In this document: one piece after another, positions 1 to 64,000 of the stretch
How the letters are laid out: each line of letters begins with the position of its first letter
Position numbering within the stretch: the stretch's first letter is position 1
Assembly: GCA_035549695.1 (NCBI GenBank)
Contig: DASZQK010000003.1
Span: 4,833-68,832, forward strand
Direction of reading: 5' to 3'
Length of the DNA stretch: 64,000 bases
Origin: Caulobacterales bacterium
Lineage (GTDB): Bacteria > Pseudomonadota > Alphaproteobacteria > Caulobacterales > Aquidulcibacteraceae
Position numbers and translations under genes: made by a program
The notes under the pieces: model-generated
What the model was told of the DNA's origin: nothing
The model's database searches: none
What the model saw: only the letters and a program-made list of their open reading frames with translations

Positions 1-522
1 GCTGAAATCCGGATCGGCGGCCGCCGCGCGCAATCCAGCCAGAATGGGCGAGGCGTCTCCGGCGCCGCCATGCTGGGCGCTGCGCAACGCCGTGTCGAGC
101 GCGCTAGCGAAATCGGCGTCCCAGCGTTCGCGCGCCAGCCGTGGGTTCTCGAACAACGGGTTGGCGTCTTCGGGCGCGCGCGGCAGGCACTTTGAGAACA
201 GGATGGTCGGCTCCTGAGGCCGCCGCGGGTTGAGCCGCGCCAGCGTCAGGCGGTCGTATTGCTGCAGCCGCGCGCGCTCTTGCGTGGCGACGGCGCGCAG
301 TTTGCGGCGATGCCGCAATTCGAGCTTGTCGGTGGAATCCACGAGAATGAACGTGTGCGCGGCCAAGGGACGGTCGGTGCGGCACAGGGTTTCGGGATCG
401 ATCGGCGGCGCTTTCAGCAGTACGGCGGAAAGGGCGAACGCGCCCAGCACGGCGAACACGACGCCGATCAATGCGACGCCCATAAAGCGGCGTGCGCCGC
501 TGGCGCGCTTGCCCCGCCTCAT
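1..522 (-). CDS. Membrane-anchored vWA-like hypothetical protein (3' end runs off the window; absent from the ORF track)
   Basis: ATG at 522 overlaps the upstream TGA (ATGA coupling); frame stays open to base 1. Hand translation: MRRGKRASGARRFMGVALIGVVFAVLGAFALSAVLLKAPPIDPETLCRTDRPLAAHTFILVDSTDKL...GDASPILAGLRAAAADPDFS: one N-terminal TM, ILVDSTD strand and SPI motif resemble a vWA/MIDAS-like fold. Confidence 0.75.
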   Translation of the reverse strand, partial: MRRGKRASGARRFMGVALIGVVFAVLGAFALSAVLLKAPPIDPETLCRTDRPLAAHTFILVDSTDKLELRHRRKLRAVATQERARLQQYDRLTLARLNPRRPQEPTILFSKCLPRAPEDANPLFENPRLARERWDADFASALDTALRSAQHGGAGDASPILAGLRAAAADPDFS

Positions 523-1874
523 GCGGAGGAGGCGTCAAGCCGCGCCTGCGCGGCTTCGAGGTCATGCAGCAGCCCCTTGAGTTCTTCCGCCGACGATTTC
601 TGCGCCTCGGCCAACAATGCGCGCGCTTCATCGATCATCGCAGCGGCGCTTTGCAACGCATCGCGCGCGGCGCCTTCGCCGGGCGGCGGGGCGCTGAAAT
701 AGGCGGGCGCGGCGCTGGTGCGGGCGGCGAGGTTCTCCTGCCGATAGAGCTGGATGGCGCTGGCGGCGGCCTCGTCTAGCGCGCGCCCCCGGGCGTCGAG
801 GCTCTGCATTTTGAGCGCGGCGGCGTCGAAGGCCTTGCTCATGGCCTCATACTCGGCGCGGGCCTTTTCGAGCCGCGTGGCGAGCGCCGCGCGCGCCGCT
901 TCGATCGGCGCCTCGAGTTCGAGCCGCGCCTCGGCGCGAAACTCCGACAGCGCCTCCTCCGCCTCGCGGGCGGCCCGGTCCATCTTGCCGTAATCAGGAT
1001 AGGGGTCGTCGAACTTCGAATAGCCCTTGAGCGCCGCGAACACCCACACGCCGGCTCCCAGCATCAGCAGGATCACGGCCTGAGGCGAATGCAGATGAAG
1101 CACGGACGACCAGAGCGAGGCCGTCGCGTCCGAGGAATCGTCCTGTGCTTCGGCCAACAGGTCGCGCCACGCCGCCGCGCCGCCATTGAGGATCACCGCC
1201 AACATCAACAAGAGCGCGAATGCGCCGCCGCCGCCGCACTTCACCAATCGGCTTCGGTGCTGCAAATACCGCAGCCCGACATAGCCGGCGAGAAAACCGA
1301 GCACGACGTTGGCTCCGGACAAACCGATCGCCGTGATCGCTCCGCCCAGCAAGCCGCGCGGATCGGACTCGGCGAACAAGGTGGCGCTGAATAACGATTC
1401 AAACAGCGCGGCCAGGAAGAGCAGACCTGCCTGCCATAGTGTGGAGGGAGGCGTCACGGCTTGGCGATGCAGCCGATGCGTCTCGCGGAACGCCTTGAGA
1501 TCCGCGCGGGCCTGACGCGCCCGGTCCGCCGCTGAGGACCAATCATGAGCGACCCGCCCTTCGACCTGCGCCAGCGCGAGGCGCGCTTCGATCGCCGGTC
1601 CGCTGAGATCGGGGCGCACGGGACCGAGCGCCCGCAGCCGCCGCTCGGCCTCGGCCTGCGCTTCGGCGCGGGCGCTTTCGACGCGGGTGCGTTCGGTCGC
1701 CACCGCCGCGGCGATCGCCTGTTCGGTCTCGGAATATGTCACGGCGTCATGAGCCGGCAGATTGCGAACGCCGTCTTCGCGCGCGCGCTTGCGCACGTTC
1801 AAGCGCCGCTCGAGCACAGCCGCGCTCAGCGCAAGATCGCCCTCGCGCTTGGACCTGCCTTGCCCGCCGTCCAT
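519..1874 (-). CDS. Hypothetical integral membrane protein, about 4 central TM helices flanked by long coiled coils
   Basis: ORF 519..2123; likely start MDGGQGRSK at 1874 because the extension overlaps the IMPase gene. Hydrophobic blocks (LLFLAALFESLFSATLF, GGAITAIGLSGANVVLGFLAGYVGL, AFALLLMLAVILNGG, AVILLMLGAGVWVFAAL) with A/E/R-rich helices on both sides. Confidence 0.8.
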   Translation of the reverse strand: MDGGQGRSKREGDLALSAAVLERRLNVRKRAREDGVRNLPAHDAVTYSETEQAIAAAVATERTRVESARAEAQAEAERRLRALGPVRPDLSGPAIEARLALAQVEGRVAHDWSSAADRARQARADLKAFRETHRLHRQAVTPPSTLWQAGLLFLAALFESLFSATLFAESDPRGLLGGAITAIGLSGANVVLGFLAGYVGLRYLQHRSRLVKCGGGGAFALLLMLAVILNGGAAAWRDLLAEAQDDSSDATASLWSSVLHLHSPQAVILLMLGAGVWVFAALKGYSKFDDPYPDYGKMDRAAREAEEALSEFRAEARLELEAPIEAARAALATRLEKARAEYEAMSKAFDAAALKMQSLDARGRALDEAAASAIQLYRQENLAARTSAAPAYFSAPPPGEGAARDALQSAAAMIDEARALLAEAQKSSAEELKGLLHDLEAAQARLDASSA

Positions 1875-1929
1875 CAGCCCTTCCCGCGGACAATAAAGCG
1901 CGGTTGAACGGCGAGGCCAAGCTCTCGAT

Positions 1930-1957
1930 TTGACGCCACGGCCAACGGGGCTAAACC
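1930..1957 (+). promoter_or_regulatory. Housekeeping sigma70-type promoter of the IMPase gene
   Basis: TTGACGC-N13-GCTAAACC resembles the Caulobacter sigma73 consensus TTGaCgS-n11-14-GCtANAWC; supports a GTG start at 1981 instead of TTG 1930. Confidence 0.5.
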
Positions 1958-1980
1958 CTGAGATCCTAAAGGGAACGCTC

Positions 1981-2736
1981 GTGGCCGACGCCGAACTCAA
2001 GGACCTGCTGAGCATTGCCGAGTTCGCCGCCGCGTCGGCGGGCGCGGCGCTCAAGGCGCGGCGCGCCGATTGGTCCGGCGTGGAAAGCGAACAGGGGCGC
2101 GAGGTCAAGGTCGACGCCGACAAACGAGCCGAGGCGTTGATTCTCGAAACGCTTTCGCGTCTCGCGCCACTGCCGATCCTGTCCGAGGAGGCGGGCTGGG
2201 TGGATCGGGCGCCGTCGAGCCTCTGCTGGGCCGTCGATCCCCTGGATGGAAGCGTGAATTACATTCAAGGCTATCCGCATTGCGCGGTGTCGATCGGATT
2301 GCTGCGCGACGGCGACCCGATTCTCGGCGTCGTCGATTGCTTTCTTCTCGGCGAGCGCTTCAGCGGGCTTGTCGGCGCCGGCGCGTGGCTCGCCGGCCGT
2401 CCGATCCGCGTGTCCGATGTCGCCGATCCGCGACGCGGCATACTCAACACCGGCATTCCTGCCCGCGCCCGCGACGATGAAGCTTCGATGACAGCTTTGT
2501 GTCAGCGAATCGCGGTATGGCGGAAAGTGCGCATGATTGGTTCGGCGGCGGCCGCGCTGGCGTATGTCGCGGCCGGCCGCGCCGAGGCGTACCGCGAATC
2601 GGGTTCGATGATGTGGGATGTCGCCGGCGGTTGCGCGCTCGTAAAAGCGGCCGGCGGCGTCGCGCACATCGCCGGAAACATTGACGAGCCGCTCGAAGTC
2701 GTCGCCGGGAACGGCTGCGCGCCGCTGCCGGAATGA
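1981..2736 (+). CDS. Inositol monophosphatase family protein
   Basis: Motifs ILSEE, WAVDPLDGSVNY, RMIGSAA, WDVAGG. Confidence 0.92.
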   Translation: MADAELKDLLSIAEFAAASAGAALKARRADWSGVESEQGREVKVDADKRAEALILETLSRLAPLPILSEEAGWVDRAPSSLCWAVDPLDGSVNYIQGYPHCAVSIGLLRDGDPILGVVDCFLLGERFSGLVGAGAWLAGRPIRVSDVADPRRGILNTGIPARARDDEASMTALCQRIAVWRKVRMIGSAAAALAYVAAGRAEAYRESGSMMWDVAGGCALVKAAGGVAHIAGNIDEPLEVVAGNGCAPLPE

Positions 2737-2887
2737 CGTAAGCGTGCGCGTTCAAACGGCATTTCGGGAAAACTTTGGATTGCACCGCCATTTCTGGTGG
2801 ACAGCCCAAACCAACGCTCCGTAAGAAGGCTCACCCAAGTCGAGCTGCGGATTTGGGCGTGTTGCTCAAAAGGGGGGCGGCGGCTCT

Positions 2888-4309
2888 ATGGGGACGCCAG
2901 TGTTCGAGGGTGCGGCCTTGGTGGCCGGAACGGCGGCGGCGGTGCGCGCCGCGCTATTGCGTCCCTCCCTCGCAAAACGGATTGCTTCATTGAGCGGCGC
3001 GATTCTCGTGGGCGCCGATCGCGGCGAAGTCGACGTCGCCGTACATGCGCGCGTCGCCGATTGGACTTCGCTCGATCTGAGCAGCGCTGGTTCGGCGCGC
3101 ACCTTGATTTTGGCCGAGCCGCTCATCTCGCGCCAAGCTTCGCGCGCGGTGCTCGCAGCGGCCGCGGAAGCACGTATGAAGGTGGCGCTGATCGACGGCG
3201 ACGCCTTGCGGCCCATGACGATCGGGGATGTGATCGGCCGCTCGCTGGCTCGCGTCGATTGGGACCGGATCAGCGCGGCGATTGCCGGCAAGCGCGTGCT
3301 GATTACGGGCGGCGGCGGCTCGATCGGAGGCGAGCTGGCTCGCCGCATCGCAGCTCTCGGCCCCGCGCGCCTCACGCTCCTCGACAATTCCGAGTTCAAC
3401 CTGTTCAGCATTGGCCGCGAGCTGCCGCAAGCCTCGCTGGCGCTGGCTGATATCCGGGACGCCGAGGCGATCAAGCGTTGGTTCGCGCGCGAGAAGCCCG
3501 AACTGGTCTTCCACGCCGGCGCGTTGAAGCAGGTCCCGCTGGTGGAAGCGCACCCTTGCGAGGGCGTCCGCACCAATGTCGGCGGCTGCAGGATCGTCGC
3601 CGATGCTTCGATCGCGGTGGGCGCGGACATGGTGTTCGTGTCGACCGACAAAGCGGTCAATCCTTCCGGTGTGATGGGCGCCTCGAAGCGCCTCGGCGAA
3701 CTCTATTGCCAGGCGCTCGACCGGGAGAGCGCGCGCAAACAGGGTCCGCGCATCATCACGGTGCGGCTGGGGAATGTGCTGGGCTCGGCGGGGTCGGTGT
3801 CGCCGCTGTTCGAGCGTCAGCTTGAGATCGGCGCTCCGCTCACCGTCACCGACGCGCAAGTGACGCGCTATTTCATCACGATCCCGCAGGCGGCGGATTT
3901 CCTGCTGCAGGCCGCGGCGGCTGGGATCGGCTCGCGGGATTCGCGCGGCCACGCTTATGTCCTCGACATGGGCGAGCCCTTGGCCGTGGTCGATCTGGCG
4001 CGGAAAATGATTCAGCTCACGGGCCAGCGTCCGGAGCAGGACGTGGACATCGTTTTCGTTGGCCTTCGGCCCGGAGAGAAACTGCACGAGGAATTGGTCG
4101 GCGCCGATGAATGGCGCGAACCTGATCCCGCGCCCGGCGTGATGGCGGCGGCCTCCCCGCCGCGCGGCCTCGCGGAACTCAACGAGATTATCGAGCGGTT
4201 GACGCTGCTCTGGCGCAAGGGCGCGGACGCCGAGATCGCGGCCCAGCTCCGCACCGCCGTCGCGCCGGCTCGCGAGAAGGCGGAACGCGAGCTTCGGGTC
4301 GCAAGCTAG
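2888..4309 (+). CDS. CapD/PglF-like nucleotide-sugar 4,6-dehydratase (polysaccharide biosynthesis protein)
   Basis: VLITGGGGSIGGEL, VFHAGALKQVPLVE, STDKAVNPSGVMGASKR, VRLGNVLGSAGSV, GLRPGEKLHEEL. Confidence 0.9.
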   Translation: MGTPVFEGAALVAGTAAAVRAALLRPSLAKRIASLSGAILVGADRGEVDVAVHARVADWTSLDLSSAGSARTLILAEPLISRQASRAVLAAAAEARMKVALIDGDALRPMTIGDVIGRSLARVDWDRISAAIAGKRVLITGGGGSIGGELARRIAALGPARLTLLDNSEFNLFSIGRELPQASLALADIRDAEAIKRWFAREKPELVFHAGALKQVPLVEAHPCEGVRTNVGGCRIVADASIAVGADMVFVSTDKAVNPSGVMGASKRLGELYCQALDRESARKQGPRIITVRLGNVLGSAGSVSPLFERQLEIGAPLTVTDAQVTRYFITIPQAADFLLQAAAAGIGSRDSRGHAYVLDMGEPLAVVDLARKMIQLTGQRPEQDVDIVFVGLRPGEKLHEELVGADEWREPDPAPGVMAAASPPRGLAELNEIIERLTLLWRKGADAEIAAQLRTAVAPAREKAERELRVAS

Positions 4310-4370
4310 CCCGATTTCGGAAATCGCCATTGCGCGACTGCCGCGCGAGGGCGCTTGATGGCGCCCAACC

Positions 4371-5000
4371 ATGAGCAATCTGTTCCCGCACTTTCCGGTT
4401 TTTCTTGATCTGGCGGGTCGGGCTGTCGTGCTGCTGGACGGCGATGAAAGTCTCGCGCCGCTGGCAAGCCAGTTTTTAGCGGCGGGGGCAGGTGTCTCGG
4501 TGTTCGATCCGGCGCCCTCGGACGCAATGCGCGCGCTGGCCCCGCCGCTCCGGCTCAAGCTGCGCCGCTGGAGGCCCGCGGATTTCGGCGGCGCGCGGCT
4601 GGTGATCGCTGGCGAGGGCGAACCGCGGCCGCAGCGCGCCCACACCGCCGCGCACGCCATCGGCGCCGTCTTTCATCTGGTCGGCGCGCCCGAGCAATCG
4701 GATGTCGCGCTCGGCGGCGTTTCCGCGCGCGGCGCCTTGTCGATAGGCGTCTCCGCTCCTGGAATTCCGGCCGCGTTGGCCGAAGCGGTGCAGGCGCGGC
4801 TCGAACAGGCCTTGCCGGCAGGACTGTCGGATTTTCTGGAAGCGGCCGAACGCGCGCGTCCTGAAGCGGAGCGGCGCCTTGCGGATGCGGCCGCGCGTGA
4901 GCGCTTCTGGGCCGCGCTCGGCGCGGCTGCGCTTGATATGCAAATCGTCGGCGCCGCCGCCTGGGATCACTTCATCGCCGCGCGCCTTGGCGAGGCCTAG
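4371..5000 (+). CDS. Siroheme synthase N-terminal (precorrin-2 dehydrogenase/ferrochelatase-like) module, degenerate, no methyltransferase domain
   Basis: HFPVFLDLAGRAVV start, GALSIGVS..G, ARERFW helix typical of CysG-B; the GGGxVA dinucleotide motif is replaced by DGDESLA. Confidence 0.7.
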   Translation: MSNLFPHFPVFLDLAGRAVVLLDGDESLAPLASQFLAAGAGVSVFDPAPSDAMRALAPPLRLKLRRWRPADFGGARLVIAGEGEPRPQRAHTAAHAIGAVFHLVGAPEQSDVALGGVSARGALSIGVSAPGIPAALAEAVQARLEQALPAGLSDFLEAAERARPEAERRLADAAARERFWAALGAAALDMQIVGAAAWDHFIAARLGEA

Positions 5001-6121
5001 TCCAGCGTCCGCCGGAATCGCAACAGGGCAAGGCCCGCCAGCACGAAGAGGATGAGCGCCAGTTCGCCCAGATCGCGGCTGATGTCGGGAATGTCGGCGC
5101 CCTTCAGGACGACCTCGCGCACGATGCGCAAGAAATGCGTGATGGGCAGGCATTCGCCGATCGCCTGAGCCCAGTCCGGCATGGCGCGGAAGGGAAACAT
5201 GAAGCCCGAGAGCAGAATTGAAGGAAGGAAAATGAAGAACGTCATCTGCATCGCCTGCATTTGCGAGCGCGCCACGGTGGAGATGAGGTAGCCGAGCATC
5301 AAATTGGTGACGATGAACGCGGCGCCCGCAAGGAGGAACGCGCTCCACGATCCGGTGAAGGGGATGCGGAACAAAAGCATCGCGGTCGTCAGCACGATCG
5401 TCGTCTGGATGGCGCCGACGATGATGTAGGGCGTGGTCTTGCCGACCATGATTTCCAGCGGCCGCAGCGGCGTGGCGAGCAGTGTCTCCATGGTGCCGCG
5501 CTCGGTTTCGCGCGTCAGCGCGATCGAAGTGACCATCACCATGGTCATGGTGAGGATGACCCCGAGGAGCGCGGGCACAATGTTGAACGAAGTGACGCCG
5601 GCGGGATTGAAGCGGCGGTGCACGACGATCTCGTAGGGCGGGGGATCAGGCGCCAGGAAGGCGAGCGGCCCTTGCAGATCCGCCCCGAAGGCGCTTTGCG
5701 CGATCTGGTTCACCGCACCCGTGGCGCCGCCCGCGGCCACTGGATCGCTCGCGTCGGCGGCGATCAACAATTGCGGCCGCTCGCCGCGGATCAGTTTGCG
5801 CTCGAAGCCTTCGGGGATGACGATGAGAAAGCTCGCGCGCCCGCTGCGCAGCATGGCGTCGCCCTCCTCGGCGCGATGCGTCACGGCGACGATGTCGAGA
5901 TAGGTGGAGGCCTTGAGCGAAGCGAGGAAGCCGCGCGTCAGCGGTCCGTCTTCGCGTTGTTCGATCACCGCCGGCAAGTGGCGCGGATCGGTGTTGATGG
6001 CGTAGCCGAACAGCACCAGCTGCATGATCGGCACCATAATCATGATGGCGAAGGTGAGCCTGTCGCGGCGCATCTGCACCAGTTCCTTGAGAAAGACGGC
6101 GACGATCCGCGACCAGCTCAT
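4997..6121 (-). CDS. ABC-2 type exporter permease (YbhR/YbhS-like)
   Basis: KELVQMRRDR, LFGYAINTD, RETERGTMETLLATP, LSGFMFP, LPITHFLRIVR. Confidence 0.92.
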   Translation of the reverse strand: MSWSRIVAVFLKELVQMRRDRLTFAIMIMVPIMQLVLFGYAINTDPRHLPAVIEQREDGPLTRGFLASLKASTYLDIVAVTHRAEEGDAMLRSGRASFLIVIPEGFERKLIRGERPQLLIAADASDPVAAGGATGAVNQIAQSAFGADLQGPLAFLAPDPPPYEIVVHRRFNPAGVTSFNIVPALLGVILTMTMVMVTSIALTRETERGTMETLLATPLRPLEIMVGKTTPYIIVGAIQTTIVLTTAMLLFRIPFTGSWSAFLLAGAAFIVTNLMLGYLISTVARSQMQAMQMTFFIFLPSILLSGFMFPFRAMPDWAQAIGECLPITHFLRIVREVVLKGADIPDISRDLGELALILFVLAGLALLRFRRTLD

Positions 6122-6197
6122 CGGGTTTGCTCTTGGCATGCCGCTTCAGTCGTTGCGGAACGATCGCGGCGCGGGCGGAGATTGGCGCCAGGCAAAG

Positions 6198-7124
6198 TCA
6201 TCGGAAATTGTCCTCGCTGCCGGCCATGAGATGGATGAAAATGTCTTCGAAGCCGGCTTCGATGCGCTCCACTGTCGCGCCCGGCATTTGCCGTATGGGC
6301 TCCAGGCCGGCGTCGAGCGCGGCCAGGTCCTTGCCGCAGGCGTGAATTTCGGCGCCGAAGCGCGCCACCATTTCGACGCCGGGCGCCTTGTGCAACGCGT
6401 CTTCGAGTTGCTGCAGGCGCGGCCCCTCGACGCGAAAGGCGTAGAGCCCGATCTGCTTGGGGATCTCGGCCGTGGGCGCATCGATCAGTTTTTTGCCGTA
6501 CGCAATGTAGGCAATGGCGTCGCACTGAACCGCCTCGTCCATATAGTGCGTCGAGACCAGCGTGGTGACGCCCTGTGCGGCGAAATGGCGGATTTGGTCC
6601 CAGAAATCCCGCCGCGCCTTGGGATCGACGCCCGCCGTGGGTTCGTCGAGCAAGAGCAGTTCCGGCTCGTGAATCATGCATGCCGCCAGCGCCAGCCGTT
6701 GTTTCCATCCGCCGGAGAGTTTGCCCGCGATTTGCGTCTGCCGCTCGGCGAGGCCGAGATGATCGAGGGCCGCGTCGACGCGCTGCGCCTGCCGGTCGAG
6801 CCGGTAGAGGCGGGCGATGAATTCGAGGTTCTCGCGAATCGACAGGTCTTCGTAGAGCGAAAATTTCTGCGTCATGTAGCCGACGCGCTCTTTGATCTTG
6901 CCGCTTTGTGTGAGCACGTCGAGGCCAAGCACGCGGCCCTGGCCGTCGTCGGGCTTCAGGAGCCCGCACACCATGCGAATGGTCGTCGTCTTGCCCGAGC
7001 CGTTCGGCCCGAGGAAGCCGTAGATCTTGCCGCGCGGCACTTGCAGGGCGAGGTGATCCACGACCACGCGCTCGCCAAACTTCTTGGTGAGGCCGGCGAC
7101 GTCGATGACGAGGTCTTCGCTCAT
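6198..7124 (-). CDS. ABC exporter ATP-binding protein
   Basis: Walker A GPNGSGKTT, LSGGWKQR signature, LLLDEPTAGVDP, STHYMDEA. Confidence 0.95.
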   Translation of the reverse strand: MSEDLVIDVAGLTKKFGERVVVDHLALQVPRGKIYGFLGPNGSGKTTTIRMVCGLLKPDDGQGRVLGLDVLTQSGKIKERVGYMTQKFSLYEDLSIRENLEFIARLYRLDRQAQRVDAALDHLGLAERQTQIAGKLSGGWKQRLALAACMIHEPELLLLDEPTAGVDPKARRDFWDQIRHFAAQGVTTLVSTHYMDEAVQCDAIAYIAYGKKLIDAPTAEIPKQIGLYAFRVEGPRLQQLEDALHKAPGVEMVARFGAEIHACGKDLAALDAGLEPIRQMPGATVERIEAGFEDIFIHLMAGSEDNFR

Positions 7125-7951
7125 CAGGGAGCGATCCGGACGTCGACCGGGACGCCGGGGCGGATCGCATCCGGCCGATCGGGACGCGCCTCGACCAAGA
7201 AGACGAGCTTCTGGCGCTGTTCCAGCGAGTAAATTACCGGCGGCGTGAATTGCGGCTCGTCGGCCACGCGGATCACGCGCGCGCCGAGATTGGCGGCGCA
7301 GCCGTCGCAGGAGATCAGCACGCGCGCGCCGGGACGCAAGCGCGCTACCAGGCCCTCCGGGGCAAAAAAGCGCACCTTCATGTTTTCCGGCGCCAGCAAT
7401 GCGGCGACCGGCGCGCCCGCGCTCACCACCTCGCCCTGGCGATGGAATATGCGCTCGATGCGTCCCGCCAGCGGCGCCGACGTCCTGAGATCGCCAAGGC
7501 GCACGTCGGCCAATCCGCTTTGTGCGCTGGAAGCGGTGAGTTCGCGTTGCGCCTGCTGGAGTTCCGCGGCGGCCGCGTCGCGCGCGGCGCGGTCAGCGTC
7601 AAGCTTGGCCTGGGACTGGAACCCTTGCTCGAACAATTCCTGGCTTCGCTGATAATTGGTTGCGGTGAGCCGGGCGTTCGCCTGCGCCGCGCGCACGGCC
7701 TGCTGCAGCGCGTTGCGGCTCGCGGATGCGCCTTGCGCGTTGAGGCTCAGCCGATCTGGATTGAGGCGGAATACCAGCGCTCCCCGCTCGACGACATCGC
7801 CCTCGCGCACGGCAAGTTCGCTCACAACGCCGGATTCCTGCGACGCGAGATAGATATAGTCCGCTTCGCCATAGCCCTGCATGACGTCGCTTTCGCGACG
7901 GGCGCAGGCGGCTGCGAAAACGATCAGAGCGAAAATGAAAGCGCGCTTCAT
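7124..7951 (-). CDS. HlyD/YbhG-family periplasmic adaptor, lipoprotein
   Basis: Lipobox FAAAC, VREGDVV lipoyl half-motif, EPQFTPPVIYS...KLVFLVEA. Confidence 0.9.
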   Translation of the reverse strand: MKRAFIFALIVFAAACARRESDVMQGYGEADYIYLASQESGVVSELAVREGDVVERGALVFRLNPDRLSLNAQGASASRNALQQAVRAAQANARLTATNYQRSQELFEQGFQSQAKLDADRAARDAAAAELQQAQRELTASSAQSGLADVRLGDLRTSAPLAGRIERIFHRQGEVVSAGAPVAALLAPENMKVRFFAPEGLVARLRPGARVLISCDGCAANLGARVIRVADEPQFTPPVIYSLEQRQKLVFLVEARPDRPDAIRPGVPVDVRIAP

Positions 7952-8589
7952 TGCGAGCGCTCCTTTGCGAGGCCACGAAGCAGGACATCGAAGTGCTGCT
8001 CAACCAGAGTCTCCGGCGCCGCGAGTGCGCCTTCGCCGTGCAGCACATGAGTCCACATGGCTTCGAACAGGAAAGGGGCGATGAAGGCGCGCACGGCGGC
8101 GCGCGGTTCCACCGGGCGCAGTTCGCCGCGCTCGACGGCCGCGGCGATCAATGTTTCAAGCGCCGCCTTGGCGACCTCGACAACCTGCGTTCGATAGTGC
8201 GCGGCGATCTCGGGAAAGCGCGCGGACAAACCGATCACCAGGCGCGGCACGGCGAACACTTTGGGGTCGGCGAAGCGATGCGCGGCCATCCGCGCCAGCA
8301 TGCGCAGAGAGCCGAGCGGATCCTGCGCACCGGCCTGCGCGATCATCCGTGCATTGTGGGCGATGGGCGCGATCTTGGCTTCGATCAGCGCCTTGAGCAG
8401 CGCCTCCTTGCCTTCGAAATAGAGATAGACGCCGCCTTTGGAGAGCCCGGCGCGGCGGGCGATGTCTTCCATGCGCGCGGCGTCGAAGCCCCGCTCCGTG
8501 AATTCGCTGAGCGCGGCGTCGAGAATCTCCTCCGGCCGGGCCTCGGCGCGCCGGCGCCATTTGGGAGCGGACTCAGGCGGCTGCGTCAT
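7948..8589 (-). CDS. TetR/AcrR family regulator of the exporter operon
   Basis: EILDAALSEFTERGFDAARMEDIARRAGLSKGGVYLYF HTH; first gene of a coupled 4-gene operon. Confidence 0.93.
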   Translation of the reverse strand: MTQPPESAPKWRRRAEARPEEILDAALSEFTERGFDAARMEDIARRAGLSKGGVYLYFEGKEALLKALIEAKIAPIAHNARMIAQAGAQDPLGSLRMLARMAAHRFADPKVFAVPRLVIGLSARFPEIAAHYRTQVVEVAKAALETLIAAAVERGELRPVEPRAAVRAFIAPFLFEAMWTHVLHGEGALAAPETLVEQHFDVLLRGLAKERSQ

Positions 8590-8595
8590 GCGCCA

Positions 8596-8624
8596 TTTAT
8601 AACTGACCAGTCAGTTAGTTGCAA
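8596..8624 (-). promoter_or_regulatory. sigma70 promoter with TetR operator between -35 and -10; probably leaderless mRNA
   Basis: Minus strand TTGCAA (8624-8619)-N17-TATAAA (8601-8596), 6 nt before the ATG; inverted repeat TAACTGAC-CA-GTCAGTTA at 8600..8617. Confidence 0.8.
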
Positions 8625-8806
8625 GCCGAAATCTTGTTGCAAGCACAGGTTGCGGGTATCCGACGCGCAAAGAAGACTTAGCTTAGTCTTGGCAGGAGCT
8701 CTTCGAGCGTAACGAAGATTTCGCGAAGCGAAAGCTTGCGCTGTCGCAGATTGTTAATGTCCGGATGCGAACTAGGCCCGAGCATGACGGGGACCGGTGG
8801 CGATCC

Positions 8807-9367
8807 ATGAACGGGGCGAACCTTCCCGCCCACCTGCGCATCAATCTGGAAGCGTCGACGATCCTGTTCATCGACGACAATGCGATGTCGCTCGAGATCT
8901 TGGGTTCGGTGTTCTACGGCTTCGGCTGCAAGGATAGAGTGAAGTGCGCCAACCTCGAGGATGCGAAAAACATCCTCCTGTCGCGGCGCGTCGATCTCAT
9001 TTTCCTGGACGCCGGCTTTCCCGACGACGGCTGGTACAAATTCATGCAGTGGCTGCGCCGCGACACTGCCGATCCCATGTGCTTTACGCCCGTCATCATC
9101 ATATCCGGCCACTCGACGCGCGCGTTGGTGCGCAAGGCGCGCGATTGCGGCGCGCATTTCACCGTCGCCAAGCCCATCACTACGGGCGTCCTGCTCAACC
9201 GGCTCGCGTGGATCGCGCATGAACAACGTCCGTTTGTGCGCAACGCCATTTTCGCTGGGCCTGACCGACGCTGGAAGAACAATGGCGCGCCGCCCGGCAC
9301 GGCCGGGCGCCGCTCCGGCGACGCGCAGGAAGACAACACGGAAGAACCGGCGAGGGCCTCCGCATGA
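8807..9367 (+). CDS. CheY-like receiver protein with c-di-GMP-binding Arg-rich tail (Cle family)
   Basis: Receiver motifs FIDDN, IFLD, VAKP followed by FAGPDRR, matching the [Y/F]xGPx[R/K]R motif of Caulobacter Cle proteins. Confidence 0.82.
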   Translation: MNGANLPAHLRINLEASTILFIDDNAMSLEILGSVFYGFGCKDRVKCANLEDAKNILLSRRVDLIFLDAGFPDDGWYKFMQWLRRDTADPMCFTPVIIISGHSTRALVRKARDCGAHFTVAKPITTGVLLNRLAWIAHEQRPFVRNAIFAGPDRRWKNNGAPPGTAGRRSGDAQEDNTEEPARASA

Positions 9368-9864
9368 GCGACCAATGGGTGCAGTATCGTCCCAAGCTGC
9401 AGATCTACGAAATTCTGGACAAGCCAGGCGGCGTCGCCGTCGAGCAAGCGCTGCAGCGCGCCGAAGAAGCGCTTGAGCAGCATCGCGCCAGCGCCACCCA
9501 TGCGATTCGCGAGAGCGTAACCAGGCTCGAAGCCATCGTGCGCGAGCGCGGCGCGCCTGATCCCGAACAAGTCTACGCCCAAGCGGGCTTCGTGCTCGAT
9601 ATCGCCGGCGTCTATATGCCCGCGCTTTGTCGCGCGTCACAATCCTTGTGCGAGCTGGTGCATCGTCTGCGCGCACTCGGCAAATGGGATTGGGCGGCGG
9701 TGGCGGTGCACGTTTCCTCCATGCGCCTGTTGCTTGAGATGCGCGACGGCATGGAGGGCGCAGTGCAATCGGTGCTCGACGGACTCGCCGCCGTGGTCGC
9801 CAAATATCCCGATCCCTGTCCGCCCGATCCGCCGCGCTCGGCGCCCGTTCCGGCGGCCTCATAG
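9364..9864 (+). CDS. Helical hypothetical protein, CheE-like
   Basis: ATGA-coupled to the receiver gene; PGGVAVEQALQRAEEAL...AVAVHVSSMRLL resembles caulobacteral CheE-type proteins. Confidence 0.55.
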   Translation: MSDQWVQYRPKLQIYEILDKPGGVAVEQALQRAEEALEQHRASATHAIRESVTRLEAIVRERGAPDPEQVYAQAGFVLDIAGVYMPALCRASQSLCELVHRLRALGKWDWAAVAVHVSSMRLLLEMRDGMEGAVQSVLDGLAAVVAKYPDPCPPDPPRSAPVPAAS

Positions 9865-9957
9865 GCGATTCCGCTTCCATTCAGGGTCGGCGCGCGCGTT
9901 TCCCCGTAGCAACGCGCTCGGGGGCGTCCTATCCTGCCGCGAGCACGGGGGAAGGGC

Positions 9958-11451
9958 ATGCCGGATCATCCACAGTCGCCGCAACCGCAGCCAAGCGGCC
10001 AGGACCGCCAGGTCAAGTTGGTGTCGATCGTCGCGATCGACGTCGTCGGCTTCTCTTCGATGTCGGAAAAGGATCAGCGCAACACCGCCAAGAAGATCGA
10101 GGCGCTGCGTGGACGCATCGACGCCACGGCGCGTCATCACGGCGGGCGCCTGTTCAATACGGCGGGAGACGGCTTCATGCTGGAGTTCGGTTCCGCCGGC
10201 GCCGCGCTCGAAGCCATCCAGGACCTGCTGGACAAGCGCGCCAAGGGCGAGCCGAAAATTCGCGTGGGCGCCCATGTTGGCGATGTGATCGTCACCGTGA
10301 ACAACGATTTGCTCGGCCACGGCGTGAACATCGCCGCGCGGCTGCAGGCTTTGGCCTCGCCCGGCTCCGCCTTGGTGTCATCCGAGTTTCGTTCGATGGC
10401 GCGCACCAGTCCGTCCGCCGCTTTCCAGGCGCGCGGCCGCCAGCCGCTCGAAAACATCGAGCAGAAGGTGCAGACGTTCGAAATCCTGTCCCAGAAGCAG
10501 CGCTTCCAGCGCTGGATCAAGCGCGTCACCTACGGCGCGACGGGACTTGCGGCGGTGACGGCGCTCGCCTTCGTCAGCCCTTACGTGCTGCATATCGTGC
10601 AAGACCAGTTGGCGCTGCGCACGCAAGCCGATGCGAGCACGGCCGCGCCGGCGCCCGCGCCGCAGCAGGAGGAGTTTCGCCAAGCCTCGTCCAGCGCGCC
10701 CGCAACCACTGAAGCCGCGCCGGCGGCGCTGACGGCGGGCCAAAGCTTCCGCGATTGCGCCGATTGCCCGGAAATGGTGGTGGCCCCAGGCGGGCTCTTC
10801 ACCATGGGTTCGCCGGCGACGGAATTCGGCCGCGCCGAGGACGAGGGGCCGACGCGCGAGGTTTCGATCGCGCCTTTCGCCGTCGGCAAGTACGAAGTCA
10901 CGTTCGCCGAGTGGGATGCGTGCGTCACCGATGGCGGCTGCAACGGGTTTTCTCCGTCGGATCGGGGTTGGGGGCGCGCGAATCGTCCGGTCGTGGGCGT
11001 GTCTTGGGCCGACGCGCAGGCGTTCGTGCGCTGGCTCAATCTGAAATCGGGCTCGACCCAGTATCGCCTGCTCACCGAAGCGGAGTGGGAGTACGCCGCG
11101 CGCGCCGGCTCGCAAACGGCGTATGCGTTCGGCGATCAACTCACGCCCCAGCAAGCGACCTTCCATGTCGCGCGGACGACGGAGGAAGGGGCGCACCAAG
11201 CCAATGCGTTCGGACTCTACGATCTGCACGGCAACGCCGCCGAATGGGTCGAGGATTGCTACGCGGCGAGCTACAATCTCGCGCCCGTCGACGGCACGGC
11301 GGTCGAGGCCGATCGCTGCCGCGCCCGCGTCTATCGAGGCGGCGGGTATTCCGACGCCTCGGCCAAATTGCGCGCCGCCGCACGCCGGAGCGCCGCGCCC
11401 GATTTGCGCCAGCCGAGCGTCGGCTTCCGCGTCGCCAGGACAATGAATTAA
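9958..11451 (+). CDS. Class III nucleotide cyclase - TM - FGE/SUMF1 domain fusion
   Basis: N-term IDVVGFS, TAGDGF, IRVGAHVGDV, DLLGHGVNIAARLQ; TM near residue 190-215; Ala/Pro linker; C-term FRDCADCPEMVV, RLLTEAEWEYAARAG, NAFGLYDLHGNAAEWVEDC, GFRVAR. Confidence 0.9.
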   Translation: MPDHPQSPQPQPSGQDRQVKLVSIVAIDVVGFSSMSEKDQRNTAKKIEALRGRIDATARHHGGRLFNTAGDGFMLEFGSAGAALEAIQDLLDKRAKGEPKIRVGAHVGDVIVTVNNDLLGHGVNIAARLQALASPGSALVSSEFRSMARTSPSAAFQARGRQPLENIEQKVQTFEILSQKQRFQRWIKRVTYGATGLAAVTALAFVSPYVLHIVQDQLALRTQADASTAAPAPAPQQEEFRQASSSAPATTEAAPAALTAGQSFRDCADCPEMVVAPGGLFTMGSPATEFGRAEDEGPTREVSIAPFAVGKYEVTFAEWDACVTDGGCNGFSPSDRGWGRANRPVVGVSWADAQAFVRWLNLKSGSTQYRLLTEAEWEYAARAGSQTAYAFGDQLTPQQATFHVARTTEEGAHQANAFGLYDLHGNAAEWVEDCYAASYNLAPVDGTAVEADRCRARVYRGGGYSDASAKLRAAARRSAAPDLRQPSVGFRVARTMN

Positions 11452-11522
11452 GGCGCCGCGCGGCACTGCAGAAGCCGGTCGAACGCGCCTTGCCGCGGCC
11501 GCGCCGGCCCCCTTATGTCGGA

Positions 11523-11538
11523 TATGACCTCGGTCACA
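11523..11538. promoter_or_regulatory. CRP/FNR-family box upstream of the phosphodiesterase
   Basis: TATGA-CCTCGG-TCACA, one mismatch from TGTGA-N6-TCACA, centred about 66 bp before the ATG at 11597. Confidence 0.5.
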
Positions 11539-11596
11539 CAAAAAGCAGCCGGCGAGCCCCTATGAGCTTGACTGAAGCGAAGCTTGGGGGGCGCGC

Positions 11597-12364
11597 ATGA
11601 GCGGTCAATTCGTGATCGCGCAAATTTCCGACATGCATGTGCGCGCTGGGCCGAACGCGGACGGGTTCGATCCCGCCGGCGACGTCGAACGAGCGCTGCA
11701 GCAAATCGAGGCGCTGGGCGCGGACGTCATCATCGCCACCGGCGATCTCGTCAATGACGCGCGGGCGGAGGAATATGCAGCTCTGGCGGAGGCGCTCGGC
11801 GGCGCGTCGGCGCCGCTCTTTCTCGTGCCCGGAAACCATGACAACCGCGACCGCTTGCGCGCGGCGTTTCCCGATCACGCTTACCTGCCGGAGCGCGGAC
11901 GGCTGTCCTACACGGTGGAGAATTTTCCGGTGCGGATTGTCGCGCTGGATCAGATTGTGCCCGGCGAAACCGGCGGCGATTTCAGCGAGGATTGCGCCCG
12001 TTGGCTCGACGAAACACTGCGCGCCGCGCCGTTCAGGCCGACCATGATCGCGCTGCACCACCCGCCGTTTCTCACCGGCGACCGCCTGCTTGATACGATC
12101 GGCCTCAAGCATTTCGACCGCTTCGCGGAGATAGTGAAGCGCAGTCCCCAGGTCGGGCTCGTGGTCTGCGGCCACCACCATCGCCCGGTGCTGGGGCGGG
12201 TCGCGCATGCGCCGGCCGTCATCGCGCCCTCGACGGCCTGGAGCTTCAGCCTCGCATTTCGCGAAGGTCAGCCTTTCGCCAGGAAGGAACCCGCATCAAA
12301 GGGATGGTGCTTGCACGTGTGGGCGCCCGAGAAGGGGTTTTCCACGCATTTCATGGCGCTTTGA
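11597..12364 (+). CDS. cpdA: CpdA/Icc-type cyclic-nucleotide phosphodiesterase (metallophosphoesterase)
   Basis: QISDMH, ATGDLV, VPGNHD, ALHHPP, CGHHHR. Confidence 0.88.
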
Positions 12365-12369
12365 GCGGC

Positions 12370-12453
12370 GAGCCGGACAGCAGTCGGGCCGGATCCGAGG
12401 GATCCGGCCCTTGCTGCGGTGGCGCCTGGGCGGGGGGAGTAGGTCGGCGCCAT
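12370..12453 (-). ncRNA. Candidate EcfG/sigmaT-dependent small RNA (two hairpins, C-rich loop); ends approximate
   Basis: Starts just downstream of a perfect GGAAC-N16-CGTT promoter; stem UGGCGCC/GGCGCCA (12452-12446 with 12426-12420) encloses loop GACCUACUCCCCCCGCCCA; second perfect 11-bp stem GGGCCGGATCC/GGATCCGGCCC at 12386..12410. Confidence 0.55.
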
Positions 12454-12459
12454 CCAAAG

Positions 12460-12484
12460 AACGCGCACCCCTTGGGGGGGTTCC
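12460..12484 (-). promoter_or_regulatory. EcfG/sigmaT-type general stress promoter
   Basis: Minus strand GGAAC (12484-12480)-N16-CGTT (12463-12460). Confidence 0.7.
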
Positions 12485-12545
12485 GAAAAAAATTGCGCGC
12501 GGCGTGGGCGCGTTTTCGCGGTATAGGCGAAGCCGGAGGAGCCTG

Positions 12546-13655
12546 ATGAAAACCAGAGCCGCGGTCGCGTTCGAAGCCAAGAAGCCGCTGGAAATCGTCG
12601 AGTTGGATCTCGATGGCCCGAAGGCCGGCGAGGTTATGGTTGAGATCAAGGCCACCGGCATTTGCCATACCGACGCCTACACGCTCGATGGTCTCGACAG
12701 CGAGGGCATCTTCCCGTCGATCCTGGGCCATGAAGGCGCCGGCGTGGTGCGCGAAGTCGGCGCGGGCGTGACCAGCGTGGCCGCCGGCGATCACGTCATT
12801 CCCCTCTACACGCCGGAATGTCGGCAGTGCAAAAGCTGCCTCTCGCGCAAGACAAATTTGTGCACCGCGATCCGCGCCACGCAGGGCAAGGGCCTCATGC
12901 CCGACGGAACCTCGCGCTTCTCGTATAAGGGCAAGCCGATCGCCCACTACATGGGCTGCTCGACGTTTTCGAATTTCACCGTGCTGCCGGAAATCGCCGT
13001 GGCGAAAATCCGCAAGGACGCGCCATTCGACAAAGCCTGCTATATCGGCTGCGGCGTGACGACCGGCGTTGGCGCCGTGGTCAATACCGCCAAAGTGACG
13101 CCCGGTGCGAATTGCATCGTCTTCGGCCTGGGCGGCATCGGCCTCAACGTCATTCAGGGTTTGAAGCTCGTCGGCGCCAACATGATCGTCGGCGTCGACA
13201 TCAATCCGGCGCGCGAAGAATGGGGCAAGCGCTTCGGCGCCACGCACTTCGTCAATCCGAAAAACGTCACCGGCGATCTCGTCGCGCATCTTGTCGAACT
13301 CACCGGCGGCGGCGCGGACTATACGTTTGACTGCACCGGCAATACGCAAGTGATGCGGCAGGCTTTGGAAGCCTGCCATCGCGGCTGGGGCGAGAGCATC
13401 ATCATCGGCGTCGCCGAAGCCGGCAAGGAAATCGCCACGCGCCCGTTCCAGCTGGTGACGGGCCGCGTGTGGAAAGGCACCGCGTTCGGCGGCGCGCGTG
13501 GGCGCACGGATGTGCCGCGCATCGTCGATTGGTACATGGACAAGAAAATCGAAATCGATCCGATGATCACCCACACGATGACGCTCGAACGCATCAATGA
13601 CGCATTCGATCTGATGCACGCCGGAGAGAGCATCCGCAGCGTGGTGGTCTATTGA
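12546..13655 (+). CDS. frmA: S-(hydroxymethyl)glutathione dehydrogenase / class III alcohol dehydrogenase
   Basis: [55 protein letters not shown]; RBS GGAGGA. Confidence 0.97.
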
Positions 13656-14119
13656 TGCCCGCCAGGGACTTGGAGGAGGTGCTCGCCGATGTGACGCGGG
13701 TTGCGGTCGAATATTATGATCTGACGGGGAAGCCTTTGGGCGTGACAGGAGAAGTTGCCGAATGCAGGGCGTCTTCCCTGCTCAATCTTGAACTCGTGGC
13801 CGCGCGGAGCGCCGGGTTTGACGCCATAAGAAGGCGAGGGTCGGCCGAGGAGAGGATTCAGATCAAGGGGCGATACAAGAAATCGAACTCGAAGTGGGGC
13901 CGCGTTCCGCGCATCGACGTCACGAAGGAATTCGATGCGGTTGTCCTCGTCTTGATGAGCGGGCGCTACGAAGTGCGTGAAATCTGGGAGGCCCCGCGCG
14001 ACAAGGTCATGGACCGACTGGCCCGCCCCGGTTCCAAGTCGCGCAACGAGCGCGGCTCGATGGACGTGTCCCAGTTCAAGTCGATCGCACAACTCATTTG
14101 GTCCCCGCGCGTAAGATGA
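13655..14119 (+). CDS. Hypothetical protein, PD-(D/E)XK nuclease-like (DUF6998-like)
   Basis: TGEVAE...GFDA...IQIKGR pattern; translationally coupled to both neighbours; lower GC and AGA/AGG/ATA codons. Confidence 0.6.
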   Translation: MPARDLEEVLADVTRVAVEYYDLTGKPLGVTGEVAECRASSLLNLELVAARSAGFDAIRRRGSAEERIQIKGRYKKSNSKWGRVPRIDVTKEFDAVVLVLMSGRYEVREIWEAPRDKVMDRLARPGSKSRNERGSMDVSQFKSIAQLIWSPRVR

Positions 14120-14970
14120 GCATTGAAATCCGCAATCAGCATCGCGTGCATGGCGGCACGCTGCGCTTCTGCCAGCATGCCAGCGAGGCCACGCGAACGC
14201 CGATGCGCTTCAGCGCGTTTACGCCGCCGGGCGAGGGGCCGTTTCCGTATCTCATTTTTCTGTCCGGGCTCACGTCGAGCGAAGAGAATTTCACGGTGAA
14301 GGCTGGCGCCTATCGCTTCGCCGCGGAAGCGGGGCTGGCCATCCTCAATCCGGATACCTCGCCGCGCGGCGAAAACGTCCCTGATCATCCCGATCCTGAC
14401 GTCGGCCAGGCCGCCGGCTTCTATGTCGATGCGACAGAGGCGCCGTGGTCGGCTAATTTCAAAATGGAGACGTACGTTACCCGTGATCTGATCGCGGCTG
14501 CGGAAGGCGCATTTCCACTTGACCCCGCGCGGCGCGGACTTTGCGGGCACTCCATGGGCGGTCACGGCGCGCTGACGCTCGCCTTCAGGCATCCGGACTG
14601 CTTCCAATCGCTGTCCGCGTTTGCGCCGATCTGTTCACCGACGCGATCGACCTGGGGCGGCAAAGCCTTCCGTGAGTATTTCGGCGCCGATGAAGGCAGG
14701 TGGCGGGGCCATGACGCGACGCTGTTGCTCGAGCAAGGCGCTGGCGCCGCGTTCGACGACATCTTGATTGATCAGGGGCTCGCGGATCCGTTTTTGCCGG
14801 ACCAACTCAATCTTGATCGTTTCGAGGCGGCGGCGCGCGCGGCCGGGCGCCCGCTCACGGTGCGGCGCCACGAGGGCTACGATCACGGCTATTTCTTCAT
14901 CACGACGTTTATCGCCGATCACATCGCATTCCACGCGCAGCGTTTGCGTCAGCCTCGCGCGGCCTTGTAG
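14116..14970 (+). CDS. fghA: S-formylglutathione hydrolase
   Basis: FLSGLTSSEENF, PDTSPRG, GHSMGGHGAL nucleophile elbow, IDQG, GYDHGYFFI. Confidence 0.95.
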   Translation: MSIEIRNQHRVHGGTLRFCQHASEATRTPMRFSAFTPPGEGPFPYLIFLSGLTSSEENFTVKAGAYRFAAEAGLAILNPDTSPRGENVPDHPDPDVGQAAGFYVDATEAPWSANFKMETYVTRDLIAAAEGAFPLDPARRGLCGHSMGGHGALTLAFRHPDCFQSLSAFAPICSPTRSTWGGKAFREYFGADEGRWRGHDATLLLEQGAGAAFDDILIDQGLADPFLPDQLNLDRFEAAARAAGRPLTVRRHEGYDHGYFFITTFIADHIAFHAQRLRQPRAAL

Positions 14971-15578
14971 GCGCGCACATAGCTCTCCGCACGGGCGCGC
15001 ACCGTTTCCGGCGCGTCTCCTGGCCGGTAAAGGCCGGAGCCGAGGCCGAAACCTCTCGCGCCGGCGGCCAGGTAGTCCGCCATCTTCGCCTCGCTCACGC
15101 CGCCGACGGCGAACAGAGGGCTCTCAGAAGGAAGCACGGCTTTGAGCGCCTTGACATAAGCGGGCGGCGCGGTGTCCGCGGGGAAGAGTTTCAGCGCGTC
15201 GGCGCCCGCGGCGATCGCGGCGAATGCCTCGCTCGGCGTGTAGAAGCCCGGCAACGAAAGAAGCCCTGCGGCCTTGGTCGCCTTGATCACAGCGGAATCG
15301 GCGTTGGGCGAGACGACGAATTGTCCTCCCGCGCGCTTCACCTCGTCCACATCGGCGGGCGTCAGCACGGTGCCGGCGCCAACCAGCATGCGGCCTTCGA
15401 ACACGCCGGCGAGCGCGGCGATGCTGCCGAGCGGCTTCGGCGAATTGAGCGGGACTTCGACGCAGACCAGGCCCGCCTCATGCAACGCCTGTCCGATGGC
15501 GATGGCCTCGTCCGGCGTGACGCCGCGCAGTATGGCGATCAGCGGCATCTCGCTCAGCATGCGCGCCCAGAGACTCAT
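14949..15578 (-). CDS. dgoA: 2-dehydro-3-deoxy-6-phosphogalactonate aldolase
   Basis: PLIAILRG, EVPLNSP, GAGTVL, VSPN, ALKLFPA, FAVGGV; coupled to dgoK. Confidence 0.93.
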   Translation of the reverse strand: MSLWARMLSEMPLIAILRGVTPDEAIAIGQALHEAGLVCVEVPLNSPKPLGSIAALAGVFEGRMLVGAGTVLTPADVDEVKRAGGQFVVSPNADSAVIKATKAAGLLSLPGFYTPSEAFAAIAAGADALKLFPADTAPPAYVKALKAVLPSESPLFAVGGVSEAKMADYLAAGARGFGLGSGLYRPGDAPETVRARAESYVRAYKAARG

Positions 15579-16480
15579 GCGTCGCTCCATGGCTGTGCGA
15601 GCCGCCATAGTCCGCGCGCGGCCGCGGCTTCGCCGTCGACGATCTCCACCTTGCTGAAGCCCGCCCGCGCAAACGCCGCGCGGTAAAGTGCGCCGAGTTC
15701 GGCGGCGGCGATGACGAGGATGCGGATGTCGGCCGAGAGCCGATGCTCGGCCAGCCCCTCGGTGATTTCCGCCCCGATCAGCAGTCCGGAGAGGTAGGCC
15801 GACAGCGAGCGCGTGGCGATGTGCCCGAACAGACCTTCACTGCGCACGCTGAACAGCAGATTGAGCAAGGCGGCGCTGCGCAAGCTGCGCTGGACGCCGA
15901 GGGCGAACGCATCCGGGTCGGATGCGTCGCCATCAATGAGACGCGTCAGGATCGATTGTTGTTTCAGCAGCGCATAGATCTCGCCGGTCATGTAGGTGCG
16001 TATGTCCGTGACGCGCCCCTCGGCCACGCGCGCCCATTTCGAGTGCGTTCCCGGCGCCACGACGATATCCGCCGCCTGACTGTCGAGCGCGCCGAAAATC
16101 TGCGTTTCCTCGCCGCGCATGATTTCCATCAGTCCATCGCCGCGTGCGGCGCTCAGGCCCGGGGCGAGGCGCGCGTCGAGCGCCGCGTCCGGACGCACCA
16201 TGGCCGCGCGAACGGAAGCGAGATCGGCTGGGCATGGCGCGTAGGGAGCTTCCCGCCAGCCTTCGCGGCTGCCGGCCATGCCGCTGATGACGATGCGCGC
16301 CTCCTGCGTAAGCCAGTCGCCGACGATTTCGCGCAACGCGGCTTCGAAGGCGCGATCCTTGATCATGCCGACGCCGTTCGCGGCGCGTCGCGTCTCGACA
16401 ACGTTTCCGGCGCCGTCGAACCGGAACGCGCGCAGATTGGTGGTTCCCCAGTCGACGCCGATCACGATGGGCGCGCTCAT
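15575..16480 (-). CDS. dgoK: 2-dehydro-3-deoxygalactonokinase
   Basis: GVDWGTTNLRA, SGMAGSREGWREAPY, IMRGEETQIFG, PGTHSKW, MTGE, YLSGLLIGAE. Confidence 0.95.
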   Translation of the reverse strand: MSAPIVIGVDWGTTNLRAFRFDGAGNVVETRRAANGVGMIKDRAFEAALREIVGDWLTQEARIVISGMAGSREGWREAPYAPCPADLASVRAAMVRPDAALDARLAPGLSAARGDGLMEIMRGEETQIFGALDSQAADIVVAPGTHSKWARVAEGRVTDIRTYMTGEIYALLKQQSILTRLIDGDASDPDAFALGVQRSLRSAALLNLLFSVRSEGLFGHIATRSLSAYLSGLLIGAEITEGLAEHRLSADIRILVIAAAELGALYRAAFARAGFSKVEIVDGEAAAARGLWRLAQPWSDA

Positions 16481-17334
16481 CCCGCGAACGCGTATTGCGG
16501 GGCGCCGCGCACGCCGGGATCGATCTCGAACAGGCCGCCGGCGAGGTCCTCGTTTTCGCGGCCCGTCCGCGCGGATGTGACGAACATGCGGTCGAGGTTG
16601 TCGCCGGCGAATACGCAGCTGGTGATGCGCGAAGCGGGAAGCGGGACGGCGCGGTCGAGCGCGCCGTCAGGCGTAAATCGGCTGACGCGCGCGCCGCCCC
16701 AATGCGCGACCCAGACGCCGTCCTCGATATCGGTCGTCATCCCGTCCGGCGAGCCCCAGTCCGGCTCGAATTTCACGAATACGCGCTTGTTGGAAATCTC
16801 GCCGTTGGGCGCGAGATCGAACTTGTAGATCGTCTTCGCGCCACTATCGGTGTGGTAGATGGCGCTGTGATCGAGGTTGAAGGTCGGGCCGTTGCAAACC
16901 TTGTAGCCGTCGTCCATGACGCGCCACGACATGTCGGGATCGAGGCGGAACAGCTGGCCGCTGACGTTTTTTTCCAGATCGTCCATCGAACCGGCCCAGA
17001 TGCGCCCCCACCGATCGGCTTTGGCGTCGTTGCGCCGATTGTCGGGAAGGCTGGATTCGGGCTCGCAGATTTTGACCAGACGGAACGGCTCCAGCGTGAG
17101 CTCGAAAAACCCGCTTTTGAGTCCGGCGATAAATCCCGGCTTGGCCGCGCGCGGAATCACCCATCCGATCGGCTCCGGCATGTCCCAGCTTTGCCGTCCG
17201 CCGTCGGCGAGAGAATAGCGATGGAGCGCGGGCTTCTTGATATCGACGAAATAGATCGCGTTCTCGCGTGCGACCCAGATCGGGCCCTCGCCCAGCGTCG
17301 CCTTGAGCGCCCAAACGCAGCGCGCCTGCGCCAT
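16477..17334 (-). CDS. SMP-30/gluconolactonase family sugar lactonase
   Basis: LGEGPIW, RNDAKADRWGRIWAGSM, CNGPTFN, PDGMTTD. Confidence 0.92.
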   Translation of the reverse strand: MAQARCVWALKATLGEGPIWVARENAIYFVDIKKPALHRYSLADGGRQSWDMPEPIGWVIPRAAKPGFIAGLKSGFFELTLEPFRLVKICEPESSLPDNRRNDAKADRWGRIWAGSMDDLEKNVSGQLFRLDPDMSWRVMDDGYKVCNGPTFNLDHSAIYHTDSGAKTIYKFDLAPNGEISNKRVFVKFEPDWGSPDGMTTDIEDGVWVAHWGGARVSRFTPDGALDRAVPLPASRITSCVFAGDNLDRMFVTSARTGRENEDLAGGLFEIDPGVRGAPQYAFAG

Positions 17335-19055
17335 CAGTGGCTCTCACGCGGAATGTCGGCGCCGCGGCAGCCGACGAGGAAGTCGAGATCGGCGCCCTTG
17401 TCAGCACCAAGCACGCGTTCGACGTAGAGGCTCTGATAGCCGCCTTCCATGGAGGGGGCGGGCGGCCGCCATTGCGCCCGCCGCTGCGCCAGTTCGGCGT
17501 CGCTGACCTCGAGCTGCAGCGTGCGCGCGGCCACGTCGAGAGCGATGATGTCGCCGTTGCGCACGAGGGCCAGCGGCCCGCCGCTCGCCGCTTCCGGCGC
17601 CGCGTGCAGAACGACCGTGCCGTAGGCCGTGCCGGACATGCGCGCATCAGAGATGCGCACCATATCGCGTATGCCTTTCTTCAGAACCTTTTCAGGCAGC
17701 GGCATGTTGCCGACCTCGGGCATGCCCGGATAGCCTTTCGGTCCGCAATTTTTCAGCACCATGACGCTGTTCTCGTCGACATCCAAGGCGGGATCGTCGA
17801 CGCGCGCCTTATAGTCCTCGATGCTTTCGAAGACGACGGCGCGGCCGCGATGGCGCATCAGGTGCTCGCTGGCGGCGGAGGGTTTAAGCACGGCGCCGTT
17901 GGGCGCGAGATTGCCGCGCAGCACGGCAATGCCGCCATGCGCGGTCAGCGGATTGTCCCGCGTGCGGATAACGTCGTCGTTGAACACGCGCGCGTCGGCG
18001 ATGTTGTCGCCGATGCTGCGGCCGGTGACGGTGAGCGCGCCAAGATGGAGCATCTCGCGGATGCGCGTCATCAGCGCGGGAATTCCGCCAGCATAGCAGA
18101 AATCCTCCATGAGAAAGCGGCCCGAGGGCATGAGATCGACGAGTGTTGGCACGTCGCGGCCCAGCCGGTCCCAATCATCGAGGGTCAAATCCACGCCCAC
18201 GCGGCCGGCAAGCGCGAGCAGGTGTACGACTGCGTTGGTGGAGCCGCCGATGGCGCCGTTCACGCGAATGGCGTTTTCAAATGCCGGTTTGGTGAGGATT
18301 TGCGAGGGCTTCAGGTCCTCGTGCACCATTTGCACGATGCGCCGGCCGGACAGATGCGCGAGGCGGCTGCGACGCGCGTCGACCGCGGGATAGGCCGCAT
18401 TTTCCGGAAGCGTCATGCCGAGCGCTTCGGCCATCGAGGCCATCGTCGAAGCCGTTCCCATCGTCATGCAATGGCCGGCCGAGCGCGATTGTCCGCTTTC
18501 GGCAGCGCGGAAGTCCTCCTTCGACATCACGCCCGCGCGCACGTCCTCGGAGAATTTCCACACGCTCGTCCCGGACCCGATCGTCTCGCCGCGGAAGCGC
18601 CCATTGAGCATGGGCCCGCCGGAAATCATCAGCGCCGGCAGATCGCAGCTCGCCGCGCCCATCAGCAAGGAGGGCGTGGTCTTGTCGCAGCCCGCCATCA
18701 GCACGACGCCGTCGATCGGATTGCCGCGTATGCTCTCCTCGACGTCCATCGACGCGAGATTGCGAAACAGCATGGCGGTGGGGCGAAGATTGGTTTCCCC
18801 GCACGAGAACACGGGAAACTCCAGCGGCAGGCCGCCGGCCTCCCAGACACCGTTCTTCACATGCTGCGCGAGTTCGCGGAAATGCCGGTTGCAGGGCGTC
18901 AGTTCGGAATAGGTGTTGCAAATGCCGATGACCGGGCGTCCGTCGAAAACATCGTCGGGCAGGCCGCCATTCTTCATCCAGCTGCGGTGTATGAAGGCGT
19001 CGCGGTCGTCGCCGCCGAACCAGGCTTGTGAACGCAGACGCTTTTTTTCGGCCAC
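17334..19055 (-). CDS. IlvD/Edd-family sugar-acid dehydratase (L-arabinonate/D-galactonate type)
   Basis: RLRSQAWFG, RPVIGICNTYSELTPCN, GCDKTTP, HCMTMGTASTM, GGSTNA, SDARMSGTAYG; the N-terminus resembles Azospirillum/Rhizobium L-arabinonate dehydratases. Confidence 0.93.
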   Translation of the reverse strand: MAEKKRLRSQAWFGGDDRDAFIHRSWMKNGGLPDDVFDGRPVIGICNTYSELTPCNRHFRELAQHVKNGVWEAGGLPLEFPVFSCGETNLRPTAMLFRNLASMDVEESIRGNPIDGVVLMAGCDKTTPSLLMGAASCDLPALMISGGPMLNGRFRGETIGSGTSVWKFSEDVRAGVMSKEDFRAAESGQSRSAGHCMTMGTASTMASMAEALGMTLPENAAYPAVDARRSRLAHLSGRRIVQMVHEDLKPSQILTKPAFENAIRVNGAIGGSTNAVVHLLALAGRVGVDLTLDDWDRLGRDVPTLVDLMPSGRFLMEDFCYAGGIPALMTRIREMLHLGALTVTGRSIGDNIADARVFNDDVIRTRDNPLTAHGGIAVLRGNLAPNGAVLKPSAASEHLMRHRGRAVVFESIEDYKARVDDPALDVDENSVMVLKNCGPKGYPGMPEVGNMPLPEKVLKKGIRDMVRISDARMSGTAYGTVVLHAAPEAASGGPLALVRNGDIIALDVAARTLQLEVSDAELAQRRAQWRPPAPSMEGGYQSLYVERVLGADKGADLDFLVGCRGADIPRESH

Positions 19056-19111
19056 GCGCCGTGTCTCCTTGCCCGGGCGGCCCGCCCGGCTCCTTGGGGC
19101 TTAGCAGACCC

Positions 19112-19125
19112 ATTCATATGACAAA
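19112..19125. promoter_or_regulatory. Shared operator motif copy 1 (GntR/FadR-like)
   Basis: ATTCATATGACAAA; 12/14 identical to the copy at 31541. Confidence 0.5.
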
Positions 19126-19201
19126 AGCCAGCCCGCCCGGCGAGCCAGGGAAATCCCCAGAACAGGCTTAACTTGTCCTTACACAGCTTCGGCGAAGACG
19201 T

Positions 19202-19215
19202 GTGCAGCGTTGTCA
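19202..19215. promoter_or_regulatory. LacI-family operator upstream of lacI / dehydratase operon
   Basis: Reverse complement TGACAACGCTGCAC shares its first 11 nt with the site at 20327. Confidence 0.6.
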
Positions 19216-19297
19216 GCCGCCGCGCTAGGCTTTAGGTTCCGCCACCGGCGCGGCAGGCGGATCGATTTCGCCTCAATCCAGGGAAGGACTTTGGCGC

Positions 19298-20311
19298 GTG
19301 CACAAGAAGGCCAGCATCCATGATGTGGCCGAACGCGCGGGCGTTTCGATCAAGACTGTGTCGCGGGTTCTGAACCGCGAACCCAATGTCAGCCAGGCGA
19401 CGCGCACGCGCGTGATGACGGCGGTGGAGGATCTTTCCTACCGGCCCAACCTGTTTGCGCGCGGTCTGGCCAGCGTCCGCTCGTTCCTGATCGGCCTGCT
19501 CTACGACAACCCCTCCGCCAGCTACGTGGCCGGCCTCCAATTCGGCGCGCTCGGGCGCTGCCGCAATGAAGGCTATCACCTCATCGTCGAAGTTTTGGAT
19601 TCCAAGGATCTCAATCTCGGCAAGGCGGTGCATTCGCTGGTCACGGAATCCGTGCTTCACGGCGTCATCCTTACGCCGCCCTTGTGCGATTCTCCGGCGG
19701 TTCTCGAAGCCCTGCGCGACGCAGACACGCGCTTCGTGCGCATCGCTCCGGCCCGCCACATCGCCGAAGCCCCGGAAGTGAGCATCGACGACCGCCAAGC
19801 CGCGCATGACATGACGGCCTACCTGATCGGCCTGGGGCACCGCAGGATCGGCTTCATCAAGGGCCATCCGGATCACGGCGCCTCACACGCCCGCTTCGAC
19901 GGATATTGCGCGGCGCTGCGGGAGGCGGGCATTTCTCTCGACGAATCGCTCTGTCTTCAGGGGTTTTTCTCCTACCAATCCGGCATGGAGGCGGCGGAAC
20001 GCCTGCTGACGGCCACGGAACGGCCAAGTGCGATCTTCGCCAGCAATGACGACATGGCCGCGGCGGTTTTGGCGGCGTCGCAGAAATACGACCTGCGGGT
20101 TCCGTCCGATCTTTCGGTGGCCGGGTTTGACGATTCACTCGTGTCCCAGGTCGTGTGGCCGCGTTTGACGACGTGCCGACAGCCCATTGCGGACATGGCG
20201 GCGGCGGCTGTCAGCATGCTGATCCAGCGCCCGAGCGAGGCGGTCGTCACTGCGCGCCGGCTCGAGCATGAACTGGTCATCCGCGAGTCGACCGCGCCGC
20301 CCGAAGGCTAG
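19298..20311 (+). CDS. LacI family transcriptional regulator
   Basis: SIHDVAERAGVSIKTVSRVLN HTH, YRPNLFARGL hinge, AIFASNDDMA, DLSVAGFDD. Confidence 0.96.
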   Translation: MHKKASIHDVAERAGVSIKTVSRVLNREPNVSQATRTRVMTAVEDLSYRPNLFARGLASVRSFLIGLLYDNPSASYVAGLQFGALGRCRNEGYHLIVEVLDSKDLNLGKAVHSLVTESVLHGVILTPPLCDSPAVLEALRDADTRFVRIAPARHIAEAPEVSIDDRQAAHDMTAYLIGLGHRRIGFIKGHPDHGASHARFDGYCAALREAGISLDESLCLQGFFSYQSGMEAAERLLTATERPSAIFASNDDMAAAVLAASQKYDLRVPSDLSVAGFDDSLVSQVVWPRLTTCRQPIADMAAAAVSMLIQRPSEAVVTARRLEHELVIRESTAPPEG

Positions 20312-20326
20312 TCTGCAGTTTCGCGT

Positions 20327-20340
20327 TGACAACGCTGTCA
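20327..20340. promoter_or_regulatory. LacI-family operator upstream of GH3-glk
   Basis: Near-palindrome TGACAACGCTGTCA; related site CGACAGCGCTGGTCAG at 20397..20412. Confidence 0.72.
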
Positions 20341-20487
20341 TTCGCATCATTCTGAGAGCGGACGCGTGCAGGCGACCGCGGACGATCGGGCTTCCCCGAC
20401 AGCGCTGGTCAGATATGCTGGCGTCACAAAAAGGGAGCGGGCGGGCCCAGAGGGCGCGAGCATGCTCACCAAAAAGGGGAGGACGTA

Positions 20488-23070
20488 TTGAGCGCTCATC
20501 CGATCACGAGCTTGCGCGCCGTCATGTGCGGCGCGGCCATGCTTGTTGCGCTGGGCGCATGCGCCGCTTCACAGGGCGCGTCCACCTCGCCGTCGGCGTC
20601 GCCGCCCGCCGTAGCGGAAGCTGACCGCATACACCCCGGCATCTGGCCGCAGGGACACTCCGCGGTGCAGCGCGATCCGGCCATCGAAGCACGCGTGCAG
20701 CAAATTCTCGCGCAGATGACGGTGGAGGAGAAAGTCGGCCAGGTGATCCAAGCCGATGTCAATTCGGTGACGCCGGACGACGTGCGCCAATACCATCTGG
20801 GCTCCGTGCTCAATGGCGGCAATTCGGGCCCGGGCGGCAATGACCGCGCTCCGGCGCCGGTTTGGTTGCAATACGCCGACCAATTCTACGACGCTTCGAT
20901 GCAGTCCTATCCTGGCCGCATCGCCATCCCCGTCATTTGGGGTTCGGATTCCGTCCACGGCAACGCCAACATCATCGGCGCCACGATCTTCCCGCACAAT
21001 ATCGGCCTCGGCGCCGCGCATGATCCCGATCTGTTGAAGCGCATCGGCGAGATCACGGCGCTCGAAACGCGCATTACCGGCCAGGACTGGACCTTCGCGC
21101 CAACCATCGCCGTCGTGCGTGACGACCGGTGGGGCCGCACCTACGAAGGCTATTCGGAAGATCCGCGCATCGTCGCGCTCTATGCGGCCGCGATCACGGA
21201 GGGCATTCAAGGCCGGCCGGGCGATTCCGATTTCTTGCGCGGCCCGCACGTGATCGCCACGGCGAAGCACTTCCTGGGCGACGGCGGCACGCACAACGGC
21301 CGCGATCAGGGCGACAACCAGTATTCCGAAGAACAACTGCGCGACATCTTCGCGCCCGGCTATCCGGCGGCGATCGGCGCCGGCGTGCAGACGGTGATGG
21401 CGTCCTACAATTCATGGCATGGAGTGAAGAGCCATGGTCACAAGGCGCTCTTGTCGGACGTGCTGATCGGGCGCTTCGGCCTTGAAGGTTTCGTCGTCGG
21501 CGATTGGAACGGCCACGGCCAGGTGCCCGGCTGCACGCCGACCAATTGCGCCGCCGCGTTCAATGCGGGGCTCGACATGTTCATGGCGCCCGATTCCTGG
21601 CGCGCGCTCTACACCAACACGCTGGCCTCCGTGCGCTCGGGCGAAATCCCGATGTCGCGCCTCGATGAAGCCGTGTCGCGCATCTTGCGCGTGAAATTGC
21701 GCGCGGGATTGTTCGAAGCGGGCCGCCCGTCGCAGCGTCCCTATGGCGGCCAGTTCAATATGCTGGGCTCCCCCGAGCATCGCGCCGTTGCGCGGCAGGC
21801 CGTGCGTGAATCGCTCGTGCTTCTGAAGAACGACAACCAAATCTTGCCGCTCGCCGCCCGCGCCAACGTGCTCGTGGCGGGGTCGGGCGCGGACAACATG
21901 GGCAAGCAGACCGGCGGCTGGACCATCTCCTGGCAAGGCGCCGACAACAGTCGCGCCGACTTCCCGCATGCGCAGACGATTTTCGAAGGGATACGCGAGC
22001 GCGTGCAGGCCGCCGGCGGTCGCGCCACGCTGAGCGTCGACGGCTCGTATCGCGGCCGCAGGCCCGACGTTGCGATCGTCGTGTTCGGCGAGGACCCGTA
22101 CGCGGAATTCCAGGGCGACCGTGACAATCTTGGCTACCAGCTCGATGAGCCGACGGATCTTGAATTGCTGCGCCGACTGCAAGCCGCGGGCGTTCCCGTC
22201 GTCAGCGTGTTCTTGTCGGGACGGCCGATGTACGTGACGCCTCACATCAACGCGTCGAACGCATTCATCGCGGCCTGGCTTCCGGGTTCGGAAGGCGGCG
22301 GCGTGGCCGATCTTCTGTTCCGCGCGCCGCGCGGGCGCGCGCAATTCGATTTCCGCGGCCAGCTCTCATATTCGTGGCCGCGTGCGCCGGATCAGACGCC
22401 GCTCAATGTCGGCGACGACAACTACAATCCGCTGTTTGCCTATGGCTATGGCCTCACCTATGCGCAGCCGCACAATCTCGGCCAGCTGCCCGAGGCGGCC
22501 GCGAGCAGCATCGCCTCGGCCAACACGACGCGCTATTTCGACGCCGGCGCGGCGCCCGCGCCGTGGATGCTGACATTGATCGATTCCGCCGGCGCACGCG
22601 TCACCGTCGCTTCGACCACGTCTCAGGCGCAGGTGCCGGGCCTGCGGCTTTCTCGCGTCGATCACTTGCACCAGGAAGATGCGCTGCTGGCGAATTGGGC
22701 CGGGGGAACCCGAGCGGGTGTGGCGGTGTCGGGGGCGCCGGTCGATATCTCGCGTCAGACCAACGGCGATATGAGCCTCTCGATCCAACTCCGCGTCGAC
22801 GCGGCGCCGACTTCGCCCGTGCTGCTGTCGGTCACCGACACGCAGCATCGCGCGGCGCTCGATCTCACGGATGCGCTGCGCGCGGCGCAGGGGCATGGCT
22901 GGACCACGGTTCCGATCCGTCTGTCCTGTTTCGCGGCGCAGGGAGCGGATATGTCGAAGGTTACGACGCCCTTCGAATTGTCGAGCGAAGGAAGCTTGAC
23001 CGTCGCCGTCAGCGCCGTGCGGCTGGCGGCAAGCGTTGGTCCGCCATCGTGCCCGGCGGCGGCGCATTGA
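20488..23070 (+). CDS. GH3 beta-glucosidase (exo-glucanase type) lipoprotein with C-terminal galactose-binding-like domain
   Basis: Lipobox LGAC; DSVHGNAN, TIFPHNIGLGA, RWGRTYEGYSED, AKHFLGDGG, GFVVGDW nucleophile region, VLLKN. Confidence 0.95.
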   Translation: MSAHPITSLRAVMCGAAMLVALGACAASQGASTSPSASPPAVAEADRIHPGIWPQGHSAVQRDPAIEARVQQILAQMTVEEKVGQVIQADVNSVTPDDVRQYHLGSVLNGGNSGPGGNDRAPAPVWLQYADQFYDASMQSYPGRIAIPVIWGSDSVHGNANIIGATIFPHNIGLGAAHDPDLLKRIGEITALETRITGQDWTFAPTIAVVRDDRWGRTYEGYSEDPRIVALYAAAITEGIQGRPGDSDFLRGPHVIATAKHFLGDGGTHNGRDQGDNQYSEEQLRDIFAPGYPAAIGAGVQTVMASYNSWHGVKSHGHKALLSDVLIGRFGLEGFVVGDWNGHGQVPGCTPTNCAAAFNAGLDMFMAPDSWRALYTNTLASVRSGEIPMSRLDEAVSRILRVKLRAGLFEAGRPSQRPYGGQFNMLGSPEHRAVARQAVRESLVLLKNDNQILPLAARANVLVAGSGADNMGKQTGGWTISWQGADNSRADFPHAQTIFEGIRERVQAAGGRATLSVDGSYRGRRPDVAIVVFGEDPYAEFQGDRDNLGYQLDEPTDLELLRRLQAAGVPVVSVFLSGRPMYVTPHINASNAFIAAWLPGSEGGGVADLLFRAPRGRAQFDFRGQLSYSWPRAPDQTPLNVGDDNYNPLFAYGYGLTYAQPHNLGQLPEAAASSIASANTTRYFDAGAAPAPWMLTLIDSAGARVTVASTTSQAQVPGLRLSRVDHLHQEDALLANWAGGTRAGVAVSGAPVDISRQTNGDMSLSIQLRVDAAPTSPVLLSVTDTQHRAALDLTDALRAAQGHGWTTVPIRLSCFAAQGADMSKVTTPFELSSEGSLTVAVSAVRLAASVGPPSCPAAAH

Positions 23071-23119
23071 ATACGGTGAGAATCGTGAAAGTTTTGTCTG
23101 TGAAGGCGCGGGGGCGAGA

Positions 23120-24136
23120 GTGAAGGCGACAAGACAATCCGAAGCGCCAAGCCTCGGCCTGGTCGGCGACATCGGCGGCACGCATTGCCGCTTCGCCATC
23201 ACGAGCCTTGGACAAAACGATCTTGGAGCGCCGGCCAAGTATCCCTGCGCCGACTTTCCGGACATCGTGCACGCCATCGGCGCCTACTTGAGTCACGAGC
23301 GGCGCAAGATCGAATGGGCGATGATCGCCGTCGCCGGTCCCGCGGAAAACGACGAGGTCTCCCTTACCAATCTTTCCTGGCACATTTCCGGCAGGGAGAT
23401 TGCTCAAAAGTTTGGTCTGCGCGAAGCGCGTCTCGCCAACGATTTCACCGCCATCTCGCGCGCAACGCCTCTGCTTGAGGGCGCCAATCTGGTTCAGGTG
23501 GGCGGCCCGGCCCGGCCCGATCCAAGCGCCAAGGTGGTCGCGACGATCGGCGCCGGCACGGGGCTCGGCGTCGGCGGCCTGGTCACGACGGGAGCGGCGC
23601 CGTTTCCGTTGTCCACCGAAGGCGGACACACGGCGTTCGCGCCGGTGGAGGAATTCGATTTCGAATTGCTTCGCGTGTTGCGCACGCGCTTCCAGCGCGT
23701 TTCCAACGAACGGCTGCTGAGCGGGGAAGGACTGCACAACATCTATTGGGCGATCAGCGTGCTGGAAGACGCGGCGCCTGAAAAACTCGAACCCAAGGAA
23801 ATCACGCGGCGCGCAATCGCCAAATCGGATCCGCGCTGCGTGCGAGCCGTGAAAGTATTTTGCCGCGTCCTCGGCGCGGTGGCGGGAGACGTGGCGCTGA
23901 CGCTGGGCGCGCGCGGCGGATGCTTTGTTTCGGGCGGCGTCATCCATGGCGTGATGGACGTGTTTGACCGCGCGGGATTCCGCGAGGCGTTCGAGTCCAA
24001 GGGCCGCTTCCGCCCCTACATGGAAGCCATCCCGACGTGGCTGGTGACGCATCCCTATGCGACGCTGCTCGGCTGCGCCGCGCTCGCGGGGGATGTCATC
24101 GCGCCGGCCCGCGCCGGCGTGTCGGCGAAGGTCTGA
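23120..24136 (+). CDS. glk: Glucokinase
   Basis: GDIGGTHCRFA, NDF, GAGTGLGVG, TEGGH, ERLLSGEGL, SGGV, FESKGRF. Confidence 0.95.
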   Translation: MKATRQSEAPSLGLVGDIGGTHCRFAITSLGQNDLGAPAKYPCADFPDIVHAIGAYLSHERRKIEWAMIAVAGPAENDEVSLTNLSWHISGREIAQKFGLREARLANDFTAISRATPLLEGANLVQVGGPARPDPSAKVVATIGAGTGLGVGGLVTTGAAPFPLSTEGGHTAFAPVEEFDFELLRVLRTRFQRVSNERLLSGEGLHNIYWAISVLEDAAPEKLEPKEITRRAIAKSDPRCVRAVKVFCRVLGAVAGDVALTLGARGGCFVSGGVIHGVMDVFDRAGFREAFESKGRFRPYMEAIPTWLVTHPYATLLGCAALAGDVIAPARAGVSAKV

Positions 24137-24153
24137 CGCTCAGGGTCTTCGCA

Positions 24154-24807
24154 TCAGAGAATGCTCTGACCGGTCGCCTTCCAATCCGCGGTGAACGTCT
24201 CGAGGCCTTTGTCGGTCAGGGGATGCTTGATGAGGCCATGGATGATCGCCGGCGGGATTGTCGCCACATCGGCGCCGGCGAGCGCGACCGCGGTGACGTG
24301 CAGCGACGAGCGGATCGAGGCGGCGAGGATTTCCGTTTTGAAATTGTAATTGTCGTAGATGGTGCGGATTTCGCGGATGAGTTCGGCGCCGTCGGCGCCA
24401 ATGTCGTCCAGCCTGCCGATGAACGGCGAGATGTAGGCCGCGCCGGCCTTGGCCGCCAGCAGCGCCTGATTGGCCGAGAAGCAGAGCGTCACGTTGGAAC
24501 GGACGCCTTCCTTGGCCAGCGTGCGGCAAGCTTTGAGGCCGTCCATGGTCAGCGGCAATTTCACCACGACGTTCTTGGCGATTTTGGCGAGCACGCGGCC
24601 CTCCGCCAGCATCGTCTCGTAGTCGGTCGAAGCGACTTCCGCGCTCACGTCGCCGGGAACGACGGCGCAAATGTCGGCGATGAGCTGTTTGAACGGCTTG
24701 CCCGCTTTCTTCACCAGGGAGGGATTGGTGGTGACGCCATCCAGGAGGCCGGTCTCGGCCAGATTGCGGATCTCTTCCAAATCGCCGGTGTCGACGAAGA
24801 ATTTCAT
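24154..24807 (-). CDS. tal: Transaldolase / fructose-6-phosphate aldolase (short type)
   Basis: [45 protein letters not shown]. Confidence 0.93.
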
Positions 24808-24868
24808 GCCGTGCTCCCTTGTCGGTCGAGCTTTGATAGCGCTCCCGGCGTTCGGCGTCGAGCCAAGC

Positions 24869-26866
24869 TTAGGCCTGGAAGATCATCACAAAACCGCCAA
24901 AGGGCGCGACCGCTTCGCTGGTGCGGCGCCCAGCGCCCCGCACGCCTTGGCGGACGCCATAACCTCCGTCGGCCGCGTCGATCAGCACGGTTGGCTCGTT
25001 GCCGAGGCCGTGCAGAGAAGATAGGTCGAAGGCGAGCGTTTTCGAGCGGTCTTCGCCATTGAGTCCGGCGATATACCAGCGCGCGCCGAGGCGCCGCGCC
25101 AACACCACATCCTCGCCGGGTCTGCCCGCCAACAGGCGCGTTTCGTCCCACGCCGTAGGCACGCGGCTGAAATAGTCGCGCCAAGCTTGCGGCAGCGCCG
25201 GATAGATGGATGGCCCGTCGGCGAAATGCTGGATGCCGGATTCGAAGATCACGGCGAGCGCCGCTTCGTGCGCGTTGCTTGTGCGGCGGTTGACGGTGAG
25301 GTGCGAGAACAGGACGGGCGTGTAGTCCATTGACCCGATCACGTTGCGCATGAAGGGATGGATCGTGTTCTGCCTCGGCGCCATGAGACCATAGTCGGGC
25401 TCGGAATTGAACGAGTAGAACTCGCAGCCGCGCACCGCCTCCATGCTGATGAGATTGGGCCAGGTGCGCTGCCAGCCGCGCGGAATGGTGCAGCCATGAA
25501 AGTCGCACATGAGGTGGAATTCCGCCGCATCGTCCATGATCTCGGTATAAAGGCGGATGATCTCCTGTTTGTCGCTCTGGAAGAAATCGACCTTTACGCC
25601 TCGGACTCCCAATTGCCGCAGCCTTGCCATCTCCGCGCGGCGGCGCAGGCGATCGTCCATGATGTTGCGCGGCTGTTCGGTGACGACGTTGTGGCGGCCG
25701 CCGGAATTGTACCAGAACAGCAGGCCGATGTTTTTCGTATCCGCATAGGCGACGAGTTGCTCCATGGCGTTGTCGCCGGAGCGATTCCAGTTGGCGTCGA
25801 TCAGGGTGTAGGACCATCCCATTTCGGCGGCGAGATCGATGAAGCCGCGAAGTTTGGCCTGATCCATTCCGCTGTCGTGGTCATAAACCCAATTCCATGA
25901 AGCCGCGCCCGGCTTGATCCAGCCCGTGTCCGCTATGCGCGAGGGTTCGGCGAGGTGGAAAACGAGATTGCTCTCGACGATGTCCGCCAGCTTGTCGCTC
26001 ACCACAAGCATGCGCCATGGCATCGCCCACGGCAGCGGCGATGTCGGATAGTTCGCGCCGAAGCCGAACGATTCCGACGGCATGGGCGGTTCGATACGAT
26101 AGACGCCGTCCGGCGCATCCTTGTTGAGGCGCGAGCCGTGAAAAGTCGCGTCGAGACCGGTTTCGTGGATGAGCACGTACGCGCCGTCGAGCTCGAACAG
26201 GGAGGGAAAGCCCCAGCTCACGCCCAATTCCGCCGGCGTCGGCGTGCCGATGGGATAGCTTTCGTACGGCGTTTCGTACGAGGGGTGGTACATGTCGAAA
26301 AAGTCGTAAGCCGCGCCCCAGAAGCGTCCGCGTGCGCCCATATTGAACGCTGTCTTTTCCTCGATCATGTGATGATGGACGACGCTGGTCTCCGGCAGCA
26401 CGTAGCGGAACGCGACGCCATCCTCGTAGGCCCTGAATTCCATACGCAGGACGCGGTGCGTGGCGGCGTGCGTGAAGGTCAGCGAAAGCTGGTTGTACGC
26501 CGCCCGGTTGGCGCGCCGCTTGCCCGTGACGAGTTCATAGACATCTTCACCGCTCGCCGTCTCCGCTCCGTCGAAGCGCAGGCCGTTTGAAAAATCGGAG
26601 ATCACCGGCGTGCGCAGATCCTGGGTGTTGTAAAGCCGCGTGACGATGCCAAGATCGGACCAGCCGACGACGCGCCGGTCTCCAAGCAGTACGGAATATT
26701 GCGCTCCCGCGGCATGATCCCAGCGCACTTGGAGTTGCGTGCGCCGGCGCGGCGAGCGCAGCGACCAGGATGTCGCGCCGGGTTCGGCGCGGACGTCGAC
26801 AAATGCAGCGAAGGCGACGGCCGCCGCGCCCGCGCCCAGCGCCGTTCTACGTGTCAGTTCAGTCAT
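24869..26866 (-). CDS. GH97 alpha-glycosidase, Tat-exported
   Basis: Tat leader [10 protein letters not shown]; [60 protein letters not shown]. Confidence 0.92.
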
Positions 26867-29040
26867 CGCGCCGGCTCCCCATAAACCACGCCGCGTCCAT
26901 CCGTGCCGACATACACGCGTCCGTAGATGCGTGGATCGGCGGCAATGCAGCGGAAACGGCGGCCATATTCGTGCGACTCGTCATTGATGCGCGTCCAGGT
27001 GCGGCCGACATCATCGGAACGGAATATCGCCCGCATCTGGCCTTGCCAGGCGATGGCGTAGAGCGCGGGGTAGTCGCGTCCCGGCGGCGGGGCGCCGAAC
27101 GCAAATCTCTCGACGCCGACGTCGCTGTCGATGTGGGCGAATGAACGACCGCCGTCGGTCGAGTGATACAGCCCGCTTCGCGACATGAACCAGAGGTCGC
27201 CGCTGCGATCCGGTGTGGCGATGAGCGGCCATTGCGCCTCGCGCCAGCCGGGACGGTCGCCAGTGATATCGTTGGGCAGACCTTGTGTGGCTTGGGCGCT
27301 GAACGTGGCGCCGCCGTCGCGGCTCAAAAGCACGCGGCGCCGCTCGAAATCCATCGCGTAGAAGACGCGCCCATTGACACGGTCGGCGATCGGATGCGCC
27401 TGCGTCGGCAAACCTTGAGCTTCGCGCCACGTTTGGCCGCGATCCCACGTCACGAGTGGCGTCGGCGCGGCGACGATAAAGGCTGCACCATCGGCCGATA
27501 CGACGATTGCCGCATCGCCGGGCGGGGACGGCGTCGCCAGCGGCGCCCAGTTGCGGCCATAATCGGTCGAATAGGCGAGCCGCGCGCCGTCGCGATCGTG
27601 GGGCACGCCGCTTCGCACCACGACATTTGGCGCAGCGCCCGCCACGTCGATCGTGTTGGTGTTGTTGAAGACGGGATTTGTGAATTGCAGGCGCGGGGAG
27701 ACGTCAAGGTCCTCGTGCGCAAAGCCGCCGATGTCGCCGAACCCGCTCAGCAGGTGGAATGGTCCGCCGCTTGGGCTGGCGATCGTGATGACGGCGGTCT
27801 CTTCGACGCCATTCACCCAAGGCCGCCACAGGCTTGGGCCGGCGAGGTCGTCGTGCGTGGCGTAGATGGTGGCGCCGGTCGTGTAGACGACGTGATTGGA
27901 GTCGAAGGGATCGATCGCAAGTCCGGCGATCCACCACCCGAAGCTCACGTCCTGCTCGCCCCAATGCAGGAACGGCGTGGCGCTGACGTCGCGTTGCGCT
28001 TGCGGGCGAATGTCGCGCCAAGTGCGTCCGGCGTCCGTGGAGCGCCAGATTGTGTCGCGCGGACCCCAGCGATTCATCGATGCGACCGTGAGCGTGCCTG
28101 GATGCCGGCGATCGAGAGCAAGGCCCATGAAGCCGCCTTCGACGCGATCCGGCGGCGTGACGTCGGTCCAGCGGCGGCGATGCGTGTCGTACTTGTAGAG
28201 CGCGCCGTCGCGCACGCCATTGGGTCCGATGCCGTCGCTGTAGGCAATATAGAGCATGGCGTCAGCGTCCATCTCCGCCTTGACGGGCAAGAGATCTGGG
28301 CGAGGCTCACCGGCGACCGGCCGCCACGTAAGGCCGGCGTCGGTCGAGACGAACACGTGCGCCGCGCCCGGATCGGCGACGCCCGCGTAGATCGTGCGCG
28401 AGCCCGCGTTTTGCGCGCTCGCAGGGTCGAATACGACAAAACTCACGCCGCCATGCGTTGGCTGTCCCGGTTCTGGAAGGCCGAGGCCGCGGATCGGAAA
28501 TGAATCGACGCGCGACCAATGCGCGCCGGAATCCGCGCTGCGCTGCAGCCCGTCATGGCGCGAGCCAAAATAGAGAATGGCGCTGTTGTTCGGGTCGATG
28601 GCGAGCCGTTCGCCCAGGCCGCGGCCGTCTTCATTGCCGCCCATGCGAAACGGGACGGGGAAGATCTCCCAATGCGCGCCGCGGTCGCGTGAACGCAAGA
28701 TGGCCGCCGCGTCGCGCCGATACATGCCAGCCGCGACGAAAACGGTGTCCGCATCCGCTGGATCGGCAACGACGCTCTCGGCGCCATAATAGTTGGATTG
28801 CGGCATCGCATCCTGCAGCGCGATCCAGCGCTGCGCCGTGTCATCCCAGCGATAGACGCCGCCAATGTCCGTGCGCGCATAGGCAAGGCCGCGTTCGGCG
28901 GTGCTGAAGACGACATTCGGCACGAAGCCGCCGCCGCCGACGCGCACGTCGCGCCACACATAGGTCTGCGCGTGCGAAACCGGCGCCGCGAACAATACGA
29001 TCAGTGCGCCAATCAGCGCGGGCCCAATCCAGCGGCGCAT
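26863..29040 (-). CDS. GH74 xyloglucanase
   Basis: Signal peptide then YVWRDVRVGGGGFV, YARTDIGG (catalytic D), GNEDGRGLGERL, GVEETA, SGFGDIGGF (second D), YVGTDGRG; start MRRWIG at 29040. Confidence 0.93.
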   Translation of the reverse strand: MRRWIGPALIGALIVLFAAPVSHAQTYVWRDVRVGGGGFVPNVVFSTAERGLAYARTDIGGVYRWDDTAQRWIALQDAMPQSNYYGAESVVADPADADTVFVAAGMYRRDAAAILRSRDRGAHWEIFPVPFRMGGNEDGRGLGERLAIDPNNSAILYFGSRHDGLQRSADSGAHWSRVDSFPIRGLGLPEPGQPTHGGVSFVVFDPASAQNAGSRTIYAGVADPGAAHVFVSTDAGLTWRPVAGEPRPDLLPVKAEMDADAMLYIAYSDGIGPNGVRDGALYKYDTHRRRWTDVTPPDRVEGGFMGLALDRRHPGTLTVASMNRWGPRDTIWRSTDAGRTWRDIRPQAQRDVSATPFLHWGEQDVSFGWWIAGLAIDPFDSNHVVYTTGATIYATHDDLAGPSLWRPWVNGVEETAVITIASPSGGPFHLLSGFGDIGGFAHEDLDVSPRLQFTNPVFNNTNTIDVAGAAPNVVVRSGVPHDRDGARLAYSTDYGRNWAPLATPSPPGDAAIVVSADGAAFIVAAPTPLVTWDRGQTWREAQGLPTQAHPIADRVNGRVFYAMDFERRRVLLSRDGGATFSAQATQGLPNDITGDRPGWREAQWPLIATPDRSGDLWFMSRSGLYHSTDGGRSFAHIDSDVGVERFAFGAPPPGRDYPALYAIAWQGQMRAIFRSDDVGRTWTRINDESHEYGRRFRCIAADPRIYGRVYVGTDGRGVVYGEPAR

Positions 29041-29131
29041 GTCGTCAGCGTTTCCTCTTTTTGCGGCCAGACGGATTGCCGATTGGTATGATTTATTCTC
29101 TAACTTGGACGGCGAAGACAAGGAGGAAGCG

Positions 29132-31516
29132 ATGCCGGGCGTGCGCGCTCTTGTGTGCGCTGCAGCGCTGGCGCTGAGCAGCTGCGTCACGCCTGCGCCG
29201 CGCGGGTCCGCGCCGGCCTCTGCGCTTACGCTTTGGTATGACCGGCCCGCGACGGATTGGGAGCGCGAAGGGCTGCCGATTGGCAATGGCGCTCTGGGCG
29301 CGATGATCATGGGCGGCGTTGAGACCGACCGCATTCAAGTCAATGAGAAGACGCTGTGGACCGGCGGTCCAGGCTCGGCCGGTTACGATTTCGGCTTGCC
29401 CGCGCACGCAATGGTCGATGCGGTGCGCGCGGCCCAACGCGACCTCGCCCAACGCGGCCGCATCTCGCCGGAGGAAATGGCGCAGCGCCTGGGGCGGCCG
29501 GTCGTCGGCTATGGCGACTATCAAAGTCTGGGCGAGATCGTGCTCAGCTTGGCGGCGCCGGCCGGCGCAATCGTTGAGTATCGCCGCGAACTCGATCTCG
29601 AGCACGGCGTGGCCCGCGTTTCGTTTGTGCGCGAGGGCGTGCGCTACACGCGCGAATACTTCGCCTCATATCCGGATCATGTGATCGTCGTGCGCCTCAT
29701 CGCCGACAAGCCGCATGCGCTCCGCGGCGCGGTGAGCTTGGCGATTCCCGACAATCGTTCGCGGACAGTCCACGCCGAGGGCGCGCGTCTCTTCGCTTCC
29801 GGCGCGTTGAACGACAATGGGCTGAAATGGGAAGAGGGGGTGGCCGTCGTAGCGGAAGCCGGGATCCTCGATTTGGACGCGGATGGGATCGAGTTCGCTT
29901 CCGCCGACGCGGTGACGCTGATTTTTGCGGCCGGGACAGACTACGCGCCCGTGTATCCCGCCTATCGCGGCGCGGATCCGCACGCCGGCGTGCAAGCGCG
30001 GCTCGATGCAGCCGTGGCGAAGGGCTATCGGCGGCTCCGGGCGGATCACGAAGCCGACTATCGCGCGCTATTCGACCGCGTGCGCCTCGATCTGTCGGGC
30101 GCCGCGTCGCCGCTGCCGACCGATCGCGTGCTCGCCGCATATTCGGATGGCGCGTCGCCGCAGGATCGCGCGCTGGAGGCGCTCTACTTCCAGTACGGCC
30201 GCTATCTGCTGATCTCTTCCTCGCGCGCGGGTTCGCTGCCGGCGAATCTGCAAGGCGTCTGGAACCATGCCGAGCATCCTCCGTGGAACGCCGACTATCA
30301 CGTCAACATCAATCTGCAGATGAATTACTGGCCGGCGGAAATCACGGCCCTGCCCGAGACCGCAGCGCCGCTGTTCGACTTCGTCGACGCCTTGGCTCCG
30401 CCGGGCCAACGCGCGGCGCGGGACATCATGGGCGCACGCGGCTGGACGCTGTCGCTCAATTCCAACCCGTGGGGGTTCGCCGGCCTCATTTCCTGGCCGA
30501 CGGCGTTCTGGCAGCCTGAAGCCGGCGCCTGGCTCGCGCAGCACTATTACGAGCACTACCGCTTCACGGGGGATGAGGCGTTCTTGCGAGCGCGCGCCTA
30601 TCCCGTGATGAAGGGCGCGGCGCAGATGTGGCTCGATGCGCTGATCACCGATCCGCGCGATGGGACGCTGGTCGTCTCGCCCAGCTTCTCCCCGGAGCAC
30701 GGCGATTTTTCGGTCGGCGCCTCGATGTCGCAGCAAATCGTCTTCGATCTCTTCACCAACACGGCTGAAGCGGCGGATCATTTGGGCGATGCGGCGTTTC
30801 GCGACCGCGTGCGCGCCGCCCTGGCGCGGCTTGACCCGGGCTTGCGCGTCGGCTCGTGGGGCCAGTTGCAGGAATGGAAAGGCGATTGGGACGATCGGAG
30901 CGACGAACACCGCCACGTCTCGCATCTTTTCGCCCTGCATCCCGGCCGGCAAATCTCGCCTTTCACCACGCCGCAATTCGCCGACGCAGCGCGCGTAACG
31001 CTCCGCGCGCGCGGGGACGGCGGCACGGGCTGGAGCAAAGCCTGGAAGATCAATTTCTGGGCCCGCTTGCTGGACGGGGATCACGCCCATCTCATGCTGT
31101 CGCAGCAATTGAGAGCAAGCACGCTGCCCAATCTGTGGGACACGCATCCGCCATTTCAGATTGACGGCAATTTCGGCGCGACCGCCGGCGTCGCCGAGAT
31201 GCTGCTGCAGAGCCAGAACGATGAACTCCATATTCTGCCGGCGCTGCCGCGCGCCTGGGCGAGTGGCGCCGTCACCGGGCTGCGCGCGCGGGGCGGATTT
31301 ACGGTCGACATCCGCTGGAGCAGCGGCGCAGCAACTGAAGTGATGATCGCGGCGACACAAGACGGCCCGGTCGCCGTACGATCGACGCTGTTTGATGCGC
31401 CCTTCACGATTGAACAAGCCGGCGCGGCGGCGCTCGTGGCGTCGAATGGCGATGGCGAGCGGCGCGTGTTCCAGGCGCGCGCGGGCGGCCGCTACATTAT
31501 CCGCCGCGCGCCGTAA
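29132..31516 (+). CDS. GH95 alpha-1,2-L-fucosidase, lipoprotein
   Basis: RBS AGGAGG; lipobox LSSC; LPIGNGALGA, FQYGRYLLISSSR, PANLQGVWN, DYHVNINLQMNYW, HRHVSHL, TGWSKAW, PPFQIDGNFG. Confidence 0.96.
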   Translation: MPGVRALVCAAALALSSCVTPAPRGSAPASALTLWYDRPATDWEREGLPIGNGALGAMIMGGVETDRIQVNEKTLWTGGPGSAGYDFGLPAHAMVDAVRAAQRDLAQRGRISPEEMAQRLGRPVVGYGDYQSLGEIVLSLAAPAGAIVEYRRELDLEHGVARVSFVREGVRYTREYFASYPDHVIVVRLIADKPHALRGAVSLAIPDNRSRTVHAEGARLFASGALNDNGLKWEEGVAVVAEAGILDLDADGIEFASADAVTLIFAAGTDYAPVYPAYRGADPHAGVQARLDAAVAKGYRRLRADHEADYRALFDRVRLDLSGAASPLPTDRVLAAYSDGASPQDRALEALYFQYGRYLLISSSRAGSLPANLQGVWNHAEHPPWNADYHVNINLQMNYWPAEITALPETAAPLFDFVDALAPPGQRAARDIMGARGWTLSLNSNPWGFAGLISWPTAFWQPEAGAWLAQHYYEHYRFTGDEAFLRARAYPVMKGAAQMWLDALITDPRDGTLVVSPSFSPEHGDFSVGASMSQQIVFDLFTNTAEAADHLGDAAFRDRVRAALARLDPGLRVGSWGQLQEWKGDWDDRSDEHRHVSHLFALHPGRQISPFTTPQFADAARVTLRARGDGGTGWSKAWKINFWARLLDGDHAHLMLSQQLRASTLPNLWDTHPPFQIDGNFGATAGVAEMLLQSQNDELHILPALPRAWASGAVTGLRARGGFTVDIRWSSGAATEVMIAATQDGPVAVRSTLFDAPFTIEQAGAAALVASNGDGERRVFQARAGGRYIIRRAP

Positions 31517-31540
31517 CGCCGTTTCGCTTGTGATCGTCCG

Positions 31541-31554
31541 ATTGATATGACAAT
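31541..31554. promoter_or_regulatory. Shared operator motif copy upstream of GH35 (GntR/FadR-like)
   Basis: Imperfect palindrome ATTGATATGACAAT; weaker copy ATTGGTATGATTTA at 29082..29095, both preceded by CCG. Confidence 0.5.
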
Positions 31555-31582
31555 AGAAAAAGAAAACACTTCAGGGCGGAGA

Positions 31583-33235
31583 ATGCGGATTTTCGGCGGC
31601 TTGATCGGCATGGCGCTCGCCTGTGCGGCGAGCCTGACGGCGTGCGCGCCGCACGCGCCATCCTCCGAGAAGGACGCGCTGCCGCATTTTGTGACGCAGA
31701 ATGGCCGTCATGCGTTCATCGTCGACGGTCAGCCTTTTCTGATGCTGGGCGCACAGGCGAACAATTCCAGCAACTATCCCTCGGCGCTGCCGAAGGTTTG
31801 GCCCGCGGTCGAGGCGCTGCACGCCAACACGCTGGAGATTCCGGTCGCGTGGGAGCAAATCGAGCCGAGCGAAGGACAGTTCGATTTTTCTTACGTCGAT
31901 ACGCTCGTCGCGCAAGCGCGCGAACACAACGTGCGCCTCGTTTTGCTTTGGTTCGGCGCATACAAGAACACCGGGCCGAACTATGCGCCCGGCTGGGTCA
32001 AGGTCAACAACCAGCGCTTTCCCCGCATGATGGATGCGAGCGGCGGAATCGTCTATGCGCTGTCGCCGCACATTCAGGCGACGCTTGACGCCGATTCTCG
32101 CGCATTCGCCGCGCTCATGCGCCACGTGCGCTCCATCGACGGCGCTTTGCACACAGTGATCATGGTGCAAGTGGAAAACGAGACGGGTGTTTATGGTCCC
32201 GTGCGCGACTTTTCTCCGGCGGCGCAGGCCTTGTTCGATGCGCAGGCGCCTGCGGCGCTGCTCGCGGCGCTGCACAAACCGCCGGGAACCTGGACGCAAG
32301 TATTCGGGCGCGATGCGGACGAGTTCTTCGCGGCCTGGCACATGGCGCGCTATGTCGAGCAGGTGGCCCAGGCCGGACATCGCGAATACGCTTTGCCGAT
32401 GTACGCCAACGCTGCGCTGCGCGACCCCGTGAATTATCAGGACCCCCATTCCTTCGCGAGCGGGGGCCCGACCTGGGATGTAATCGAGATTTGGAAGGCC
32501 GCCGCGCCCACGCTCTCGGTGCTGGCGCCGGACGTGTATGAACGCGCATACCCCGTCGCGAGCGCGCATTTCGCGCGTTATACGCGCGCCGACAATCCGC
32601 TCATGATCGTCGAGATCGGCAACGATCCGGCCTATGCGCGCTATATGTTCGCCGTGTTCGGCGCCGGCGGCGTCGGCTTCGCGCCGTTCGGCATGGACTA
32701 CACGGGCTACTCCAACTACCCGCTGGGCGCGAGCGCCGAGGGTGAGGCCCGCATTGCGCCGTTCGCGCAATTGTTCGAGGTCATGGCGCCGGTGGCGCGC
32801 GATTGGGCGCGTATCGCTTACGAGCATCCCACATGGGGCGTCGCCAAGCCGGATGATAACGCGGATCAGGAGATCGCCCTCGGCGATAGCCGCTGGAAGG
32901 CGACGGTCGAGTACGATGAGTGGGCGTTCGGCTTCGCGCGTTGGAATATGGCGCACGACGAGCCGCCGCCGAATCTCGCCAAGCGATCGGGCGGCGCGAT
33001 GATCGCCCAGCTCGCGCCCGACGAATATCTGCTCATCGCGCAAAACGCGCGCGTCTCTTTCGCGTTGAAGGATGCGGGCGGGGCGAACGGCGTGATCTTC
33101 GACCGTGTCGAGGAGGGGCGTTTCGAGCGCGGCCAGTGGGTGATGGACCGTGTGTGGAACGGCGATCAGACGGATTATGGCCTGAATTTCAGCGACCAGC
33201 CGCGCGTGTTGCGCGTGAAACTCGCGACCTACTGA
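31583..33235 (+). CDS. GH35 beta-galactosidase (DUF5597 C-terminus), lipoprotein
   Basis: Lipobox LTAC; QANNSS, WEQIEP.EGQFDF, QVENE acid/base, APDVY, VE nucleophile region, VEEGRFERGQW...WNGDQT. Confidence 0.92.
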   Translation: MRIFGGLIGMALACAASLTACAPHAPSSEKDALPHFVTQNGRHAFIVDGQPFLMLGAQANNSSNYPSALPKVWPAVEALHANTLEIPVAWEQIEPSEGQFDFSYVDTLVAQAREHNVRLVLLWFGAYKNTGPNYAPGWVKVNNQRFPRMMDASGGIVYALSPHIQATLDADSRAFAALMRHVRSIDGALHTVIMVQVENETGVYGPVRDFSPAAQALFDAQAPAALLAALHKPPGTWTQVFGRDADEFFAAWHMARYVEQVAQAGHREYALPMYANAALRDPVNYQDPHSFASGGPTWDVIEIWKAAAPTLSVLAPDVYERAYPVASAHFARYTRADNPLMIVEIGNDPAYARYMFAVFGAGGVGFAPFGMDYTGYSNYPLGASAEGEARIAPFAQLFEVMAPVARDWARIAYEHPTWGVAKPDDNADQEIALGDSRWKATVEYDEWAFGFARWNMAHDEPPPNLAKRSGGAMIAQLAPDEYLLIAQNARVSFALKDAGGANGVIFDRVEEGRFERGQWVMDRVWNGDQTDYGLNFSDQPRVLRVKLATY

Positions 33236-33245
33236 GGCCGAGACG

Positions 33246-36149
33246 ATGGGGACGGGCATGAAAATCTTGGCGTGGAGCGGAAAGGCCGCGGCGGCTCTTG
33301 GCGCGCTGGCGCTGCTTGCGTGCGCGACGAGCGGTTCGGCGCCCACGGCGTCGGCGCCGGCCGCGCCGGCGTGGCAACGAGTCGAAGGCGGCGTGTTGAT
33401 CACGCCCTCCGAGCATCCCGATCGCCGCGTGCGCTTGCAGGTGATGAGCGACCGCGTCGTGCGCGTGACGGAATTCCCGAGCGCGGACCTCAATCTGCCC
33501 GAAAGCGTGATGGTGACGGCGCAGCCCAGCGGCGCTTTCGACATTTCGACCAGCAGCGACAGGCTAACGCTGACCACGGCGCATGTGCGCGCGGAGGCCG
33601 CGCTCAGCGACGGCGTCGTGCGCTTTCTGGATGCGCAAGGACATCCGATCCTCGCAGAAGAAGGCGCAGGCGCGTTCGAGCCGGTGACCGTCGAAGGCCA
33701 GCGTTTCTACGCCATCCGCCAGCAATTCAACCGCGGCACCGACGAGGGCTTCTACGGGCTCGGCCAGCACCAGAATTTGCAGTTCAATTATAACGGCGAG
33801 GACGTCGAACTCGCGCAGCACAACATGGATATTGGCATCCCGTTCGTGGTGTCGACCCGCAATTACGGCGTGCTGTGGGACACCAACTCGATCACGCGCT
33901 TTGGCGATGCACGCCCCTATCAGGCGATCACCCAGAGCCTTATGGTGCGTGACGCGCAAGGCGCGGAGGGCGGCCTCACGGCGCAATATTATGGCGCCGA
34001 CAACGCGCTGATCGTGACGCGCCGCGAAGCGGACGTGGACTACCAGTATTTGCCGACGGATCAGTTCGCCACGGGCCAAGCCGTGCGTGACGTTTGGCCG
34101 GCGGAAATGAATCACGTTGAGCCGGCCAAGATCGTTTGGAGCGGCACGGTCGAGGCGCGCAGCGCCGGCCTGCACAAGTTCCGGCTCTATGCCGGCAATT
34201 ATTTCAAGCTCTGGGTCGACGATCAGCTCGTGCTCGACGGCTGGCGGCAGAATTGGAACCCTTGGTATCGCAATTTCGAGGTGCAGATGGCCCCCGGCGA
34301 GCGCCACGCCATCCGCATCGAATGGATTCCGAACGGCAGCTATATCAAACTCGATCACCTCGATCCGCTGCCGGCGGAGGATCGCCACTCGCTCTCGCTC
34401 GCCTCCGAAGTAAGCCATGCGATCGACTATTATTTCGTCAGCGGCGACAATATGGATCAGGTGATCGCCGGCTATCGCGCGCTCACCGGCAAAGCCGTGC
34501 TGCTGCCGCGCTGGGCCTACGGCTATTGGCAGAGCCGCCAGCGCTACAACACGCAGGCGGAACTCACCGGCGTGCTGCATGAGTACCGCCGCCGCGGACT
34601 GCCGCTCGACGCTATGGTGCAGGATTGGTTCTACTGGCCCGAGAACGCCTGGGGCTCGCACGATTTCGACCGCGCGCGCTACCCCGATCCGGCCGCCATG
34701 GTGCGCGACGTCCACGCCAACAACGCTCACATCATGATATCGGTGTGGCCGAAATTCTATCCTACGACCGATAATTACAAAGAGCTCGACGCCATCGGCG
34801 GCATTTATCGCCGCAACGTGGAGATGGGCCGGCGCGACTGGGTCGGGCCGGGCTATGTCAGCACGTACTATGATCCGTATTCGAGCCGCGTGCAGGATGT
34901 GTACTGGCGCCAGATCCATGAAAAACTCGGCGTGATGGGTTTCGATGCGTGGTGGCTCGACAATGACGAGCCGGACATTCACTCCAATCTCTCCATCGCC
35001 GACCGAGCTTACATCCAGGGACCGACGGCGCGCGGTCCGGGCGCGGAATATTTCAATTCGTTTCCGCTGCTGCATGTCGGCGGCATGTATGATCACCAGC
35101 ACGCCAACGATCCCAACACGCGCCAATATATCTTCTCGCGCTCAGCCTGGGGCGGGATGCAGCGTTATGCGGCGGCGATGTGGTCGGGCGATCTCGCGGC
35201 GCGCTGGTACGATATGCGCGCGCAGATCTCGGCGGGCGTGAATTTCTCCATGTCGGGCATTCCGAACTGGACCTTCGATATCGGCGGCTTCGCCGTCGAA
35301 GATCGCTATTCGCACCAAGACCCCGCGCATCAGGCGGAGTGGCGCGAGCAATATCTGCGCTGGTTCCAGTTCGGCGCGTTCGCGCCGATCTTCCGCGCGC
35401 ACGGCGAATTCCCGCTGCGGGAAATCTACAACATCGCCCCGGCGGGTTCGGAGGTGGAGCAAAGCCTCATCTGGTACGATCGGCTGCGCTATCGCCTCAT
35501 GCCATACATCTACACGGTGGCCGCGGGAACCTATCAGGGCGACGGCACGATCATGCGCGGCCTCGTGATGGATTTTCCGAACGATCCGAACGTCCGCGAC
35601 ATGGGCGATGAATACATGTTCGGTCCCGCCTTCCTGGTCGCGCCCGTCTATGAATTCCACGCGCGCACGCGCGATGTGTATCTGCCGGCCGGCAATCGCT
35701 GGTACGATTTCTACACGGGCCGTGCGTTCGATGGCGGTCGGCGCGTCAACGCCGATGCGCCGCTCGCGCGCATGCCGGTATTCGTCCGCGCCGGCTCGAT
35801 CATTCCGACGGGCCCGGCGATCCAATATACGGGGCAAGATCCGGCCGGGCCCGTCACGATCACGGTTTATACCGGCCGCGACGGATCGTTCGACCTCTAC
35901 GAGGACGATGGCGTCTCGAACGGCTATCAGCGCGGCGAATTCTCACGCATCCCAATGAGCTACGACGACGCGACTGGCGCGTTGACGATCGGAGCTCGCG
36001 CGGGCTCGTTCCCCGGCATGGCGGGCGCGCGCACCTTCAACGTGCGCTTCATCTCCGGCCCGACGCGGAGCGCAACCAATTTCGACGCCCGCGCCGATCG
36101 CAGCGTGCGCTATTCCGGCGCGGCGGTGACGATCCGGCGGCCGCGGTGA
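33246..36149 (+). CDS. GH31 alpha-xylosidase with PA14 insert, lipoprotein
   Basis: Lipobox LLAC; YGLGQHQ, GYWQSRQRY, WWLDNDEPD nucleophile, WSGD, WTFDIGGF acid/base, FRAHG, LYEDDG; architecture like Cellvibrio Xyl31A. Confidence 0.93.
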   Translation: MGTGMKILAWSGKAAAALGALALLACATSGSAPTASAPAAPAWQRVEGGVLITPSEHPDRRVRLQVMSDRVVRVTEFPSADLNLPESVMVTAQPSGAFDISTSSDRLTLTTAHVRAEAALSDGVVRFLDAQGHPILAEEGAGAFEPVTVEGQRFYAIRQQFNRGTDEGFYGLGQHQNLQFNYNGEDVELAQHNMDIGIPFVVSTRNYGVLWDTNSITRFGDARPYQAITQSLMVRDAQGAEGGLTAQYYGADNALIVTRREADVDYQYLPTDQFATGQAVRDVWPAEMNHVEPAKIVWSGTVEARSAGLHKFRLYAGNYFKLWVDDQLVLDGWRQNWNPWYRNFEVQMAPGERHAIRIEWIPNGSYIKLDHLDPLPAEDRHSLSLASEVSHAIDYYFVSGDNMDQVIAGYRALTGKAVLLPRWAYGYWQSRQRYNTQAELTGVLHEYRRRGLPLDAMVQDWFYWPENAWGSHDFDRARYPDPAAMVRDVHANNAHIMISVWPKFYPTTDNYKELDAIGGIYRRNVEMGRRDWVGPGYVSTYYDPYSSRVQDVYWRQIHEKLGVMGFDAWWLDNDEPDIHSNLSIADRAYIQGPTARGPGAEYFNSFPLLHVGGMYDHQHANDPNTRQYIFSRSAWGGMQRYAAAMWSGDLAARWYDMRAQISAGVNFSMSGIPNWTFDIGGFAVEDRYSHQDPAHQAEWREQYLRWFQFGAFAPIFRAHGEFPLREIYNIAPAGSEVEQSLIWYDRLRYRLMPYIYTVAAGTYQGDGTIMRGLVMDFPNDPNVRDMGDEYMFGPAFLVAPVYEFHARTRDVYLPAGNRWYDFYTGRAFDGGRRVNADAPLARMPVFVRAGSIIPTGPAIQYTGQDPAGPVTITVYTGRDGSFDLYEDDGVSNGYQRGEFSRIPMSYDDATGALTIGARAGSFPGMAGARTFNVRFISGPTRSATNFDARADRSVRYSGAAVTIRRPR

Positions 36150-37438
36150 CCGTCGACGCCGCGCCGCGCCCGCGTACGCTCGAGCGCGAGAGCGTCGCGC
36201 CCTTCATCGTCATCGCCAGCCTGTTCCTGTTCTGGGGAGTGGCGAACGGCTTGAACGGCGTGCTCGTGAAGACGTTGCGCAAGGCTTTTGAACTGACCGT
36301 TCAGGAAGGGGTCCTGGTCGATACGGCGTTCTATCTCGGTTATTTCGTGTTTGCGATCCCGGCCTCCATGTTCATGCGCCGCTATGGTTACAAGGCCGCG
36401 CTTGTGTTCGGCTTGATGCTCTACGGCGTCGGCGCGCTTTTGTTCTTTCCGGCCTCTGAGCTGCGCGTGTACGGCTTCTTCCTCGGCGCGCTGTTTGTGA
36501 TCGCCAGCGGCCTGGCGTTTCTCGAAACCTCGGCGAATCCGTTGATCGCCGTGATGGGCGCGCCGGAAACGGCGGAACGGCGGCTGAATTTTGCGCAATC
36601 GTTCAACGGTTTCGGCCCGATCAGCGCAGCATTGATCGGGCGCTTCGTCATATTCTCCAACGTCGAATACACGCCCGAACAACTCGCAGGCATGCCGGCG
36701 CGCGAGGTCGCGGCGTATTTCGAGAGCGAAGCGCGCGCCGTGCAATTGCCCTACGTACTGTTGGGCGCTGTCGTTCTGATCTGGGCCGTGTTGGTGCTGA
36801 GCGTGCGCTTTCCGGCTGTCGCCGCGCCGTATGCGGAAGCGGATTCCGCCGCCCCGCAACGCTTTTCGCAATTGCTGAAGCAGCCGCGCTACCTGTTCGG
36901 CGTGGTGGCGCAATTCTTTTACGTCGGCGCACAGGCGGGCGTGTGGGGGCTTACCATCATCTACGCGCAGCACGCCGCGCCGGGCCTGCACGAGCAGAGC
37001 GCGGCCTATGTGTACCTCGCCGGGCTCGTCGCCTTCATGCTGGGCCGTTTCACCGGCACCTGGCTGATGGGCTTCGTGCGCGCTGATCTTTTGTTGGCGA
37101 TTTTCTCCGCCGCCAGCGTGGCGTTGATGATTCTCGCGGCAACGTCGGGCGGCCCGATTGGCCTTGGCGCGCTGATCGCCGCGTATTTCTTCATGTCGAT
37201 CATGTTCCCGACGATCTTCGCGTCCTCGATCCGCGGATTGGGCACGCTCGTGAAGCCGGCGTCGTCCTTTCTCATCATGGCGATCATCGGCGGGGCGGTG
37301 CTGCCGCAAGTCATGGGCCGCATCGCGGACGCGACGCACAACGTGCAACTCGCCATGTTCGTCCCGGCGCTGTGCTTCGCGGTTATTTGCGTGTTCGGTC
37401 TTACCGGCCTCAAGGCGACTCGGCGCGCGTCGGCATAA
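36146..37438 (+). CDS. fucP: L-fucose:H+ symporter family MFS permease
   Basis: LFLFWGVAN, AFYLGYF, FLETSANP, RLNFAQSFNGFG, QFFYVGAQ, SIMFPTIF, MAIIGGA. Confidence 0.92.
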   Translation: MTVDAAPRPRTLERESVAPFIVIASLFLFWGVANGLNGVLVKTLRKAFELTVQEGVLVDTAFYLGYFVFAIPASMFMRRYGYKAALVFGLMLYGVGALLFFPASELRVYGFFLGALFVIASGLAFLETSANPLIAVMGAPETAERRLNFAQSFNGFGPISAALIGRFVIFSNVEYTPEQLAGMPAREVAAYFESEARAVQLPYVLLGAVVLIWAVLVLSVRFPAVAAPYAEADSAAPQRFSQLLKQPRYLFGVVAQFFYVGAQAGVWGLTIIYAQHAAPGLHEQSAAYVYLAGLVAFMLGRFTGTWLMGFVRADLLLAIFSAASVALMILAATSGGPIGLGALIAAYFFMSIMFPTIFASSIRGLGTLVKPASSFLIMAIIGGAVLPQVMGRIADATHNVQLAMFVPALCFAVICVFGLTGLKATRRASA

Positions 37439-38993
37439 GGCCGTCGAGCTCGCGCAGATCGCGTCCGCGCGTCTCCGCGCCGAAGCGGGCGATCAGCGCC
37501 ATGGCCGCGAGTCCGATCGAGCCGATCGCCAGCGCCGCGGCGCCCAGCGGGGGAATGCCGATGAACACGCTGACGGCCTGCGCCAGCAGGCCCCCGCCCT
37601 TGCTGCACCCGGCAATCCAGCCGGACGCACGACCGCGGATGCGCAGCGGGTAGCATTCCGCCGTGTACGGCAGGAGCACTGAGATCGCGCCGGTCGCTCC
37701 GATGATCAACAGCGAGGTGAAAAGCAGGGGGCTCGTGAAGCCTGGGATTCCCGTCGTTCTCAACAGCACCGCCACCAGGCCGACCGTGATCACGGCGATC
37801 ATCGCCATCAGCGAGCCTCTGGTGCTCCACCTGCTGTAGAGCCACGTGCAGACGAGCACGACCGGCGCCGCGATCAGCGAGGAATTCCTGATCATCTCGC
37901 TCGCCGCGCCGATGCTGAGGCCTTCGGACGTCAATGTAATCGGCAGCCAGAGCAAGAGGCCGAAATTCACAAGCCCCCAGGCCAGCGCCGCCAGAGTGAG
38001 CGCGAGCGTGATGCCGAGGTGGTTTTGCTCGATCGGCGGCAGATGGGAATGATCGTCGGTGTCGGCCTGCGGCCGGGATGCGACGACGACCGCGCCGAAG
38101 CGGGCCAAGGCGGCGCGCGCCTCGGCCCCGCGCCCCATGTGTTGAAGGAATCGGGCGGATTCCGGAAGCATCCGCGCCATCAGGATGATGATGAGGCCGG
38201 TGGGCAGATTGAGAAACCACATGATGCGCCAGCCCCAATAGGGCTGCAGCAATTGCGACAGACCGCTCGCGGCGAAGTAGCCGCCCACGGCGCCCATGCC
38301 ACCGACCAGAACAAGGCTCCATCCGCGGTGCTTTGTCGGCATGATCTCGGCGAGCAGGGCATAGGCGACCGGCAGCATGCCTCCGGCAGAAAGGCCCATC
38401 AGGAAACACATGCCGACATTCCACCAGAAGTCGGGCATCGCCCCACAAATCGACGTGCCGACAAACATCACGGCGGAAAGCAGGATTGCCGCACGCCGCC
38501 CATACAAATCCGCAAGCGCGCCCCAAACAAAGGATCCTGTGGCGGTGCCGGCGAGCGCTCCGAACGGCAGGATCGACACTGTCGCGCCGTTGACCGCGTA
38601 CTCGGTGCGCATGCCCGGCGTGACAAAGCCCAGGCTCGCGGGCTTCATGATGTCGATGACCAAAGCGACGGTAAGCACGCCCATGACGATCCAATGCTCG
38701 CGCGTGAGCGGGGCGTCTTCCGGCGGCGTCAGCCGCTCGATGGGATCATGCGCGTGGGAAAGCGCCTCGGGTTTGGGAAGAAGGCCGTAGCCGGCGATGC
38801 CGACGCCGACGACAATAGCGAGCATGCCGAGATACATCCCGGCGTCCATCGGCATGCCGACGAGGACGAAATGGTTGAAGCGACCCATCCAATACATCGG
38901 CAGATGCAGAATGACGCCGATGGTGACGAGCACCCAGCCGACGCCGAAGGCCCAGGTGCTGCGCCGGCCGGAAAAATTGAAGGCGTCGGTCAC
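37410..38993 (-). CDS. MFS transporter with a Met/His-rich two-helix N-terminal extension
   Basis: WGALADLYGRR motif A, ALLAEIMP..HRG, PESARFL, PYTAECYPLRIRGRA; GTG start near 38993. Confidence 0.85.
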   Translation of the reverse strand: MTDAFNFSGRRSTWAFGVGWVLVTIGVILHLPMYWMGRFNHFVLVGMPMDAGMYLGMLAIVVGVGIAGYGLLPKPEALSHAHDPIERLTPPEDAPLTREHWIVMGVLTVALVIDIMKPASLGFVTPGMRTEYAVNGATVSILPFGALAGTATGSFVWGALADLYGRRAAILLSAVMFVGTSICGAMPDFWWNVGMCFLMGLSAGGMLPVAYALLAEIMPTKHRGWSLVLVGGMGAVGGYFAASGLSQLLQPYWGWRIMWFLNLPTGLIIILMARMLPESARFLQHMGRGAEARAALARFGAVVVASRPQADTDDHSHLPPIEQNHLGITLALTLAALAWGLVNFGLLLWLPITLTSEGLSIGAASEMIRNSSLIAAPVVLVCTWLYSRWSTRGSLMAMIAVITVGLVAVLLRTTGIPGFTSPLLFTSLLIIGATGAISVLLPYTAECYPLRIRGRASGWIAGCSKGGGLLAQAVSVFIGIPPLGAAALAIGSIGLAAMALIARFGAETRGRDLRELDGLMPTRAESP

Positions 38994-39067
38994 GTGATTT
39001 CCCCCGCGCCTTCCGCTGTGGCAGGGCCGGGCTTTCCAGCGCAAGCCGCGGCTGGCAATCTTTGCCA

Positions 39068-40066
39068 ATGGCCGCTAAATGTTTTCAGGAGCGCGTTGTG
39101 CAACTGGGTCTGGGCGGCGCCGCGGTCGGCAATCTCTATCGGGCCGTCACCGAGCCCGACGCCGAGGCCGCAATCCTCGGCGCCCTCGAAGGCGGGTTCG
39201 AGCTCATCGACACCGCGCCGTATTACGGTCACGGCCTTTCCGAGCTGCGTATCGGCGCCGCGCTTCGGAAATGGCAAGGACCCGCGCCACTCATCTCCAG
39301 CAAGGTCGGGCGCGTGCTCGATCCGGTCGCTCCGGGTGAGGAGGGCGATTTTGGCTTCGTCAGCCCGGCGCCCTTTCGCCCGCGCTTCGATTATTCGCGA
39401 TCGGGCGTTCGCCGCAGCTTGGAGGAGAGTCTGGAGCGGCTCGGCGTCGCCAAGCTCGCCGTCGCGCTGGTTCACGATGTCGGCCAACTCACCCACGGCC
39501 AAGCGCACGCCCAAGTGCTTCGCCAAGTGTTGGACGAAGCCTTGCCCGAGCTTTGGCGTGCGCAAGGCGAGGGTCTGGTCGGCGCCATAGGCATTGGCGT
39601 CAACGAGTGCGATGTTTGCCACGAGATCCTTGCGCGCGCGCCGCTCGACTGCATCTTGCTCGCCGGCCGCTACACGCTGCTGGAGCAGCCCGCGCTGACA
39701 AGCGGGCTGCTGGATGTCTGCGCCGGACGCGGCGTTTCGGTCATGGCCGCCGGAGTATTCAATTCAGGTTTGCTGGCGACGGCGCCGACTTCAGCCAGCA
39801 CCTATAACTACGCGCGAGTTCCGCAGCCGATGCTTGATCGCGCGCGGGCGATCTGGTCGCTTTGCCAGGAGCATGGCGTGGCGCCGCAAGGGGCGGCGCT
39901 GCGTTTCGCGGCGGCTCATCCTGCGGTATCGCACACGATTGTCGGCGCGCGCAGCCGCGCGGAAGTCGACGAACTCATCGCTTGGCGCGCGGCTGAAATA
40001 CCGGGCGCGCTATGGACCGCGCTGAAGGCGCGCGGTTTCCTCTCGGCCGAAGCGCCCACGCCTTAG
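39068..40066 (+). CDS. Aldo/keto reductase, L-fucose (D-threo-aldose) 1-dehydrogenase-like
   Basis: LGLGGAAVGNLY, DTAPYYGHGLSE, SSKVGRVL, FDYS, VHD, LLAGRYTLLEQ, GVFNSG. Confidence 0.85.
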   Translation: MAAKCFQERVVQLGLGGAAVGNLYRAVTEPDAEAAILGALEGGFELIDTAPYYGHGLSELRIGAALRKWQGPAPLISSKVGRVLDPVAPGEEGDFGFVSPAPFRPRFDYSRSGVRRSLEESLERLGVAKLAVALVHDVGQLTHGQAHAQVLRQVLDEALPELWRAQGEGLVGAIGIGVNECDVCHEILARAPLDCILLAGRYTLLEQPALTSGLLDVCAGRGVSVMAAGVFNSGLLATAPTSASTYNYARVPQPMLDRARAIWSLCQEHGVAPQGAALRFAAAHPAVSHTIVGARSRAEVDELIAWRAAEIPGALWTALKARGFLSAEAPTP

Positions 40067-40830
40067 CCGTTCTTGAGCCGCGCCGTGATCGCCTTCGCCG
40101 CTTCGCGCGTGAGCTCGGTGCATTGCTCGATCGGCGGTCCCGGCGGATGGCGCGCGACAAAGGGCATGGTGATGCTGGCGATTGCACCCAGATTCTCGCC
40201 GTCATAGACGGCCGCGCCGATGTCGCGGATGCCGTCGGAGATGCGGCTCGGCTCCAGCAGGTAGCCGCGTTCGGCGGCCGCCTTGGATTCCGCAACGAAC
40301 GCGTCGATCGCCTTGGCGTCAGGCGCTTTGGCCTTCCAAAGTCGCAAGAGTTCGTTCTGGCGAGCTTCCGATTGGGCGCCGAAAATTACCCGCGCCGAGG
40401 CGGAACGCAAAATCGGCACGCGATGCCCCACCCGCACTGAAAAACTCACCGCCGCCGGACTCTCGACCCGCGCGATAACGACGACATGATCGTCATCGCC
40501 GATCATCACGCCCAGGTGGCAGGATTGCTGGCTTCGTTCCGCCAGCGTGTGCATCACCGGCAATGCGGCGTCGTGCAAGTTGCGCATCGGCGGATTGCGC
40601 ATGCCGAGTTCGAACAGCCGGCTGGTGATCTGGTAGCGGTCGTCGTATTCCCCCCGCGCGATGTAGCCGCGCGCCTCAAGCACGACGAGCATGCGGTAGA
40701 TTTCGGTTTTCGAGCGCCCGAGTTTCTGAGCGATTTCCGGCATCGCCAAGGGCGAGGGCTGGCCAGCGAGCAATTCCAGGATTTCCAGCCCCTTATCGAG
40801 GGCCGGCGCTTTGTAGACCGCTTTCGCCAA
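40063..40830 (-). CDS. IclR family transcriptional regulator
   Basis: YKAPALDKGLEILELLA...IYRMLVVLEARGY HTH; SASARV effector domain; probable TTG start at 40830. Confidence 0.92.
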   Translation of the reverse strand: MAKAVYKAPALDKGLEILELLAGQPSPLAMPEIAQKLGRSKTEIYRMLVVLEARGYIARGEYDDRYQITSRLFELGMRNPPMRNLHDAALPVMHTLAERSQQSCHLGVMIGDDDHVVVIARVESPAAVSFSVRVGHRVPILRSASARVIFGAQSEARQNELLRLWKAKAPDAKAIDAFVAESKAAAERGYLLEPSRISDGIRDIGAAVYDGENLGAIASITMPFVARHPPGPPIEQCTELTREAAKAITARLKNG

Positions 40831-41023
40831 GTTTCGCTCCCGCCGCGATTTTTGTTCCCTGATGCAGGGTTGCAGGCTTTCGCGCAAGCGTTTGCATCGT
40901 GCGCGCCTGGCGAACGAGTATTAGCGCGGGCGGACGCGGGCTGGGGGCCGGGCGCGGCGCCGAGTTCTCACGGTCAGAGCGGCGGCGTGCGCTGGGCGGC
41001 GATTTCGGCGAGAGGCGGCGCCC

Positions 41024-41314
41024 TCATCTTGGCTCGCGCCCAAATTGCCTGCGCAATTCCGTCTTGGCGCGTTGCAGCGTCTTCAATTGGCCCGCTGGCA
41101 GATTGTGGCCGGCGCGATTGATATAAAAGGTGAGCATCGACATCGCCGAGCGATAGGGCTCGGCCTTGCGACGGCGGCTCGTTTCCGCCGACCGTTTGAG
41201 CGAGCGCGCAATCTTCTTGGGATCGCTCCAGGTGAAGACGCCGCCATCCAGATCGAGCGCGTTGCTTTTTGTGGTGACGTCCTGGGACCACTTTTTCGTT
41301 TTGGCCGCGGGCAT
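41024..41314 (-). CDS. DUF3175-family small basic protein
   Basis: KKWSQDVTTKSNALDL..GVF...PKKIARSLKRSAE.SRRRK..PYRSAMSMLTFYINRAG. Confidence 0.85.
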   Translation of the reverse strand: MPAAKTKKWSQDVTTKSNALDLDGGVFTWSDPKKIARSLKRSAETSRRRKAEPYRSAMSMLTFYINRAGHNLPAGQLKTLQRAKTELRRQFGREPR

Positions 41315-41341
41315 GTTCTCGTCCTCGGTTCCCTGGACGGC

Positions 41342-41366
41342 AACGGGTCCCGGGGTGCGAGGTTCC
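41342..41366 (-). promoter_or_regulatory. EcfG/sigmaT-type promoter of DUF3175 gene
   Basis: Minus strand GGAAC (41366-41362)-N16-CGTT (41345-41342), 27 nt before the ATG. Confidence 0.8.
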
Positions 41367-41466
41367 GACGCGCTCGCGCAAAAAAATCGGGCGAAGGGGC
41401 GATAGGGCGAGAACCGGAACTGCTCTCGCGTCTTTATTCTAGGAACAACAGGGAGGCGGCGGGGCG

Positions 41467-42576
41467 ATGCAGGTTCGACTCTCATTTGATAGCTCGGCTT
41501 TCGCGGAGGAATGGCCGCGCGTGACCGATCGCTGCGCGGCGGCATTCCATGTTTTTCAGGCGCGCGACTACCTTGAAGAGTGGAGCGGCACGATGGGCCG
41601 CGCGCGCGGCGCCAAGCTTTGCTTCGTTCGCGTCGCCGACAATGAGGAACCGCTCATGCTGATTCCGCTCGCGCTGGAGCGCCGGCGCGGCGTGCGCATC
41701 GTCTGCTTTCCCGACGGCGGCGTCGCCGACTATAACGCGCCCGTGCTGTTCCCGCGCGCCGCGGCGCTCCGGTTGGCCGACATGAGCGCCATCTGGCGGC
41801 GCATCAGCGGCGCCTTGCCGCCGTTCGACGCGGCGCTGCTCGAGAAATTGCCGGGCGCCGTCGACGGCGCGCCCAATCCCTTCCGTTTACTGGCGCAGGA
41901 GGCCTACGAGGAGAGCGCCCACGCGGTCGAACTCAGCGGTGACTGGCCGTCATTCGTGGCCACACGGCTGCATCGGCCCAAGGACAGCCGGCGTAAGCGC
42001 AGGCGCTTGGCCGAACTTGGGTCGCTGCGTTTTCTCGTCGCCGCGAATGCGGACGATCGTGAGCGCCTGCTCGAGGCGCTGATCCGACAGAAGACGCGCC
42101 GCTACCTGCAGACACGGGGCATCGACGGGTTCAATCGCCCGGGCTATCGCACCTACTTTCACGCCCTGACGCGCCGCTTCGGCGAGACCGGCGAAGTGCA
42201 TATTTCCGGCCTCGAACTCAATGGCGAGCCGATCGCCGTTCATTGGGGGCTGGTCACGGCGGATCGCTTCTATTGCCTCATGCTCGCCCATGCCGAGGGC
42301 GTGTGGGCGCAATATTCTCCAGGCCGCATTCTGGTCGAGGATCTCATCGCGTGGTGTTATGCGCAGGGCCTGAGCGTGTTTGATCTCGGCGTTGGCGACG
42401 CGCCCTGGAAGCAGCGGCTGGGCGAAACCCGCACGCCGTTGTGGCGTGCGCACCTGGCGCACAGCTTTGCTGGTAAGGCCTATATCGAGGCCGCGAGGCT
42501 GAAGCGTGCGCTTCGCGCCGCGTCGCGGCAGATCGATCGCGAACCGCCCAATCTAGAAGGCCGCAGGGTCGCGTAG
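41467..42576 (+). CDS. GNAT acetyltransferase, CelD/BcsL (HfsK-like) family
   Basis: VFQ..DYL..W, ADYNAP, KDSRRKRRRLAELG, YSPGRIL, FDLGVGDAPWK. Confidence 0.85.
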   Translation: MQVRLSFDSSAFAEEWPRVTDRCAAAFHVFQARDYLEEWSGTMGRARGAKLCFVRVADNEEPLMLIPLALERRRGVRIVCFPDGGVADYNAPVLFPRAAALRLADMSAIWRRISGALPPFDAALLEKLPGAVDGAPNPFRLLAQEAYEESAHAVELSGDWPSFVATRLHRPKDSRRKRRRLAELGSLRFLVAANADDRERLLEALIRQKTRRYLQTRGIDGFNRPGYRTYFHALTRRFGETGEVHISGLELNGEPIAVHWGLVTADRFYCLMLAHAEGVWAQYSPGRILVEDLIAWCYAQGLSVFDLGVGDAPWKQRLGETRTPLWRAHLAHSFAGKAYIEAARLKRALRAASRQIDREPPNLEGRRVA

Positions 42577-43272
42577 GAACACGGCGACGGTGCGCAACAT
42601 GATCATCAGATCGAGCCAGATGGACCAGTGGTTCACGTAGGCGAGATCGAGTGCGATCCGGCGCGCCACCTTTTCCTCTGTATCCGTTACCCCGCGCGCT
42701 CCCGAAACCTGCGCCAAGCCGGTGATCCCGGGGCGCGCGAAGCGGCGGCGCGTGTACGCGAGGTCGAAGCGGCGAAACTCGTGTTCATGCAGTATGGCGT
42801 GCGGCCGCGGGCCGACCAGCGACATCTCGCCTCGCAGCACATTGATGAGCTGCGGCAGCTCATCAAGGCTGAATTTGCGCAGCGTGCGGCCAATTTGGGT
42901 CACGCGCGCATCACCCTGCACCGCCTGCGCGACATTGCGCCCATCCTCAAGCGTCGACATGGTTCGGAACTTGTAGATTCGGAACACGCGGCCGCGGAAT
43001 CCGGCGCGGCGCTGGCGGAAGAAGACCGGCCCCGGCGAGTCGAGCTTGATCTGAATGGCGATGCATATGAACAGCGGCGTCAGCAGCGCGAGCGCCAGAG
43101 CCGACGCGACAATGTCAAATGCGCGTTTCAGCGCGCCGCCGACTGGCTCGATCGCCAGGCGATACTCCATGCCGGCGGGCGGATAAATCCCGTGCAACGG
43201 CGCGACATCGCTCGCCGTGGGTGAAGCGGTTGCAAATCCGAGCTGCGGAAGCTGAGGCGAGGAGGCGCTCAT
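42553..43272 (-). CDS. Priming sugar-phosphate transferase (WcaJ/HfsE-like catalytic domain only)
   Basis: KRAFDI, DSPGPVFFRQRRAG, KFRTM, SLDELPQLINVLRGEMSLVGPRPH, PGITGLAQV, DLAYVNHWSIWLD. Confidence 0.93.
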   Translation of the reverse strand: MSASSPQLPQLGFATASPTASDVAPLHGIYPPAGMEYRLAIEPVGGALKRAFDIVASALALALLTPLFICIAIQIKLDSPGPVFFRQRRAGFRGRVFRIYKFRTMSTLEDGRNVAQAVQGDARVTQIGRTLRKFSLDELPQLINVLRGEMSLVGPRPHAILHEHEFRRFDLAYTRRRFARPGITGLAQVSGARGVTDTEEKVARRIALDLAYVNHWSIWLDLMIMLRTVAVFLRDPAAF

Positions 43273-43314
43273 AAAAAAGTCCAAGCACAAAAATTCGCCC
43301 CGCTCCGCGCCACC

Positions 43315-43352
43315 AACGTGCGCCGCAGGAACTAGTTCCGAACTGACTTGTT
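43315..43352. promoter_or_regulatory. Overlapping divergent EcfG/sigmaT-type promoters sharing a palindrome
   Basis: Palindrome GGAACTAGTTCC 43328..43339; minus GGAAC-N16-CGTT (43339..43315), plus GGAAC-N16-TGTT (43328..43352). Confidence 0.72.
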
Positions 43353-43397
43353 ATGGGACAGGCGGCGGGAACGGTTGGGGCTTGGGGACGCGAACCC

Positions 43398-44771
43398 ATG
43401 TTGGACGCCTATTCGCCGTCGCTGCCGGGGAGCGTGCTCTATCCCATCGCCGCGGTTCTGGCCATCGCGCTGTGGTTCGTGTTGCGGCGGGCGGAAGGAC
43501 GCGCCGCACGCTTCGTCATCGCCGCCATGTGGCTGCGTTATGTCATGCCGGTTTTTCATGACGTGACGTTCAAGCCCGTCGTGGGCGACTTTTCGATGAT
43601 GGCGCTGGTGACGACCGGCCTCTTTGGCCTTGGCTGTCTGGTTGTTCCGCCGCGCCGCTGGATGTTGAAGGCGCTGGCGCCGATCTACATCCTTCTCGGC
43701 GTAACGATTTTAAGCGCCGTCATCAACGGCGCCTATTCGGGCCTCGTCAACACGCTCATCAAATGGGGCTTCTTTCTCGTTCTTCTGCTCGGCGTCTATG
43801 AGGCGGTTCGGCGGCACGGACACGAGCGCACCGCGGGCTTCCTGCTGTGGGCGATCGCGCCGGCGCTCGTGTTCCAAGCCGCGTCGGTCGTCACCGGCGT
43901 CGCCAAGCAGAATGAGGGCGAAGGAGCGTTGAGCTATATTGGCGGATACAATCACGAGTCCGCGTTTTCGATCGTCATGGTGACCGGCGTTTGCGTTGCG
44001 GCGTTCGCCACGCGACTCAATGGAATTGCGCGCAATGTGCTAGTGGCGGCCTTTCTGGTCGGCCTCTATCTCGCCAACTACCGAACCTCCATCCTCGCCG
44101 TGGCGCCGATCGCGATCGTCTACTTCACCGTGCAGGCGGCCGGCGCATTTCGCTCGCGCGAGCGCATGATCGTCAGCGGCGTCATGCTCGGCTTTTCCGT
44201 TCTCGGCGTCGCCGCGATCGGCTTCTTGATGCGGGACCGCTTTGCGGACTTTGCGACGGTGCTGCACGGAACGCCGATCTTCCAGTCGCCCGAAGATTTC
44301 ACGGCTTCGCAACGAACGTTGTTCTCGTCGCGTCTCTATTTGTGGAGCCAGTATCTCGACGCGTTCTCCAGAGGCGGGCTTGAGCACCAGTTCTTCGGCT
44401 TCGGTCCCGACGCCTGGCGCAATGAATTCGCCATCTACGCTCACAACACGTTCATTTCGACGCTCTACGAAACCGGCGCCCTAGGCGCGGGGGCGCTGCT
44501 CTATCTTTGGGGCGCCATGGCGTTCGCGAGCCTTCGCGCCGAGGACGCGCTGGTGCGGTTCAAGTTGCTGGCTTCGCACCTTACTTTCGTGCTCGTCAAC
44601 ATGGCGACGATGGGACAATGGCTGCTTGAAGGGCTGATGTTCTATGCGTTCGTCTGCGGCGTCACGCTGGCGCAAACGCGGGCCGCGATCGTCCTCGAAC
44701 AACCGCAGGCGCCGCCGCACCGCGCGGCGGCGCGCCGCTTCGCCATGGCGCGCGCGCGCCACCGGATCTGA
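43398..44771 (+). CDS. O-antigen ligase/Wzy-type polysaccharide polymerase
   Basis: About 11-12 TM segments; ANYRTSIL, SSRLYLW, GFG, YAHNTFISTLYETG. Confidence 0.8.
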   Translation: MLDAYSPSLPGSVLYPIAAVLAIALWFVLRRAEGRAARFVIAAMWLRYVMPVFHDVTFKPVVGDFSMMALVTTGLFGLGCLVVPPRRWMLKALAPIYILLGVTILSAVINGAYSGLVNTLIKWGFFLVLLLGVYEAVRRHGHERTAGFLLWAIAPALVFQAASVVTGVAKQNEGEGALSYIGGYNHESAFSIVMVTGVCVAAFATRLNGIARNVLVAAFLVGLYLANYRTSILAVAPIAIVYFTVQAAGAFRSRERMIVSGVMLGFSVLGVAAIGFLMRDRFADFATVLHGTPIFQSPEDFTASQRTLFSSRLYLWSQYLDAFSRGGLEHQFFGFGPDAWRNEFAIYAHNTFISTLYETGALGAGALLYLWGAMAFASLRAEDALVRFKLLASHLTFVLVNMATMGQWLLEGLMFYAFVCGVTLAQTRAAIVLEQPQAPPHRAAARRFAMARARHRI

Positions 44772-44776
44772 TCGCC

Positions 44777-45982
44777 ATGGCCGATTATTTTTACACCAAG
44801 CACGGCGAGGGGCGCCGGCGCGGCGCCGGCTGGCGCGATTCGCGCCCGTTCGCGCTGCTGGCCAATGATTTGCGCGACGCGCGCCCTGGCGACCGCTTCG
44901 CCATTGGCTTTCCGAACTTCGGCGAAAACCCCGTGGATTGGACGGGCGCCAATCTCGTCGTGCAGCGGTCCGGCGCGCCGGGACGGCCCATACGCATCGA
45001 GGCAGGTTATGGCGTGGGGCAAGCGGAGCTTCGCGCGGCCCGCGGCGCCGGCGGCGCTTTCTTTCTCGCGCCGAACTCGATGCGTGCGCGCGTCGGCGCG
45101 CCGCTCCGGATCAACGGCGCGTCCTACGTGGAAGTGTCCGGGCTTCGCGTCGACGGCGCATCCGCGGACGGCGTGATCAAGTTCGGGCCCGGCGCCTCCA
45201 ACAATGTCGCGCTGCGCGGTTTCAGCGTGCGCAATGCCGGGCGCGCGATCGAGACTGATCGAGGCGCGCAGATACGCAATCTGCTCGTGGAAGATTGCGA
45301 CGCCTTCGCGCTCAGCCGCGGCTTCGCGCGCTTCTGGCAATTGGACCAATCGGTGCTTCGCAATCTCACGCTGGACGCCAATCGAGTCGATCTGGGCGGC
45401 GGCAACGTCACGCAGCTCATTGCGGTGGCGGCGGGAAGCGAGGTTCGCTTCGAAAATATCCAGTTCCGCAACGCGGTGAACACGCGCGATTACGTCCAGG
45501 GCGATGGGCTCGTCTGTGAGCGCGGCACGCGGCGCTTCGTTGTGCGCAATTGCCACGCCGAGGGTATGGGCGATGGCGGCTTTGATTTGAAGACGACGGA
45601 TGTCACGGTTGAGGATTGCACGGCGGCTGCGTGTAAGTACGGCCTGCGCATCTGGTCGATGGGGCGCAACGTCGTGCGCCGCTGCGTGATTCGCGATCCG
45701 CGGCGCTACGGTGCGCAAAGCGGCGCTTGTGTCGAGGCGCACGGACGCGCCGAGTTCACCGATTGCCAGTTCGAAGCTGGCGCTGGCGCCGCGATCTTCC
45801 GCTTGTCAACGGGCGGGGAGGGCCCCCCGGCGCTGCGCGTGACAGGCGGCGCGATCCGCCTCGAGAACGGAGCGGAGCTCGTGAGCGGCGATCGCGAGGG
45901 CGGCGTCGAGCTGGTGAATGTGGCGGTTAACGGGCATGCGCGCAGCGGACATTTCAGCGCCGGCCAAAGGCTCGGCGGATGA
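44777..45982 (+). CDS. Right-handed parallel beta-helix protein (pectin-lyase-like)
   Basis: Repeating beta-strand units (NVALRGFSV, NLLVEDC, EVRFENI, FVVRNC, VTVEDC), GDGGFDLK motif; no obvious signal peptide. Confidence 0.7.
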   Translation: MADYFYTKHGEGRRRGAGWRDSRPFALLANDLRDARPGDRFAIGFPNFGENPVDWTGANLVVQRSGAPGRPIRIEAGYGVGQAELRAARGAGGAFFLAPNSMRARVGAPLRINGASYVEVSGLRVDGASADGVIKFGPGASNNVALRGFSVRNAGRAIETDRGAQIRNLLVEDCDAFALSRGFARFWQLDQSVLRNLTLDANRVDLGGGNVTQLIAVAAGSEVRFENIQFRNAVNTRDYVQGDGLVCERGTRRFVVRNCHAEGMGDGGFDLKTTDVTVEDCTAAACKYGLRIWSMGRNVVRRCVIRDPRRYGAQSGACVEAHGRAEFTDCQFEAGAGAAIFRLSTGGEGPPALRVTGGAIRLENGAELVSGDREGGVELVNVAVNGHARSGHFSAGQRLGG

Positions 45983-47304
45983 AGATCCTAATCGCCAACT
46001 ACCGCTATTTCGTTTCAAGCGGGCCCGAAAGATATCTCTTCAATCTCAAGGCCCGCCTCGAGGCGGCCGGCCACACCGTCGCGCCGTTCTCCGTACGCTA
46101 TGCGCGCAACGCGGCGACGCCTTACGATCGCTATTTCGTGTCGCCGCTGGCTGGCGAGGACGAGGTGTATTTCGATCAGCACAAATCCTCGCTGCGCGCG
46201 CTGGGCAAGACCATGGCGCGCCTGTTCTATTCGCACGAGGTCGAACGCGCCGTCATGCGCATGGCCGATGAGGTGAAGCCGGACGTCGCCTACGTGCTCT
46301 ACTATCTGCGCAAGCTTTCTCCATCCCTGCTCGTGGGTCTGAAGAAGCGGCGCGTGCCGATCGTCGTACGTCTGTCGGACTATGGCATGTTCTGTCCGGA
46401 GCACCATTGCCTGCGGCATGGAGCGCCTTGCACGGCCTGTCTGACCGACGCAAGCGCAAGCGTGCGCTACGCCTGCGTCAAGGGCAGTCGTGCGATTTCC
46501 GCCGTCGACGCCGCAGCGACGGCCTTCCATCGCTGGCGGCGCTATTTCGATCTGATCGATGCGTTTGTCGTAACCAACACGTTCATGCAGAGCCTGATGG
46601 TCGAGGCCGGCGTTGCGCCGGAGCGGCTTTTTTGCGCGCCGACGTTCACTGACACCGAGGCATTTCATCCGCCGGCGGAAGATCGGCGCGACTACCTCCT
46701 ATGTCTGGGCCGGCTCGATCCGCCCAAGGGCGTCGAGGTGTTGATCGACGCAATGGCCCTGCTCAAGCGGCGCCTGGGTGCAAGCACGCCGCGACTCAAA
46801 ATCGTCGGCGCAGGACATCAGGCCGACTATGTCGCGCGTTTGCATGCACTCGCCGCGGAACGAGCCGTGACCGATGTCGTCGAGTTCTGCGGTGAAGCGT
46901 CGCCGAACGCCGCCGCGGATCTGTTCAGGGGCGCGCTGGCGACCATCATTCCCGCTGTTTGGTTCGAGAACCTGCCCAATTCGTTGATCGAGAGCATGGC
47001 GTGCGGCACGCCTGTCATCGCCTCGCGCATTGGCTCGCTTGCGGTTTCAGTCCGCGATGACGCGGACGGCCTGCTCGCGGACCCGGGAAGCGCGGCTGAT
47101 TTCGCGGCCAAAATCGAACGGCTCGTCGGCGACGCCGGCCTGCGCGCGCGACTCGGCGCGGAAGCGCGCCGCTCGGCGCTGACCCGGTTCTCAGCCAGCG
47201 CCCATGTCTCCCGGCTGCTCAATCTTTTCGCCGCCGTCGGCGCGCGGCCTGCGGCCCGCGCATCGCTCAACATAACCACACGTTCAATCGGAGAGGCTTC
47301 ATGA
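45979..47304 (+). CDS. GT4 glycosyltransferase
   Basis: GRLDPPKGV, ENLPNSLIESMACGTPVIASRIG. Confidence 0.92.
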   Translation: MKILIANYRYFVSSGPERYLFNLKARLEAAGHTVAPFSVRYARNAATPYDRYFVSPLAGEDEVYFDQHKSSLRALGKTMARLFYSHEVERAVMRMADEVKPDVAYVLYYLRKLSPSLLVGLKKRRVPIVVRLSDYGMFCPEHHCLRHGAPCTACLTDASASVRYACVKGSRAISAVDAAATAFHRWRRYFDLIDAFVVTNTFMQSLMVEAGVAPERLFCAPTFTDTEAFHPPAEDRRDYLLCLGRLDPPKGVEVLIDAMALLKRRLGASTPRLKIVGAGHQADYVARLHALAAERAVTDVVEFCGEASPNAAADLFRGALATIIPAVWFENLPNSLIESMACGTPVIASRIGSLAVSVRDDADGLLADPGSAADFAAKIERLVGDAGLRARLGAEARRSALTRFSASAHVSRLLNLFAAVGARPAARASLNITTRSIGEAS

Positions 47305-48278
47305 AAATCATGGTGACGGGCGCCAACGGCTTCGTTGGGATGGAGGCGGTGCGCCAGTTGTGGCGCGATCACGAGGTGCTGGCGGTCGATAGCCTGCGTT
47401 ACGGGCCGTGGCGGTTCTCCGAAGAGGAGATGCAAGGGTTCGACGTCGACGCCAGCGATCTGCGCGACCGCGCCGCCGTCGAGCGCCTGATGCGGACCTT
47501 CGAGCCGGACGCCATCATCCACCTGGCGGCGATCCATTTCATTCCCGAATGCGAGCGTCTGCCCGATGAAGCGGTGTCGATCAATATTCAGGCGACCAAC
47601 AATCTGCTCAATTCCGCGCCGCGGCGAAGCCGGTTCGTGTTCGCTTCGACCGCCGCCGTGTATGCGCCCAGCGACGTCGCGCATCGCGAAAGCGACATTC
47701 TCGGGCCGATGGACGTCTATGGCCACAGCAAGCTCGCCGCTGAGAATTTCGCGGAATATTTCATGTCGACGCGAGATTTCGAGGCCGTCATCGTGCGCCT
47801 GTTCAACGTGGTGGGGCGCGGCGAAACCAATCCGCACGTGCTCCCGGAAATCATCGCGCAGCTTCGGCGCGGCGAGCGGCGCCTTTCGCTGGGCAATATC
47901 CATCCAAAGCGTGACTACATCCATGTGAGCGACGCCGCGCGCGGGTTCATCGCGGCCGCCGTTCAGCCCTATCCGGCCGAACTCGGTTCCGTTCCGGTGG
48001 TCAATCTCGGCTCCGGCGTTTCTTATTCGGTGCGTGAGATGATCCATCTGCTCGAGGATGTGGTTGGCGCGCGCATCGCCGTGGAGATTGACCCGGCCAA
48101 GGTGCGCAAGGTCGACCGCCCGCAGCTTTTGGCCGACAACACGCGCATGCGCACGCTGTTCGATTGGGCGCCAGCGTACGATTTGCGCGCGGCTCTGGCG
48201 GAAACTTGGGCCGAGGCGCCGCGCAAGCGTCCCGCCGGCGTCGCCGAGACGATCGACGCTGCGCATCCGCAAGCTTAG
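47301..48278 (+). CDS. NAD-dependent nucleotide-sugar epimerase/dehydratase
   Basis: VTGANGFVG, HLAAIH, STAAVY, YGHSK, RLFNVVG, KRDYIHV. Confidence 0.92.
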   Translation: MKIMVTGANGFVGMEAVRQLWRDHEVLAVDSLRYGPWRFSEEEMQGFDVDASDLRDRAAVERLMRTFEPDAIIHLAAIHFIPECERLPDEAVSINIQATNNLLNSAPRRSRFVFASTAAVYAPSDVAHRESDILGPMDVYGHSKLAAENFAEYFMSTRDFEAVIVRLFNVVGRGETNPHVLPEIIAQLRRGERRLSLGNIHPKRDYIHVSDAARGFIAAAVQPYPAELGSVPVVNLGSGVSYSVREMIHLLEDVVGARIAVEIDPAKVRKVDRPQLLADNTRMRTLFDWAPAYDLRAALAETWAEAPRKRPAGVAETIDAAHPQA

Positions 48279-48328
48279 CCGGAACCATCGTGTTCGGTTC
48301 GCATTGTCGCGGCAAAGGAGCAGCGGCA

Positions 48329-49438
48329 ATGCGGATCGCGCAATTGGGAAGTCGCGGCATTCCGGGGCACATGGGCGGCGTCGAACGCGTGATCGAGGCG
48401 GTCGCGCCGCGTTTGGTCGAGCGCGGTCACGATGTCACTGTCTATTGCGCCGACTGGGCCCCCACGCGAGTGCGCGATTATCACGGCGTGACTCTGAAAC
48501 ACGTTCCGAGCCTCCGCCATCAGTATTTCGATACAATCGGCCGCTCCGCGCTGGCGACGTTGCGCGAGATCGTCGGCGCGTCGGACGTCGTGCACTATCA
48601 CGGCAGCGGGTCTGCGCCGCTTGCGCCGCTGGCGCGCCTTTTCGGCAAAAAGGTGGTCGTGACGGTCCACGGTCTTGATTGGCAGCGGCGAAAGTGGAAC
48701 TGGGCGGCGCAGCAGTTTTTGCAAGCCGGCGAATGGGCGGCGGTGAAAGCGCCGCATCGCACGATTGTCGTCGGTGAAGGTCTGCGCCGCGAATTGCGCT
48801 CGCGCTACGGCGCCGATCCGCAGGTCATTCCCAACGGCGCCGAGGCGCGCCCGAGGCGTGCGCCGGACAAGATCCGCGCGCACGGTCTCCGCGGCGACGA
48901 TTATTTTCTCTACCTCGCGCGGATCGTGCCGGAGAAGCAGCCGCATCTCCTGATCGAGGCTTTCCGCGCGATGGACGATCGGCGCGGGCTGAAACTCGTC
49001 GTCGCGGGCGCGGATTGGCATTCGAAGGACTACGCCGAGCGCGTGCGCAAGCTCGCCGCAGAAACAGACGATGTGCTGTTCCTCGGCGCGGTGGATGAAC
49101 CGACGCTCGAGGAGCTCTATTCGAACTGCCGGGCCTATGTGTTGCCTTCGGAAGTGGAGGGCATGTCGCTGTCCTTGCTCGACGGGCTGGCCTATGGGGC
49201 GTGCAATATTTGCAGCGACATCCCCGCCAACATCGAGGTCGTCGCCGACACGGGCCTGTTGTTCCGCTGCGGCGACGTCGGCGATCTTCGCGACAAGCTC
49301 GATCGCGCGGCGCGGGACGAAGCCGAGGTGCAGGCGAGGCGTCATGCCGCGCGACGGCGCATGAGCGAAGATCTCAGCTGGGACAGGATCGCCGACGCCT
49401 GGGATTCGCTTTACCGCGAATTGGCGCGCAAAAGCTAG
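48329..49438 (+). CDS. GT4 glycosyltransferase
   Basis: MRIAQLGSRGIPGHMGGVE, VHGLDWQRRKW, ARIVPEK, SEVEGMSLSLLDGLAYG. Confidence 0.92.
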   Translation: MRIAQLGSRGIPGHMGGVERVIEAVAPRLVERGHDVTVYCADWAPTRVRDYHGVTLKHVPSLRHQYFDTIGRSALATLREIVGASDVVHYHGSGSAPLAPLARLFGKKVVVTVHGLDWQRRKWNWAAQQFLQAGEWAAVKAPHRTIVVGEGLRRELRSRYGADPQVIPNGAEARPRRAPDKIRAHGLRGDDYFLYLARIVPEKQPHLLIEAFRAMDDRRGLKLVVAGADWHSKDYAERVRKLAAETDDVLFLGAVDEPTLEELYSNCRAYVLPSEVEGMSLSLLDGLAYGACNICSDIPANIEVVADTGLLFRCGDVGDLRDKLDRAARDEAEVQARRHAARRRMSEDLSWDRIADAWDSLYRELARKS

Positions 49439-49457
49439 GCCGCGCGCGGGCGCGCCT

Positions 49458-50378
49458 TCATGTGAGGGGGAAGCCGTAGCGGGCGATCATGTTTCGGATT
49501 TGCACATCGTTGGCGCCGTCGGGTGCGGCGTTGACGCGATGCAGCGAGAACGTCTGACTCGAAGGCCACGTGACCATGTCGCGGCGCGGGCCGACCCGGC
49601 GGACGAGAGCGCCCGCGCGCCGCACCATCCAGTAGAGCCAGATGTCGTCCGCCGTGGGACAAAGCCGGGTGAATGAGGTCACATCGCGCACATCGTCGTG
49701 CAGTGTTCCCGGCGGGAACAACACGCCGCCAATGCCAGTGGGAAAAAGCAGGGGCGAACTTTCACGCGCGCGCACGTCATGACGCCAGGCGCGATAGGGC
49801 AGGGGCAAGCCGGCGGCGTCCAGACCAATGCCATGCGCACGGTGGCATAGCGCCTCGCGCCGCTGCGGATCGTAGGCGGCGCACGCTTCTTCAAGCCAGG
49901 TCTCGGGGTAGTAGACGTCATCGTCCGCCGTGGCGACGAAAGCATCCGGAAATGCGGCCAAGGTCGGGATGATTTTCTTGAAGGAGCGCAGATCCTCGGT
50001 GAACTCAATCGTGAGCCCGTAACGCGTCAATGCACGCACGTCTTCCGGCAATTCGGGCGCGTCGCCGTGCGCGATCCAGAGGATGACATCATCGGCGGCG
50101 ACGGTTTGCGACAACAGGCATTTGAGCGTCGCGGCCAGCGTTGGAAAGCGCGGCGGAAACGAGGTCAGCGAAACCACGAGGCGTCCGGGCAGCGCGTGCC
50201 GCCGCGGTTGCGGACGCCGATCGGGCCAGGTCCAGTCGATTAGACGCTGCAGGCAGGCGCCCTTCAGCGCACGGGGGATGCTGCGCGGGCTGCGACGCAC
50301 GATCCCGGCCGCGCGCCGCGCCCGCGTCAACCAGTCCGAACCGACCGAGGCGCCAAGCGCCACGGTGCGATCATGCAT
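49458..50378 (-). CDS. GT-A fold glycosyltransferase (GT2-like)
   Basis: LVVSLTSFPPR, DLRSFKKIIP, TADDDVYY DxD, TGIGGVLFPPG, TADDIW. Confidence 0.85.
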   Translation of the reverse strand: MHDRTVALGASVGSDWLTRARRAAGIVRRSPRSIPRALKGACLQRLIDWTWPDRRPQPRRHALPGRLVVSLTSFPPRFPTLAATLKCLLSQTVAADDVILWIAHGDAPELPEDVRALTRYGLTIEFTEDLRSFKKIIPTLAAFPDAFVATADDDVYYPETWLEEACAAYDPQRREALCHRAHGIGLDAAGLPLPYRAWRHDVRARESSPLLFPTGIGGVLFPPGTLHDDVRDVTSFTRLCPTADDIWLYWMVRRAGALVRRVGPRRDMVTWPSSQTFSLHRVNAAPDGANDVQIRNMIARYGFPLT

Positions 50379-52530
50379 TGTAGTATCCCTTGCCGGCGTC
50401 GACGTAGTAGAGCGAATCCGAATGCGAATACCGGCCCGGAGCTCTGGGGTCGATGCAATTGAGCGCGACGCCGGTGACGCTCGCTCCGGTCGCTTCGATT
50501 TGGTGGATGGCGGAAGCCAAGGCGCGCGTCCGTGTCTTGCGCCAGCGTCCAAGCAAGATGACCATGTCGGAAAGAGCCACAAGCGCGCGGGTCTCGGCCA
50601 CGGCCAGCACCGGCGCGCAATCCAGCACGACAAGATCGTATTCCGCGGCGAGTTCATCCATCAGCTTCTTCATCGCCGGCGAACCGAACACGTCATGCAA
50701 GGGCGTATCGGTCGCGGAGAGGGGAAGCACGTGCGTGCCGGCGCCTTCGTCGCGCCCGATTACGGATCGCCAGTTTTGCTGGCCGGACAGCACTTCGAGC
50801 AGCCCGGCGCGGGGAGCGATGTCGAGAATGTCATTGAGCGAGCGGCGGCGCACATCGCAATCGATCAGAATCACCTTTTCGCCGGACATGGCCGCGACGC
50901 GGGCGAGGCAGAGCGCGGCCGTGGTCTTGCCCTCGCCCGGAAGCGCCGAGGTCACCGCGACGATCTTGTGGCCTTGCCGTCCTTGCGAATAGACGATCGA
51001 GGCGCGCAGCACGCGGAACGCCTCGGCGAAGGCGGAGAGAGGATTGGCGAGCAAGTAGCCGCTCGGATGGCGCTCGCGCAGAGGTAGGTTGCGCAGCACC
51101 TTGCGCGGCATCACGGGAATGGAAGCGACCGCCGGAAGGCCGACCCCCCGCTCGACATCATCGGCGCTGCCGAGCGTATCGTCGAATTGATGCACGAGCA
51201 TCCCGGCGATCAGGCCGACGACCAGGCCGAGTATCGCCGCGATGGCGAGCGAGAGAGAGAGTTTGGGCGAGGCTGGCGCGGCCGGCGGCGTCGCCAGAGA
51301 CAGAAGCCGCGTCGACGGCGTTAGCACGCCTTGGTCGGATATCTCGTGCGCGCGCTGGAGAAAGCTCTCGTAAACGGCGCGCGCGCCCGCGGCTTCGCGA
51401 TCGAGCTCGTTGAGCTGCACTTGGTCCGCGCCGTTGTTGAGCAGCCGGCCCTGGACGGCCGCCAGATGGCCCTGCAGCGAGGCAAGGCGCGCCCGCGCCA
51501 CTTCCTCTTCGCTCTCGAGGCTTGAGGAGATGCGGGCGATCTCGCTGCCGATCTGCCGTTCGATGTCGGCGCGCTCGGCGCGCACGTTTTGCAGCGCCGG
51601 ATGGGCGTCGCTGTAGCGCGATTCCATGTCCGCCTGACGCCGCGCGACGTCGGCCTCGCGGGCGCGAAGATCGCGGATGGTCTCTGAGCTGATCACGCCG
51701 GCGATCATATCGGGCGAACTGCCCGACGAGATCATGGAGCGGACTTGCCGGTAGCGCGCCTGCTTTTCCGCAAGATCGGTCTGCGCGTTGGTGACGGCGA
51801 TCTGCGCGTCGCGAATCTGCTGTTCGGTCAGTGTCGCGCCTTGCGCCGTCAGCAGGCCGTGCTGGGCCCGATAGGCTTCGGCGGCGGCTTCTTTGGCGTT
51901 CAATTCGACGCGCAATTCCTGCAGGCGCTGCGAAAGCCACGCGCTCGCCTGCTGCGAGGCGCGCTGTCCTTGTTCGATCTGTTCGAGTTGATAGAGGCTG
52001 ATCAGCGTATTGGCCATCAGCGCGGCCTTGGCGGCGCTGCGCGCCGTCACCTTGACGTCGATGACGTGGGTCATGCCGTTGCGGTGGGCGTCGATGGCGC
52101 CATGGACGCGTTCGATCACGGCTGGCGTCAGCGGCGCATTGGCGCCGCGTACGGCCGCCTTGTTCCACTCCGGATCGTTGTTGAGATGGAGAGCCTGCGC
52201 CAAGCGCTCGGCCATATGTCGCGAATTAAAGACTTCCGCCTGCGAGTCCACGAAAGTCGAATCCGGCGACACGTCGCTGAGCTGCTGTTGAGGGTCGACG
52301 ACGCGATCCTGGCGCGGATCGATCATCACCTGCGCTGTCGCTTCGTATTTTGGCGGCTGCATCAGCAAATAGCCCGCCACGCAGACGCCCACCGCGGCTG
52401 CGACCGAAAGAATCACGCTGGCGCGCCTTTGCAGCACCTCGACAATGCCGGAGAGGCTGAGCTCGTCGTTCTGCATCGCGCCGGAGGGTTGGCGCGCGAT
52501 GGGCAACGGATCATAAGTGGCGATATTCAT
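50371..52530 (-). CDS. wzc: Wzc/GumC polysaccharide co-polymerase with BY-kinase domain
   Basis: Two TM helices around a coiled-coil periplasmic domain; FAEAFRVLR, Walker A TSALPGEGKTT, LIDCDVRR, VLDCAPV, Tyr-rich tail (YSHSDSLYYVDAGKGYY). Confidence 0.93.
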   Translation of the reverse strand: MNIATYDPLPIARQPSGAMQNDELSLSGIVEVLQRRASVILSVAAAVGVCVAGYLLMQPPKYEATAQVMIDPRQDRVVDPQQQLSDVSPDSTFVDSQAEVFNSRHMAERLAQALHLNNDPEWNKAAVRGANAPLTPAVIERVHGAIDAHRNGMTHVIDVKVTARSAAKAALMANTLISLYQLEQIEQGQRASQQASAWLSQRLQELRVELNAKEAAAEAYRAQHGLLTAQGATLTEQQIRDAQIAVTNAQTDLAEKQARYRQVRSMISSGSSPDMIAGVISSETIRDLRAREADVARRQADMESRYSDAHPALQNVRAERADIERQIGSEIARISSSLESEEEVARARLASLQGHLAAVQGRLLNNGADQVQLNELDREAAGARAVYESFLQRAHEISDQGVLTPSTRLLSLATPPAAPASPKLSLSLAIAAILGLVVGLIAGMLVHQFDDTLGSADDVERGVGLPAVASIPVMPRKVLRNLPLRERHPSGYLLANPLSAFAEAFRVLRASIVYSQGRQGHKIVAVTSALPGEGKTTAALCLARVAAMSGEKVILIDCDVRRRSLNDILDIAPRAGLLEVLSGQQNWRSVIGRDEGAGTHVLPLSATDTPLHDVFGSPAMKKLMDELAAEYDLVVLDCAPVLAVAETRALVALSDMVILLGRWRKTRTRALASAIHQIEATGASVTGVALNCIDPRAPGRYSHSDSLYYVDAGKGYYNA

Positions 52531-52619
52531 GCCGGGACTCCGCGAATGGCGTTCGGCAAGCGCGGGCACAGCGACGCGGGCGCGCGGGCGAGAAAATCGA
52601 ATGACATGTCGTCCCCTGA

Positions 52620-53393
52620 CTATGCTCGCGAATATCCGGCCGTTCTTGCCGTGAGAAACGAAACAGACGTTCCCTCAAGCCGCGCCGCGGTTAAGACGCC
52701 GGTCGCATAGGCGCCGGTGTCGATCGCAATGCGCGAGCCTTCTATTGTTGGCGCGCGCACAGGCGTGTGCCCGTGCACGACACAATGGCTCGTGGGTTTT
52801 GTATTCTGCAAAAAGCGATCGCGGATCCAAAAGAGATCGCTGTCGGTCTGGTCCTTGAGCGGCTTGGCGGGGTCTATGCCCGCGTGGACGAACAGATAGT
52901 CGCCGGCCTCCACATAGCGCTCGAGCTCGGCCAGGAACCGCGCATGCGCCTTCGGCATGCGGTCGCGCAGCGCTTCGCCGGCGTCGGCGATCGCCGCCGG
53001 ATTGTTGGCGCCGGGGGGCGGTGGACGCACGCCGTAGGAGGCAAGCGTGTTGGCGCCGCCATGGGCGAGCCAGGTCCGCGCGCGCACCGGATTGCGGCAG
53101 AAATCGAGCATCAATTGCTCATGGTTGCCTTTCAGGAACCGGCGCTCGAAGCCGAAGGGCCTGCCGGCGAGCAGAAGGTCGAGGACGTCTTTGCTATCGG
53201 GGCCGCGGTCGATGTAGTCGCCGGCGAACACGACCATCGGCGTATCGCTCGCTTCGCCTTCGGCCAGCTGCTCAAGGTCGCGCAGCAGCTTTTCCAGAAG
53301 ATCGGCGCGTCCATGCACGTCGCCGACGGCGAAACCCAAACGTCCGGCGGGAAATGCCGGGAGACGCTTGGCTCGTGACTTTGAAATCCGCAT
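52620..53393 (-). CDS. PPP-family (PrpA-like) protein phosphatase
   Basis: VGDVHG, GDYIDRG, LKGNHE, FVHAG, VHGHT, IDTG. Confidence 0.92.
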   Translation of the reverse strand: MRISKSRAKRLPAFPAGRLGFAVGDVHGRADLLEKLLRDLEQLAEGEASDTPMVVFAGDYIDRGPDSKDVLDLLLAGRPFGFERRFLKGNHEQLMLDFCRNPVRARTWLAHGGANTLASYGVRPPPPGANNPAAIADAGEALRDRMPKAHARFLAELERYVEAGDYLFVHAGIDPAKPLKDQTDSDLFWIRDRFLQNTKPTSHCVVHGHTPVRAPTIEGSRIAIDTGAYATGVLTAARLEGTSVSFLTARTAGYSRA

Positions 53394-53447
53394 GCCGCCG
53401 GTCCCGGAACATGCGCGCCACCGAGTGAGCGCGCACCCGCTCGGCGA

Positions 53448-53472
53448 AACGTTCGCAGGCGCCGCATGTTCC
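53448..53472 (-). promoter_or_regulatory. EcfG/sigmaT-type promoter of phosphatase-wzc-GT2 unit
   Basis: Minus strand GGAAC (53472-53468)-N16-CGTT (53451-53448). Confidence 0.78.
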
Positions 53473-53549
53473 GAGATGAGAAACAACTCATTAACCGCAC
53501 GGCGGTTTGCGCGCTCTCATCCAGCCTTTTGTTATTCTGGAGGGGAACT

Positions 53550-56500
53550 TTATTCGGCCGCGGCGGGCGCCGGGGCGTGAACATCGCCGCCGCGGCCAAA
53601 CAATCGGCGCACGAGCCGCTCAAGCCGATCGAACAGGACGAAGATCGCCGGGACGTAGACTAGGCTCAGCATCGTTGAAACGAACAGTCCGCCAATCACC
53701 GCGACGCCCATCCCTTGCCGAAGCGCGCCGTCGACGCTGAACCCCGAAGCCGCGGGCAGCATGCCCGCCGCCATCGCGAAGGTGGTCATGACGATCGGCC
53801 GGGCCCGCTTTTCGCCCGCCTCCATCAGCGCCTGATCGCGCGGCATGCCGCGATGCATTTGTTCGATGGCGAAGTCGACCAGAAGGATCGAGTTCTTGGT
53901 GACGATGCCCATCAGCATGATGATGCCGATCAACACGAACAGCGACAACGGCTGGTTGGCCACCAGCAGCGCCGCGAACACCCCGCCTAGCGCCAGCGGG
54001 AATGCAGTCATGATGGTGAGCGGCTGCACGAAGTCGCGGAACAGCAACACCAGCACGCCGTAGATGAGCAGAATCCCCCAGAGCAGGGCGGTGCCGAAGG
54101 AGGAGAACATGTCCACGGTCTGCTCGGTGTCGCCCGAGGTGACGAGTTGCACTCCGCCGCCGGGATTGGCTTCGGGGAGGTGAAACACCTTGTTCTGGGC
54201 GGCGCCGATATCGCCTCGGACGACGTTGGCCGAGACGGTGACCGAGCGCTGCCGGTCCCGGCGCTCCACGGAGGCCTCGCCAAGTCCGAATGAGACGTCG
54301 GCCACCGCGTCCAGCCGCACCGGCGCGCCCGTGGTGGATTGCACCGGCAGCGCGCGGATCACATCGAGGTTTCCGCGCTGATCTGTGCGAATGAGCACGC
54401 GGATGGGAATTTGTCGGTCGGTCAGATTGTAGCGCGGCAGATTCTGCTCGACGTCGCCGCTCGTGGCGATGCGCACGGCGGAAGCGAGGGTCGCTGAATT
54501 CACCCCGAGACGGGTCATGTCGTCGACGCGGGGATGGATTTGCAGTTCGGGCCGCTGCAGCGCGGCCGAGGAACGCACGTCCGCCAGCTCAGGCAATCGC
54601 TTCATGGCGGCGACCAGCCGGTCGCCGGCGGCGATCACTTGGTGCGGGTCCTGGCCGACGAATTGCACTGTGACGTCGGCGCCGCTCGATCCGCCCTGAT
54701 CATTGATGAACGACACGCGGTAATCGGGGAATTGGGCGAACACCGGCCGCAGCTCTTGCTGCACCTCGTACGAACTGCGCGAGCGCTCGTTTCGTTCGGC
54801 CAGCATGTAGAAGATTTGTCCGGTGCTGGCCGAGCCGTCCGTGCCGCTGATCGAAGTGAAGACGTTGCGGACCTCCGGCACGCTGCGCGAAGCGGCGGCG
54901 ATGCTCTGCAGCGCGCGGTCGGCGTCGACCAGGGGCGTGCCGGGCGGGATTTCGACATTGGTCTGCACGATGCCGTTATCGATGCGCGGGATGAACGTGA
55001 ACGGCACGAGCGGCGCCAGCGCGACCATCGAGAAGATAAAGAACACGATGCCTGCGATGGCCGTCCACGCGGGACGGCGGATCGAGAAGCCGAGCACCTT
55101 GTGATAAATGGCGCTGACGTCGCCGTGTTTTTCGACCTCACCCTTGTCTTTGAGGAAATAGGCGCACATGAGCGGCGTGATGAGGCGCGCGACGACAAGC
55201 GAAAAGAACGTCGCGATGGCGACCGTCAACCCGAATTCCTTGAACCATTGGCCGGTCTGGCTGCCCATGAACCCGACCGGCAGGAACACGGCGATGATGG
55301 AGGCGCTGGTGGCGACAACGGCGAGGCCGATCTCGTCGGCGGCCTCCATGGCCGCGTGATAAGGGTCCTTGCCCATGCGCATGTGGCGGACGATGTTTTC
55401 GATCTCGACGATGGCGTCGTCCACGAGCACGCCGGCGACGAGCGCGAGCGCGATCAGCGTCATCATGTTGAGCGTGAAGCCGAGCGCTTGGATCGCCATG
55501 AAGGTCGGGATCACCGCCAGCGGAATGGCGGCCGCGGCGATCAGCGTCGAACGCCAGTCGCGCAGGATCAGCAGCACGACAAGGCAGGCCAGCACGGCGC
55601 CTTCCCACAGCGCGTTGATCGAACTCTCGTGCATGCCCTTGATGAAATCCACCGGCGTGAACACGAGGCGGAAGTGCATGCCCGGATGGCTCTTCTCCAC
55701 CTCGTCGAGCTTCGCCTTCACATCGTCGAACACCTGGATTTCGCTTGCGCCCTTGGCCCGCTGGACCATGAACGAGACGACCGGCTGGCCGTCGAAGCGG
55801 GAAATTTCCGAGAGATCGCTGGACCCGTCCGTCACCGCGCCGAGATCGGCGAGACGCACGCTGCGTCCGTCGGCGGCGGTGATGCGCGTCTCGGCGAGCT
55901 GGGCGATGCTTTGCGCGCTGCCCAGCGTGCGGATCGACTGAGCCTGGCCGCCGACCTCGGCCTGGCCGCCCGGCATATCCGCATTCTGCGCGCGCAATTG
56001 CTGGCTGACGGAATCGGCCGATATGCCGTAGGCGGTGAGGCGCTCGGGATCGATCTCGACACGAACCTCCCGGTCGACGCCGCCCGTGCGGGTGATCTGG
56101 CTGACGCCGCGGACGGCCAGCAACTCGCGCGACAGATCGTTGTCGATGAACCACGAGCGTTCCTGGTCGCTCATGCCCTGAGCTTCGACGGCGTAATAGG
56201 CGATCGGCTGCGAGGAGAAATCGACGCGCGAAATCTGCGGCTCGGTGATGCCCGCGGGAAGATCGGGGCGGATGCGCGTCACGGCGTCGCGTGCGTCCTC
56301 CACGGCGCGCGAGAGATTGGCGCCGATCTGCAGCTCGACTTGCGTCTGCGAGACGCCGGGCGTCACCGTACTGGTCACGCGGTGGACGCCTTGCACGCCG
56401 GTCAGCGCCGATTCGACGCGCTGCGTGATCTGCGTTTCCATCTCCGCCGGCGCGGCGCCCGGCTCCGCCACGGTCACCACGAACATCGGCATTTCGATGT

Positions 56501-56621
56501 TCGGCAGCTGGTTCACGGGCAGGCTGAAATAGGCCATGAGACCGCCGAACACGAGTGCGGCGATCAGCACGATCGGCGGGATCGGATTGCGGATCGCGCC
56601 CGCGGAGATGTTCCAGGCCAT
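53550..56621 (-). CDS. RND efflux inner-membrane transporter (AcrB family)
   Basis: GVLVDDAIVEIEN, KNSILLVD, RARPIVMTT proton-relay motifs; 1023 aa. Confidence 0.96.
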   Translation of the reverse strand: MAWNISAGAIRNPIPPIVLIAALVFGGLMAYFSLPVNQLPNIEMPMFVVTVAEPGAAPAEMETQITQRVESALTGVQGVHRVTSTVTPGVSQTQVELQIGANLSRAVEDARDAVTRIRPDLPAGITEPQISRVDFSSQPIAYYAVEAQGMSDQERSWFIDNDLSRELLAVRGVSQITRTGGVDREVRVEIDPERLTAYGISADSVSQQLRAQNADMPGGQAEVGGQAQSIRTLGSAQSIAQLAETRITAADGRSVRLADLGAVTDGSSDLSEISRFDGQPVVSFMVQRAKGASEIQVFDDVKAKLDEVEKSHPGMHFRLVFTPVDFIKGMHESSINALWEGAVLACLVVLLILRDWRSTLIAAAAIPLAVIPTFMAIQALGFTLNMMTLIALALVAGVLVDDAIVEIENIVRHMRMGKDPYHAAMEAADEIGLAVVATSASIIAVFLPVGFMGSQTGQWFKEFGLTVAIATFFSLVVARLITPLMCAYFLKDKGEVEKHGDVSAIYHKVLGFSIRRPAWTAIAGIVFFIFSMVALAPLVPFTFIPRIDNGIVQTNVEIPPGTPLVDADRALQSIAAASRSVPEVRNVFTSISGTDGSASTGQIFYMLAERNERSRSSYEVQQELRPVFAQFPDYRVSFINDQGGSSGADVTVQFVGQDPHQVIAAGDRLVAAMKRLPELADVRSSAALQRPELQIHPRVDDMTRLGVNSATLASAVRIATSGDVEQNLPRYNLTDRQIPIRVLIRTDQRGNLDVIRALPVQSTTGAPVRLDAVADVSFGLGEASVERRDRQRSVTVSANVVRGDIGAAQNKVFHLPEANPGGGVQLVTSGDTEQTVDMFSSFGTALLWGILLIYGVLVLLFRDFVQPLTIMTAFPLALGGVFAALLVANQPLSLFVLIGIIMLMGIVTKNSILLVDFAIEQMHRGMPRDQALMEAGEKRARPIVMTTFAMAAGMLPAASGFSVDGALRQGMGVAVIGGLFVSTMLSLVYVPAIFVLFDRLERLVRRLFGRGGDVHAPAPAAAE

Positions 56622-56627
56622 CGATGG

Positions 56628-57860
56628 TTATCCGTTGCTGCGGCCGCGGAGATCGAGTGCGGCGCCGCCGCCGGCGCGTTCGATCGGGCGAACGCGGTCG
56701 CCGCTGCGCAGGAACGACGCGCCGGCGCCGACGATGCGATCCTCGGCCTTGAGACCGGAGACGATTTCGATCCAGTCCTGGTCGCGCTGGCCCAGGGTCA
56801 CCGCTGTCTTGATCGCCCGATTCTGGCCGTCGATCACGAACACGAACGGCTGCCCCGCTTCGTAAAGCACCGACGTCTGCGGCGCGGCGAGCACGCTGCG
56901 CGTCCCGAGCGGCAGTTCGCCGCTCAGATGCATGCCGGCGCGCACTTGCGTGCGCAGCGGCAACGCGAACAGCGCTTCGCCGGTGCGCGTGCGGCTGTCG
57001 ATCGAGGCCGGCTTGCGGCTCAGCGTGCCCTGGACGCGAGATCCGTCCACCAGCTGAAAGCTCGCGACTTGCCCATCCTGCAGCGCCAGCACATCGGCCT
57101 CGGCGATTTGCGCGGCGACCTCGAGGGCGTCGCCGCCGGCAATGCGGAACATCTCTTGTTGATCCACCATCGCCCCGAGTTCCACCGAACGCGAAATCAC
57201 CGTGCCGGCGATGGGCGCGCGCACATATCCGCCCTGCAGGCGGGCGTTGACCTCCGCGAGCTGCGCACGCGCCGCGGCGAGCTGTGCGTCGGCGGCGGCC
57301 GCCGCCGCGCGGCGTTGCTCGATGGCTTCGGTCGAAAGCGCGCCGGAATCGCGGATGGATTCAGCGCGCTCGTATTCGCTGCGTGCGCGGATTTGCGCTG
57401 CCTCGGCATTGGCCACGTTGGCTTGCGCGGCGCTGAGCTGCGCCGTGGAGAGGGCGGTGTCGAGCCGCGCCAAGGGCTGGCCGGCTCGCACGCGATCGCC
57501 CGCGTCGGCCAACAATTGCAGCACGCGTACGCCGGAGGCCGGCGCGAAGACGTGGATGTCACGCTGCGGCCGCGCTTCGCCGGTGATGCTGATGACGGGG
57601 TGGAATTCGTGCGCCGCGACGCGCACCGCCGACACGGCGAGCGCGGAATCGACCGGCGGCGCCTTGGCGCCGGGCCGCGGCCAGTGGGAAATCGCGTAGA
57701 TCACGGCGATGACGCCCACGCCCACGATCACGGCGTTGCGGATGAGCCTGCGCTGCCGTTTTGCGCCGTCGGCGTCTTCGGGCTTCTGATCGAGCGGATT
57801 GGGCGCGGGCTGCGCCTCGCCGCGCTGAAACAAGCGCTTGATGAAAAGTTCCGGCTTCAT
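56628..57860 (-). CDS. RND efflux periplasmic adaptor
   Basis: N-terminal TM, GDRVRAGQPLA, helical hairpin, VRAPIAG, IDSRTRT, G.R....IEIVSGL. Confidence 0.92.
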   Translation of the reverse strand: MKPELFIKRLFQRGEAQPAPNPLDQKPEDADGAKRQRRLIRNAVIVGVGVIAVIYAISHWPRPGAKAPPVDSALAVSAVRVAAHEFHPVISITGEARPQRDIHVFAPASGVRVLQLLADAGDRVRAGQPLARLDTALSTAQLSAAQANVANAEAAQIRARSEYERAESIRDSGALSTEAIEQRRAAAAAADAQLAAARAQLAEVNARLQGGYVRAPIAGTVISRSVELGAMVDQQEMFRIAGGDALEVAAQIAEADVLALQDGQVASFQLVDGSRVQGTLSRKPASIDSRTRTGEALFALPLRTQVRAGMHLSGELPLGTRSVLAAPQTSVLYEAGQPFVFVIDGQNRAIKTAVTLGQRDQDWIEIVSGLKAEDRIVGAGASFLRSGDRVRPIERAGGGAALDLRGRSNG

Positions 57861-58453
57861 CCGCCCAACCCCAAATACCGCAACGCGAATTCACGAAAAC
57901 GTTCGACTGACACATCGACATCCAATTCGCCCAGCATGGCGCTGCGCAGGCCAATTCCTGTCATCGTCGAAAACAGGACATGCGCGGCCTCGATCGGGTC
58001 GAGGCTCGGATCGGCCTCGCCACGTCCTTGCGCGGCGCGAATGGCCTCGGAACAGAGCGTCACGCTCAACGCGTCGGCGCGAGACAAGGTTCGGCTGAGA
58101 AGCGGATCGCGCGCCGCTTCCGCGAACAGGTCGGCCACCAGCGCGCCATCCGCCGCGGCATGGCCGAAGAAGCCGCGCGCCATGGCGCAAAGGGCCTGAT
58201 CCAGACCTTCAGCGGTCTCGGTCTGGCTGAGCATCGCGTTGAAGGCGCGGCACTCGTCCTCGCCGATGGCGGCGATGATGTCGGCCTTGGAGTCGAAATA
58301 ACGGTAGAGCGCCCCTGGGCTGAGCCCGGCCTCGGCGCAGATTTCCTGCATCGTCGCCTGATGGAAGCCGCGGCGGCGAAAGCAGCTCATGGCCGCCTCC
58401 AGGATCTGCCGCCGGCGGCGCTCCGCCAGGAGGGGGTCGGCCAGACGGGCCAT
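57857..58453 (-). CDS. TetR/AcrR family regulator
   Basis: RRRQILEAAMSCFRRRGFHQATMQEICAEAGLSPGALYRYFDSK. Confidence 0.94.
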   Translation of the reverse strand: MARLADPLLAERRRRQILEAAMSCFRRRGFHQATMQEICAEAGLSPGALYRYFDSKADIIAAIGEDECRAFNAMLSQTETAEGLDQALCAMARGFFGHAAADGALVADLFAEAARDPLLSRTLSRADALSVTLCSEAIRAAQGRGEADPSLDPIEAAHVLFSTMTGIGLRSAMLGELDVDVSVERFREFALRYLGLGG

Positions 58454-58496
58454 TCCGTATCCTTGCCTTGAACGAACTTGGGTGCGCTGCATATAA

Positions 58497-58510
58497 AGCG
58501 AGCGTTCGTT
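58497..58510. promoter_or_regulatory. Probable TetR operator in the divergent tetR/tolC region
   Basis: Imperfect palindrome AGCGAGCGTTCGTT; related half-site AACGAAC at 58471..58477. Confidence 0.45.
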
Positions 58511-58638
58511 CTACAAATGTTAAACGGGCCGGCTTACGTCAAGCCCCGGAAGCCTGGAGAACGACGCGGCTTAACCCTTTGTGAGGTCGGATGTTTGGTC
58601 AGCGCGGTTGGATGAGGGGACAGGGACCGGCCGGAGCC

Positions 58639-60036
58639 ATGGCGGCGCTCGCGCTTGTGTGCGCCTGCTCAACGATGCCAGCCGAGCGCGCCGAAGCGCC
58701 GCCGCTGCCCTCCGCCTGGCGCGACGCGCCGACGGGCGCGGACCTTCCGGTCACCGATTGGTGGACCCAGTTCGATGATCCTTTGCTGGATCGGCTGGAA
58801 GCCGAGGCGCTGAGCAGCGGCCCCGATGTCCAACTCGCCATTTCGCGATTGCGCCAGGCGCGGGCGCAGTCGCGGACGACCGTCACGCAGTATCTTCCGC
58901 AGCTCACCCTGACCGGCCAGGGCCAATACACGCGCGCGCTCGACGACGCCTCGCTGCCGATGGCGGGCGGGGGGTCGGAGACCGTGCAGATGGTCGGCGC
59001 CTGGGGTCCGCAGGTGACGTGGGAAGTGCCGCTGTTCGGGCGCATCGAGGCGGCGGCCGCGGGGGCGCGCGCCAACAATCGCAGCGCGCTTGCCGATCTG
59101 CGCGCGGCGCGCGTCGCCGTCGCGGCGGATGTGGCCCAAGCCTATGTCGATCTCCGCGCCGCCCGTGCGAGCTATGCGGCGCTGACCCAATCCGTCGACA
59201 GCGCGGACCAATTGGCCCGCATTCTCGAAACCGGCGCTGACGCGGGCCTCACCGCGCCCGCCGACGCCGCCAATGCGCGCCGCCTCGCCGAAACGGCGCG
59301 CGCGCGCTTGCCTGGCCTTGAGATCGAAGCGCGCCGCGCGGAAAACGTGCTGGCGGTGTTGCGCGGGCTTTCGCCCGGAACCGAGCCGGAAGACGTGGCG
59401 CAGGCGTTCGCGGCGACCACCGACAACGTGCCCTCTCTGCCCTTGCGCCAAGCGCCCGCGGCGCCCGCCGACCTCTTGCGCCTTCGTCCCGATGTGGCGC
59501 GCGCGGAGGCGCAGGCGCTGCTGGCGGCGGCGGCGCTTGGCTCGGCGCGTTCGGATCTGTTTCCGCAGCTCAATCTCACCGGCACATTGTCGGCGACCAG
59601 CAATCTGGTCGGGTCGGCGCTGCCGGCGGGGGAGGGCCGTCAGGTGACGGCGACACCTTTCATTTCCCTTCCGCTGTTCGATTGGGGTCAGCGCTTTGCC
59701 CAAGTCGGCGTCCGTCACGAACAATTCGCGCAATCGCTCATCCTCTACAAGCAGACGGTGACGCAGGCCGTCGCCGAAGCCTCGAACGCACTCATCTCAT
59801 TGAGCGGCGGGGAGCGGCGCCTTGAGGCTTCGCGCGCGGCCGAGACCGCGGCGCAAGCCAGCGACCGCGGCTCGCGCGCGTCCTACGAGGCGGGCATTCA
59901 AAGCCTCGCCGACCGCCTGCAGGTCCAGCAGCAACTGATCGACGCGACGCTGTCGCGCATCGATGCGGAGCATCAGCAGGCCAGCGCCGCCATCGCCGTC
60001 TATCGCGCCTTCGGCGGCGGACCCGCGCTGAACTAG
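58639..60036 (+). CDS. TolC/NodT-family outer-membrane efflux lipoprotein
   Basis: Lipobox VCAC; WWTQFDDPLL, WEVPLFG, LLRLRPDVARAE, PLFDWG, VYRAFGGG. Confidence 0.93.
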   Translation: MAALALVCACSTMPAERAEAPPLPSAWRDAPTGADLPVTDWWTQFDDPLLDRLEAEALSSGPDVQLAISRLRQARAQSRTTVTQYLPQLTLTGQGQYTRALDDASLPMAGGGSETVQMVGAWGPQVTWEVPLFGRIEAAAAGARANNRSALADLRAARVAVAADVAQAYVDLRAARASYAALTQSVDSADQLARILETGADAGLTAPADAANARRLAETARARLPGLEIEARRAENVLAVLRGLSPGTEPEDVAQAFAATTDNVPSLPLRQAPAAPADLLRLRPDVARAEAQALLAAAALGSARSDLFPQLNLTGTLSATSNLVGSALPAGEGRQVTATPFISLPLFDWGQRFAQVGVRHEQFAQSLILYKQTVTQAVAEASNALISLSGGERRLEASRAAETAAQASDRGSRASYEAGIQSLADRLQVQQQLIDATLSRIDAEHQQASAAIAVYRAFGGGPALN

Positions 60037-60049
60037 CGCGCGCTGCGGT

Positions 60050-60883
60050 TCACGCGCGGTCGAGCAGGCGCCGCGTCGCCGCATAGCTCGCCGTCGCCGA
60101 GGCGATCGGATCGGGCGCGTCGTCGCGTTCGACGAAATAGTGCTCGAAAGGCACGCGCGCGAAAATCTCCGCGAAATCGATCGTACCCGCGCCGACATCG
60201 GCCATGTTGCCGGCGGTATCCATGTCCTTCACGTGGCACATCGTGATGCGGTCGCGATGCGCCTCAAGGAACGGCAGCGGATCGACCCCGCCCTTCTTCA
60301 CCCAATAGAGGTCGGCCTCGAAATGCACGAGGCTCGGCTCCGTGCGTTCAAGCAGCACGTCGTACGGCGTCTGACCCTCGATGGGATGAAACTCGAAATC
60401 GTGGTTGTGATAAGCAAGGCGGACGCCATAGGCCCGCGCCTGCTCGCCGAAGCGATTGCAGACGTCGGCCCAAGCGCGGAACTGATCGAGCGTGCGCTCC
60501 TCCGGAGGCAGCCATGGAAACACGATCCATTGGTGGCCGATCGTCGCCGCGGCTTCGAGCGTCGGCAGGGCGTGGTCGCGCAAGAGATCCCGCGCCACGT
60601 GCGCGCTGGGCGCGGAAAGGCCGATGTCGGCCAGCATCTGTTTCACCTGCTGCGGGGATCGGTTGAAATAGCCGGCGAACTCCACTTCGTCGTATCCGAT
60701 TTCGCGGATGCGTCTCAGCGTGCCCGGCATGTCCTCCTGCATTTGCGCGCGCACCGTATAGAGCTGAATGCCCACTTTGCGATCCGGTCGCGCCGCGGAA
60801 GTCTCTTGCGCGCATGCCCCGGCGAGCGCGAACGCGCCGCCGCCGGCAAGCAACGATCGGCGCGAGGGCGATGTGAATTTCAT
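60050..60883 (-). CDS. Tat-exported sugar phosphate isomerase/epimerase (xylose-isomerase-like TIM barrel)
   Basis: Tat leader SRRSLLAGG; GIQLYTVR, EVEFAG, YHNHDFEF, EADLYW, HVKD, VERD; TGATG-coupled to the GMC gene. Confidence 0.88.
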   Translation of the reverse strand: MKFTSPSRRSLLAGGGAFALAGACAQETSAARPDRKVGIQLYTVRAQMQEDMPGTLRRIREIGYDEVEFAGYFNRSPQQVKQMLADIGLSAPSAHVARDLLRDHALPTLEAAATIGHQWIVFPWLPPEERTLDQFRAWADVCNRFGEQARAYGVRLAYHNHDFEFHPIEGQTPYDVLLERTEPSLVHFEADLYWVKKGGVDPLPFLEAHRDRITMCHVKDMDTAGNMADVGAGTIDFAEIFARVPFEHYFVERDDAPDPIASATASYAATRRLLDRA

Positions 60884-62580
60884 CAGAGCGCTCCTTGTTG
60901 CATGAGGTCGGCCGCATGGTTCGCCGCGCGCGCGGAGAACATCATGTAGCTCAGAGACGGGTTTTGACACGCGCCCGAAGCCATGCACGCGCCGTCGGTG
61001 ACGAACAGGTTGGGCACGTCGTGCGCCTGGTTCCATCCGTTCAAGACCGAGGTCGCGGGATCGCGGCCCATGCGCGCGGTGCCTGCTTCGTGAATGCCGA
61101 AACCGGGACCGGCGGGGCCTTCGGCGCGGCCGATCCTGATGTCGGTGCAGCCCATCGCCTTCAGCATCTCTTCGGCGTCGTCGTAAGCCTGCGCGATCAG
61201 CTTGTGGTCGTTGTCGCCGTAGGTGCAGTCGATCACGAGCAGGGGAATGCCCCACTTGTCCTTGCGTGTGCGGTGCAGCGTGACGCGATTGTCCGGCCGA
61301 GGCAGCATTTCGGCGAAACCGCCCATGCTGAGCGTCCATTTGCCGGGCGTGCGCAAGCGCGTCTTGAGTTCTTCGCCGACGCCGGGCTGCCAGCCGCCGC
61401 GCGCCCAGTCTTCGCGCGATGCGCCGCCTTGGAAGCCGAAGCCGCGCACGAACGGACCGCCTTGTTCGTTGTTGAGATTGCGATAGCGCGGAATGTAGAA
61501 GCCGGCGGGGCGCCGCCCGGCATAGTAGCGGTCCTCAAATCCTTGAACCGTCCCCGAGGCGCGGATGCCGCTGATGTGATCCATCAGATTGCGCCCCACC
61601 TGATCGCTGCGGTTGGCGATGCCGGTCGGGAAATGCTCGGATTGGGAATTGAGCAGAATTTGCGCCGTGCCGATGGCCGAGGCGCACAGGAACACGATCC
61701 GCGCCGTGTAGGTGCGGCCTTGCTTCGTGTTGGCGTCGATGACGCGCACGCCGATGGCGCGACCTGTCGCCGGATCGTGCAAAACGCTGTGGCCGATCGC
61801 ATCGGTGACGATGGTGAGGTTGCCGGTGCGCTCCGCCGCCGGCAGCGTCGCCGACAGCGCCGAGAAATAGGCCCCGAACGAGCAGCCGCGATAGCAAAAA
61901 TCACGGTACTGGCATTGGCCTCGGCCAAGCGCATCCTGCTCTTCCGTCGGCTGCGTCAAGTGCGCGACGCGTCCCATAATCAGCTTGCGCCCGGGAAAGC
62001 GCATTTCGATGTTTTGCTTGAACGCCTTCTCGACGACGTTGAGCTCCATTGCCGGCAGGAATTCGCCGTCGGGCAGGTTGGGGATGCCTTCGCGGGATCC
62101 CGAAATGCCGGCGAAGCGCTCGACATGATCGTACCACGGCTTGGTGTCGGCGTAGCGCACTGGCCAGTCGACGCCGTGCCCATCGCGCAGATTGGCTTCG
62201 TAGTCGAGATCGCTCCAGCGATAGGAGTGCCGCGCCCAGAGCAGCGACCGCCCGCCCAGATGATAGCCGCGCAGCCAATGGAACGGACGGCCTTCCGGCG
62301 TGATGTAGGGGTGATCGCTGTCCTTTACCCAGAAGCGCTTGTTCGCGGTGGTGAAGGCGTAACATTCCTTCTGAATGGGATAATCGCGCGCGAGTTCGTC
62401 CTCCGGCATCTTGCCGAAATTCTCAAGCTCCCAGGGTTCCTTGTAGTCGAGATAGTCCTCGCCGTGCGTCACGTGCGCGCCGCGCTCGATGACGAGCGTC
62501 TTGAGGCCGCGCTCGCACAATTCCTTCGCCGCCCAGCCTCCGCTCATGCCGGAGCCGACGACGATTGCATCGAAATCCAT
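60883..62580 (-). CDS. GMC-family FAD oxidoreductase (glycoside 3-dehydrogenase / LacA-like)
   Basis: [71 protein letters not shown]. Confidence 0.93.
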
Positions 62581-62592
62581 CGTCCGTCTCCT

Positions 62593-63144
62593 TCAAGCCC
62601 AGGTGCGGCCGATTGAGGAAAGCGGCGCATCCGCGATCCAATGGCCGGGCACGAGTTCGTAGTGCAGCTCCTGCGTAGCGCCGATCTGGGAGTGGTAATA
62701 GCCAAGCAGCAGCAGGTTCTTGAACGGGCGATAATTCTGGCCCGGGCCCAACATCTGGTCGCGATCATACGCCGTGACGACATCGATCTGCTGCTGCGGC
62801 GTCAGCGCGAGAAAATCCGTCTTGCCCACGGAGTGCGCCCTGGCTTCGACTTCATCGAGCACGCTGACGAACCGCCTGCGCGTCTCGCGCGAGGCCCAGT
62901 GCGTCATCATCGCATCGATGAATGCGGGAACGCCCGCCCCGAGCGCGCCGGGCGTGTCGGTGGCGGGAATGATGATGTCGCAAATCCGGTCGAGCTTGGC
63001 GCGCTGGTTGGCGGAGAAAAACTGCGCGTGCGCGAAATCGCAGCCTTCCAGGCCCGCCAAAGCCGCTGCTCCGCCCACGAGAATGATTGCGCGCTGCAGC
63101 AGTGCGCGCCGGTGAAGCTCCCGGCTTTCGCCTGGATCGGGCAT
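62593..63144 (-). CDS. Gluconate 2-dehydrogenase subunit 3 family protein (Tat escort subunit)
   Basis: HRRALL Tat-like leader; IIPATDTPGA..AGVPAFID, LGYYHSQIGA. Confidence 0.88.
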   Translation of the reverse strand: MPDPGESRELHRRALLQRAIILVGGAAALAGLEGCDFAHAQFFSANQRAKLDRICDIIIPATDTPGALGAGVPAFIDAMMTHWASRETRRRFVSVLDEVEARAHSVGKTDFLALTPQQQIDVVTAYDRDQMLGPGQNYRPFKNLLLLGYYHSQIGATQELHYELVPGHWIADAPLSSIGRTWA

Positions 63145-63223
63145 GAATTGCTCTCCCCATCGTGCGCGCAGGTGCGTGGCCCGCGCTTGTCCGATGGGGG
63201 ATTGTCCAGCGAGATGCGCCGAT

Positions 63224-63239
63224 TGTCTAGCGCTAGACA
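63224..63239. promoter_or_regulatory. LacI-type operator upstream of the GMC operon
   Basis: Perfect palindrome TGTCTAGCGCTAGACA with central CG; partial copy GATTGTCCAGCG at 63200..63211. Confidence 0.75.
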
Positions 63240-63249
63240 TGAGTCCGCG

Positions 63250-63265
63250 TCGCCGCATGCGGCGA
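63250..63265 (-). terminator. Possible hairpin downstream of ctrA
   Basis: Perfect inverted repeat TCGCCGCATGCGGCGA 35 nt after the ctrA stop; no clear U tract. Confidence 0.3.
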
Positions 63266-63299
63266 GGCCGGCCTCAAGTTCTCGTGACGAGGCGCCTGT

Positions 63300-64000
63300 C
63301 TAGGCGGCGGTCATCGTCGCCGCGCCCGTAGCGCCGGCGTCTTGCGGGTCGCGCAGCACGTAGCCGCGGCCCCACACGGTTTCGATGTAATGTTCGCCGC
63401 CGGTGGCGGCGGCCAACTTCTTGCGCAGCTTGCAGATGAAGACGTCGATGATCTTCAGTTCCGGCTCGTCCATGCCGCCATAGAGGTGGTTCAGGAACAT
63501 TTCCTTGGTCAGCGTGGTGCCTTTGCGGAGCGAGAGCAGCTCCAGCATCTGGTATTCCTTGCCCGTCAAATGGACGCGCTGGCCCGAGACTTCCACGGTC
63601 TTGGCGTCGAGGTTCACAACCACATCGCCCGTCTTGATCACCGAATGCGCATGGCCCTTCGAGCGGCGGACGATGGCGTTGATGCGCGCGATCAGCTCGT
63701 CCTTGTTGAAGGGCTTGGTCATGTAATCGTCGGCGCCGTAGCCGAGGCCGCGGACCTTGGTGTCGATGTCGGCGGTGCCCGAGAGAATGAGGATCGGCGT
63801 GTTCACCCGCGCGACGCGCAGCTGCTTCAGCACGTCGAAGCCGTTCATGTCCGGCAGCGTGAGATCGAGCACGATGATGTCGTAGTCGTAGAGTTTGCCG
63901 AGATCGACGCCTTCTTCGCCAAGGTCGGTCGAATAGATGTTGAAGCCTTCGGACTTCAGCATCAGCTCGATGCCCTGCGCAGTCGCGCTATCGTCCTCAA
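63300..64000 (-). CDS. ctrA: Cell-cycle master regulator CtrA (5' end just outside the window)
   Basis: [20 protein letters not shown]...[15 protein letters not shown]...[52 protein letters not shown]...[14 protein letters not shown]; ends in AA like the ClpXP-degraded Caulobacter protein. Confidence 0.98.

Follow-up and report, generated by a model that had tools for sequence, protein, structure and literature searches.

A probable small RNA gene with an EcfG-type promoter and a C-rich loop, conserved in a Terricaulis/Vitreimonas-like genus of the Caulobacterales

The window, that is, the whole stretch of 64,000 nucleotides analysed here (contig C3:4833-68832), belongs to a genome of 3.25 Mb and 66% GC that is distributed over 67 contigs. 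Within it, a 181-bp intergenic gap separates a cpdA-like gene from frmA, and the minus strand of this gap carries a candidate small RNA (sRNA). A first-pass annotation of the same DNA had described the gap as free of any credible gene and the candidate as convergent on cpdA and divergent from frmA, which agrees with the gene boundaries, as the cpdA-like gene ends at 12364 and frmA starts at 12546, both on the plus strand. Read along the minus strand, the locus consists of an A/T block, GGAAC, a 16-nt spacer, CGTT, an 8-nt discriminator, a 7-bp stem-loop, a 2-nt linker and a 3′ hairpin (Table 1).

Table 1 Features of the intergenic gap and its flanking genes, in coordinates of the window
Feature	Position	Strand	Remarks
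cpdA/SpdA-like cyclic-nucleotide phosphodiesterase	11597..12364	+	Flanking gene, outside the RNA; NCBIfam NF050112 and NF008359, both below their equivalog cut-offs
Predicted sRNA transcript, ~80 nt	12372..12453	-	Start at 12453 +/- 2, predicted from promoter geometry; 3′ end near 12377-12372, predicted from the hairpin
3′ hairpin, presumed intrinsic terminator	12377..12417	-	Outer 4-6 bp and inner 10-11 bp, loop CUC
5′ hairpin, 7-bp stem and 19-nt loop	12420..12452	-	MFE fold; stem of 6 bp (GGCGCC/GGCGCC) in most relatives
Loop core ACUCCCCCCGCCC, six tandem C, presumed seed for G-rich RNA	12428..12440	-	Invariant; pairing role proposed from GsrN (PMC5869019)
-10 element CGTT	12460..12463	-	NGTT in 43/43 species, CGTT in 30/43
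Promoter spacer, 16 nt, CCCCCCAAGGGGTGCG	12464..12479	-	16 nt in 40/43 species, 17 nt in 3/43; mean pairwise identity 35%
-35 element GGAAC, EcfG-type (ECF15) promoter	12480..12484	-	GGAAC in 39/43 species, GGATC in 4/43
A/T-rich block AATTTTTTT, probable UP-like element	12486..12494	-	Just upstream of -35; function predicted
frmA, S-(hydroxymethyl)glutathione dehydrogenase	12546..13655	+	Flanking gene; TIGR02818 at 601.8 bits, above cut-off

The perfect GGAAC-N16-CGTT promoter that the first-pass annotation had placed on the minus strand is present, with its two elements at 12484-12480 and 12463-12460. By itself, however, this motif occurs at near chance frequency and is not significant: the window holds five matches against 2.06 +/- 1.58 expected, a number reached by 8 of 100 shuffles, and the genome as a whole holds 64 against about 43 expected from composition. 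The A/T-rich block upstream of the -35 element also provides the T-run for a hairpin at 12512-12496 that resembles a terminator. A fully A/T block (8/8) within 30 nt upstream is found at 0.3% of random genome positions, and such a block precedes the -35 element in nearly all of the 43 species compared below, lying about 9 nt closer to it in the source genome and in one relative (L056).

Downstream of the promoter, the predicted transcript begins with stem 1, in which UGGCGCC (12452-12446) pairs with GGCGCCA (12426-12420) and exposes a 19-nt loop, GACCUACUCCCCCCGCCCA (12445-12427). Inside this loop lies a tract of six C residues at 12437-12432 that is invariant in relatives. Stem 2 follows as a perfect 11-bp helix of GGGCCGGAUCC (12410-12400) and GGAUCCGGCCC (12396-12386), extended by GCAGCA/UGCUGU. 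The MFE fold of the minus-strand segment 12456..12365 gives exactly this two-hairpin structure at -50.2 kcal/mol (z = -4.06), and none of 200 shuffles was as stable, so that both the sequence and the fold uphold the short C-rich stem-loop and the extendable 11-bp stem described in the first-pass annotation. The 3′ hairpin of the source genome is not followed by a clean U-run (UGCUGUCC), which makes the 3′ end of the transcript uncertain in this genome, whereas most relatives have CUGCUUUU, a proper U-run, behind the hairpin.

The locus is set apart from chance by its fold z-score and, most strongly, by its phylogenetic footprint. The footprint set comprised 43 sequences, each from a different species of one Terricaulis/Vitreimonas-like genus within the Caulobacterales, and an exact-core scan of the GTDB species representatives yielded 42 loci. 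These 42 loci come from MAGs labelled Terricaulis, Vitreimonas, Hyphomonadaceae or Caulobacterales, with a few unspecific labels and one Candidatus Binatia; the hosts are soil and freshwater bacteria known mostly from metagenomes. When the gap was compared with 40 relatives by BLASTn, matches were found in 20 of the 24 genomes of the same genus and in none of the 16 from other families, and the conserved segment started at the -10 element and predicted transcription start and stopped after the hairpin. Identity was 92% across the transcribed 72-nt core and 97% in the 5′ hairpin, as opposed to 36-38% in the terminator loop and the 3′ flank, and the loop core ACUCCCCCCGCCC was invariant both in all matches obtained independently of the pattern and in the 42-species alignment. 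A covariance model built from the candidate (R1) matched once per genome, at 78-106 bits, in 11 of the 12 genomes sampled from the genus. Both the promoter and the loop proposed in the first-pass annotation thus proved to be conserved across 43 species.

The secondary structure is conserved as well. Cells assigned to pairs were paired in 92% of cases in the alignment versus 25-48% when the partners were slid. The inner 3′ stem was paired in 100% of cells, and two of its pairs show compensatory replacement (G-C by C-G in three species and A-U by C-G in two). Helix 1 lends no covariation support because all 42 aligned sequences are identical at its pairs; a single relative shows G-U in place of G-C, which preserves the pairing. 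A small open reading frame was considered and rejected, as most relatives lack an AUG at the predicted start (ACGGCGCC), and indels of 1-2 nt in the loops of the relatives would break any frame and so exclude a coding function.

If the gap held no gene, the hairpin would be the terminator of cpdA, and GGAAC-N16-CGTT and the first stem would have arisen by chance. The near-chance frequency of the promoter motif would fit this, as would the observation that terminator stems of the GGGCCGGATC type occur widely in the order and drive the weak R1 matches. However, the -35 and -10 elements, their spacing and the distance from the -10 element to the first stem (exactly 8 nt in 43 of 43 species) have been kept while the spacer sequence drifted, and the near-identity of the 5′ hairpin, the stability of the fold and the inversion of the locus together with its promoter, described below, make the absence of a gene extremely improbable. 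The gap therefore very probably holds an unannotated sRNA gene of about 80 bases with an EcfG-type promoter, conserved in at least 43 related Caulobacterales species.

The genomic setting of the candidate points in the same direction. The 3′ end of the cpdA-like gene, whose protein is only about 50% identical in amino-acid sequence among the relatives, adjoins the sRNA in 41 of their 42 loci, the remaining locus (L051) being cut off. In contrast, frmA is adjacent to the sRNA in the source genome and two relatives but lies 1.5-2 kb away in most others. In six of the 42 species (L026, L036, L045, L046, L047 and L058), the whole cassette, from the A/T block through the promoter and the RNA to the terminator, is flipped relative to cpdA, and its inversion as a unit shows that the sRNA is an independent gene. 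Together with the variable upstream neighbour, the inversion excludes a mere cpdA terminator and argues against an obligatory antisense role. The constant proximity to the cpdA-like 3′ end, and the hairpin of the source genome ending 12 nt from the cpdA stop codon with no U-run behind it, might nevertheless be taken to indicate a cis-acting antisense RNA directed at the 3′ end of the convergent cpdA-like mRNA, which would work by read-through of a weak terminator or by transcriptional interference. We consider this very unlikely, since in the six species with an inverted cassette the RNA is co-oriented with cpdA, has no antisense relation to it and is equally conserved, while most relatives have the proper U-run and the invariant part of the RNA is the loop rather than the region that faces cpdA.

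The source genome encodes the general stress regulators that an EcfG-type promoter would require. The canonical arrangement phyR <-> nepR-ecfG-histidine kinase was found on contig C48 (8.6-12.2 kb), where NepR was identified by PF18557 at 47.9 bits. GGAAC-N17-CGTT precedes nepR(-ecfG), GGAAC-N16-CGTT precedes phyR and three more copies lie within 5 kb, and the presence of the same box before nepR-ecfG and phyR indicates that this organism uses it for the general stress response. GGAAC/CGTT-like boxes are also common to other ECF sigma factors, and for this reason we infer the EcfG assignment of the sRNA promoter from the consensus. The sRNA itself lies on contig C3 and the stress locus on C48, so the two are not in proximity, and in the relatives the sRNA is found beside the cpdA-like gene. 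A second EcfG promoter directly after phyR (C48:8580, minus strand) was considered as a positional homologue of the GsrN gene, but it drives a small open reading frame for an entericidin-like lipoprotein and no sRNA. In Caulobacter crescentus, gsrN is likewise distal from the phyR-nepR-sigT locus (PMC5869019).

The gsrN promoter of C. crescentus has the same form, GGAAC-N16-CGTT, and is recognised by sigma-T (locus as given by Tien et al. 2018; PMC5869019). Its product exposes six tandem C residues in a 5′ loop, the pairing of this loop with the katG leader has been proven by compensatory mutations, and the 5′ part of the RNA carries the function (PMC5869019). GsrN is expressed in a sigma-T-dependent manner, is processed to a stable 5′ isoform, activates katG and has a phenotype in stress survival. 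The candidate resembles GsrN in belonging to the same order, in having an EcfG/sigma-T promoter with an A-rich block upstream, in occurring as one copy per genome, in its 5′ stem-loop that exposes six or more C followed by G, in its 3′ hairpin of the intrinsic-terminator type and in its location away from the stress locus. By analogy, its predicted action is also the pairing of the loop with G-rich mRNA leaders.

We consider it likely that the sRNA is EcfG-driven and trans-acting and pairs with G-rich mRNA sites through its loop, and that it represents a new sequence family within the known class of GsrN-like RNAs. Under stress, PhyR~P would capture NepR and thereby free sigma-EcfG, which would recognise GGAAC-N16-CGTT, probably aided by the A/T-rich UP-like block, and start transcription near 12453. 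The RNA would fold so that a short GC stem presents the 19-nt loop with ACUCCCCCCGCCC, and the stable 3′ hairpin that follows directly would end the transcript. The loop could then pair with G-rich stretches of mRNAs, for instance GGGGGGAG-type extended Shine-Dalgarno sequences or G-tracts within 5′ leaders, and may alter the translation or stability of these targets in the manner of the C-rich 5′ loop of Caulobacter GsrN. That the RNA is transcribed, depends on EcfG and acts in trans on such targets is what we infer from the locus and its conservation. The near-invariance of the whole 72 nt exceeds the need of seed pairing alone, which leaves room for an additional partner.

Sequence-family searches distinguished the candidate from GsrN. 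Rfam gave no family at the gathering score over the whole window, in the Infernal search that the first-pass annotation had proposed, and RF01529 (‘CC3552’, GsrN) was absent at E <= 10 from positions 12200-12700, whereas as a positive control the same model recognised two genuine GsrN loci at 113.3 and 97.4 bits. The sole Rfam matches in this segment at E <= 10, Twister-sister (17.8 bits) and v-snoRNA-1 (15.3 bits), lie far below their cut-offs and were dismissed as chance. A covariance model of our own, built from 29 GsrN 5′ domains (R2), was run over the window with filters off, and the sRNA locus was not among its 90 matches at E <= 10. R2 matches elsewhere in the source genome (29.4 bits and below) were plain GC hairpins with no C-tract and were rejected as GsrN. 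Among 201 Caulobacterales genomes, R2 found exactly one copy in each of 36, all Caulobacteraceae, and none in the family of the window. With GsrN as a BLASTn query, 44 of the 201 genomes matched, clear full-length matches being confined to the Caulobacteraceae (‘f3’), and the 13 matches in other families were short fragments (E 6e-5 to 0.01). Reciprocally, R1 did not recover GsrN loci. None of the three models (RF01529, R2 and reciprocal R1) places the sRNA in the GsrN sequence family, and because RF01529 and R2 fail to recognise it we speak of an analogue rather than a member. This is in line with the first-pass suggestion of a GsrN analogue or a new general-stress sRNA, which the promoter footprint, the conserved structure and the presence of PhyR-NepR-EcfG support in silico.

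The two RNAs also differ in architecture. The sRNA is about 80 nt long and GsrN about 106 nt, and a stem of 6-7 bp in the former compares with one of 13 bp in the latter. The 5′ domain of GsrN contains an inner hairpin, a feature that was looked for in the sRNA and is absent from it, and a single-stranded linker of about 25 nt that serves GsrN as a second target-binding region contrasts with 2-3 nt between the hairpins of the sRNA. The loop sequences are ACUCCCCCCGCCC in the sRNA and ACGCCCCCC(C)GACUUGAG in GsrN, and, unlike GsrN, the sRNA has a cpdA-like gene as its fixed neighbour.

Further RNAs with C-rich loops were found within and beyond the genus. A pattern consisting of an EcfG box followed by C6 was searched for in 80 genomes of the family, where the background was low, reversed-pattern controls giving 0-5 matches per genome (0-2 in every genome except one). 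The search retrieved the candidate together with further genes that combine an EcfG promoter, a C-loop and a terminator, namely L177, L168, L173, L183 and L166 in the same genus and L162 and L184 in other genera. All of these additional loci have CCCCCCGC-type loops, and the source genome holds one copy of the sRNA even with a relaxed pattern. Outside the genus, remote R1 matches were mostly generic GGGCCGGATC-type terminators, and one (L111) was a tRNA T-arm with a terminator; these were discarded. The only non-trivial match was L107 (45.8 bits). L107/L273 is a 150-nt, three-hairpin C-loop RNA whose conservation extends to at least 12 genomes within one Caulobacteraceae genus; it is absent from Rfam and coexists with canonical GsrN. 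Its third hairpin, CGGCGCC-AACCCUCCCCCCUCCUG-GGCGCCG, is nearly equal to the 5′ hairpin of the sRNA, but L107/L273 differs in its three C-loop hairpins, in a housekeeping-type promoter (TTGACGG-N11-GCCACAAC) in place of an EcfG box and in its terminator.

These comparisons bear on the ancestry of the sRNA, as distinct from its function. It is possible, although we hold it to be the less probable history, that the sRNA is a true GsrN orthologue, descended from a common ancestral gene of the Caulobacterales, that has diverged strongly and become shorter through loss of the linker as well as of the inner hairpin and lower stem. Consistent with such descent, the elements come in the same order and the promoters are of the same type, with a comparable A-rich block upstream of the -35 element in canonical gsrN promoters. 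The stems next to the loop differ by one flipped pair (GGCGGC/GCCGCC in GsrN, GGCGCC/GGCGCC in the sRNA), and both loops begin with GAC and contain C6-7 followed by G. The distributions are mutually exclusive at one copy each, GsrN occurring only in the Caulobacteraceae and the sRNA only in its own genus, and the EcfG-promoter sRNAs of other genera of the family share the CCCCCCGC core, L162 even beginning with UGCGAAG as GsrN does. Against orthology stand the failed family searches described above. Moreover, the shared pieces are short and GC-rich, which makes convergence plausible, and the sigma-70-driven L107 RNA matches the 5′ hairpin better than GsrN does, so this hairpin may be a recurrent module rather than a marker of lineage.

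The discoverers of GsrN reported sequence homologues only in the Caulobacteraceae and predicted functionally related RNAs elsewhere (PMC5869019). For example, ‘GsrN-like’ sigma-EcfG sRNAs were predicted in the Rhizobiales R. etli, S. meliloti, B. abortus, R. palustris and B. diazoefficiens (Tien et al. 2018; PMC5869019). The defining features of this class are an EcfG box close to the consensus and a C-rich loop exposed at the 5′ end, irrespective of sequence similarity to GsrN, and the sRNA has both. The Rhizobiales candidates were, however, chosen for their proximity to the stress locus, and some have transcriptome support, whereas the sRNA lies on a different contig from its stress locus and is known from sequence alone.

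A second group of C-loop RNAs, the Cuckoo/CcsR RNAs of the Rhodobacterales and Rhizobiales, occurs in tandem arrays behind a DUF1127 gene, with two C-rich hairpins each and RpoHI/HII promoters. The sRNA resembles them in its C-rich apical loop of anti-Shine-Dalgarno character (CCUCCUCCC-type in CcsR) and in its predicted induction by a stress sigma factor. In contrast to them, it is present in a single copy, has one C-rich hairpin (loop CUCCCCCCGCCC) and an EcfG-type box, and matches no Rfam family.

To our knowledge, no EcfG-dependent sRNA other than GsrN has an established function, and a literature search found nothing on the sRNA described here. In kind, the sRNA is ordinary, and it is a good-quality example: judged on its sequence and conservation, it is a well-supported candidate for an sRNA gene with an EcfG-type promoter. 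The locus would add a clean and strongly conserved GsrN-type example from a sister family within the order, pared down to one C-loop hairpin and a terminator. If expressed, the RNA would be a minimal natural version of the GsrN design, suited to tests of what a C-rich loop can do on its own. The general stress response of these bacteria would then also include an RNA component, and the sequence could become the founding member of a new Rfam family.

Potential mRNA partners were sought in the source genome by a seed scan combined with duplex energies, a procedure that is very noisy at 66% GC. The leader of katG, the proven target of GsrN, holds no G-tract complementary to the loop in the source genome, which speaks against katG as a target of the sRNA. 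Individual candidates did not withstand comparison with relatives. Of the two best sites at translation starts in the source genome, a GGGGAGTAGGT site before a C22 acyltransferase gene belongs to an accessory cluster present in only about four relatives and is not conserved, and a CGGGGGGAGTG site at the beginning of a DUF5671-like gene has not been retained in eight orthologues. A G-rich hairpin before nadB occurs in four genomes and is absent from most orthologues. Across the genus, GGGGGGAG-N3-10-ATG occurs 2-12 times per genome versus 0-5 times for the reversed control (0-2 in 25 of 26 genomes), an enrichment which shows that G-rich ribosome-binding sites exist as potential partners. The same genus-wide scan yielded only pairwise orthologous recurrences and many REP-like palindromes, and no conserved mRNA target was found by the scan of the source genome, the spot checks in orthologues or the genus-wide GGGGGGAG scan.

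The outcome of these searches, the 92% identity of the 72-nt core next to a neighbouring protein that has diverged to about 50%, and the constancy of helix 1 and most of helix 3, which never vary though compensatory changes would be tolerated, could all be accommodated by an EcfG-driven RNA whose main role is to bind or titrate a protein or another RNA rather than to pair with mRNAs through a seed. We regard such a role as unlikely. The most conserved single-stranded element is the C-rich apical loop, which is the classic seed design exemplified by GsrN (PMC5869019), and the target search was a crude one, limited for the most part to the source genome and three spot checks. Moreover, we know of no candidate protein partner for C-rich loops in bacteria.

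With seed pairing by an EcfG-driven sRNA as the preferred reading, the recurrence of the 5′ hairpin in other RNAs also admits a broader and rather doubtful speculation, according to which the sRNA would be a branch of an old, order-wide, perhaps class-wide, ‘CCCCCCG-seed’ superfamily of stress sRNAs in which a small hairpin module is reshuffled in the course of evolution. Were this so, GsrN would be one elaborate member and the 80-nt sRNA the minimal functional unit, and the near-total invariance of the latter would hint at an extra partner besides mRNAs. The hairpin module itself, a C-loop on a GGCGCC stem, occurs behind an EcfG promoter in the sRNA, in triplicate behind a housekeeping promoter in the Caulobacteraceae genus, and as variants in EcfG-driven paralogues of sister genomes.

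Further sRNA-like genes were identified in the genomes of relatives, both within the genus of the window's genome and in other genera of the family, and in each of them a GGAAC-N16-17-CGTT promoter (the EcfG box of the general stress response) is followed by a 5' hairpin whose loop is of the CCCCCCGC type. The number of such EcfG-box C-loop RNAs thus reaches two or three in some genomes; the window's genome encodes only one. The terminators of these additional genes are of the GAAAGCGGCCC type.

At least 12 genomes of one Caulobacteraceae genus share a conserved three-hairpin RNA, which occurs alongside canonical GsrN (the sigma-T-dependent sRNA of Caulobacteraceae) and matches no family in Rfam. 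Its hairpins are arranged in a row, and the loop that each of them exposes is of the CUCCCCCC type. The promoter of this gene is of the Caulobacter housekeeping type (TTGACGG-N11-GCCACAAC), and the gene has a terminator of its own.

Positions of the features described (L, loci taken from relatives' genomes; G, relative genome; C, contig)
Feature	Location	Strand	Context
Three-hairpin RNA, ~150 nt	L107 1495-1680 = L273 (G136:C1:299189-299374)	-	Caulobacteraceae genus
Extra sRNA-like genes	L177, L168, L173, L183, L166, each ~position 1500		same genus as window
Extra sRNA-like genes	L162, L184, each ~position 1500		other genera of family
Terminator-like hairpin CGCGCCCACGCCGCGCG, then T7 run	window 12496-12512	-
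GGAAC-N16-18-CGTT match	window 41342-41366	-
GGAAC-N16-18-CGTT match	window 43315-43339	-
GGAAC-N16-18-CGTT match	window 53448-53472	-
GGAAC-N16-18-CGTT match	window 27969-27995	+
EcfG-type promoter and 58-aa ORF	own genome C48:8300-8580, outside window	-	directly after phyR
REP-like palindromes CCCTCCCCC-GCAA-GGGGGGAGGG	own genome C1; L293, L294 in relatives	- (own genome)	just upstream of nadB in own genome
Accessory cluster	own genome C22, ~88-110 kb	-	acyltransferase, MMPL-type transporter, FAD-dependent enzyme

The G arm of the REP-like palindromes is complementary to the loop of the candidate sRNA. In four genomes of the genus such palindromes immediately precede the start codon of nadB, and they are also scattered elsewhere; the site before nadB is not kept in most nadB orthologues. 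Within the window's genome, 5 of the 19 GGGGAGTA sites are grouped in one accessory gene cluster of ~20 kb, which was found in only ~4 relatives and whose sites are not conserved in them. Several of the five stand just before gene starts.

Besides the candidate sRNA promoter, the window contains four GGAAC-N16-18-CGTT matches; a T7 block lies upstream of the one at 41366, as at the sRNA promoter. Five EcfG boxes occur within 5 kb across the whole phyR / nepR-ecfG-kinase stress locus, where the EcfG-driven ORF (MKHRIKAPMLAAALVLAGLVPLAAC...) looks like an entericidin-type small lipoprotein.

Upstream of the candidate sRNA promoter, the window's genome and one relative (L056) have a 9-nt deletion compared with most relatives, which brings an A/T block about one helical turn nearer to the -35 element. 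The terminator-like hairpin is immediately upstream of this promoter and, on the other strand, falls within the frmA promoter region.

Follow-up and report, generated by a model that had tools for sequence, protein, structure and literature searches.

A predicted xyloglucan saccharification and sugar-catabolism locus in a Terricaulis-like Caulobacterales bacterium

Results

The window analysed here is a stretch of 64,000 nucleotides within a 69.5-kb contig (C3) of a MAG that comprises 67 contigs and is 99% complete. A xyloglucan (XyG) gene set spans 14.9-40.9 kb of the window and is adjoined from 41.4 kb by an EPS/polysaccharide biosynthesis cluster. Profile and structure matches recovered every family named in the first-pass annotation, namely GH74, GH95, GH35, GH31 with PA14, GH3, FucP, an aldo-keto reductase, glk, and tal. 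The galactonate catabolism genes it listed are also present, but they lie at 14949-19055, outside the interval of 20488-40830 to which they had been assigned. Four genes had been overlooked, encoding a GH97 enzyme, a second MFS transporter, and regulators of the LacI and IclR families.

GH74 (26863..29040, minus strand) is a predicted endo-xyloglucanase that carries a Sec signal peptide and lacks a CBM. It matches 2cn2 with an E-value of 4e-151, and ORF residues 122-822 align to 13 solved GH74 endo-enzymes in the two-domain β-propeller fold. Residues D58 and D436, which we take to be the catalytic aspartate pair, both lie in DIGG motifs and are invariant across 119 homologues. The GH74 stop overlaps by 4 nt the start of the GH97 gene (24869..26866, minus strand), a predicted α-glycosidase assigned at the family level only, with a Tat-type signal. 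This gene is missing from the corresponding locus of the sister genome G013 and is thus an insertion relative to it; we know of no role for GH97 on xyloglucan.

Divergent to GH74, the genes for GH95, GH35, and GH31 are contiguous (29132-36149), each backed by Pfam, NCBIfam, and PDB matches. The GH95 α-1,2-L-fucosidase (29132..31516, plus strand; lipobox LSSC) has a catalytic domain scoring E 1e-166, structure matches to 4ufc and 7kmq, and an NIN motif at ORF residue 423. The Bgl35A-type GH35 β-galactosidase (31583..33235, plus strand; LTAC) matches NF051902 at 479 bits and the structures 3u7v, 7kmn, and 4d1i. The Xyl31A-type GH31 α-xylosidase (33246..36149, plus strand; LLAC) carries a PA14 insert (PF07691, N-terminal domain) together with PF01055 and matches 2xvg (1158 bits) and 7kmp (1124 bits) over its full length. 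Its WSGD motif is present, and one simple pattern did not find the nucleophile motif. The GH3 ExoP-type exo-β-glucosidase (20488..23070, plus strand; LGAC) contains the Pfam GH3 N and C domains and Exop_C, and its best PDB match is ExoP (3usz, 791 bits). These four exo-enzymes are predicted lipoproteins, and the signal peptides and lipoboxes, as read from the N-termini, are kept in G013. By their predicted activities, GH95, GH35, GH31-PA14, and GH3 can together cover every glycosidic linkage of fucogalacto-xyloglucan oligosaccharides. GH31, GH35, GH95, and GH74 were matched over their full length to solved Xanthomonas or Cellvibrio xyloglucan enzymes. Matches of the window enzymes to the 7kmm-7kmq/7kn8 series, presumably the Xanthomonas enzymes of Vieira et al. 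2021, were strong and full-length. The resemblance to the Xanthomonas and Cellvibrio loci claimed in the first pass therefore holds, since the best PDB matches include those loci's own enzymes.

The galactonate genes lie on the minus strand. They encode a KDPG/KDPGal aldolase for the last De Ley-Doudoroff step (14949..15608; PF01081, E 5e-27), a 2-keto-3-deoxy-galactonokinase (DGOK; 15575..16480; PF05035, E 4e-90), an SMP-30-type sugar lactonase (16477..17334; PF08450, E 1e-77), and an IlvD/EDD-family sugar-acid dehydratase of the L-arabinonate/D-galactonate type (17334..19055). The locus thus contains the lactonase, DGOK, and aldolase of the De Ley-Doudoroff set, while a galactose dehydrogenase was not identified. 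The genome has no other paralogue of the sugar-acid type, and the dehydratase is not an enolase-type DgoD. It matches 8ej0 at 886 bits and, at about 872 bits, both 9evv, deposited as an L-arabinonate dehydratase, and 5j83/5j84, which we take to be a Rhizobium enzyme. Glucokinase (23036..24136, plus strand, with the true start probably at ~23120; TIGR00749, 262 bits with the cut-off at 225) and short-type transaldolase (24154..24807, minus strand; PF00923, E 2e-65) are both single-copy in the genome.

The L-fucose:H+ symporter FucP (36146..37438, plus strand) scores 373 bits with TIGR00885, for which the cut-off is 280, and its first 4 nt are shared with the end of the GH31 gene. It is followed by the second MFS transporter (37410..39068, minus strand), which is 89.5% identical in G013, and by an aldo-keto reductase (39068..40066, plus strand; PF00248). 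The latter is a candidate L-fucose/L-galactose 1-dehydrogenase; among solved structures it comes closest to plant L-galactose dehydrogenases, with a weak E-value of 6e-22. The non-phosphorylative L-fucose route comprises a fucose dehydrogenase, an amidohydrolase-type lactonase, the enolase-type FucD, an SDR dehydrogenase, and an FAH-type hydrolase. Such a pathway, of the Xanthomonas campestris type, was reportedly described by Yew et al. in 2006. Only the aldo-keto reductase and FucP represent fucose use in the locus; the rest of the domain set is clustered at C5:80701-89088, a candidate by its domains.

The LacI-family regulator (19298..20311, plus strand; PF00356, PF13377) lies between the dehydratase and GH3, and the IclR-family regulator (40063..40887, minus strand) was recognised by family assignment. 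A putative LacI-type operator, TGACAGCGTTGTCA (20327..20340), which fits the pattern TGnnAnCGnTnnCA, is located upstream of GH3 and is identical in G013. The gap between the dehydratase and LacI genes holds a putative imperfect operator (19202..19215) with three mismatches to the former site, likewise conserved in G013. Because the LacI operator is confined to the GH3 and galactonate units, the region consists of several transcription units and not of one operon. A second, 14-nt AT-rich element is found on the plus strand as ATTCATATGACAAA in the divergent dehydratase/LacI region (19112..19125; conserved in G013), as ATTGGTATGATTTA in the GH74/GH95 divergent region, facing GH95 (29082..29095; conserved in G013), and as ATTGATATGACAAT before GH35 (31541..31554). 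It thus precedes GH95, GH35, and the galactonate/LacI unit, and also an unlinked CE20 gene on contig C17 and the LacI gene of a xylan locus. Genome-wide there are 10 matches with at most two mismatches, 7 of them before glycan genes. G013 has 5 matches, among them those at the orthologues of CE20 and of the xylan-locus LacI, whereas the control gave 0. We infer that the element is promoter- or operator-like.

The first-pass annotation had called the locus complete, which is too strong. None of the 23 matches to TonB-dependent transporters (TBDTs) in the genome lies on the contig, and the G013 locus lacks a TBDT too. The TBDT of the Caulobacteraceae XyG loci has no clear orthologue in the genome; its best match (34% identity) is inside a xylan locus. 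No acetylesterase occurs on the contig, and CE20 homologues are found on C17 (7kmm, E 1e-105) and C60. No xylose catabolism genes were found in the locus, xylA/xylB being on contig C7. The single candidate fucose-pathway enzyme and the lack of an identified galactose dehydrogenase also weigh against completeness. For type II secretion, neither GspD nor GspG was found above the cut-off in the 99%-complete genome, with positive controls, which leaves access to polymeric XyG unexplained.

The closest relative of GH74 is from a 'Terricaulis silvestris' MAG (76% identity). Terricaulis has been placed in the Aquidulcibacteraceae, sister to the Hyphomonadaceae (PMC12700997). On sequence evidence, the host is an uncultured, Terricaulis-like soil bacterium of the Aquidulcibacteraceae, Caulobacterales. 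The earlier description of a stalked or hyphomonad-type host agrees with this prosthecate, budding, hyphomonad-related lineage.

Gene order is kept in G013 (67-97% protein identity) and clusters of GH74, GH31, GH35, and GH3 related to those of the window recur in other Caulobacterales, so the clustering is not due to chance. In three such genomes (G303, G234, and G018), GH3 orthologues (51-53% identity) adjoin GH74, the aldolase orthologues lie beside GH3, GH74, and GH31, and linkage to GH74/GH31 recurs for DGOK and the IlvD-type dehydratase as well. Among 301 sampled Caulobacterales genomes, GH74 occurs in 15 and Xyl31A-type GH31 in 27, often adjacent and accompanied by a TBDT and a CE20-like esterase. 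Comparable loci are thus found in ~5-9% of the sample, and the locus is rare within the genus. Our literature search turned up no paper in which a Caulobacterales xyloglucan locus had been characterised, and the first pass knew of none in this group. The novelty implied there was nevertheless overstated, given these counts and the fact that the nearest GH74 homologue is already named 'xyloglucanase' in NCBI.

Discussion

The region is likely a xyloglucan saccharification and sugar-catabolism locus of the proteobacterial Xanthomonas/Cellvibrio kind, and its host a Terricaulis-like bacterium within the Caulobacterales. In the proposed pathway, an unlinked TBDT would carry XyG fragments across the outer membrane. 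Since type II secretion markers were not detected, GH74 may act on these imported fragments and shorten them, probably in the periplasm. Acetyl groups would be removed by the unlinked CE20 esterase on C17, and the membrane-tethered exo-enzymes would free fucose, galactose, xylose, and glucose, which may enter through FucP and the MFS transporters. Glucose would then pass to glk, galactose to the De Ley-Doudoroff genes, xylose to xylA/xylB on C7, and fucose to the aldo-keto reductase and the non-phosphorylative cluster on C5. Regulation may have two layers, the LacI operator before GH3 and in the dehydratase/LacI gap, and the AT-rich element common to the GH95 and GH35 units, the dehydratase/LacI gap, CE20, and the xylan-locus LacI.

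A more restricted reading, to which we give slightly less than an even chance, is that the host scavenges oligosaccharides and does not degrade the polymer, with all steps including GH74 being periplasmic and with XyG fragments that fungi or other bacteria set free arriving via unlinked TBDTs. GH74 with only a Sec signal and no CBM, exo-enzymes that are all predicted lipoproteins, 23 TBDTs elsewhere in the genome, and the GspD/GspG result with its positive controls argue for it. However, genes missing from a 67-contig MAG need not be missing from the organism, vesicles or the export of lipoproteins to the surface could serve as alternative routes, and the best structural matches of GH74 are endo-enzymes active on polymer. 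We consider rather unlikely a fuller scheme of entirely periplasmic, 'selfish' XyG use, by import of large fragments through an unlinked TBDT, a non-secreted GH74, and four tethered exo-glycosidases. Here one lineage-specific AT-rich cis-element, read by some regulator or specialised promoter, would tie together the XyG locus, CE20, the xylan/xylose locus, galactan GH2-GH53, and a lone TBDT.

It is quite doubtful that the region is a mosaic of independent sugar units (galactonate, GH3-glk β-glucan, XyG side-chain, and fucose uptake). At least six transcription units with three regulators or cis-elements, the single-copy housekeeping genes glk and tal, the GH97 insertion relative to G013, and the parts missing or located elsewhere in 5 genus genomes are consistent with such a mosaic. 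Against it, independent Caulobacterales lineages repeatedly show GH3, DGOK, the aldolase, and the IlvD-type dehydratase in linkage with GH74/GH31, and the AT-rich element connects the XyG units with the galactonate/LacI unit. A non-plant target with similar linkages, such as a fucosylated or xylosylated glucan from microbes or algae, or else the polysaccharide made by the neighbouring cluster, is very improbable: the EPS genes from 41.4 kb and the lack of a XyG role for GH97 and the second MFS transporter would fit it, but GH74, Xyl31A-type GH31, Bgl35A-type GH35, and GH95 form the set characterised on XyG (PMC8245568, PMC4285296), and the enzyme matches are strong and full-length.

Taken as a xyloglucan locus, the region carries the proteobacterial design into a soil family of barely known ecology, the Aquidulcibacteraceae (Terricaulis group), and suggests that hemicellulose of plant primary walls is a food source for some of its members. 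The known picture of xyloglucan degradation is unchanged. The practical gain is modest, consisting of a set of matched enzymes from a new lineage and a testable cis-element linking dispersed plant-glycan genes. The locus also offers a setting in which to ask how XyG gets into the periplasm without a locus-encoded TBDT or a detectable type II secretion system.

Within the order, the loci of G303 and G234 (Caulobacteraceae sensu stricto) likewise cluster GH3, GH74, GH31, GH35, a GH97-like gene, DGOK, KDPGal aldolase, IlvD-type dehydratase, aldo-keto reductase, and IclR. They differ in adding a TBDT, a tryptophan-halogenase-like gene, and a CE20-like SASA esterase, and G303 has GH29 instead of GH95. 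Their proteins are only 39-69% identical to those of the window (29-30% for the GH97-like gene), and their GH74 falls in a different clade of the tree.

The Xanthomonas citri xyloglucan utilisation locus (XAC1768-1777; Vieira et al. 2021, PMC8245568) shares GH74, GH31, GH35, and GH95 with the window, and both systems have a CE20-type esterase in the genome, a nearby MFS transporter, and xylA/xylB for xylose. Unlike the window locus, it contains a TBDT pair and CE20. The window locus adds GH3, GH97, FucP, glk, tal, the aldo-keto reductase, and the galactonate genes; its host, which is not a plant pathogen, has xylA/xylB on another contig, lipoboxes on all four exo-enzymes, and no T2SS markers found. 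In the Cellvibrio japonicus locus (XyGUL, CJA_2706-2710; Larsbrink et al. 2014, PMC4285296), Xyl31A with PA14, Bgl35A, and Afc95A are clustered as here, and Cellvibrio structures match the window enzymes well (GH31 to 2xvg, 1158 bits; GH35 to 5jaw, 586 bits, and 4d1i, 585.6 bits). That locus encodes a TBDT but no endo-xyloglucanase or β-glucosidase, whereas the window has GH74 and GH3 and no TBDT; only Xyl31A is lipidated in Cellvibrio. With these differences, the window locus adds one more instance to a kind of system known from characterised loci of Xanthomonas and Cellvibrio.

Gene content of the xyloglucan block

Six-frame ORF calling and profile searches delimited a 26-kb block at positions 14949-40887 of the window. 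It begins with minus-strand galactonate genes encoding a KDPG/KDPGal aldolase, a 2-keto-3-deoxy-galactonokinase (DGOK), an SMP-30 lactonase, and an IlvD/EDD dehydratase (14949-19055). These are followed on the plus strand by a LacI regulator (19298-20311), GH3 (20488-23070), and, directly after GH3, a glucokinase. Transaldolase (24154-24807), GH97 (24869-26866), and GH74 (26863-29040) lie on the minus strand. Divergently from GH74, the plus strand carries GH95 (29132-31516), GH35 (31583-33235), GH31 with a PA14 insert (33246-36149), and FucP (36146-37438). A second MFS transporter (37410-39068, minus strand) is separated from an IclR regulator (minus strand) by an aldo-keto reductase (plus strand). 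GH97 is immediately downstream of GH74, and its start shares 4 nt with the GH74 stop; the FucP start likewise shares 4 nt with the GH31 stop. Neither flank is related to the block: upstream are frmA/fghA, for formaldehyde detoxification, and downstream is a cluster for surface polysaccharide.

The first-pass annotation, made from the sequence alone, had proposed a complete fucogalactoxyloglucan utilization locus at 20488-40830. Every gene family it listed is present, and the list is correct as far as it goes; GH97, the second MFS transporter, and both regulators were left out, and the galactonate genes it named lie outside that interval. The second MFS transporter has an N-terminal extension of ~120 residues and gave only sub-threshold family matches. 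It shares 89.5% identity with its counterpart in G013, a sister genome with the same locus, where it is among the best-conserved proteins of the xyloglucan module, and it has no counterpart in the examined Caulobacteraceae loci.

Predicted enzymatic capacity

The xyloglucan enzymes of the window gave strong, full-length matches to solved structures. GH74 matched Clostridium Xgh74A (2cn2, E 4e-151) and 12 further solved endo-xyloglucanases, and GH31 matched Cellvibrio Xyl31A (2xvg, 1158 bits) and a Xanthomonas alpha-xylosidase (7kmp, 1124 bits). The matches of GH35 were Caulobacter 3u7v (664 bits), Xanthomonas 7kmn, and Cellvibrio Bgl35A; those of GH95 were 4ufc and Xanthomonas 7kmq; and GH3 matched an ExoP-type exo-beta-glucanase (3usz, 791 bits). 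The best match of GH97 was 5xfm. Aligned among 119 homologues, the GH74 of the window retains all conserved acidic residues, including D58 and D436 in its two DIGG motifs; we take these two to be the catalytic pair. A motif search found the NIN motif kept in GH95 and the WSGD motif in GH31, while simple sequence patterns gave no match for the GH35 and GH3 catalytic motifs or the GH31 nucleophile. Judged from these sequences, GH74, GH95, GH35, GH31, and GH3 would jointly be able to cleave all glycosidic linkages of de-acetylated fucogalacto-xyloglucan.

Other functions are encoded elsewhere in the genome. Two CE20-type esterase homologues are present, on contigs C17 and C60; the C17 protein carries a signal peptide and matches the Xanthomonas xyloglucan acetylesterase 7kmm over its full length (E 1e-105). 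A xylan-type locus at C7:57897-83402 (L051 and L052) encodes an enolase-superfamily dehydratase, GH10, a GFO/IDH oxidoreductase, LacI, an aldose epimerase, ThuA, GH2, xylB/xylA, and a 1153-aa TonB-dependent transporter (TBDT) that is flanked by three tryptophan-halogenase-like genes. Given the position of xylB/xylA, xylose catabolism is unlinked to the xyloglucan locus. Also unlinked is a cluster at C5:80701-89088 (L057) comprising two SDRs, a FucP paralogue, two amidohydrolase_2 proteins, an FAH hydrolase, an enolase-superfamily dehydratase, and IclR, which are the domains expected of a non-phosphorylative L-fucose pathway. Among solved structures, the aldo-keto reductase in the locus is nearest to L-galactose dehydrogenases of plants, with an E value of only 6e-22, so that a role as fucose dehydrogenase is plausible but weak. 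The IlvD-type dehydratase is closest to L-arabinonate-type sugar-acid dehydratases (8ej0, 886 bits; 5j83/5j84 and 9evv, ~872 bits), of which 5j83/5j84 is, we presume, the Rhizobium enzyme. This enzyme class also accepts D-galactonate, which fits the neighbouring DGOK and aldolase. No galactose dehydrogenase was identified.

An AT-rich element precedes dispersed plant-glycan genes

Two candidate cis-elements were considered. One is a LacI-type operator, whose palindrome TGACAGCGTTGTCA is found before GH3 (20327-20340) and, as an imperfect copy, in the dehydratase-LacI gap; both copies are conserved in G013. We rejected this operator as a link for the whole locus because its only two sites in the locus are both at the GH3/galactonate end.

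The 14-nt AT-rich element ATTGATATGAYWWW occurs in the window in the dehydratase-LacI gap (19112-19125), in the divergent region between GH74 and GH95 (29082-29095), and before GH35 (31541-31554), each copy pointing to the downstream plus-strand gene. The genome holds only 10 matches with at most 2 mismatches. Other copies precede the C17 CE20 esterase (C17:~6169, minus strand), the LacI gene of the xylan/xylAB locus (C7:~63564, minus strand), a GH2-GH53 galactan pair (C7:~22187, plus strand), and, with one mismatch, a lone TBDT (C23:~6924, plus strand). In G013, the pattern gave 5 matches and its reversed control 0. Two of the five fall within the xyloglucan locus, before genes that carry the element in the window too; another lies before the orthologue of the CE20 gene (81% identity), and another before that of the xylan-locus LacI (82%). 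Of the evidence that places the unlinked C17 esterase in the xyloglucan system, this element is the best. The lone TBDT (C23:6937-9594) has unrelated neighbours, and no element was found before an equivalent gene in G013; it is only a candidate member of this gene set. The core of the element resembles an extended -10 box (TGnTATGAT), and the element may act as a promoter or an operator. It could be a special kind of promoter, or else a signal, particular to this lineage, for a regulon of plant-glycan genes.

Protein localization and substrate entry

GH74 has a Sec signal with an AHA-Q end and no carbohydrate-binding module, and GH97 has a twin-arginine (Tat) signal. Lipoboxes were predicted in GH3 (LGAC), GH95 (LSSC), GH35 (LTAC), and GH31 (LLAC); those read in G013, for GH3, GH95, and GH35, are all conserved. 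For the type II secretion system, this MAG (99% complete) gave no match to the secretin GspD or the pseudopilin GspG that passed the family cut-off; control genomes did give matches. GH74 may therefore be periplasmic. One weak secretin match was seen at C12:47380-48297. Despite the negative GspD/GspG result, the genome encodes Sec-signal glycanases, GH74 and GH10.

The 69.5-kb contig of the window has no TBDT, and 23 TBDT matches lie elsewhere in the genome. With Caulobacteraceae xyloglucan-locus TBDTs as queries, the best match was C7:70328-73786, at 34% identity; it sits in the xylan/xylose locus (GH10, GH2, xylAB), so we do not regard it as an orthologue.

Distribution and origin of the locus

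The closest GH74 (76% identity) already carries the public annotation 'MAG: xyloglucanase [Terricaulis silvestris]'; next is that of the 'Caulobacterales bacterium' MAG G013 (71%). Terricaulis falls within Aquidulcibacteraceae, sister to Hyphomonadaceae (PMC12700997), and the earlier guess at a hyphomonad-type bacterium was a good one. Going by the GH74 matches only, the window would belong to a Terricaulis-like genus.

G013 carries this locus too, in the same chromosomal position and with 67-97% protein identity; the two are syntenic except that GH97 is missing there. G013 also has a second, very divergent GH74 paralogue on another contig (L013, G013:C197:10257-12431), 36% identical to that of the window. 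Elsewhere in the genus, only 2 more of 24 genomes gave a GH74; a match in G011 spanned just 62 residues, all in the non-coding extension at the N-terminus of the query ORF, and was not counted. None of the 23 high-quality genomes gave a GH31 match. None of five near-complete genus genomes tested has the locus or GH3, and two have the dehydratase, at other sites. In the four of these that have fghA, the frmA-fghA pair is conserved with no part of the block after it; defining insertion boundaries from these empty sites was rejected, as the genus is too divergent (FghA identity ~63-66%). A second cluster type was seen in G018, a genome binned to the same genus (L046, G018:C13:9718-19999: GH74, GH3, DGOK, aldolase, GH31, and GH35). 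Its gene order is like that of Caulobacteraceae loci, its proteins are mostly ~53-59% identical to those of the window (DGOK 39%), and its GH74 is split over two frames. Possible readings are independent acquisition, gene decay, and mis-binning of the contig.

Among 301 sampled Caulobacterales genomes, 15 have GH74 and 27 a Xyl31A-type GH31. The carriers belong mostly to one family, taken to be Caulobacteraceae sensu stricto, where GH74 and GH31 often lie within a few kb of each other. Loci in two genomes of this type (G303 and G234) contain GH3, a GH97-like gene, GH35, DGOK, aldolase, an IlvD-type dehydratase, a TBDT, a tryptophan-halogenase-like gene, and a CE20-like esterase. The GH97-like genes of Caulobacteraceae loci are distant from that of the window (29-30% identity). 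A relatives search with GH74 gave only 41-42% matches in Streptomyces and Verrucomicrobia, of no help for synteny, and a search for contigs encoding tal returned none on record.

In a quick GH74 tree, the proteins of the window, the Terricaulis MAG, and G013 form one clade (100% SH-aLRT), placed among soil Gammaproteobacteria, Steroidobacteraceae, and Rhizomicrobium and apart from Caulobacteraceae GH74s. This placement fits horizontal spread and names no donor; no base-composition anomaly was seen in the window.

Comparison with known xyloglucan systems

We found no paper characterizing such a locus in Caulobacterales. Overall, the observation made in the first-pass annotation was confirmed, and its interpretation only partly supported. 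The most interesting points are the substrate entry route, given that no TBDT is linked to the locus and no type II secretion system was detected, and the AT-rich element tying together dispersed plant-glycan genes. From its gene content, the system is predicted to work like the xyloglucan loci of Xanthomonas citri and Cellvibrio japonicus (PMC8245568, PMC4285296). The locus has the enzyme content expected of this kind of system but, unlike both, encodes no TBDT and, unlike X. citri, no CE20. It adds GH3, glk, tal, FucP, GH97, and the galactonate genes, all built into the locus. Only Xyl31A is lipidated in Cellvibrio, whereas all four exo-enzymes of the window are predicted lipoproteins.

Follow-up and report, generated by a model that had tools for sequence, protein, structure and literature searches.

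Is the synthesis of a surface polysaccharide under the direct control of the alphaproteobacterial general stress sigma factor, EcfG? This question is raised by an accessory Wzy/Wzc-type surface-polysaccharide gene cluster of ~12 kb (41.4-53.5 kb) from an uncultured Caulobacterales bacterium. The cluster lies within the 64,000 nucleotides of DNA that we analyzed (the window), and a preliminary description of the window had reported EcfG-like motifs upstream of several of its genes. We think it likely that the three main transcription units of the cluster each start at a sigma-EcfG (ECF15) promoter, and that the cluster is a stress-switched module for making an exopolysaccharide (EPS) or capsule. 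That the cluster is a direct target of EcfG is very probable. From the DNA sequence, we infer dependence on EcfG, induction by stress, an EPS or capsule as the product, and any protective role.

EcfG-type promoters in the window

The three perfect matches to GGAAC-N16-CGTT that had been reported are at exactly the minus-strand positions claimed for them, and the one-mismatch copy (with TGTT) is present on the plus strand before the wzy operon (Table 1). As described, these sites are intergenic and correctly oriented. The -10 elements lie 54 nt before the ATG of the phosphatase (53393), 42 nt before that of the priming transferase (43272), and 27 nt before that of the DUF3175 gene (41314), and the wzy-operon site is 45 nt upstream of the start of wzy. 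(We put this start at 43398 because in G013, one of the two closest species, the ATG that abuts the -10 is in the wrong frame and runs into a TAG.) A fourth perfect copy, at 12460-12484 on the minus strand, was missing from the preliminary description and precedes a GsrN-like conserved sRNA.

All four perfect matches in the window are intergenic, with none in coding DNA. Dinucleotide shuffles of the window gave 0.43 perfect matches on average, in agreement with the earlier rough estimate of ~0.4, and 0 of 100 shuffles had four or more. Matches with up to one mismatch are at chance level (17 in the window, including the perfect ones, vs. 14.7 expected), so the wzy-operon site counts as evidence only because it is kept in relatives. 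The -35 of this site and the -35 of the priming-transferase promoter have the palindrome GGAACTAGTTCC in common, and the two promoters are divergent. The wzy-operon promoter, which has a non-consensus -10 (TGTT), is probably the weaker of the two. Upstream of the acetyltransferase gene, there is a degenerate EcfG-like site with two mismatches; its counterpart in G013 is cGAAC-N16-CGTT.

A scan for the E. coli-type sigma-70 consensus found 0 sites within 40-54 kb, vs. 2.1 expected. Because the scan used the E. coli consensus, its null result is too weak to establish EcfG promoters as the sole type in the cluster.

Table 1. Genes and promoters of the polysaccharide cluster and of the stress-response core. 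Positions are in the window, except for those on C48.
Feature	Position	Strand	Evidence or remarks
IclR-family regulator flanking the cluster	40063..40887	-	HTH_IclR plus IclR_C; syntenic in G013
DUF3175 protein	41083..41314	-	PF11373, 120 bits
EcfG-type promoter, DUF3175	41342..41366	-	perfect GGAAC-N16-CGTT
Acetyltransf_6 gene, FemAB/CelD-like GNAT	41467..42576	+	PF13480; unmentioned in the preliminary description
Priming transferase (short polyprenyl-phosphate hexose-1-phosphate type)	42553..43272	-	Bac_transf, 222 bits
EcfG-type promoter GGAACTAGTTCCTGCGGCGCACGTT, priming transferase	43315..43339	-	perfect GGAAC-N16-CGTT
EcfG-like promoter, wzy/beta-helix/GT4/epimerase/GT4 operon	43328..43352	+	GGAAC-N16-TGTT, one mismatch
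Wzy_C-domain membrane protein, polymerase or ligase-like	43398..44771	+	PF04932, 41 bits
Right-handed beta-helix protein	44777..45982	+	PF13229 and PF12708
GT4 glycosyltransferase	45979..47304	+	Glycos_transf_1
NAD-dependent sugar epimerase/dehydratase, GalE-like	47301..48278	+	PF01370; TIGR01179 below cut-off
GT4 glycosyltransferase	48275..49438	+	Glycos_transf_1 plus Glyco_transf_4
306-aa protein (orf306)	49458..50378	-	ATG overlaps wzc stop, ATGCATGA
Wzc-like polysaccharide co-polymerase / BY-kinase	50371..52569	-	Wzz, GNVR and AAA_31 domains
PPP-family (lambda-phosphatase-like) metallophosphatase, putative Wzc partner	52620..53393	-	Pfam Metallophos
EcfG-type promoter GGAACATGCGGCGCCTGCGAACGTT, phosphatase-wzc-orf306 unit	53448..53472	-	perfect GGAAC-N16-CGTT
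phyR	C48 8624-9421		N16 motif 74 nt upstream
nepR	C48 about 9636-9845		N17 motif on divergent nepR-ecfG pair
ecfG	C48 9843-10391		divergent nepR-ecfG pair with N17 motif

The motif across the genome

With a 16-nt spacer, GGAAC and CGTT match at 45 sites in the genome, vs. 16-19 sites each for spacers of 14, 15, 17, or 18 nt. Intergenic matches are concentrated at spacings of 16 (24 matches) and 17 (12 matches), vs. 1-5 for the other three spacings. Given gene calls that are crude (based on GC3), 15 matches at N16 and 6 at N17 are promoter-like, vs. 0-3 for each of four composition-matched control motifs and likewise 0-3 for the off-spacing motifs. In other words, the genome-wide scan that had been proposed as a check found that spacings of 16-17 are strongly over-represented at intergenic, correctly oriented positions. 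A search for an extended consensus beyond GGAAC and CGTT yielded nothing useful except for a frequent C before GGAAC.

The canonical promoter for EcfG/SigT/RpoE2 (ECF15) is GGAAC-N16/17-CGTT, and phyR and nepR-ecfG are autoregulated. We found just one nepR-ecfG-phyR set in this genome. The PhyR-NepR-EcfG core is present and its own promoters carry the same motif, which supports the earlier identification of the motif as the EcfG consensus. Other matches lie before genes that are typical of the stress regulon. These encode a PrkA-like kinase, a repeat-rich sensor-like protein of 945 aa, and several small proteins that are secreted or in the membrane. Some of the small proteins seem to be DUF1328-, BON-, and DUF4142-like, as read from their sequences and not from a family scan.

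Conservation of the promoters in relatives

We used sequence alignments to compare the locus across species. In the two closest species, G013 and G025, Wzc is 84% and 55% identical, respectively, and the priming-transferase, wzy, and phosphatase-wzc promoters are kept despite divergent spacers and flanks. The phosphatase promoter is perfect in both relatives: CGGAAC and CGTT are unchanged, while the spacer and flanks drift. The priming-transferase promoter is also perfect in G013 (locus L025, 5684-5708), and in G025 it reads GGAAC-N16-GGTT. For the wzy operon, G013 keeps the palindrome with TGTTATGGGAC, and the string GGAACTAGTTCC...TTGTTATGGGAC is kept there at N17; in G025, the palindrome is kept as GGAACGCGTTCC, in the stretch that separates wzy from the priming-transferase gene.

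More broadly, in 11 further species of the genus, a related locus has an intergenic region, before a different operon, that cannot otherwise be aligned but in which GGAAC and CGTT are invariant. Most species of the genus have a related locus with a single such promoter, at a different operon, so the full wiring is limited to three species. For the G030-type loci, we did not find a consensus RNA structure in the conserved leader box, the G030 leader did not match any Rfam family, and this genome lacks the box. Nor did an Rfam search of the window identify any family.

Gene content and the nature of the product

Most of the gene families in the preliminary description were recovered by profile searches: DUF3175, Bac_transf, Wzy_C, beta-helix, GT4, epimerase, a second GT4, Wzz with AAA_31, and Metallophos. 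Among the NCBIfam models, the priming transferase matched the C-terminal domain of WcaJ/EPS_sugtrans. The Wzc-like protein matches TIGR01005 at 336 bits and ends with a tyrosine cluster, ...YSHSDSLYYVDAGKGYYNA, that has five tyrosines in the last 20 positions.

Two of the proteins call for comment. The phosphatase is a lambda-phosphatase-like Metallophos/PPP enzyme, and neither an LMW-PTP (Wzb) nor a PHP enzyme. Its NCBIfam matches are PrpA/ApaH-like and below the cut-offs, and its matches in PDB include lambda phosphatase (1G5B, E = 1.9e-9) and Rhizobiales-like phosphatase 2 (5VJV, E = 2e-8). (We picked its start codon by conservation with G013.) The 306-aa protein had been labeled as a GT2 glycosyltransferase, but scans with Pfam and NCBIfam gave no match. 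It has a marginal match to KfiA (E = 0.059) and an ADDD motif, and is possibly a GT-A-fold transferase.

A scan for Wzx flippases, which covered PF13440 alone, found none in the cluster: this family matches only C50 and C67. There is no Wza (OPX) exporter in the cluster either, as Poly_export matches only C46 and C67. Also, PF04932 is a family of both polymerases and O-antigen ligases. Because Wzx and Wza are missing from the cluster, and PF04932 spans ligases too, the nature of the product is uncertain. The cluster had been proposed to make a dedicated stress-induced capsule or EPS, distinct from the cell-cycle-controlled capsule and the holdfast. Elsewhere in the genome, the polysaccharide loci C46 and C67 have no motif in intergenic DNA. 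It is thus plausible that the cluster makes a polymer under separate regulation, but "dedicated" is doubtful because the cluster lacks a flippase and an exporter of its own.

The GC content of the cluster (65.2%) is the same as that of its flanks, so nothing points to recent acquisition, and the idea of a recent horizontal transfer is unsupported. The host organism is known from a MAG only. Its genus probably lives in soil.

Proposed mechanism

Because the partner switch between PhyR, NepR, and EcfG is already established, we infer the following mechanism. Stress kinases would phosphorylate PhyR, and PhyR~P would titrate NepR, which would free EcfG to take RNA polymerase to the promoters of the cluster. 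Initiation, repeat-unit assembly, polymerization, and the control of chain length and export would thereby be turned on together. Flipping and export across the outer membrane would rely on Wzx (C50 or C67) and Wza (C46 or C67) from elsewhere in the genome.

A more speculative reading, which we hold only tentatively, combines a pure sigma-EcfG module with a switch of surface polymer during stress and control of Wzc by a PPP enzyme. The stress sigma factor alone would read all of the units, two of which would share one bidirectional palindromic -35. The housekeeping Wzx and Wza would be redirected to a different repeat unit, so that the polymer would be switched and not added. And with the lambda-phosphatase/RLPH-like PPP enzyme, BY-kinases would have a partner phosphatase of a third class, so far undescribed.

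Alternative explanations

If the motifs in the cluster were due to chance, then transcription would be from ordinary housekeeping promoters. Just nine bases of the motif are specified, and the genome has about 17-19 background matches per spacing. However, the background matches are nearly all within coding sequence, and promoter-like matches are scarce for the control motifs and off-spacings. Furthermore, three of the ~21 promoter-like perfect sites are within 12 kb (P ~ 7e-5 for clustering, Poisson), and across species, the boxes alone are kept. Chance is very unlikely. It is also unlikely that these are real ECF-type promoters that serve another sigma factor, in place of EcfG or alongside it, in which case they would respond to a narrower envelope signal and not to general stress. 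Many ECF groups have an AAC-containing -35, and the genome has further ECF sigma genes; the best paralogue of EcfG (C1:87243-87755, 38% identity) has ...GGATGA...CCGTT in its upstream region. But the paralogue's apparent -35 is GGATGA, not GGAAC, while exact GGAAC-N16/17-CGTT occurs before phyR, nepR-ecfG, and classic stress-regulon genes, in a genome where we found only one nepR-ecfG-phyR set. We set this paralogue aside as the reader of the sites: its neighbor encodes a 241-aa anti-sigma-like protein, which is not NepR-sized, and because that gene follows it, we judged (without a family scan) that the paralogue is not of the EcfG type.

The palindrome GGAACTAGTTCC might instead be mainly the operator of a dimeric transcription factor, such as the flanking IclR regulator, with its likeness to a -35 being secondary. 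It is a perfect 12-bp palindrome (GGAAC-NN-GTTCC). Three species keep it, and one of these, G025, has non-consensus -10s on both sides (GGTT and CATT). On the other hand, both of these variants are listed as putative EcfG -10s for Sphingomonas melonis (PMC6599016), and in G013, the -10s (ACGT.. on one side and TGTTATGGGAC on the other) are kept along with the palindrome. An operator would also leave the non-palindromic promoters of the phosphatase and DUF3175 unexplained, and the palindrome is missing from at least 17 more distant wzy loci, so we consider this quite improbable. A different kind of alternative accepts control by EcfG but has the cluster remodel an existing glycan (an O-antigen or LPS-linked variant, or a variant repeat unit) with borrowed export machinery. 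Wzx and Wza are both encoded outside the cluster, PF04932 could indicate an O-antigen ligase, and the priming transferase is a short form with only the C-terminal domain. In contrast, high-molecular-weight EPS or capsule is typically assembled with a full Wzc that has a tyrosine cluster and a phosphatase paired with it. We view remodeling as a possibility worth keeping in mind, and we favor a stress-switched EPS or capsule.

Comparison with known systems

The features in common with the canonical EcfG/SigT/RpoE2 regulon are the consensus, the autoregulated phyR and nepR-ecfG, the PrkA-like kinase, the small membrane or secreted proteins, and the GsrN-like sRNA. The promoter itself is identical; what is unusual is to have three or four in one biosynthetic cluster, including a back-to-back pair that shares a single palindromic -35.

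Wzx/Wzy loci for group 1 capsules and colanic acid encode Wza-Wzb-Wzc, with an LMW-PTP as Wzb, and are controlled by the Rcs phosphorelay. Like those loci, this cluster encodes a priming phosphoglycosyl transferase, a Wzy-like protein, GT4s, a nucleotide-sugar epimerase, and a tyrosine-tailed Wzc. Unlike them, it has no Wza or Wzx, a PPP phosphatase replaces the LMW-PTP Wzb, and an ECF sigma factor is predicted to take the place of Rcs in its control. In Pseudomonas aeruginosa, the alginate operon has a single promoter that depends on AlgU (sigma-22), and alginate is made by a synthase-dependent pathway. There, an ECF sigma factor that is freed from its anti-sigma factor under stress directly turns on the synthesis of an exopolysaccharide, as we predict for this cluster. 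But AlgU is RpoE-like and is freed by regulated proteolysis, whereas here we predict a PhyR partner switch and a Wzy-type pathway.

Searching the literature for PhyR/EcfG together with polysaccharides, we found entries for only S. melonis and Caulobacter. In S. melonis Fr1, the operon #3505-3509 (glycosyltransferase/"exopolysaccharide biosynthesis protein") depends on EcfG (Gottschlich et al. 2019, PMC6599016). Glycosyltransferase and EPS genes were among the most strongly EcfG-dependent there, and a promoter-lacZ fusion confirmed the dependence, but the authors placed #3505-3509 among the putative indirect targets, as an operon that lacks a good motif (PMC6599016). Here, by sequence, each main unit has a perfect or near-perfect conserved GGAAC-N16-CGTT. 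(The two gene sets are alike in type and may not be orthologous.) Caulobacter is in the same order as our host and its SigT is in the same sigma family, and one Wzc/Wzz-type gene there is SigT-dependent. That effect is ~2-fold and for a single gene with no SigT motif listed, whereas here the whole cluster carries motifs.

Significance

How signals are passed on in the general stress response of alphaproteobacteria is well understood. To our knowledge, most of its output genes lack a known function, and the link to surface polysaccharides consists of a few indirect entries in transcriptomes. This cluster appears to be a clean, directly wired example, with wiring that seems to be kept across an uncultured genus of Caulobacterales. 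With it, the path from the activation of PhyR to a defined polymer of the envelope can be tested, which may bear on how cells survive desiccation or osmotic stress. The cluster is also a natural place to study bidirectional ECF promoters and the pairing of a BY-kinase with a PPP-type phosphatase. The concept is unchanged, because ECF-controlled EPS and EcfG-dependent glycosyltransferase genes (as in S. melonis) were already known.

DUF3175 as a probable separate target

DUF3175 had been counted as part of the cluster. This turned out not to be the case: the nearest relative (G013) lacks it at the syntenic locus, and just 2 of the 41 genomes from the genus have it. A literature search for DUF3175 found no papers. 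Judging from its sequence context, DUF3175 is an independent accessory gene of the predicted stress regulon, a separate predicted EcfG target that happens to adjoin the cluster in this species. In the other genome that carries it, the gene is at a different site and has its own GGAAC-N17-CGTT.

EcfG-type promoters in the polysaccharide locus

The window contains an accessory Wzy/Wzc-type polysaccharide cluster which, we predict, is probably under direct EcfG control. Across the 64 kb, there are four matches to the EcfG (ECF15) consensus, GGAAC-N16-CGTT, all on the minus strand, and three of them are in or next to this cluster. A preliminary description had proposed these three as perfect promoters; a motif scan reproduced their coordinates exactly and confirmed that they are intergenic, at the distances from gene starts that are listed in the table. 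(For the phosphatase, we picked ATG 53393 as the start because it is conserved in G013, one of the two closest species.)

EcfG-type sites and genes in and around the locus (window coordinates)
Feature	Position	Strand	Remarks
EcfG-type site	12460-12484	-	
IclR regulator	40063-40887	-	
DUF3175	41083-41314	-	
EcfG-type site	41342-41366	-	intergenic, 27 nt ahead of DUF3175 ATG 41314
Acetyltransf_6	41467-42576	+	
Priming transferase	42553-43272	-	short Bac_transf
EcfG-type site	43315-43339	-	intergenic, 42 nt ahead of priming-transferase ATG 43272
One-mismatch site, GGAAC-N16-TGTT	43328-43352	+	-35 is the other half of palindrome GGAACTAGTTCC
Wzy_C	43398-44771	+	
Beta-helix	44777-45982	+	
GT4	45979-47304	+	
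GalE-like epimerase	47301-48278	+	
GT4	48275-49438	+	
306-aa protein	49458-50378	-	no Pfam or NCBIfam match
Wzc-like	50371-52569	-	Wzz, GNVR, AAA_31 domains
Metallophos phosphatase	52620-53393	-	
EcfG-type site	53448-53472	-	intergenic, 54 nt ahead of phosphatase ATG 53393
AcrB-HlyD-TetR unit	from 53550	-	unrelated

One-mismatch sites are at chance level as a class (17 seen vs. 14.7 expected), so the site ahead of wzy counts solely via its conservation. The 12-bp palindrome at 43328-43339 provides the -35 elements of two divergent ECF-type promoters, and its GGAAC-NN-GTTCC form is kept in three species. ATG 43353 was rejected as the start of wzy: it abuts the -10 element, and its counterpart in the closest relative, G013, is out of the wzy frame, with a TAG after ten codons. 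Given this evidence, we place the start at the conserved ATGTTGGAC at 43398. Upstream of the Acetyltransf_6 gene (41400-41466), there is only a degenerate EcfG-like site, aGAAC-N17-CTTT, while G013 has a one-mismatch site, cGAAC-N16-CGTT (3760-3838 of L025, its locus region). A fifth promoter, weak or in decay, may lie here.

The motif across the genome

The assembly has 3.25 Mb in 67 contigs, with 65.9% GC. We considered a match to be promoter-like if it was oriented towards a gene and within 200 nt of its start, using our own crude, GC3-based gene calls. Four composition-matched control motifs had 0-3 promoter-like matches whatever the spacing.

Genome-wide matches to GGAAC...CGTT by spacing
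Spacing	Total	Intergenic	Promoter-like
N14	16	1	0
N15	19	5	1
N16	45	24	15
N17	19	12	6
N18	18	2	1

The motif precedes phyR (contig C48, 8624-9421; N16, 74 nt upstream) and the divergent nepR-ecfG pair (N17), which bears out the earlier claim that it is the EcfG consensus. Further matches are upstream of genes for a PrkA-like kinase, for a sensor-like protein of 945 aa that is rich in repeats, and for several small proteins of the membrane or secreted type, some of which look DUF1328-, BON- and DUF4142-like from their sequences. Genes of such kinds are usual in the EcfG regulon.

Downstream of the fourth site of the window (12460-12484) is a non-coding element of ~85 nt, with 83-94% identity in 31 of the 41 genomes from the genus. 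The aligned copies do not vary in the GGAAC and CGTT boxes, whereas the spacer is free to differ; next come a hairpin that is likewise invariant, GGCGCC-(GACCUACUCCCCCCGCCCA)-GGCGCC, whose loop is C-rich, and then a long GC stem-loop. Rfam has no match for this element (12370-12484, minus strand). It looks like a GsrN-like stress sRNA. Together with the genome-wide evidence, this conserved element makes all four perfect sites in the window look genuine.

Conservation in related genomes

Wzy homologues are present in 20 of 36 genomes from the same genus and in 0 of 24 from other families of the order. In G013 (Wzy 74% and Wzc 84% identical), the gene order from IclR to AcrB is the same except that DUF3175 is missing. 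Perfect N16 sites are retained ahead of the priming transferase and the phosphatase, as are the palindrome and TTGTTATGGGAC on the plus strand, with the spacing now N17; the intergenic DNA around these elements has diverged. In G025, the other closest species (Wzy 48%, Wzc 55%), a perfect GGAACGCTGTGCGCGAGCGAGCGTT is retained ahead of the phosphatase despite a different upstream neighbor, and the palindrome GGAACGCGTTCC lies between the transferase and wzy, with -10 elements GGTT (N16) and CATT (N17). Both have been listed as putative variants of the EcfG -10 in S. melonis (PMC6599016).

Eleven further species have a related locus (Wzc ~48% identical; Wzy 36-40% where scored) with an invariant GGAAC...CGTT ~450 nt from wzc and oriented away from it. 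The promoter region is hardly alignable beyond the two boxes. In G030, a same-genus genome, the site precedes two genes embedded in the polysaccharide locus, one for a membrane protein of 65 aa and one for a GT2. These footprints across the genus imply that EcfG promoters are a recurrent, selected feature of this locus family. By these comparisons, promoter number and position turn over among loci, and just three species have the full wiring.

The eleven related loci also share a box, AATTGTCCAAAATTTAAC, ~20-35 nt 3' of the EcfG -10 (G030: 17520-17600 of its locus region, L027), in the 5' leader of the small-membrane-protein/GT2 operon. No consensus RNA fold emerged for the box, nor did Rfam have a match; it is missing from the window's own genome. 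It looks like an operator.

Alternative explanations and previous reports

We consider four other explanations to be less likely than EcfG control or compatible with it. The matches in the locus could be due to chance, but this is very unlikely: dinucleotide shuffles of the window had a mean of 0.43 matches, none of 100 reached four, and the Poisson probability that three of ~21 promoter-like perfect sites fall within 12 kb is ~7e-5. Another ECF sigma factor might read these promoters. However, the gene after the sole EcfG-like paralogue (38% identical) encodes an anti-sigma-like protein of 241 aa, not a NepR-sized one, and the sequence upstream of the paralogue has GGATGA...CCGTT. Or the palindrome might be a transcription-factor operator; in G013, however, the -10 elements are conserved along with it.

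Finally, an existing glycan might be remodelled upon stress. Judging by Poly_export and Polysacc_synt_3 matches, the locus (41467-53393) has neither a Wza exporter nor a Wzx flippase gene. Genome-wide, Poly_export (Wza) matches are found only at C46:36015 and C67:8624, and Polysacc_synt_3 (Wzx-like) matches only at C50:41991 and C67:2176, all on other contigs. Two further priming transferases (C67:710 and C46:47968) imply at least three polysaccharide loci. The full loci on C46 (Wza-Wzc) and C67 have no intergenic EcfG motif.

Polysaccharide genes are already known to be linked to the general stress response in S. melonis and C. crescentus. In S. melonis Fr1, the top EcfG-dependent genes include a glycosyltransferase/"exopolysaccharide biosynthesis protein" operon (#3505-3509); its promoter fusion is EcfG-dependent, yet the authors classed it as an indirect target (PMC6599016). 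The SigT regulon of carbon-starved C. crescentus includes a regulator of capsular chain length, CC_0164, for which the effect is ~2-fold and no motif is given (PMC3073932). Succinoglycan production by S. meliloti was unchanged when all of its ECF sigma factors were deleted (PMC6180224). In the literature on the general stress response and polysaccharides, we found no cluster with direct wiring at every unit.

Genes of the locus

The GC content of the locus equals that of its flanks. DUF3175 had been described as part of the locus; besides its absence from the G013 locus, it is found in just 2 of 41 genomes from the genus, and the other copy (in G007) is at a different site with its own GGAAC-N17-CGTT, 12 nt ahead of the ATG. 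Judging from this distribution, DUF3175 is an independent accessory stress gene.

The C-terminal tail of Wzc reads ...YSHSDSLYYVDAGKGYYNA. The 306-aa protein, which is translationally coupled to wzc via ATGCATGA, had been labelled a GT2. This label lacks support, since the protein has no Pfam or NCBIfam match and its only similarity is a marginal one to KfiA (GT-A fold, E = 0.059). It contains an ADDD motif and may be a glycosyltransferase of an unclassified family.

The phosphatase resembles lambda-phosphatase (1G5B, E = 1.9e-9) and also Arabidopsis "Rhizobiales-like phosphatase 2" in the N-terminal part of the latter (5VJV, E = 2e-8). This rules out a Wzb-type LMW-PTP or a PHP enzyme; it is a PPP/lambda-phosphatase-like metalloenzyme instead. 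Its pairing with Wzc is conserved in G013 and G025, and the enzyme may stand for a further class of partner phosphatase for BY-kinases.
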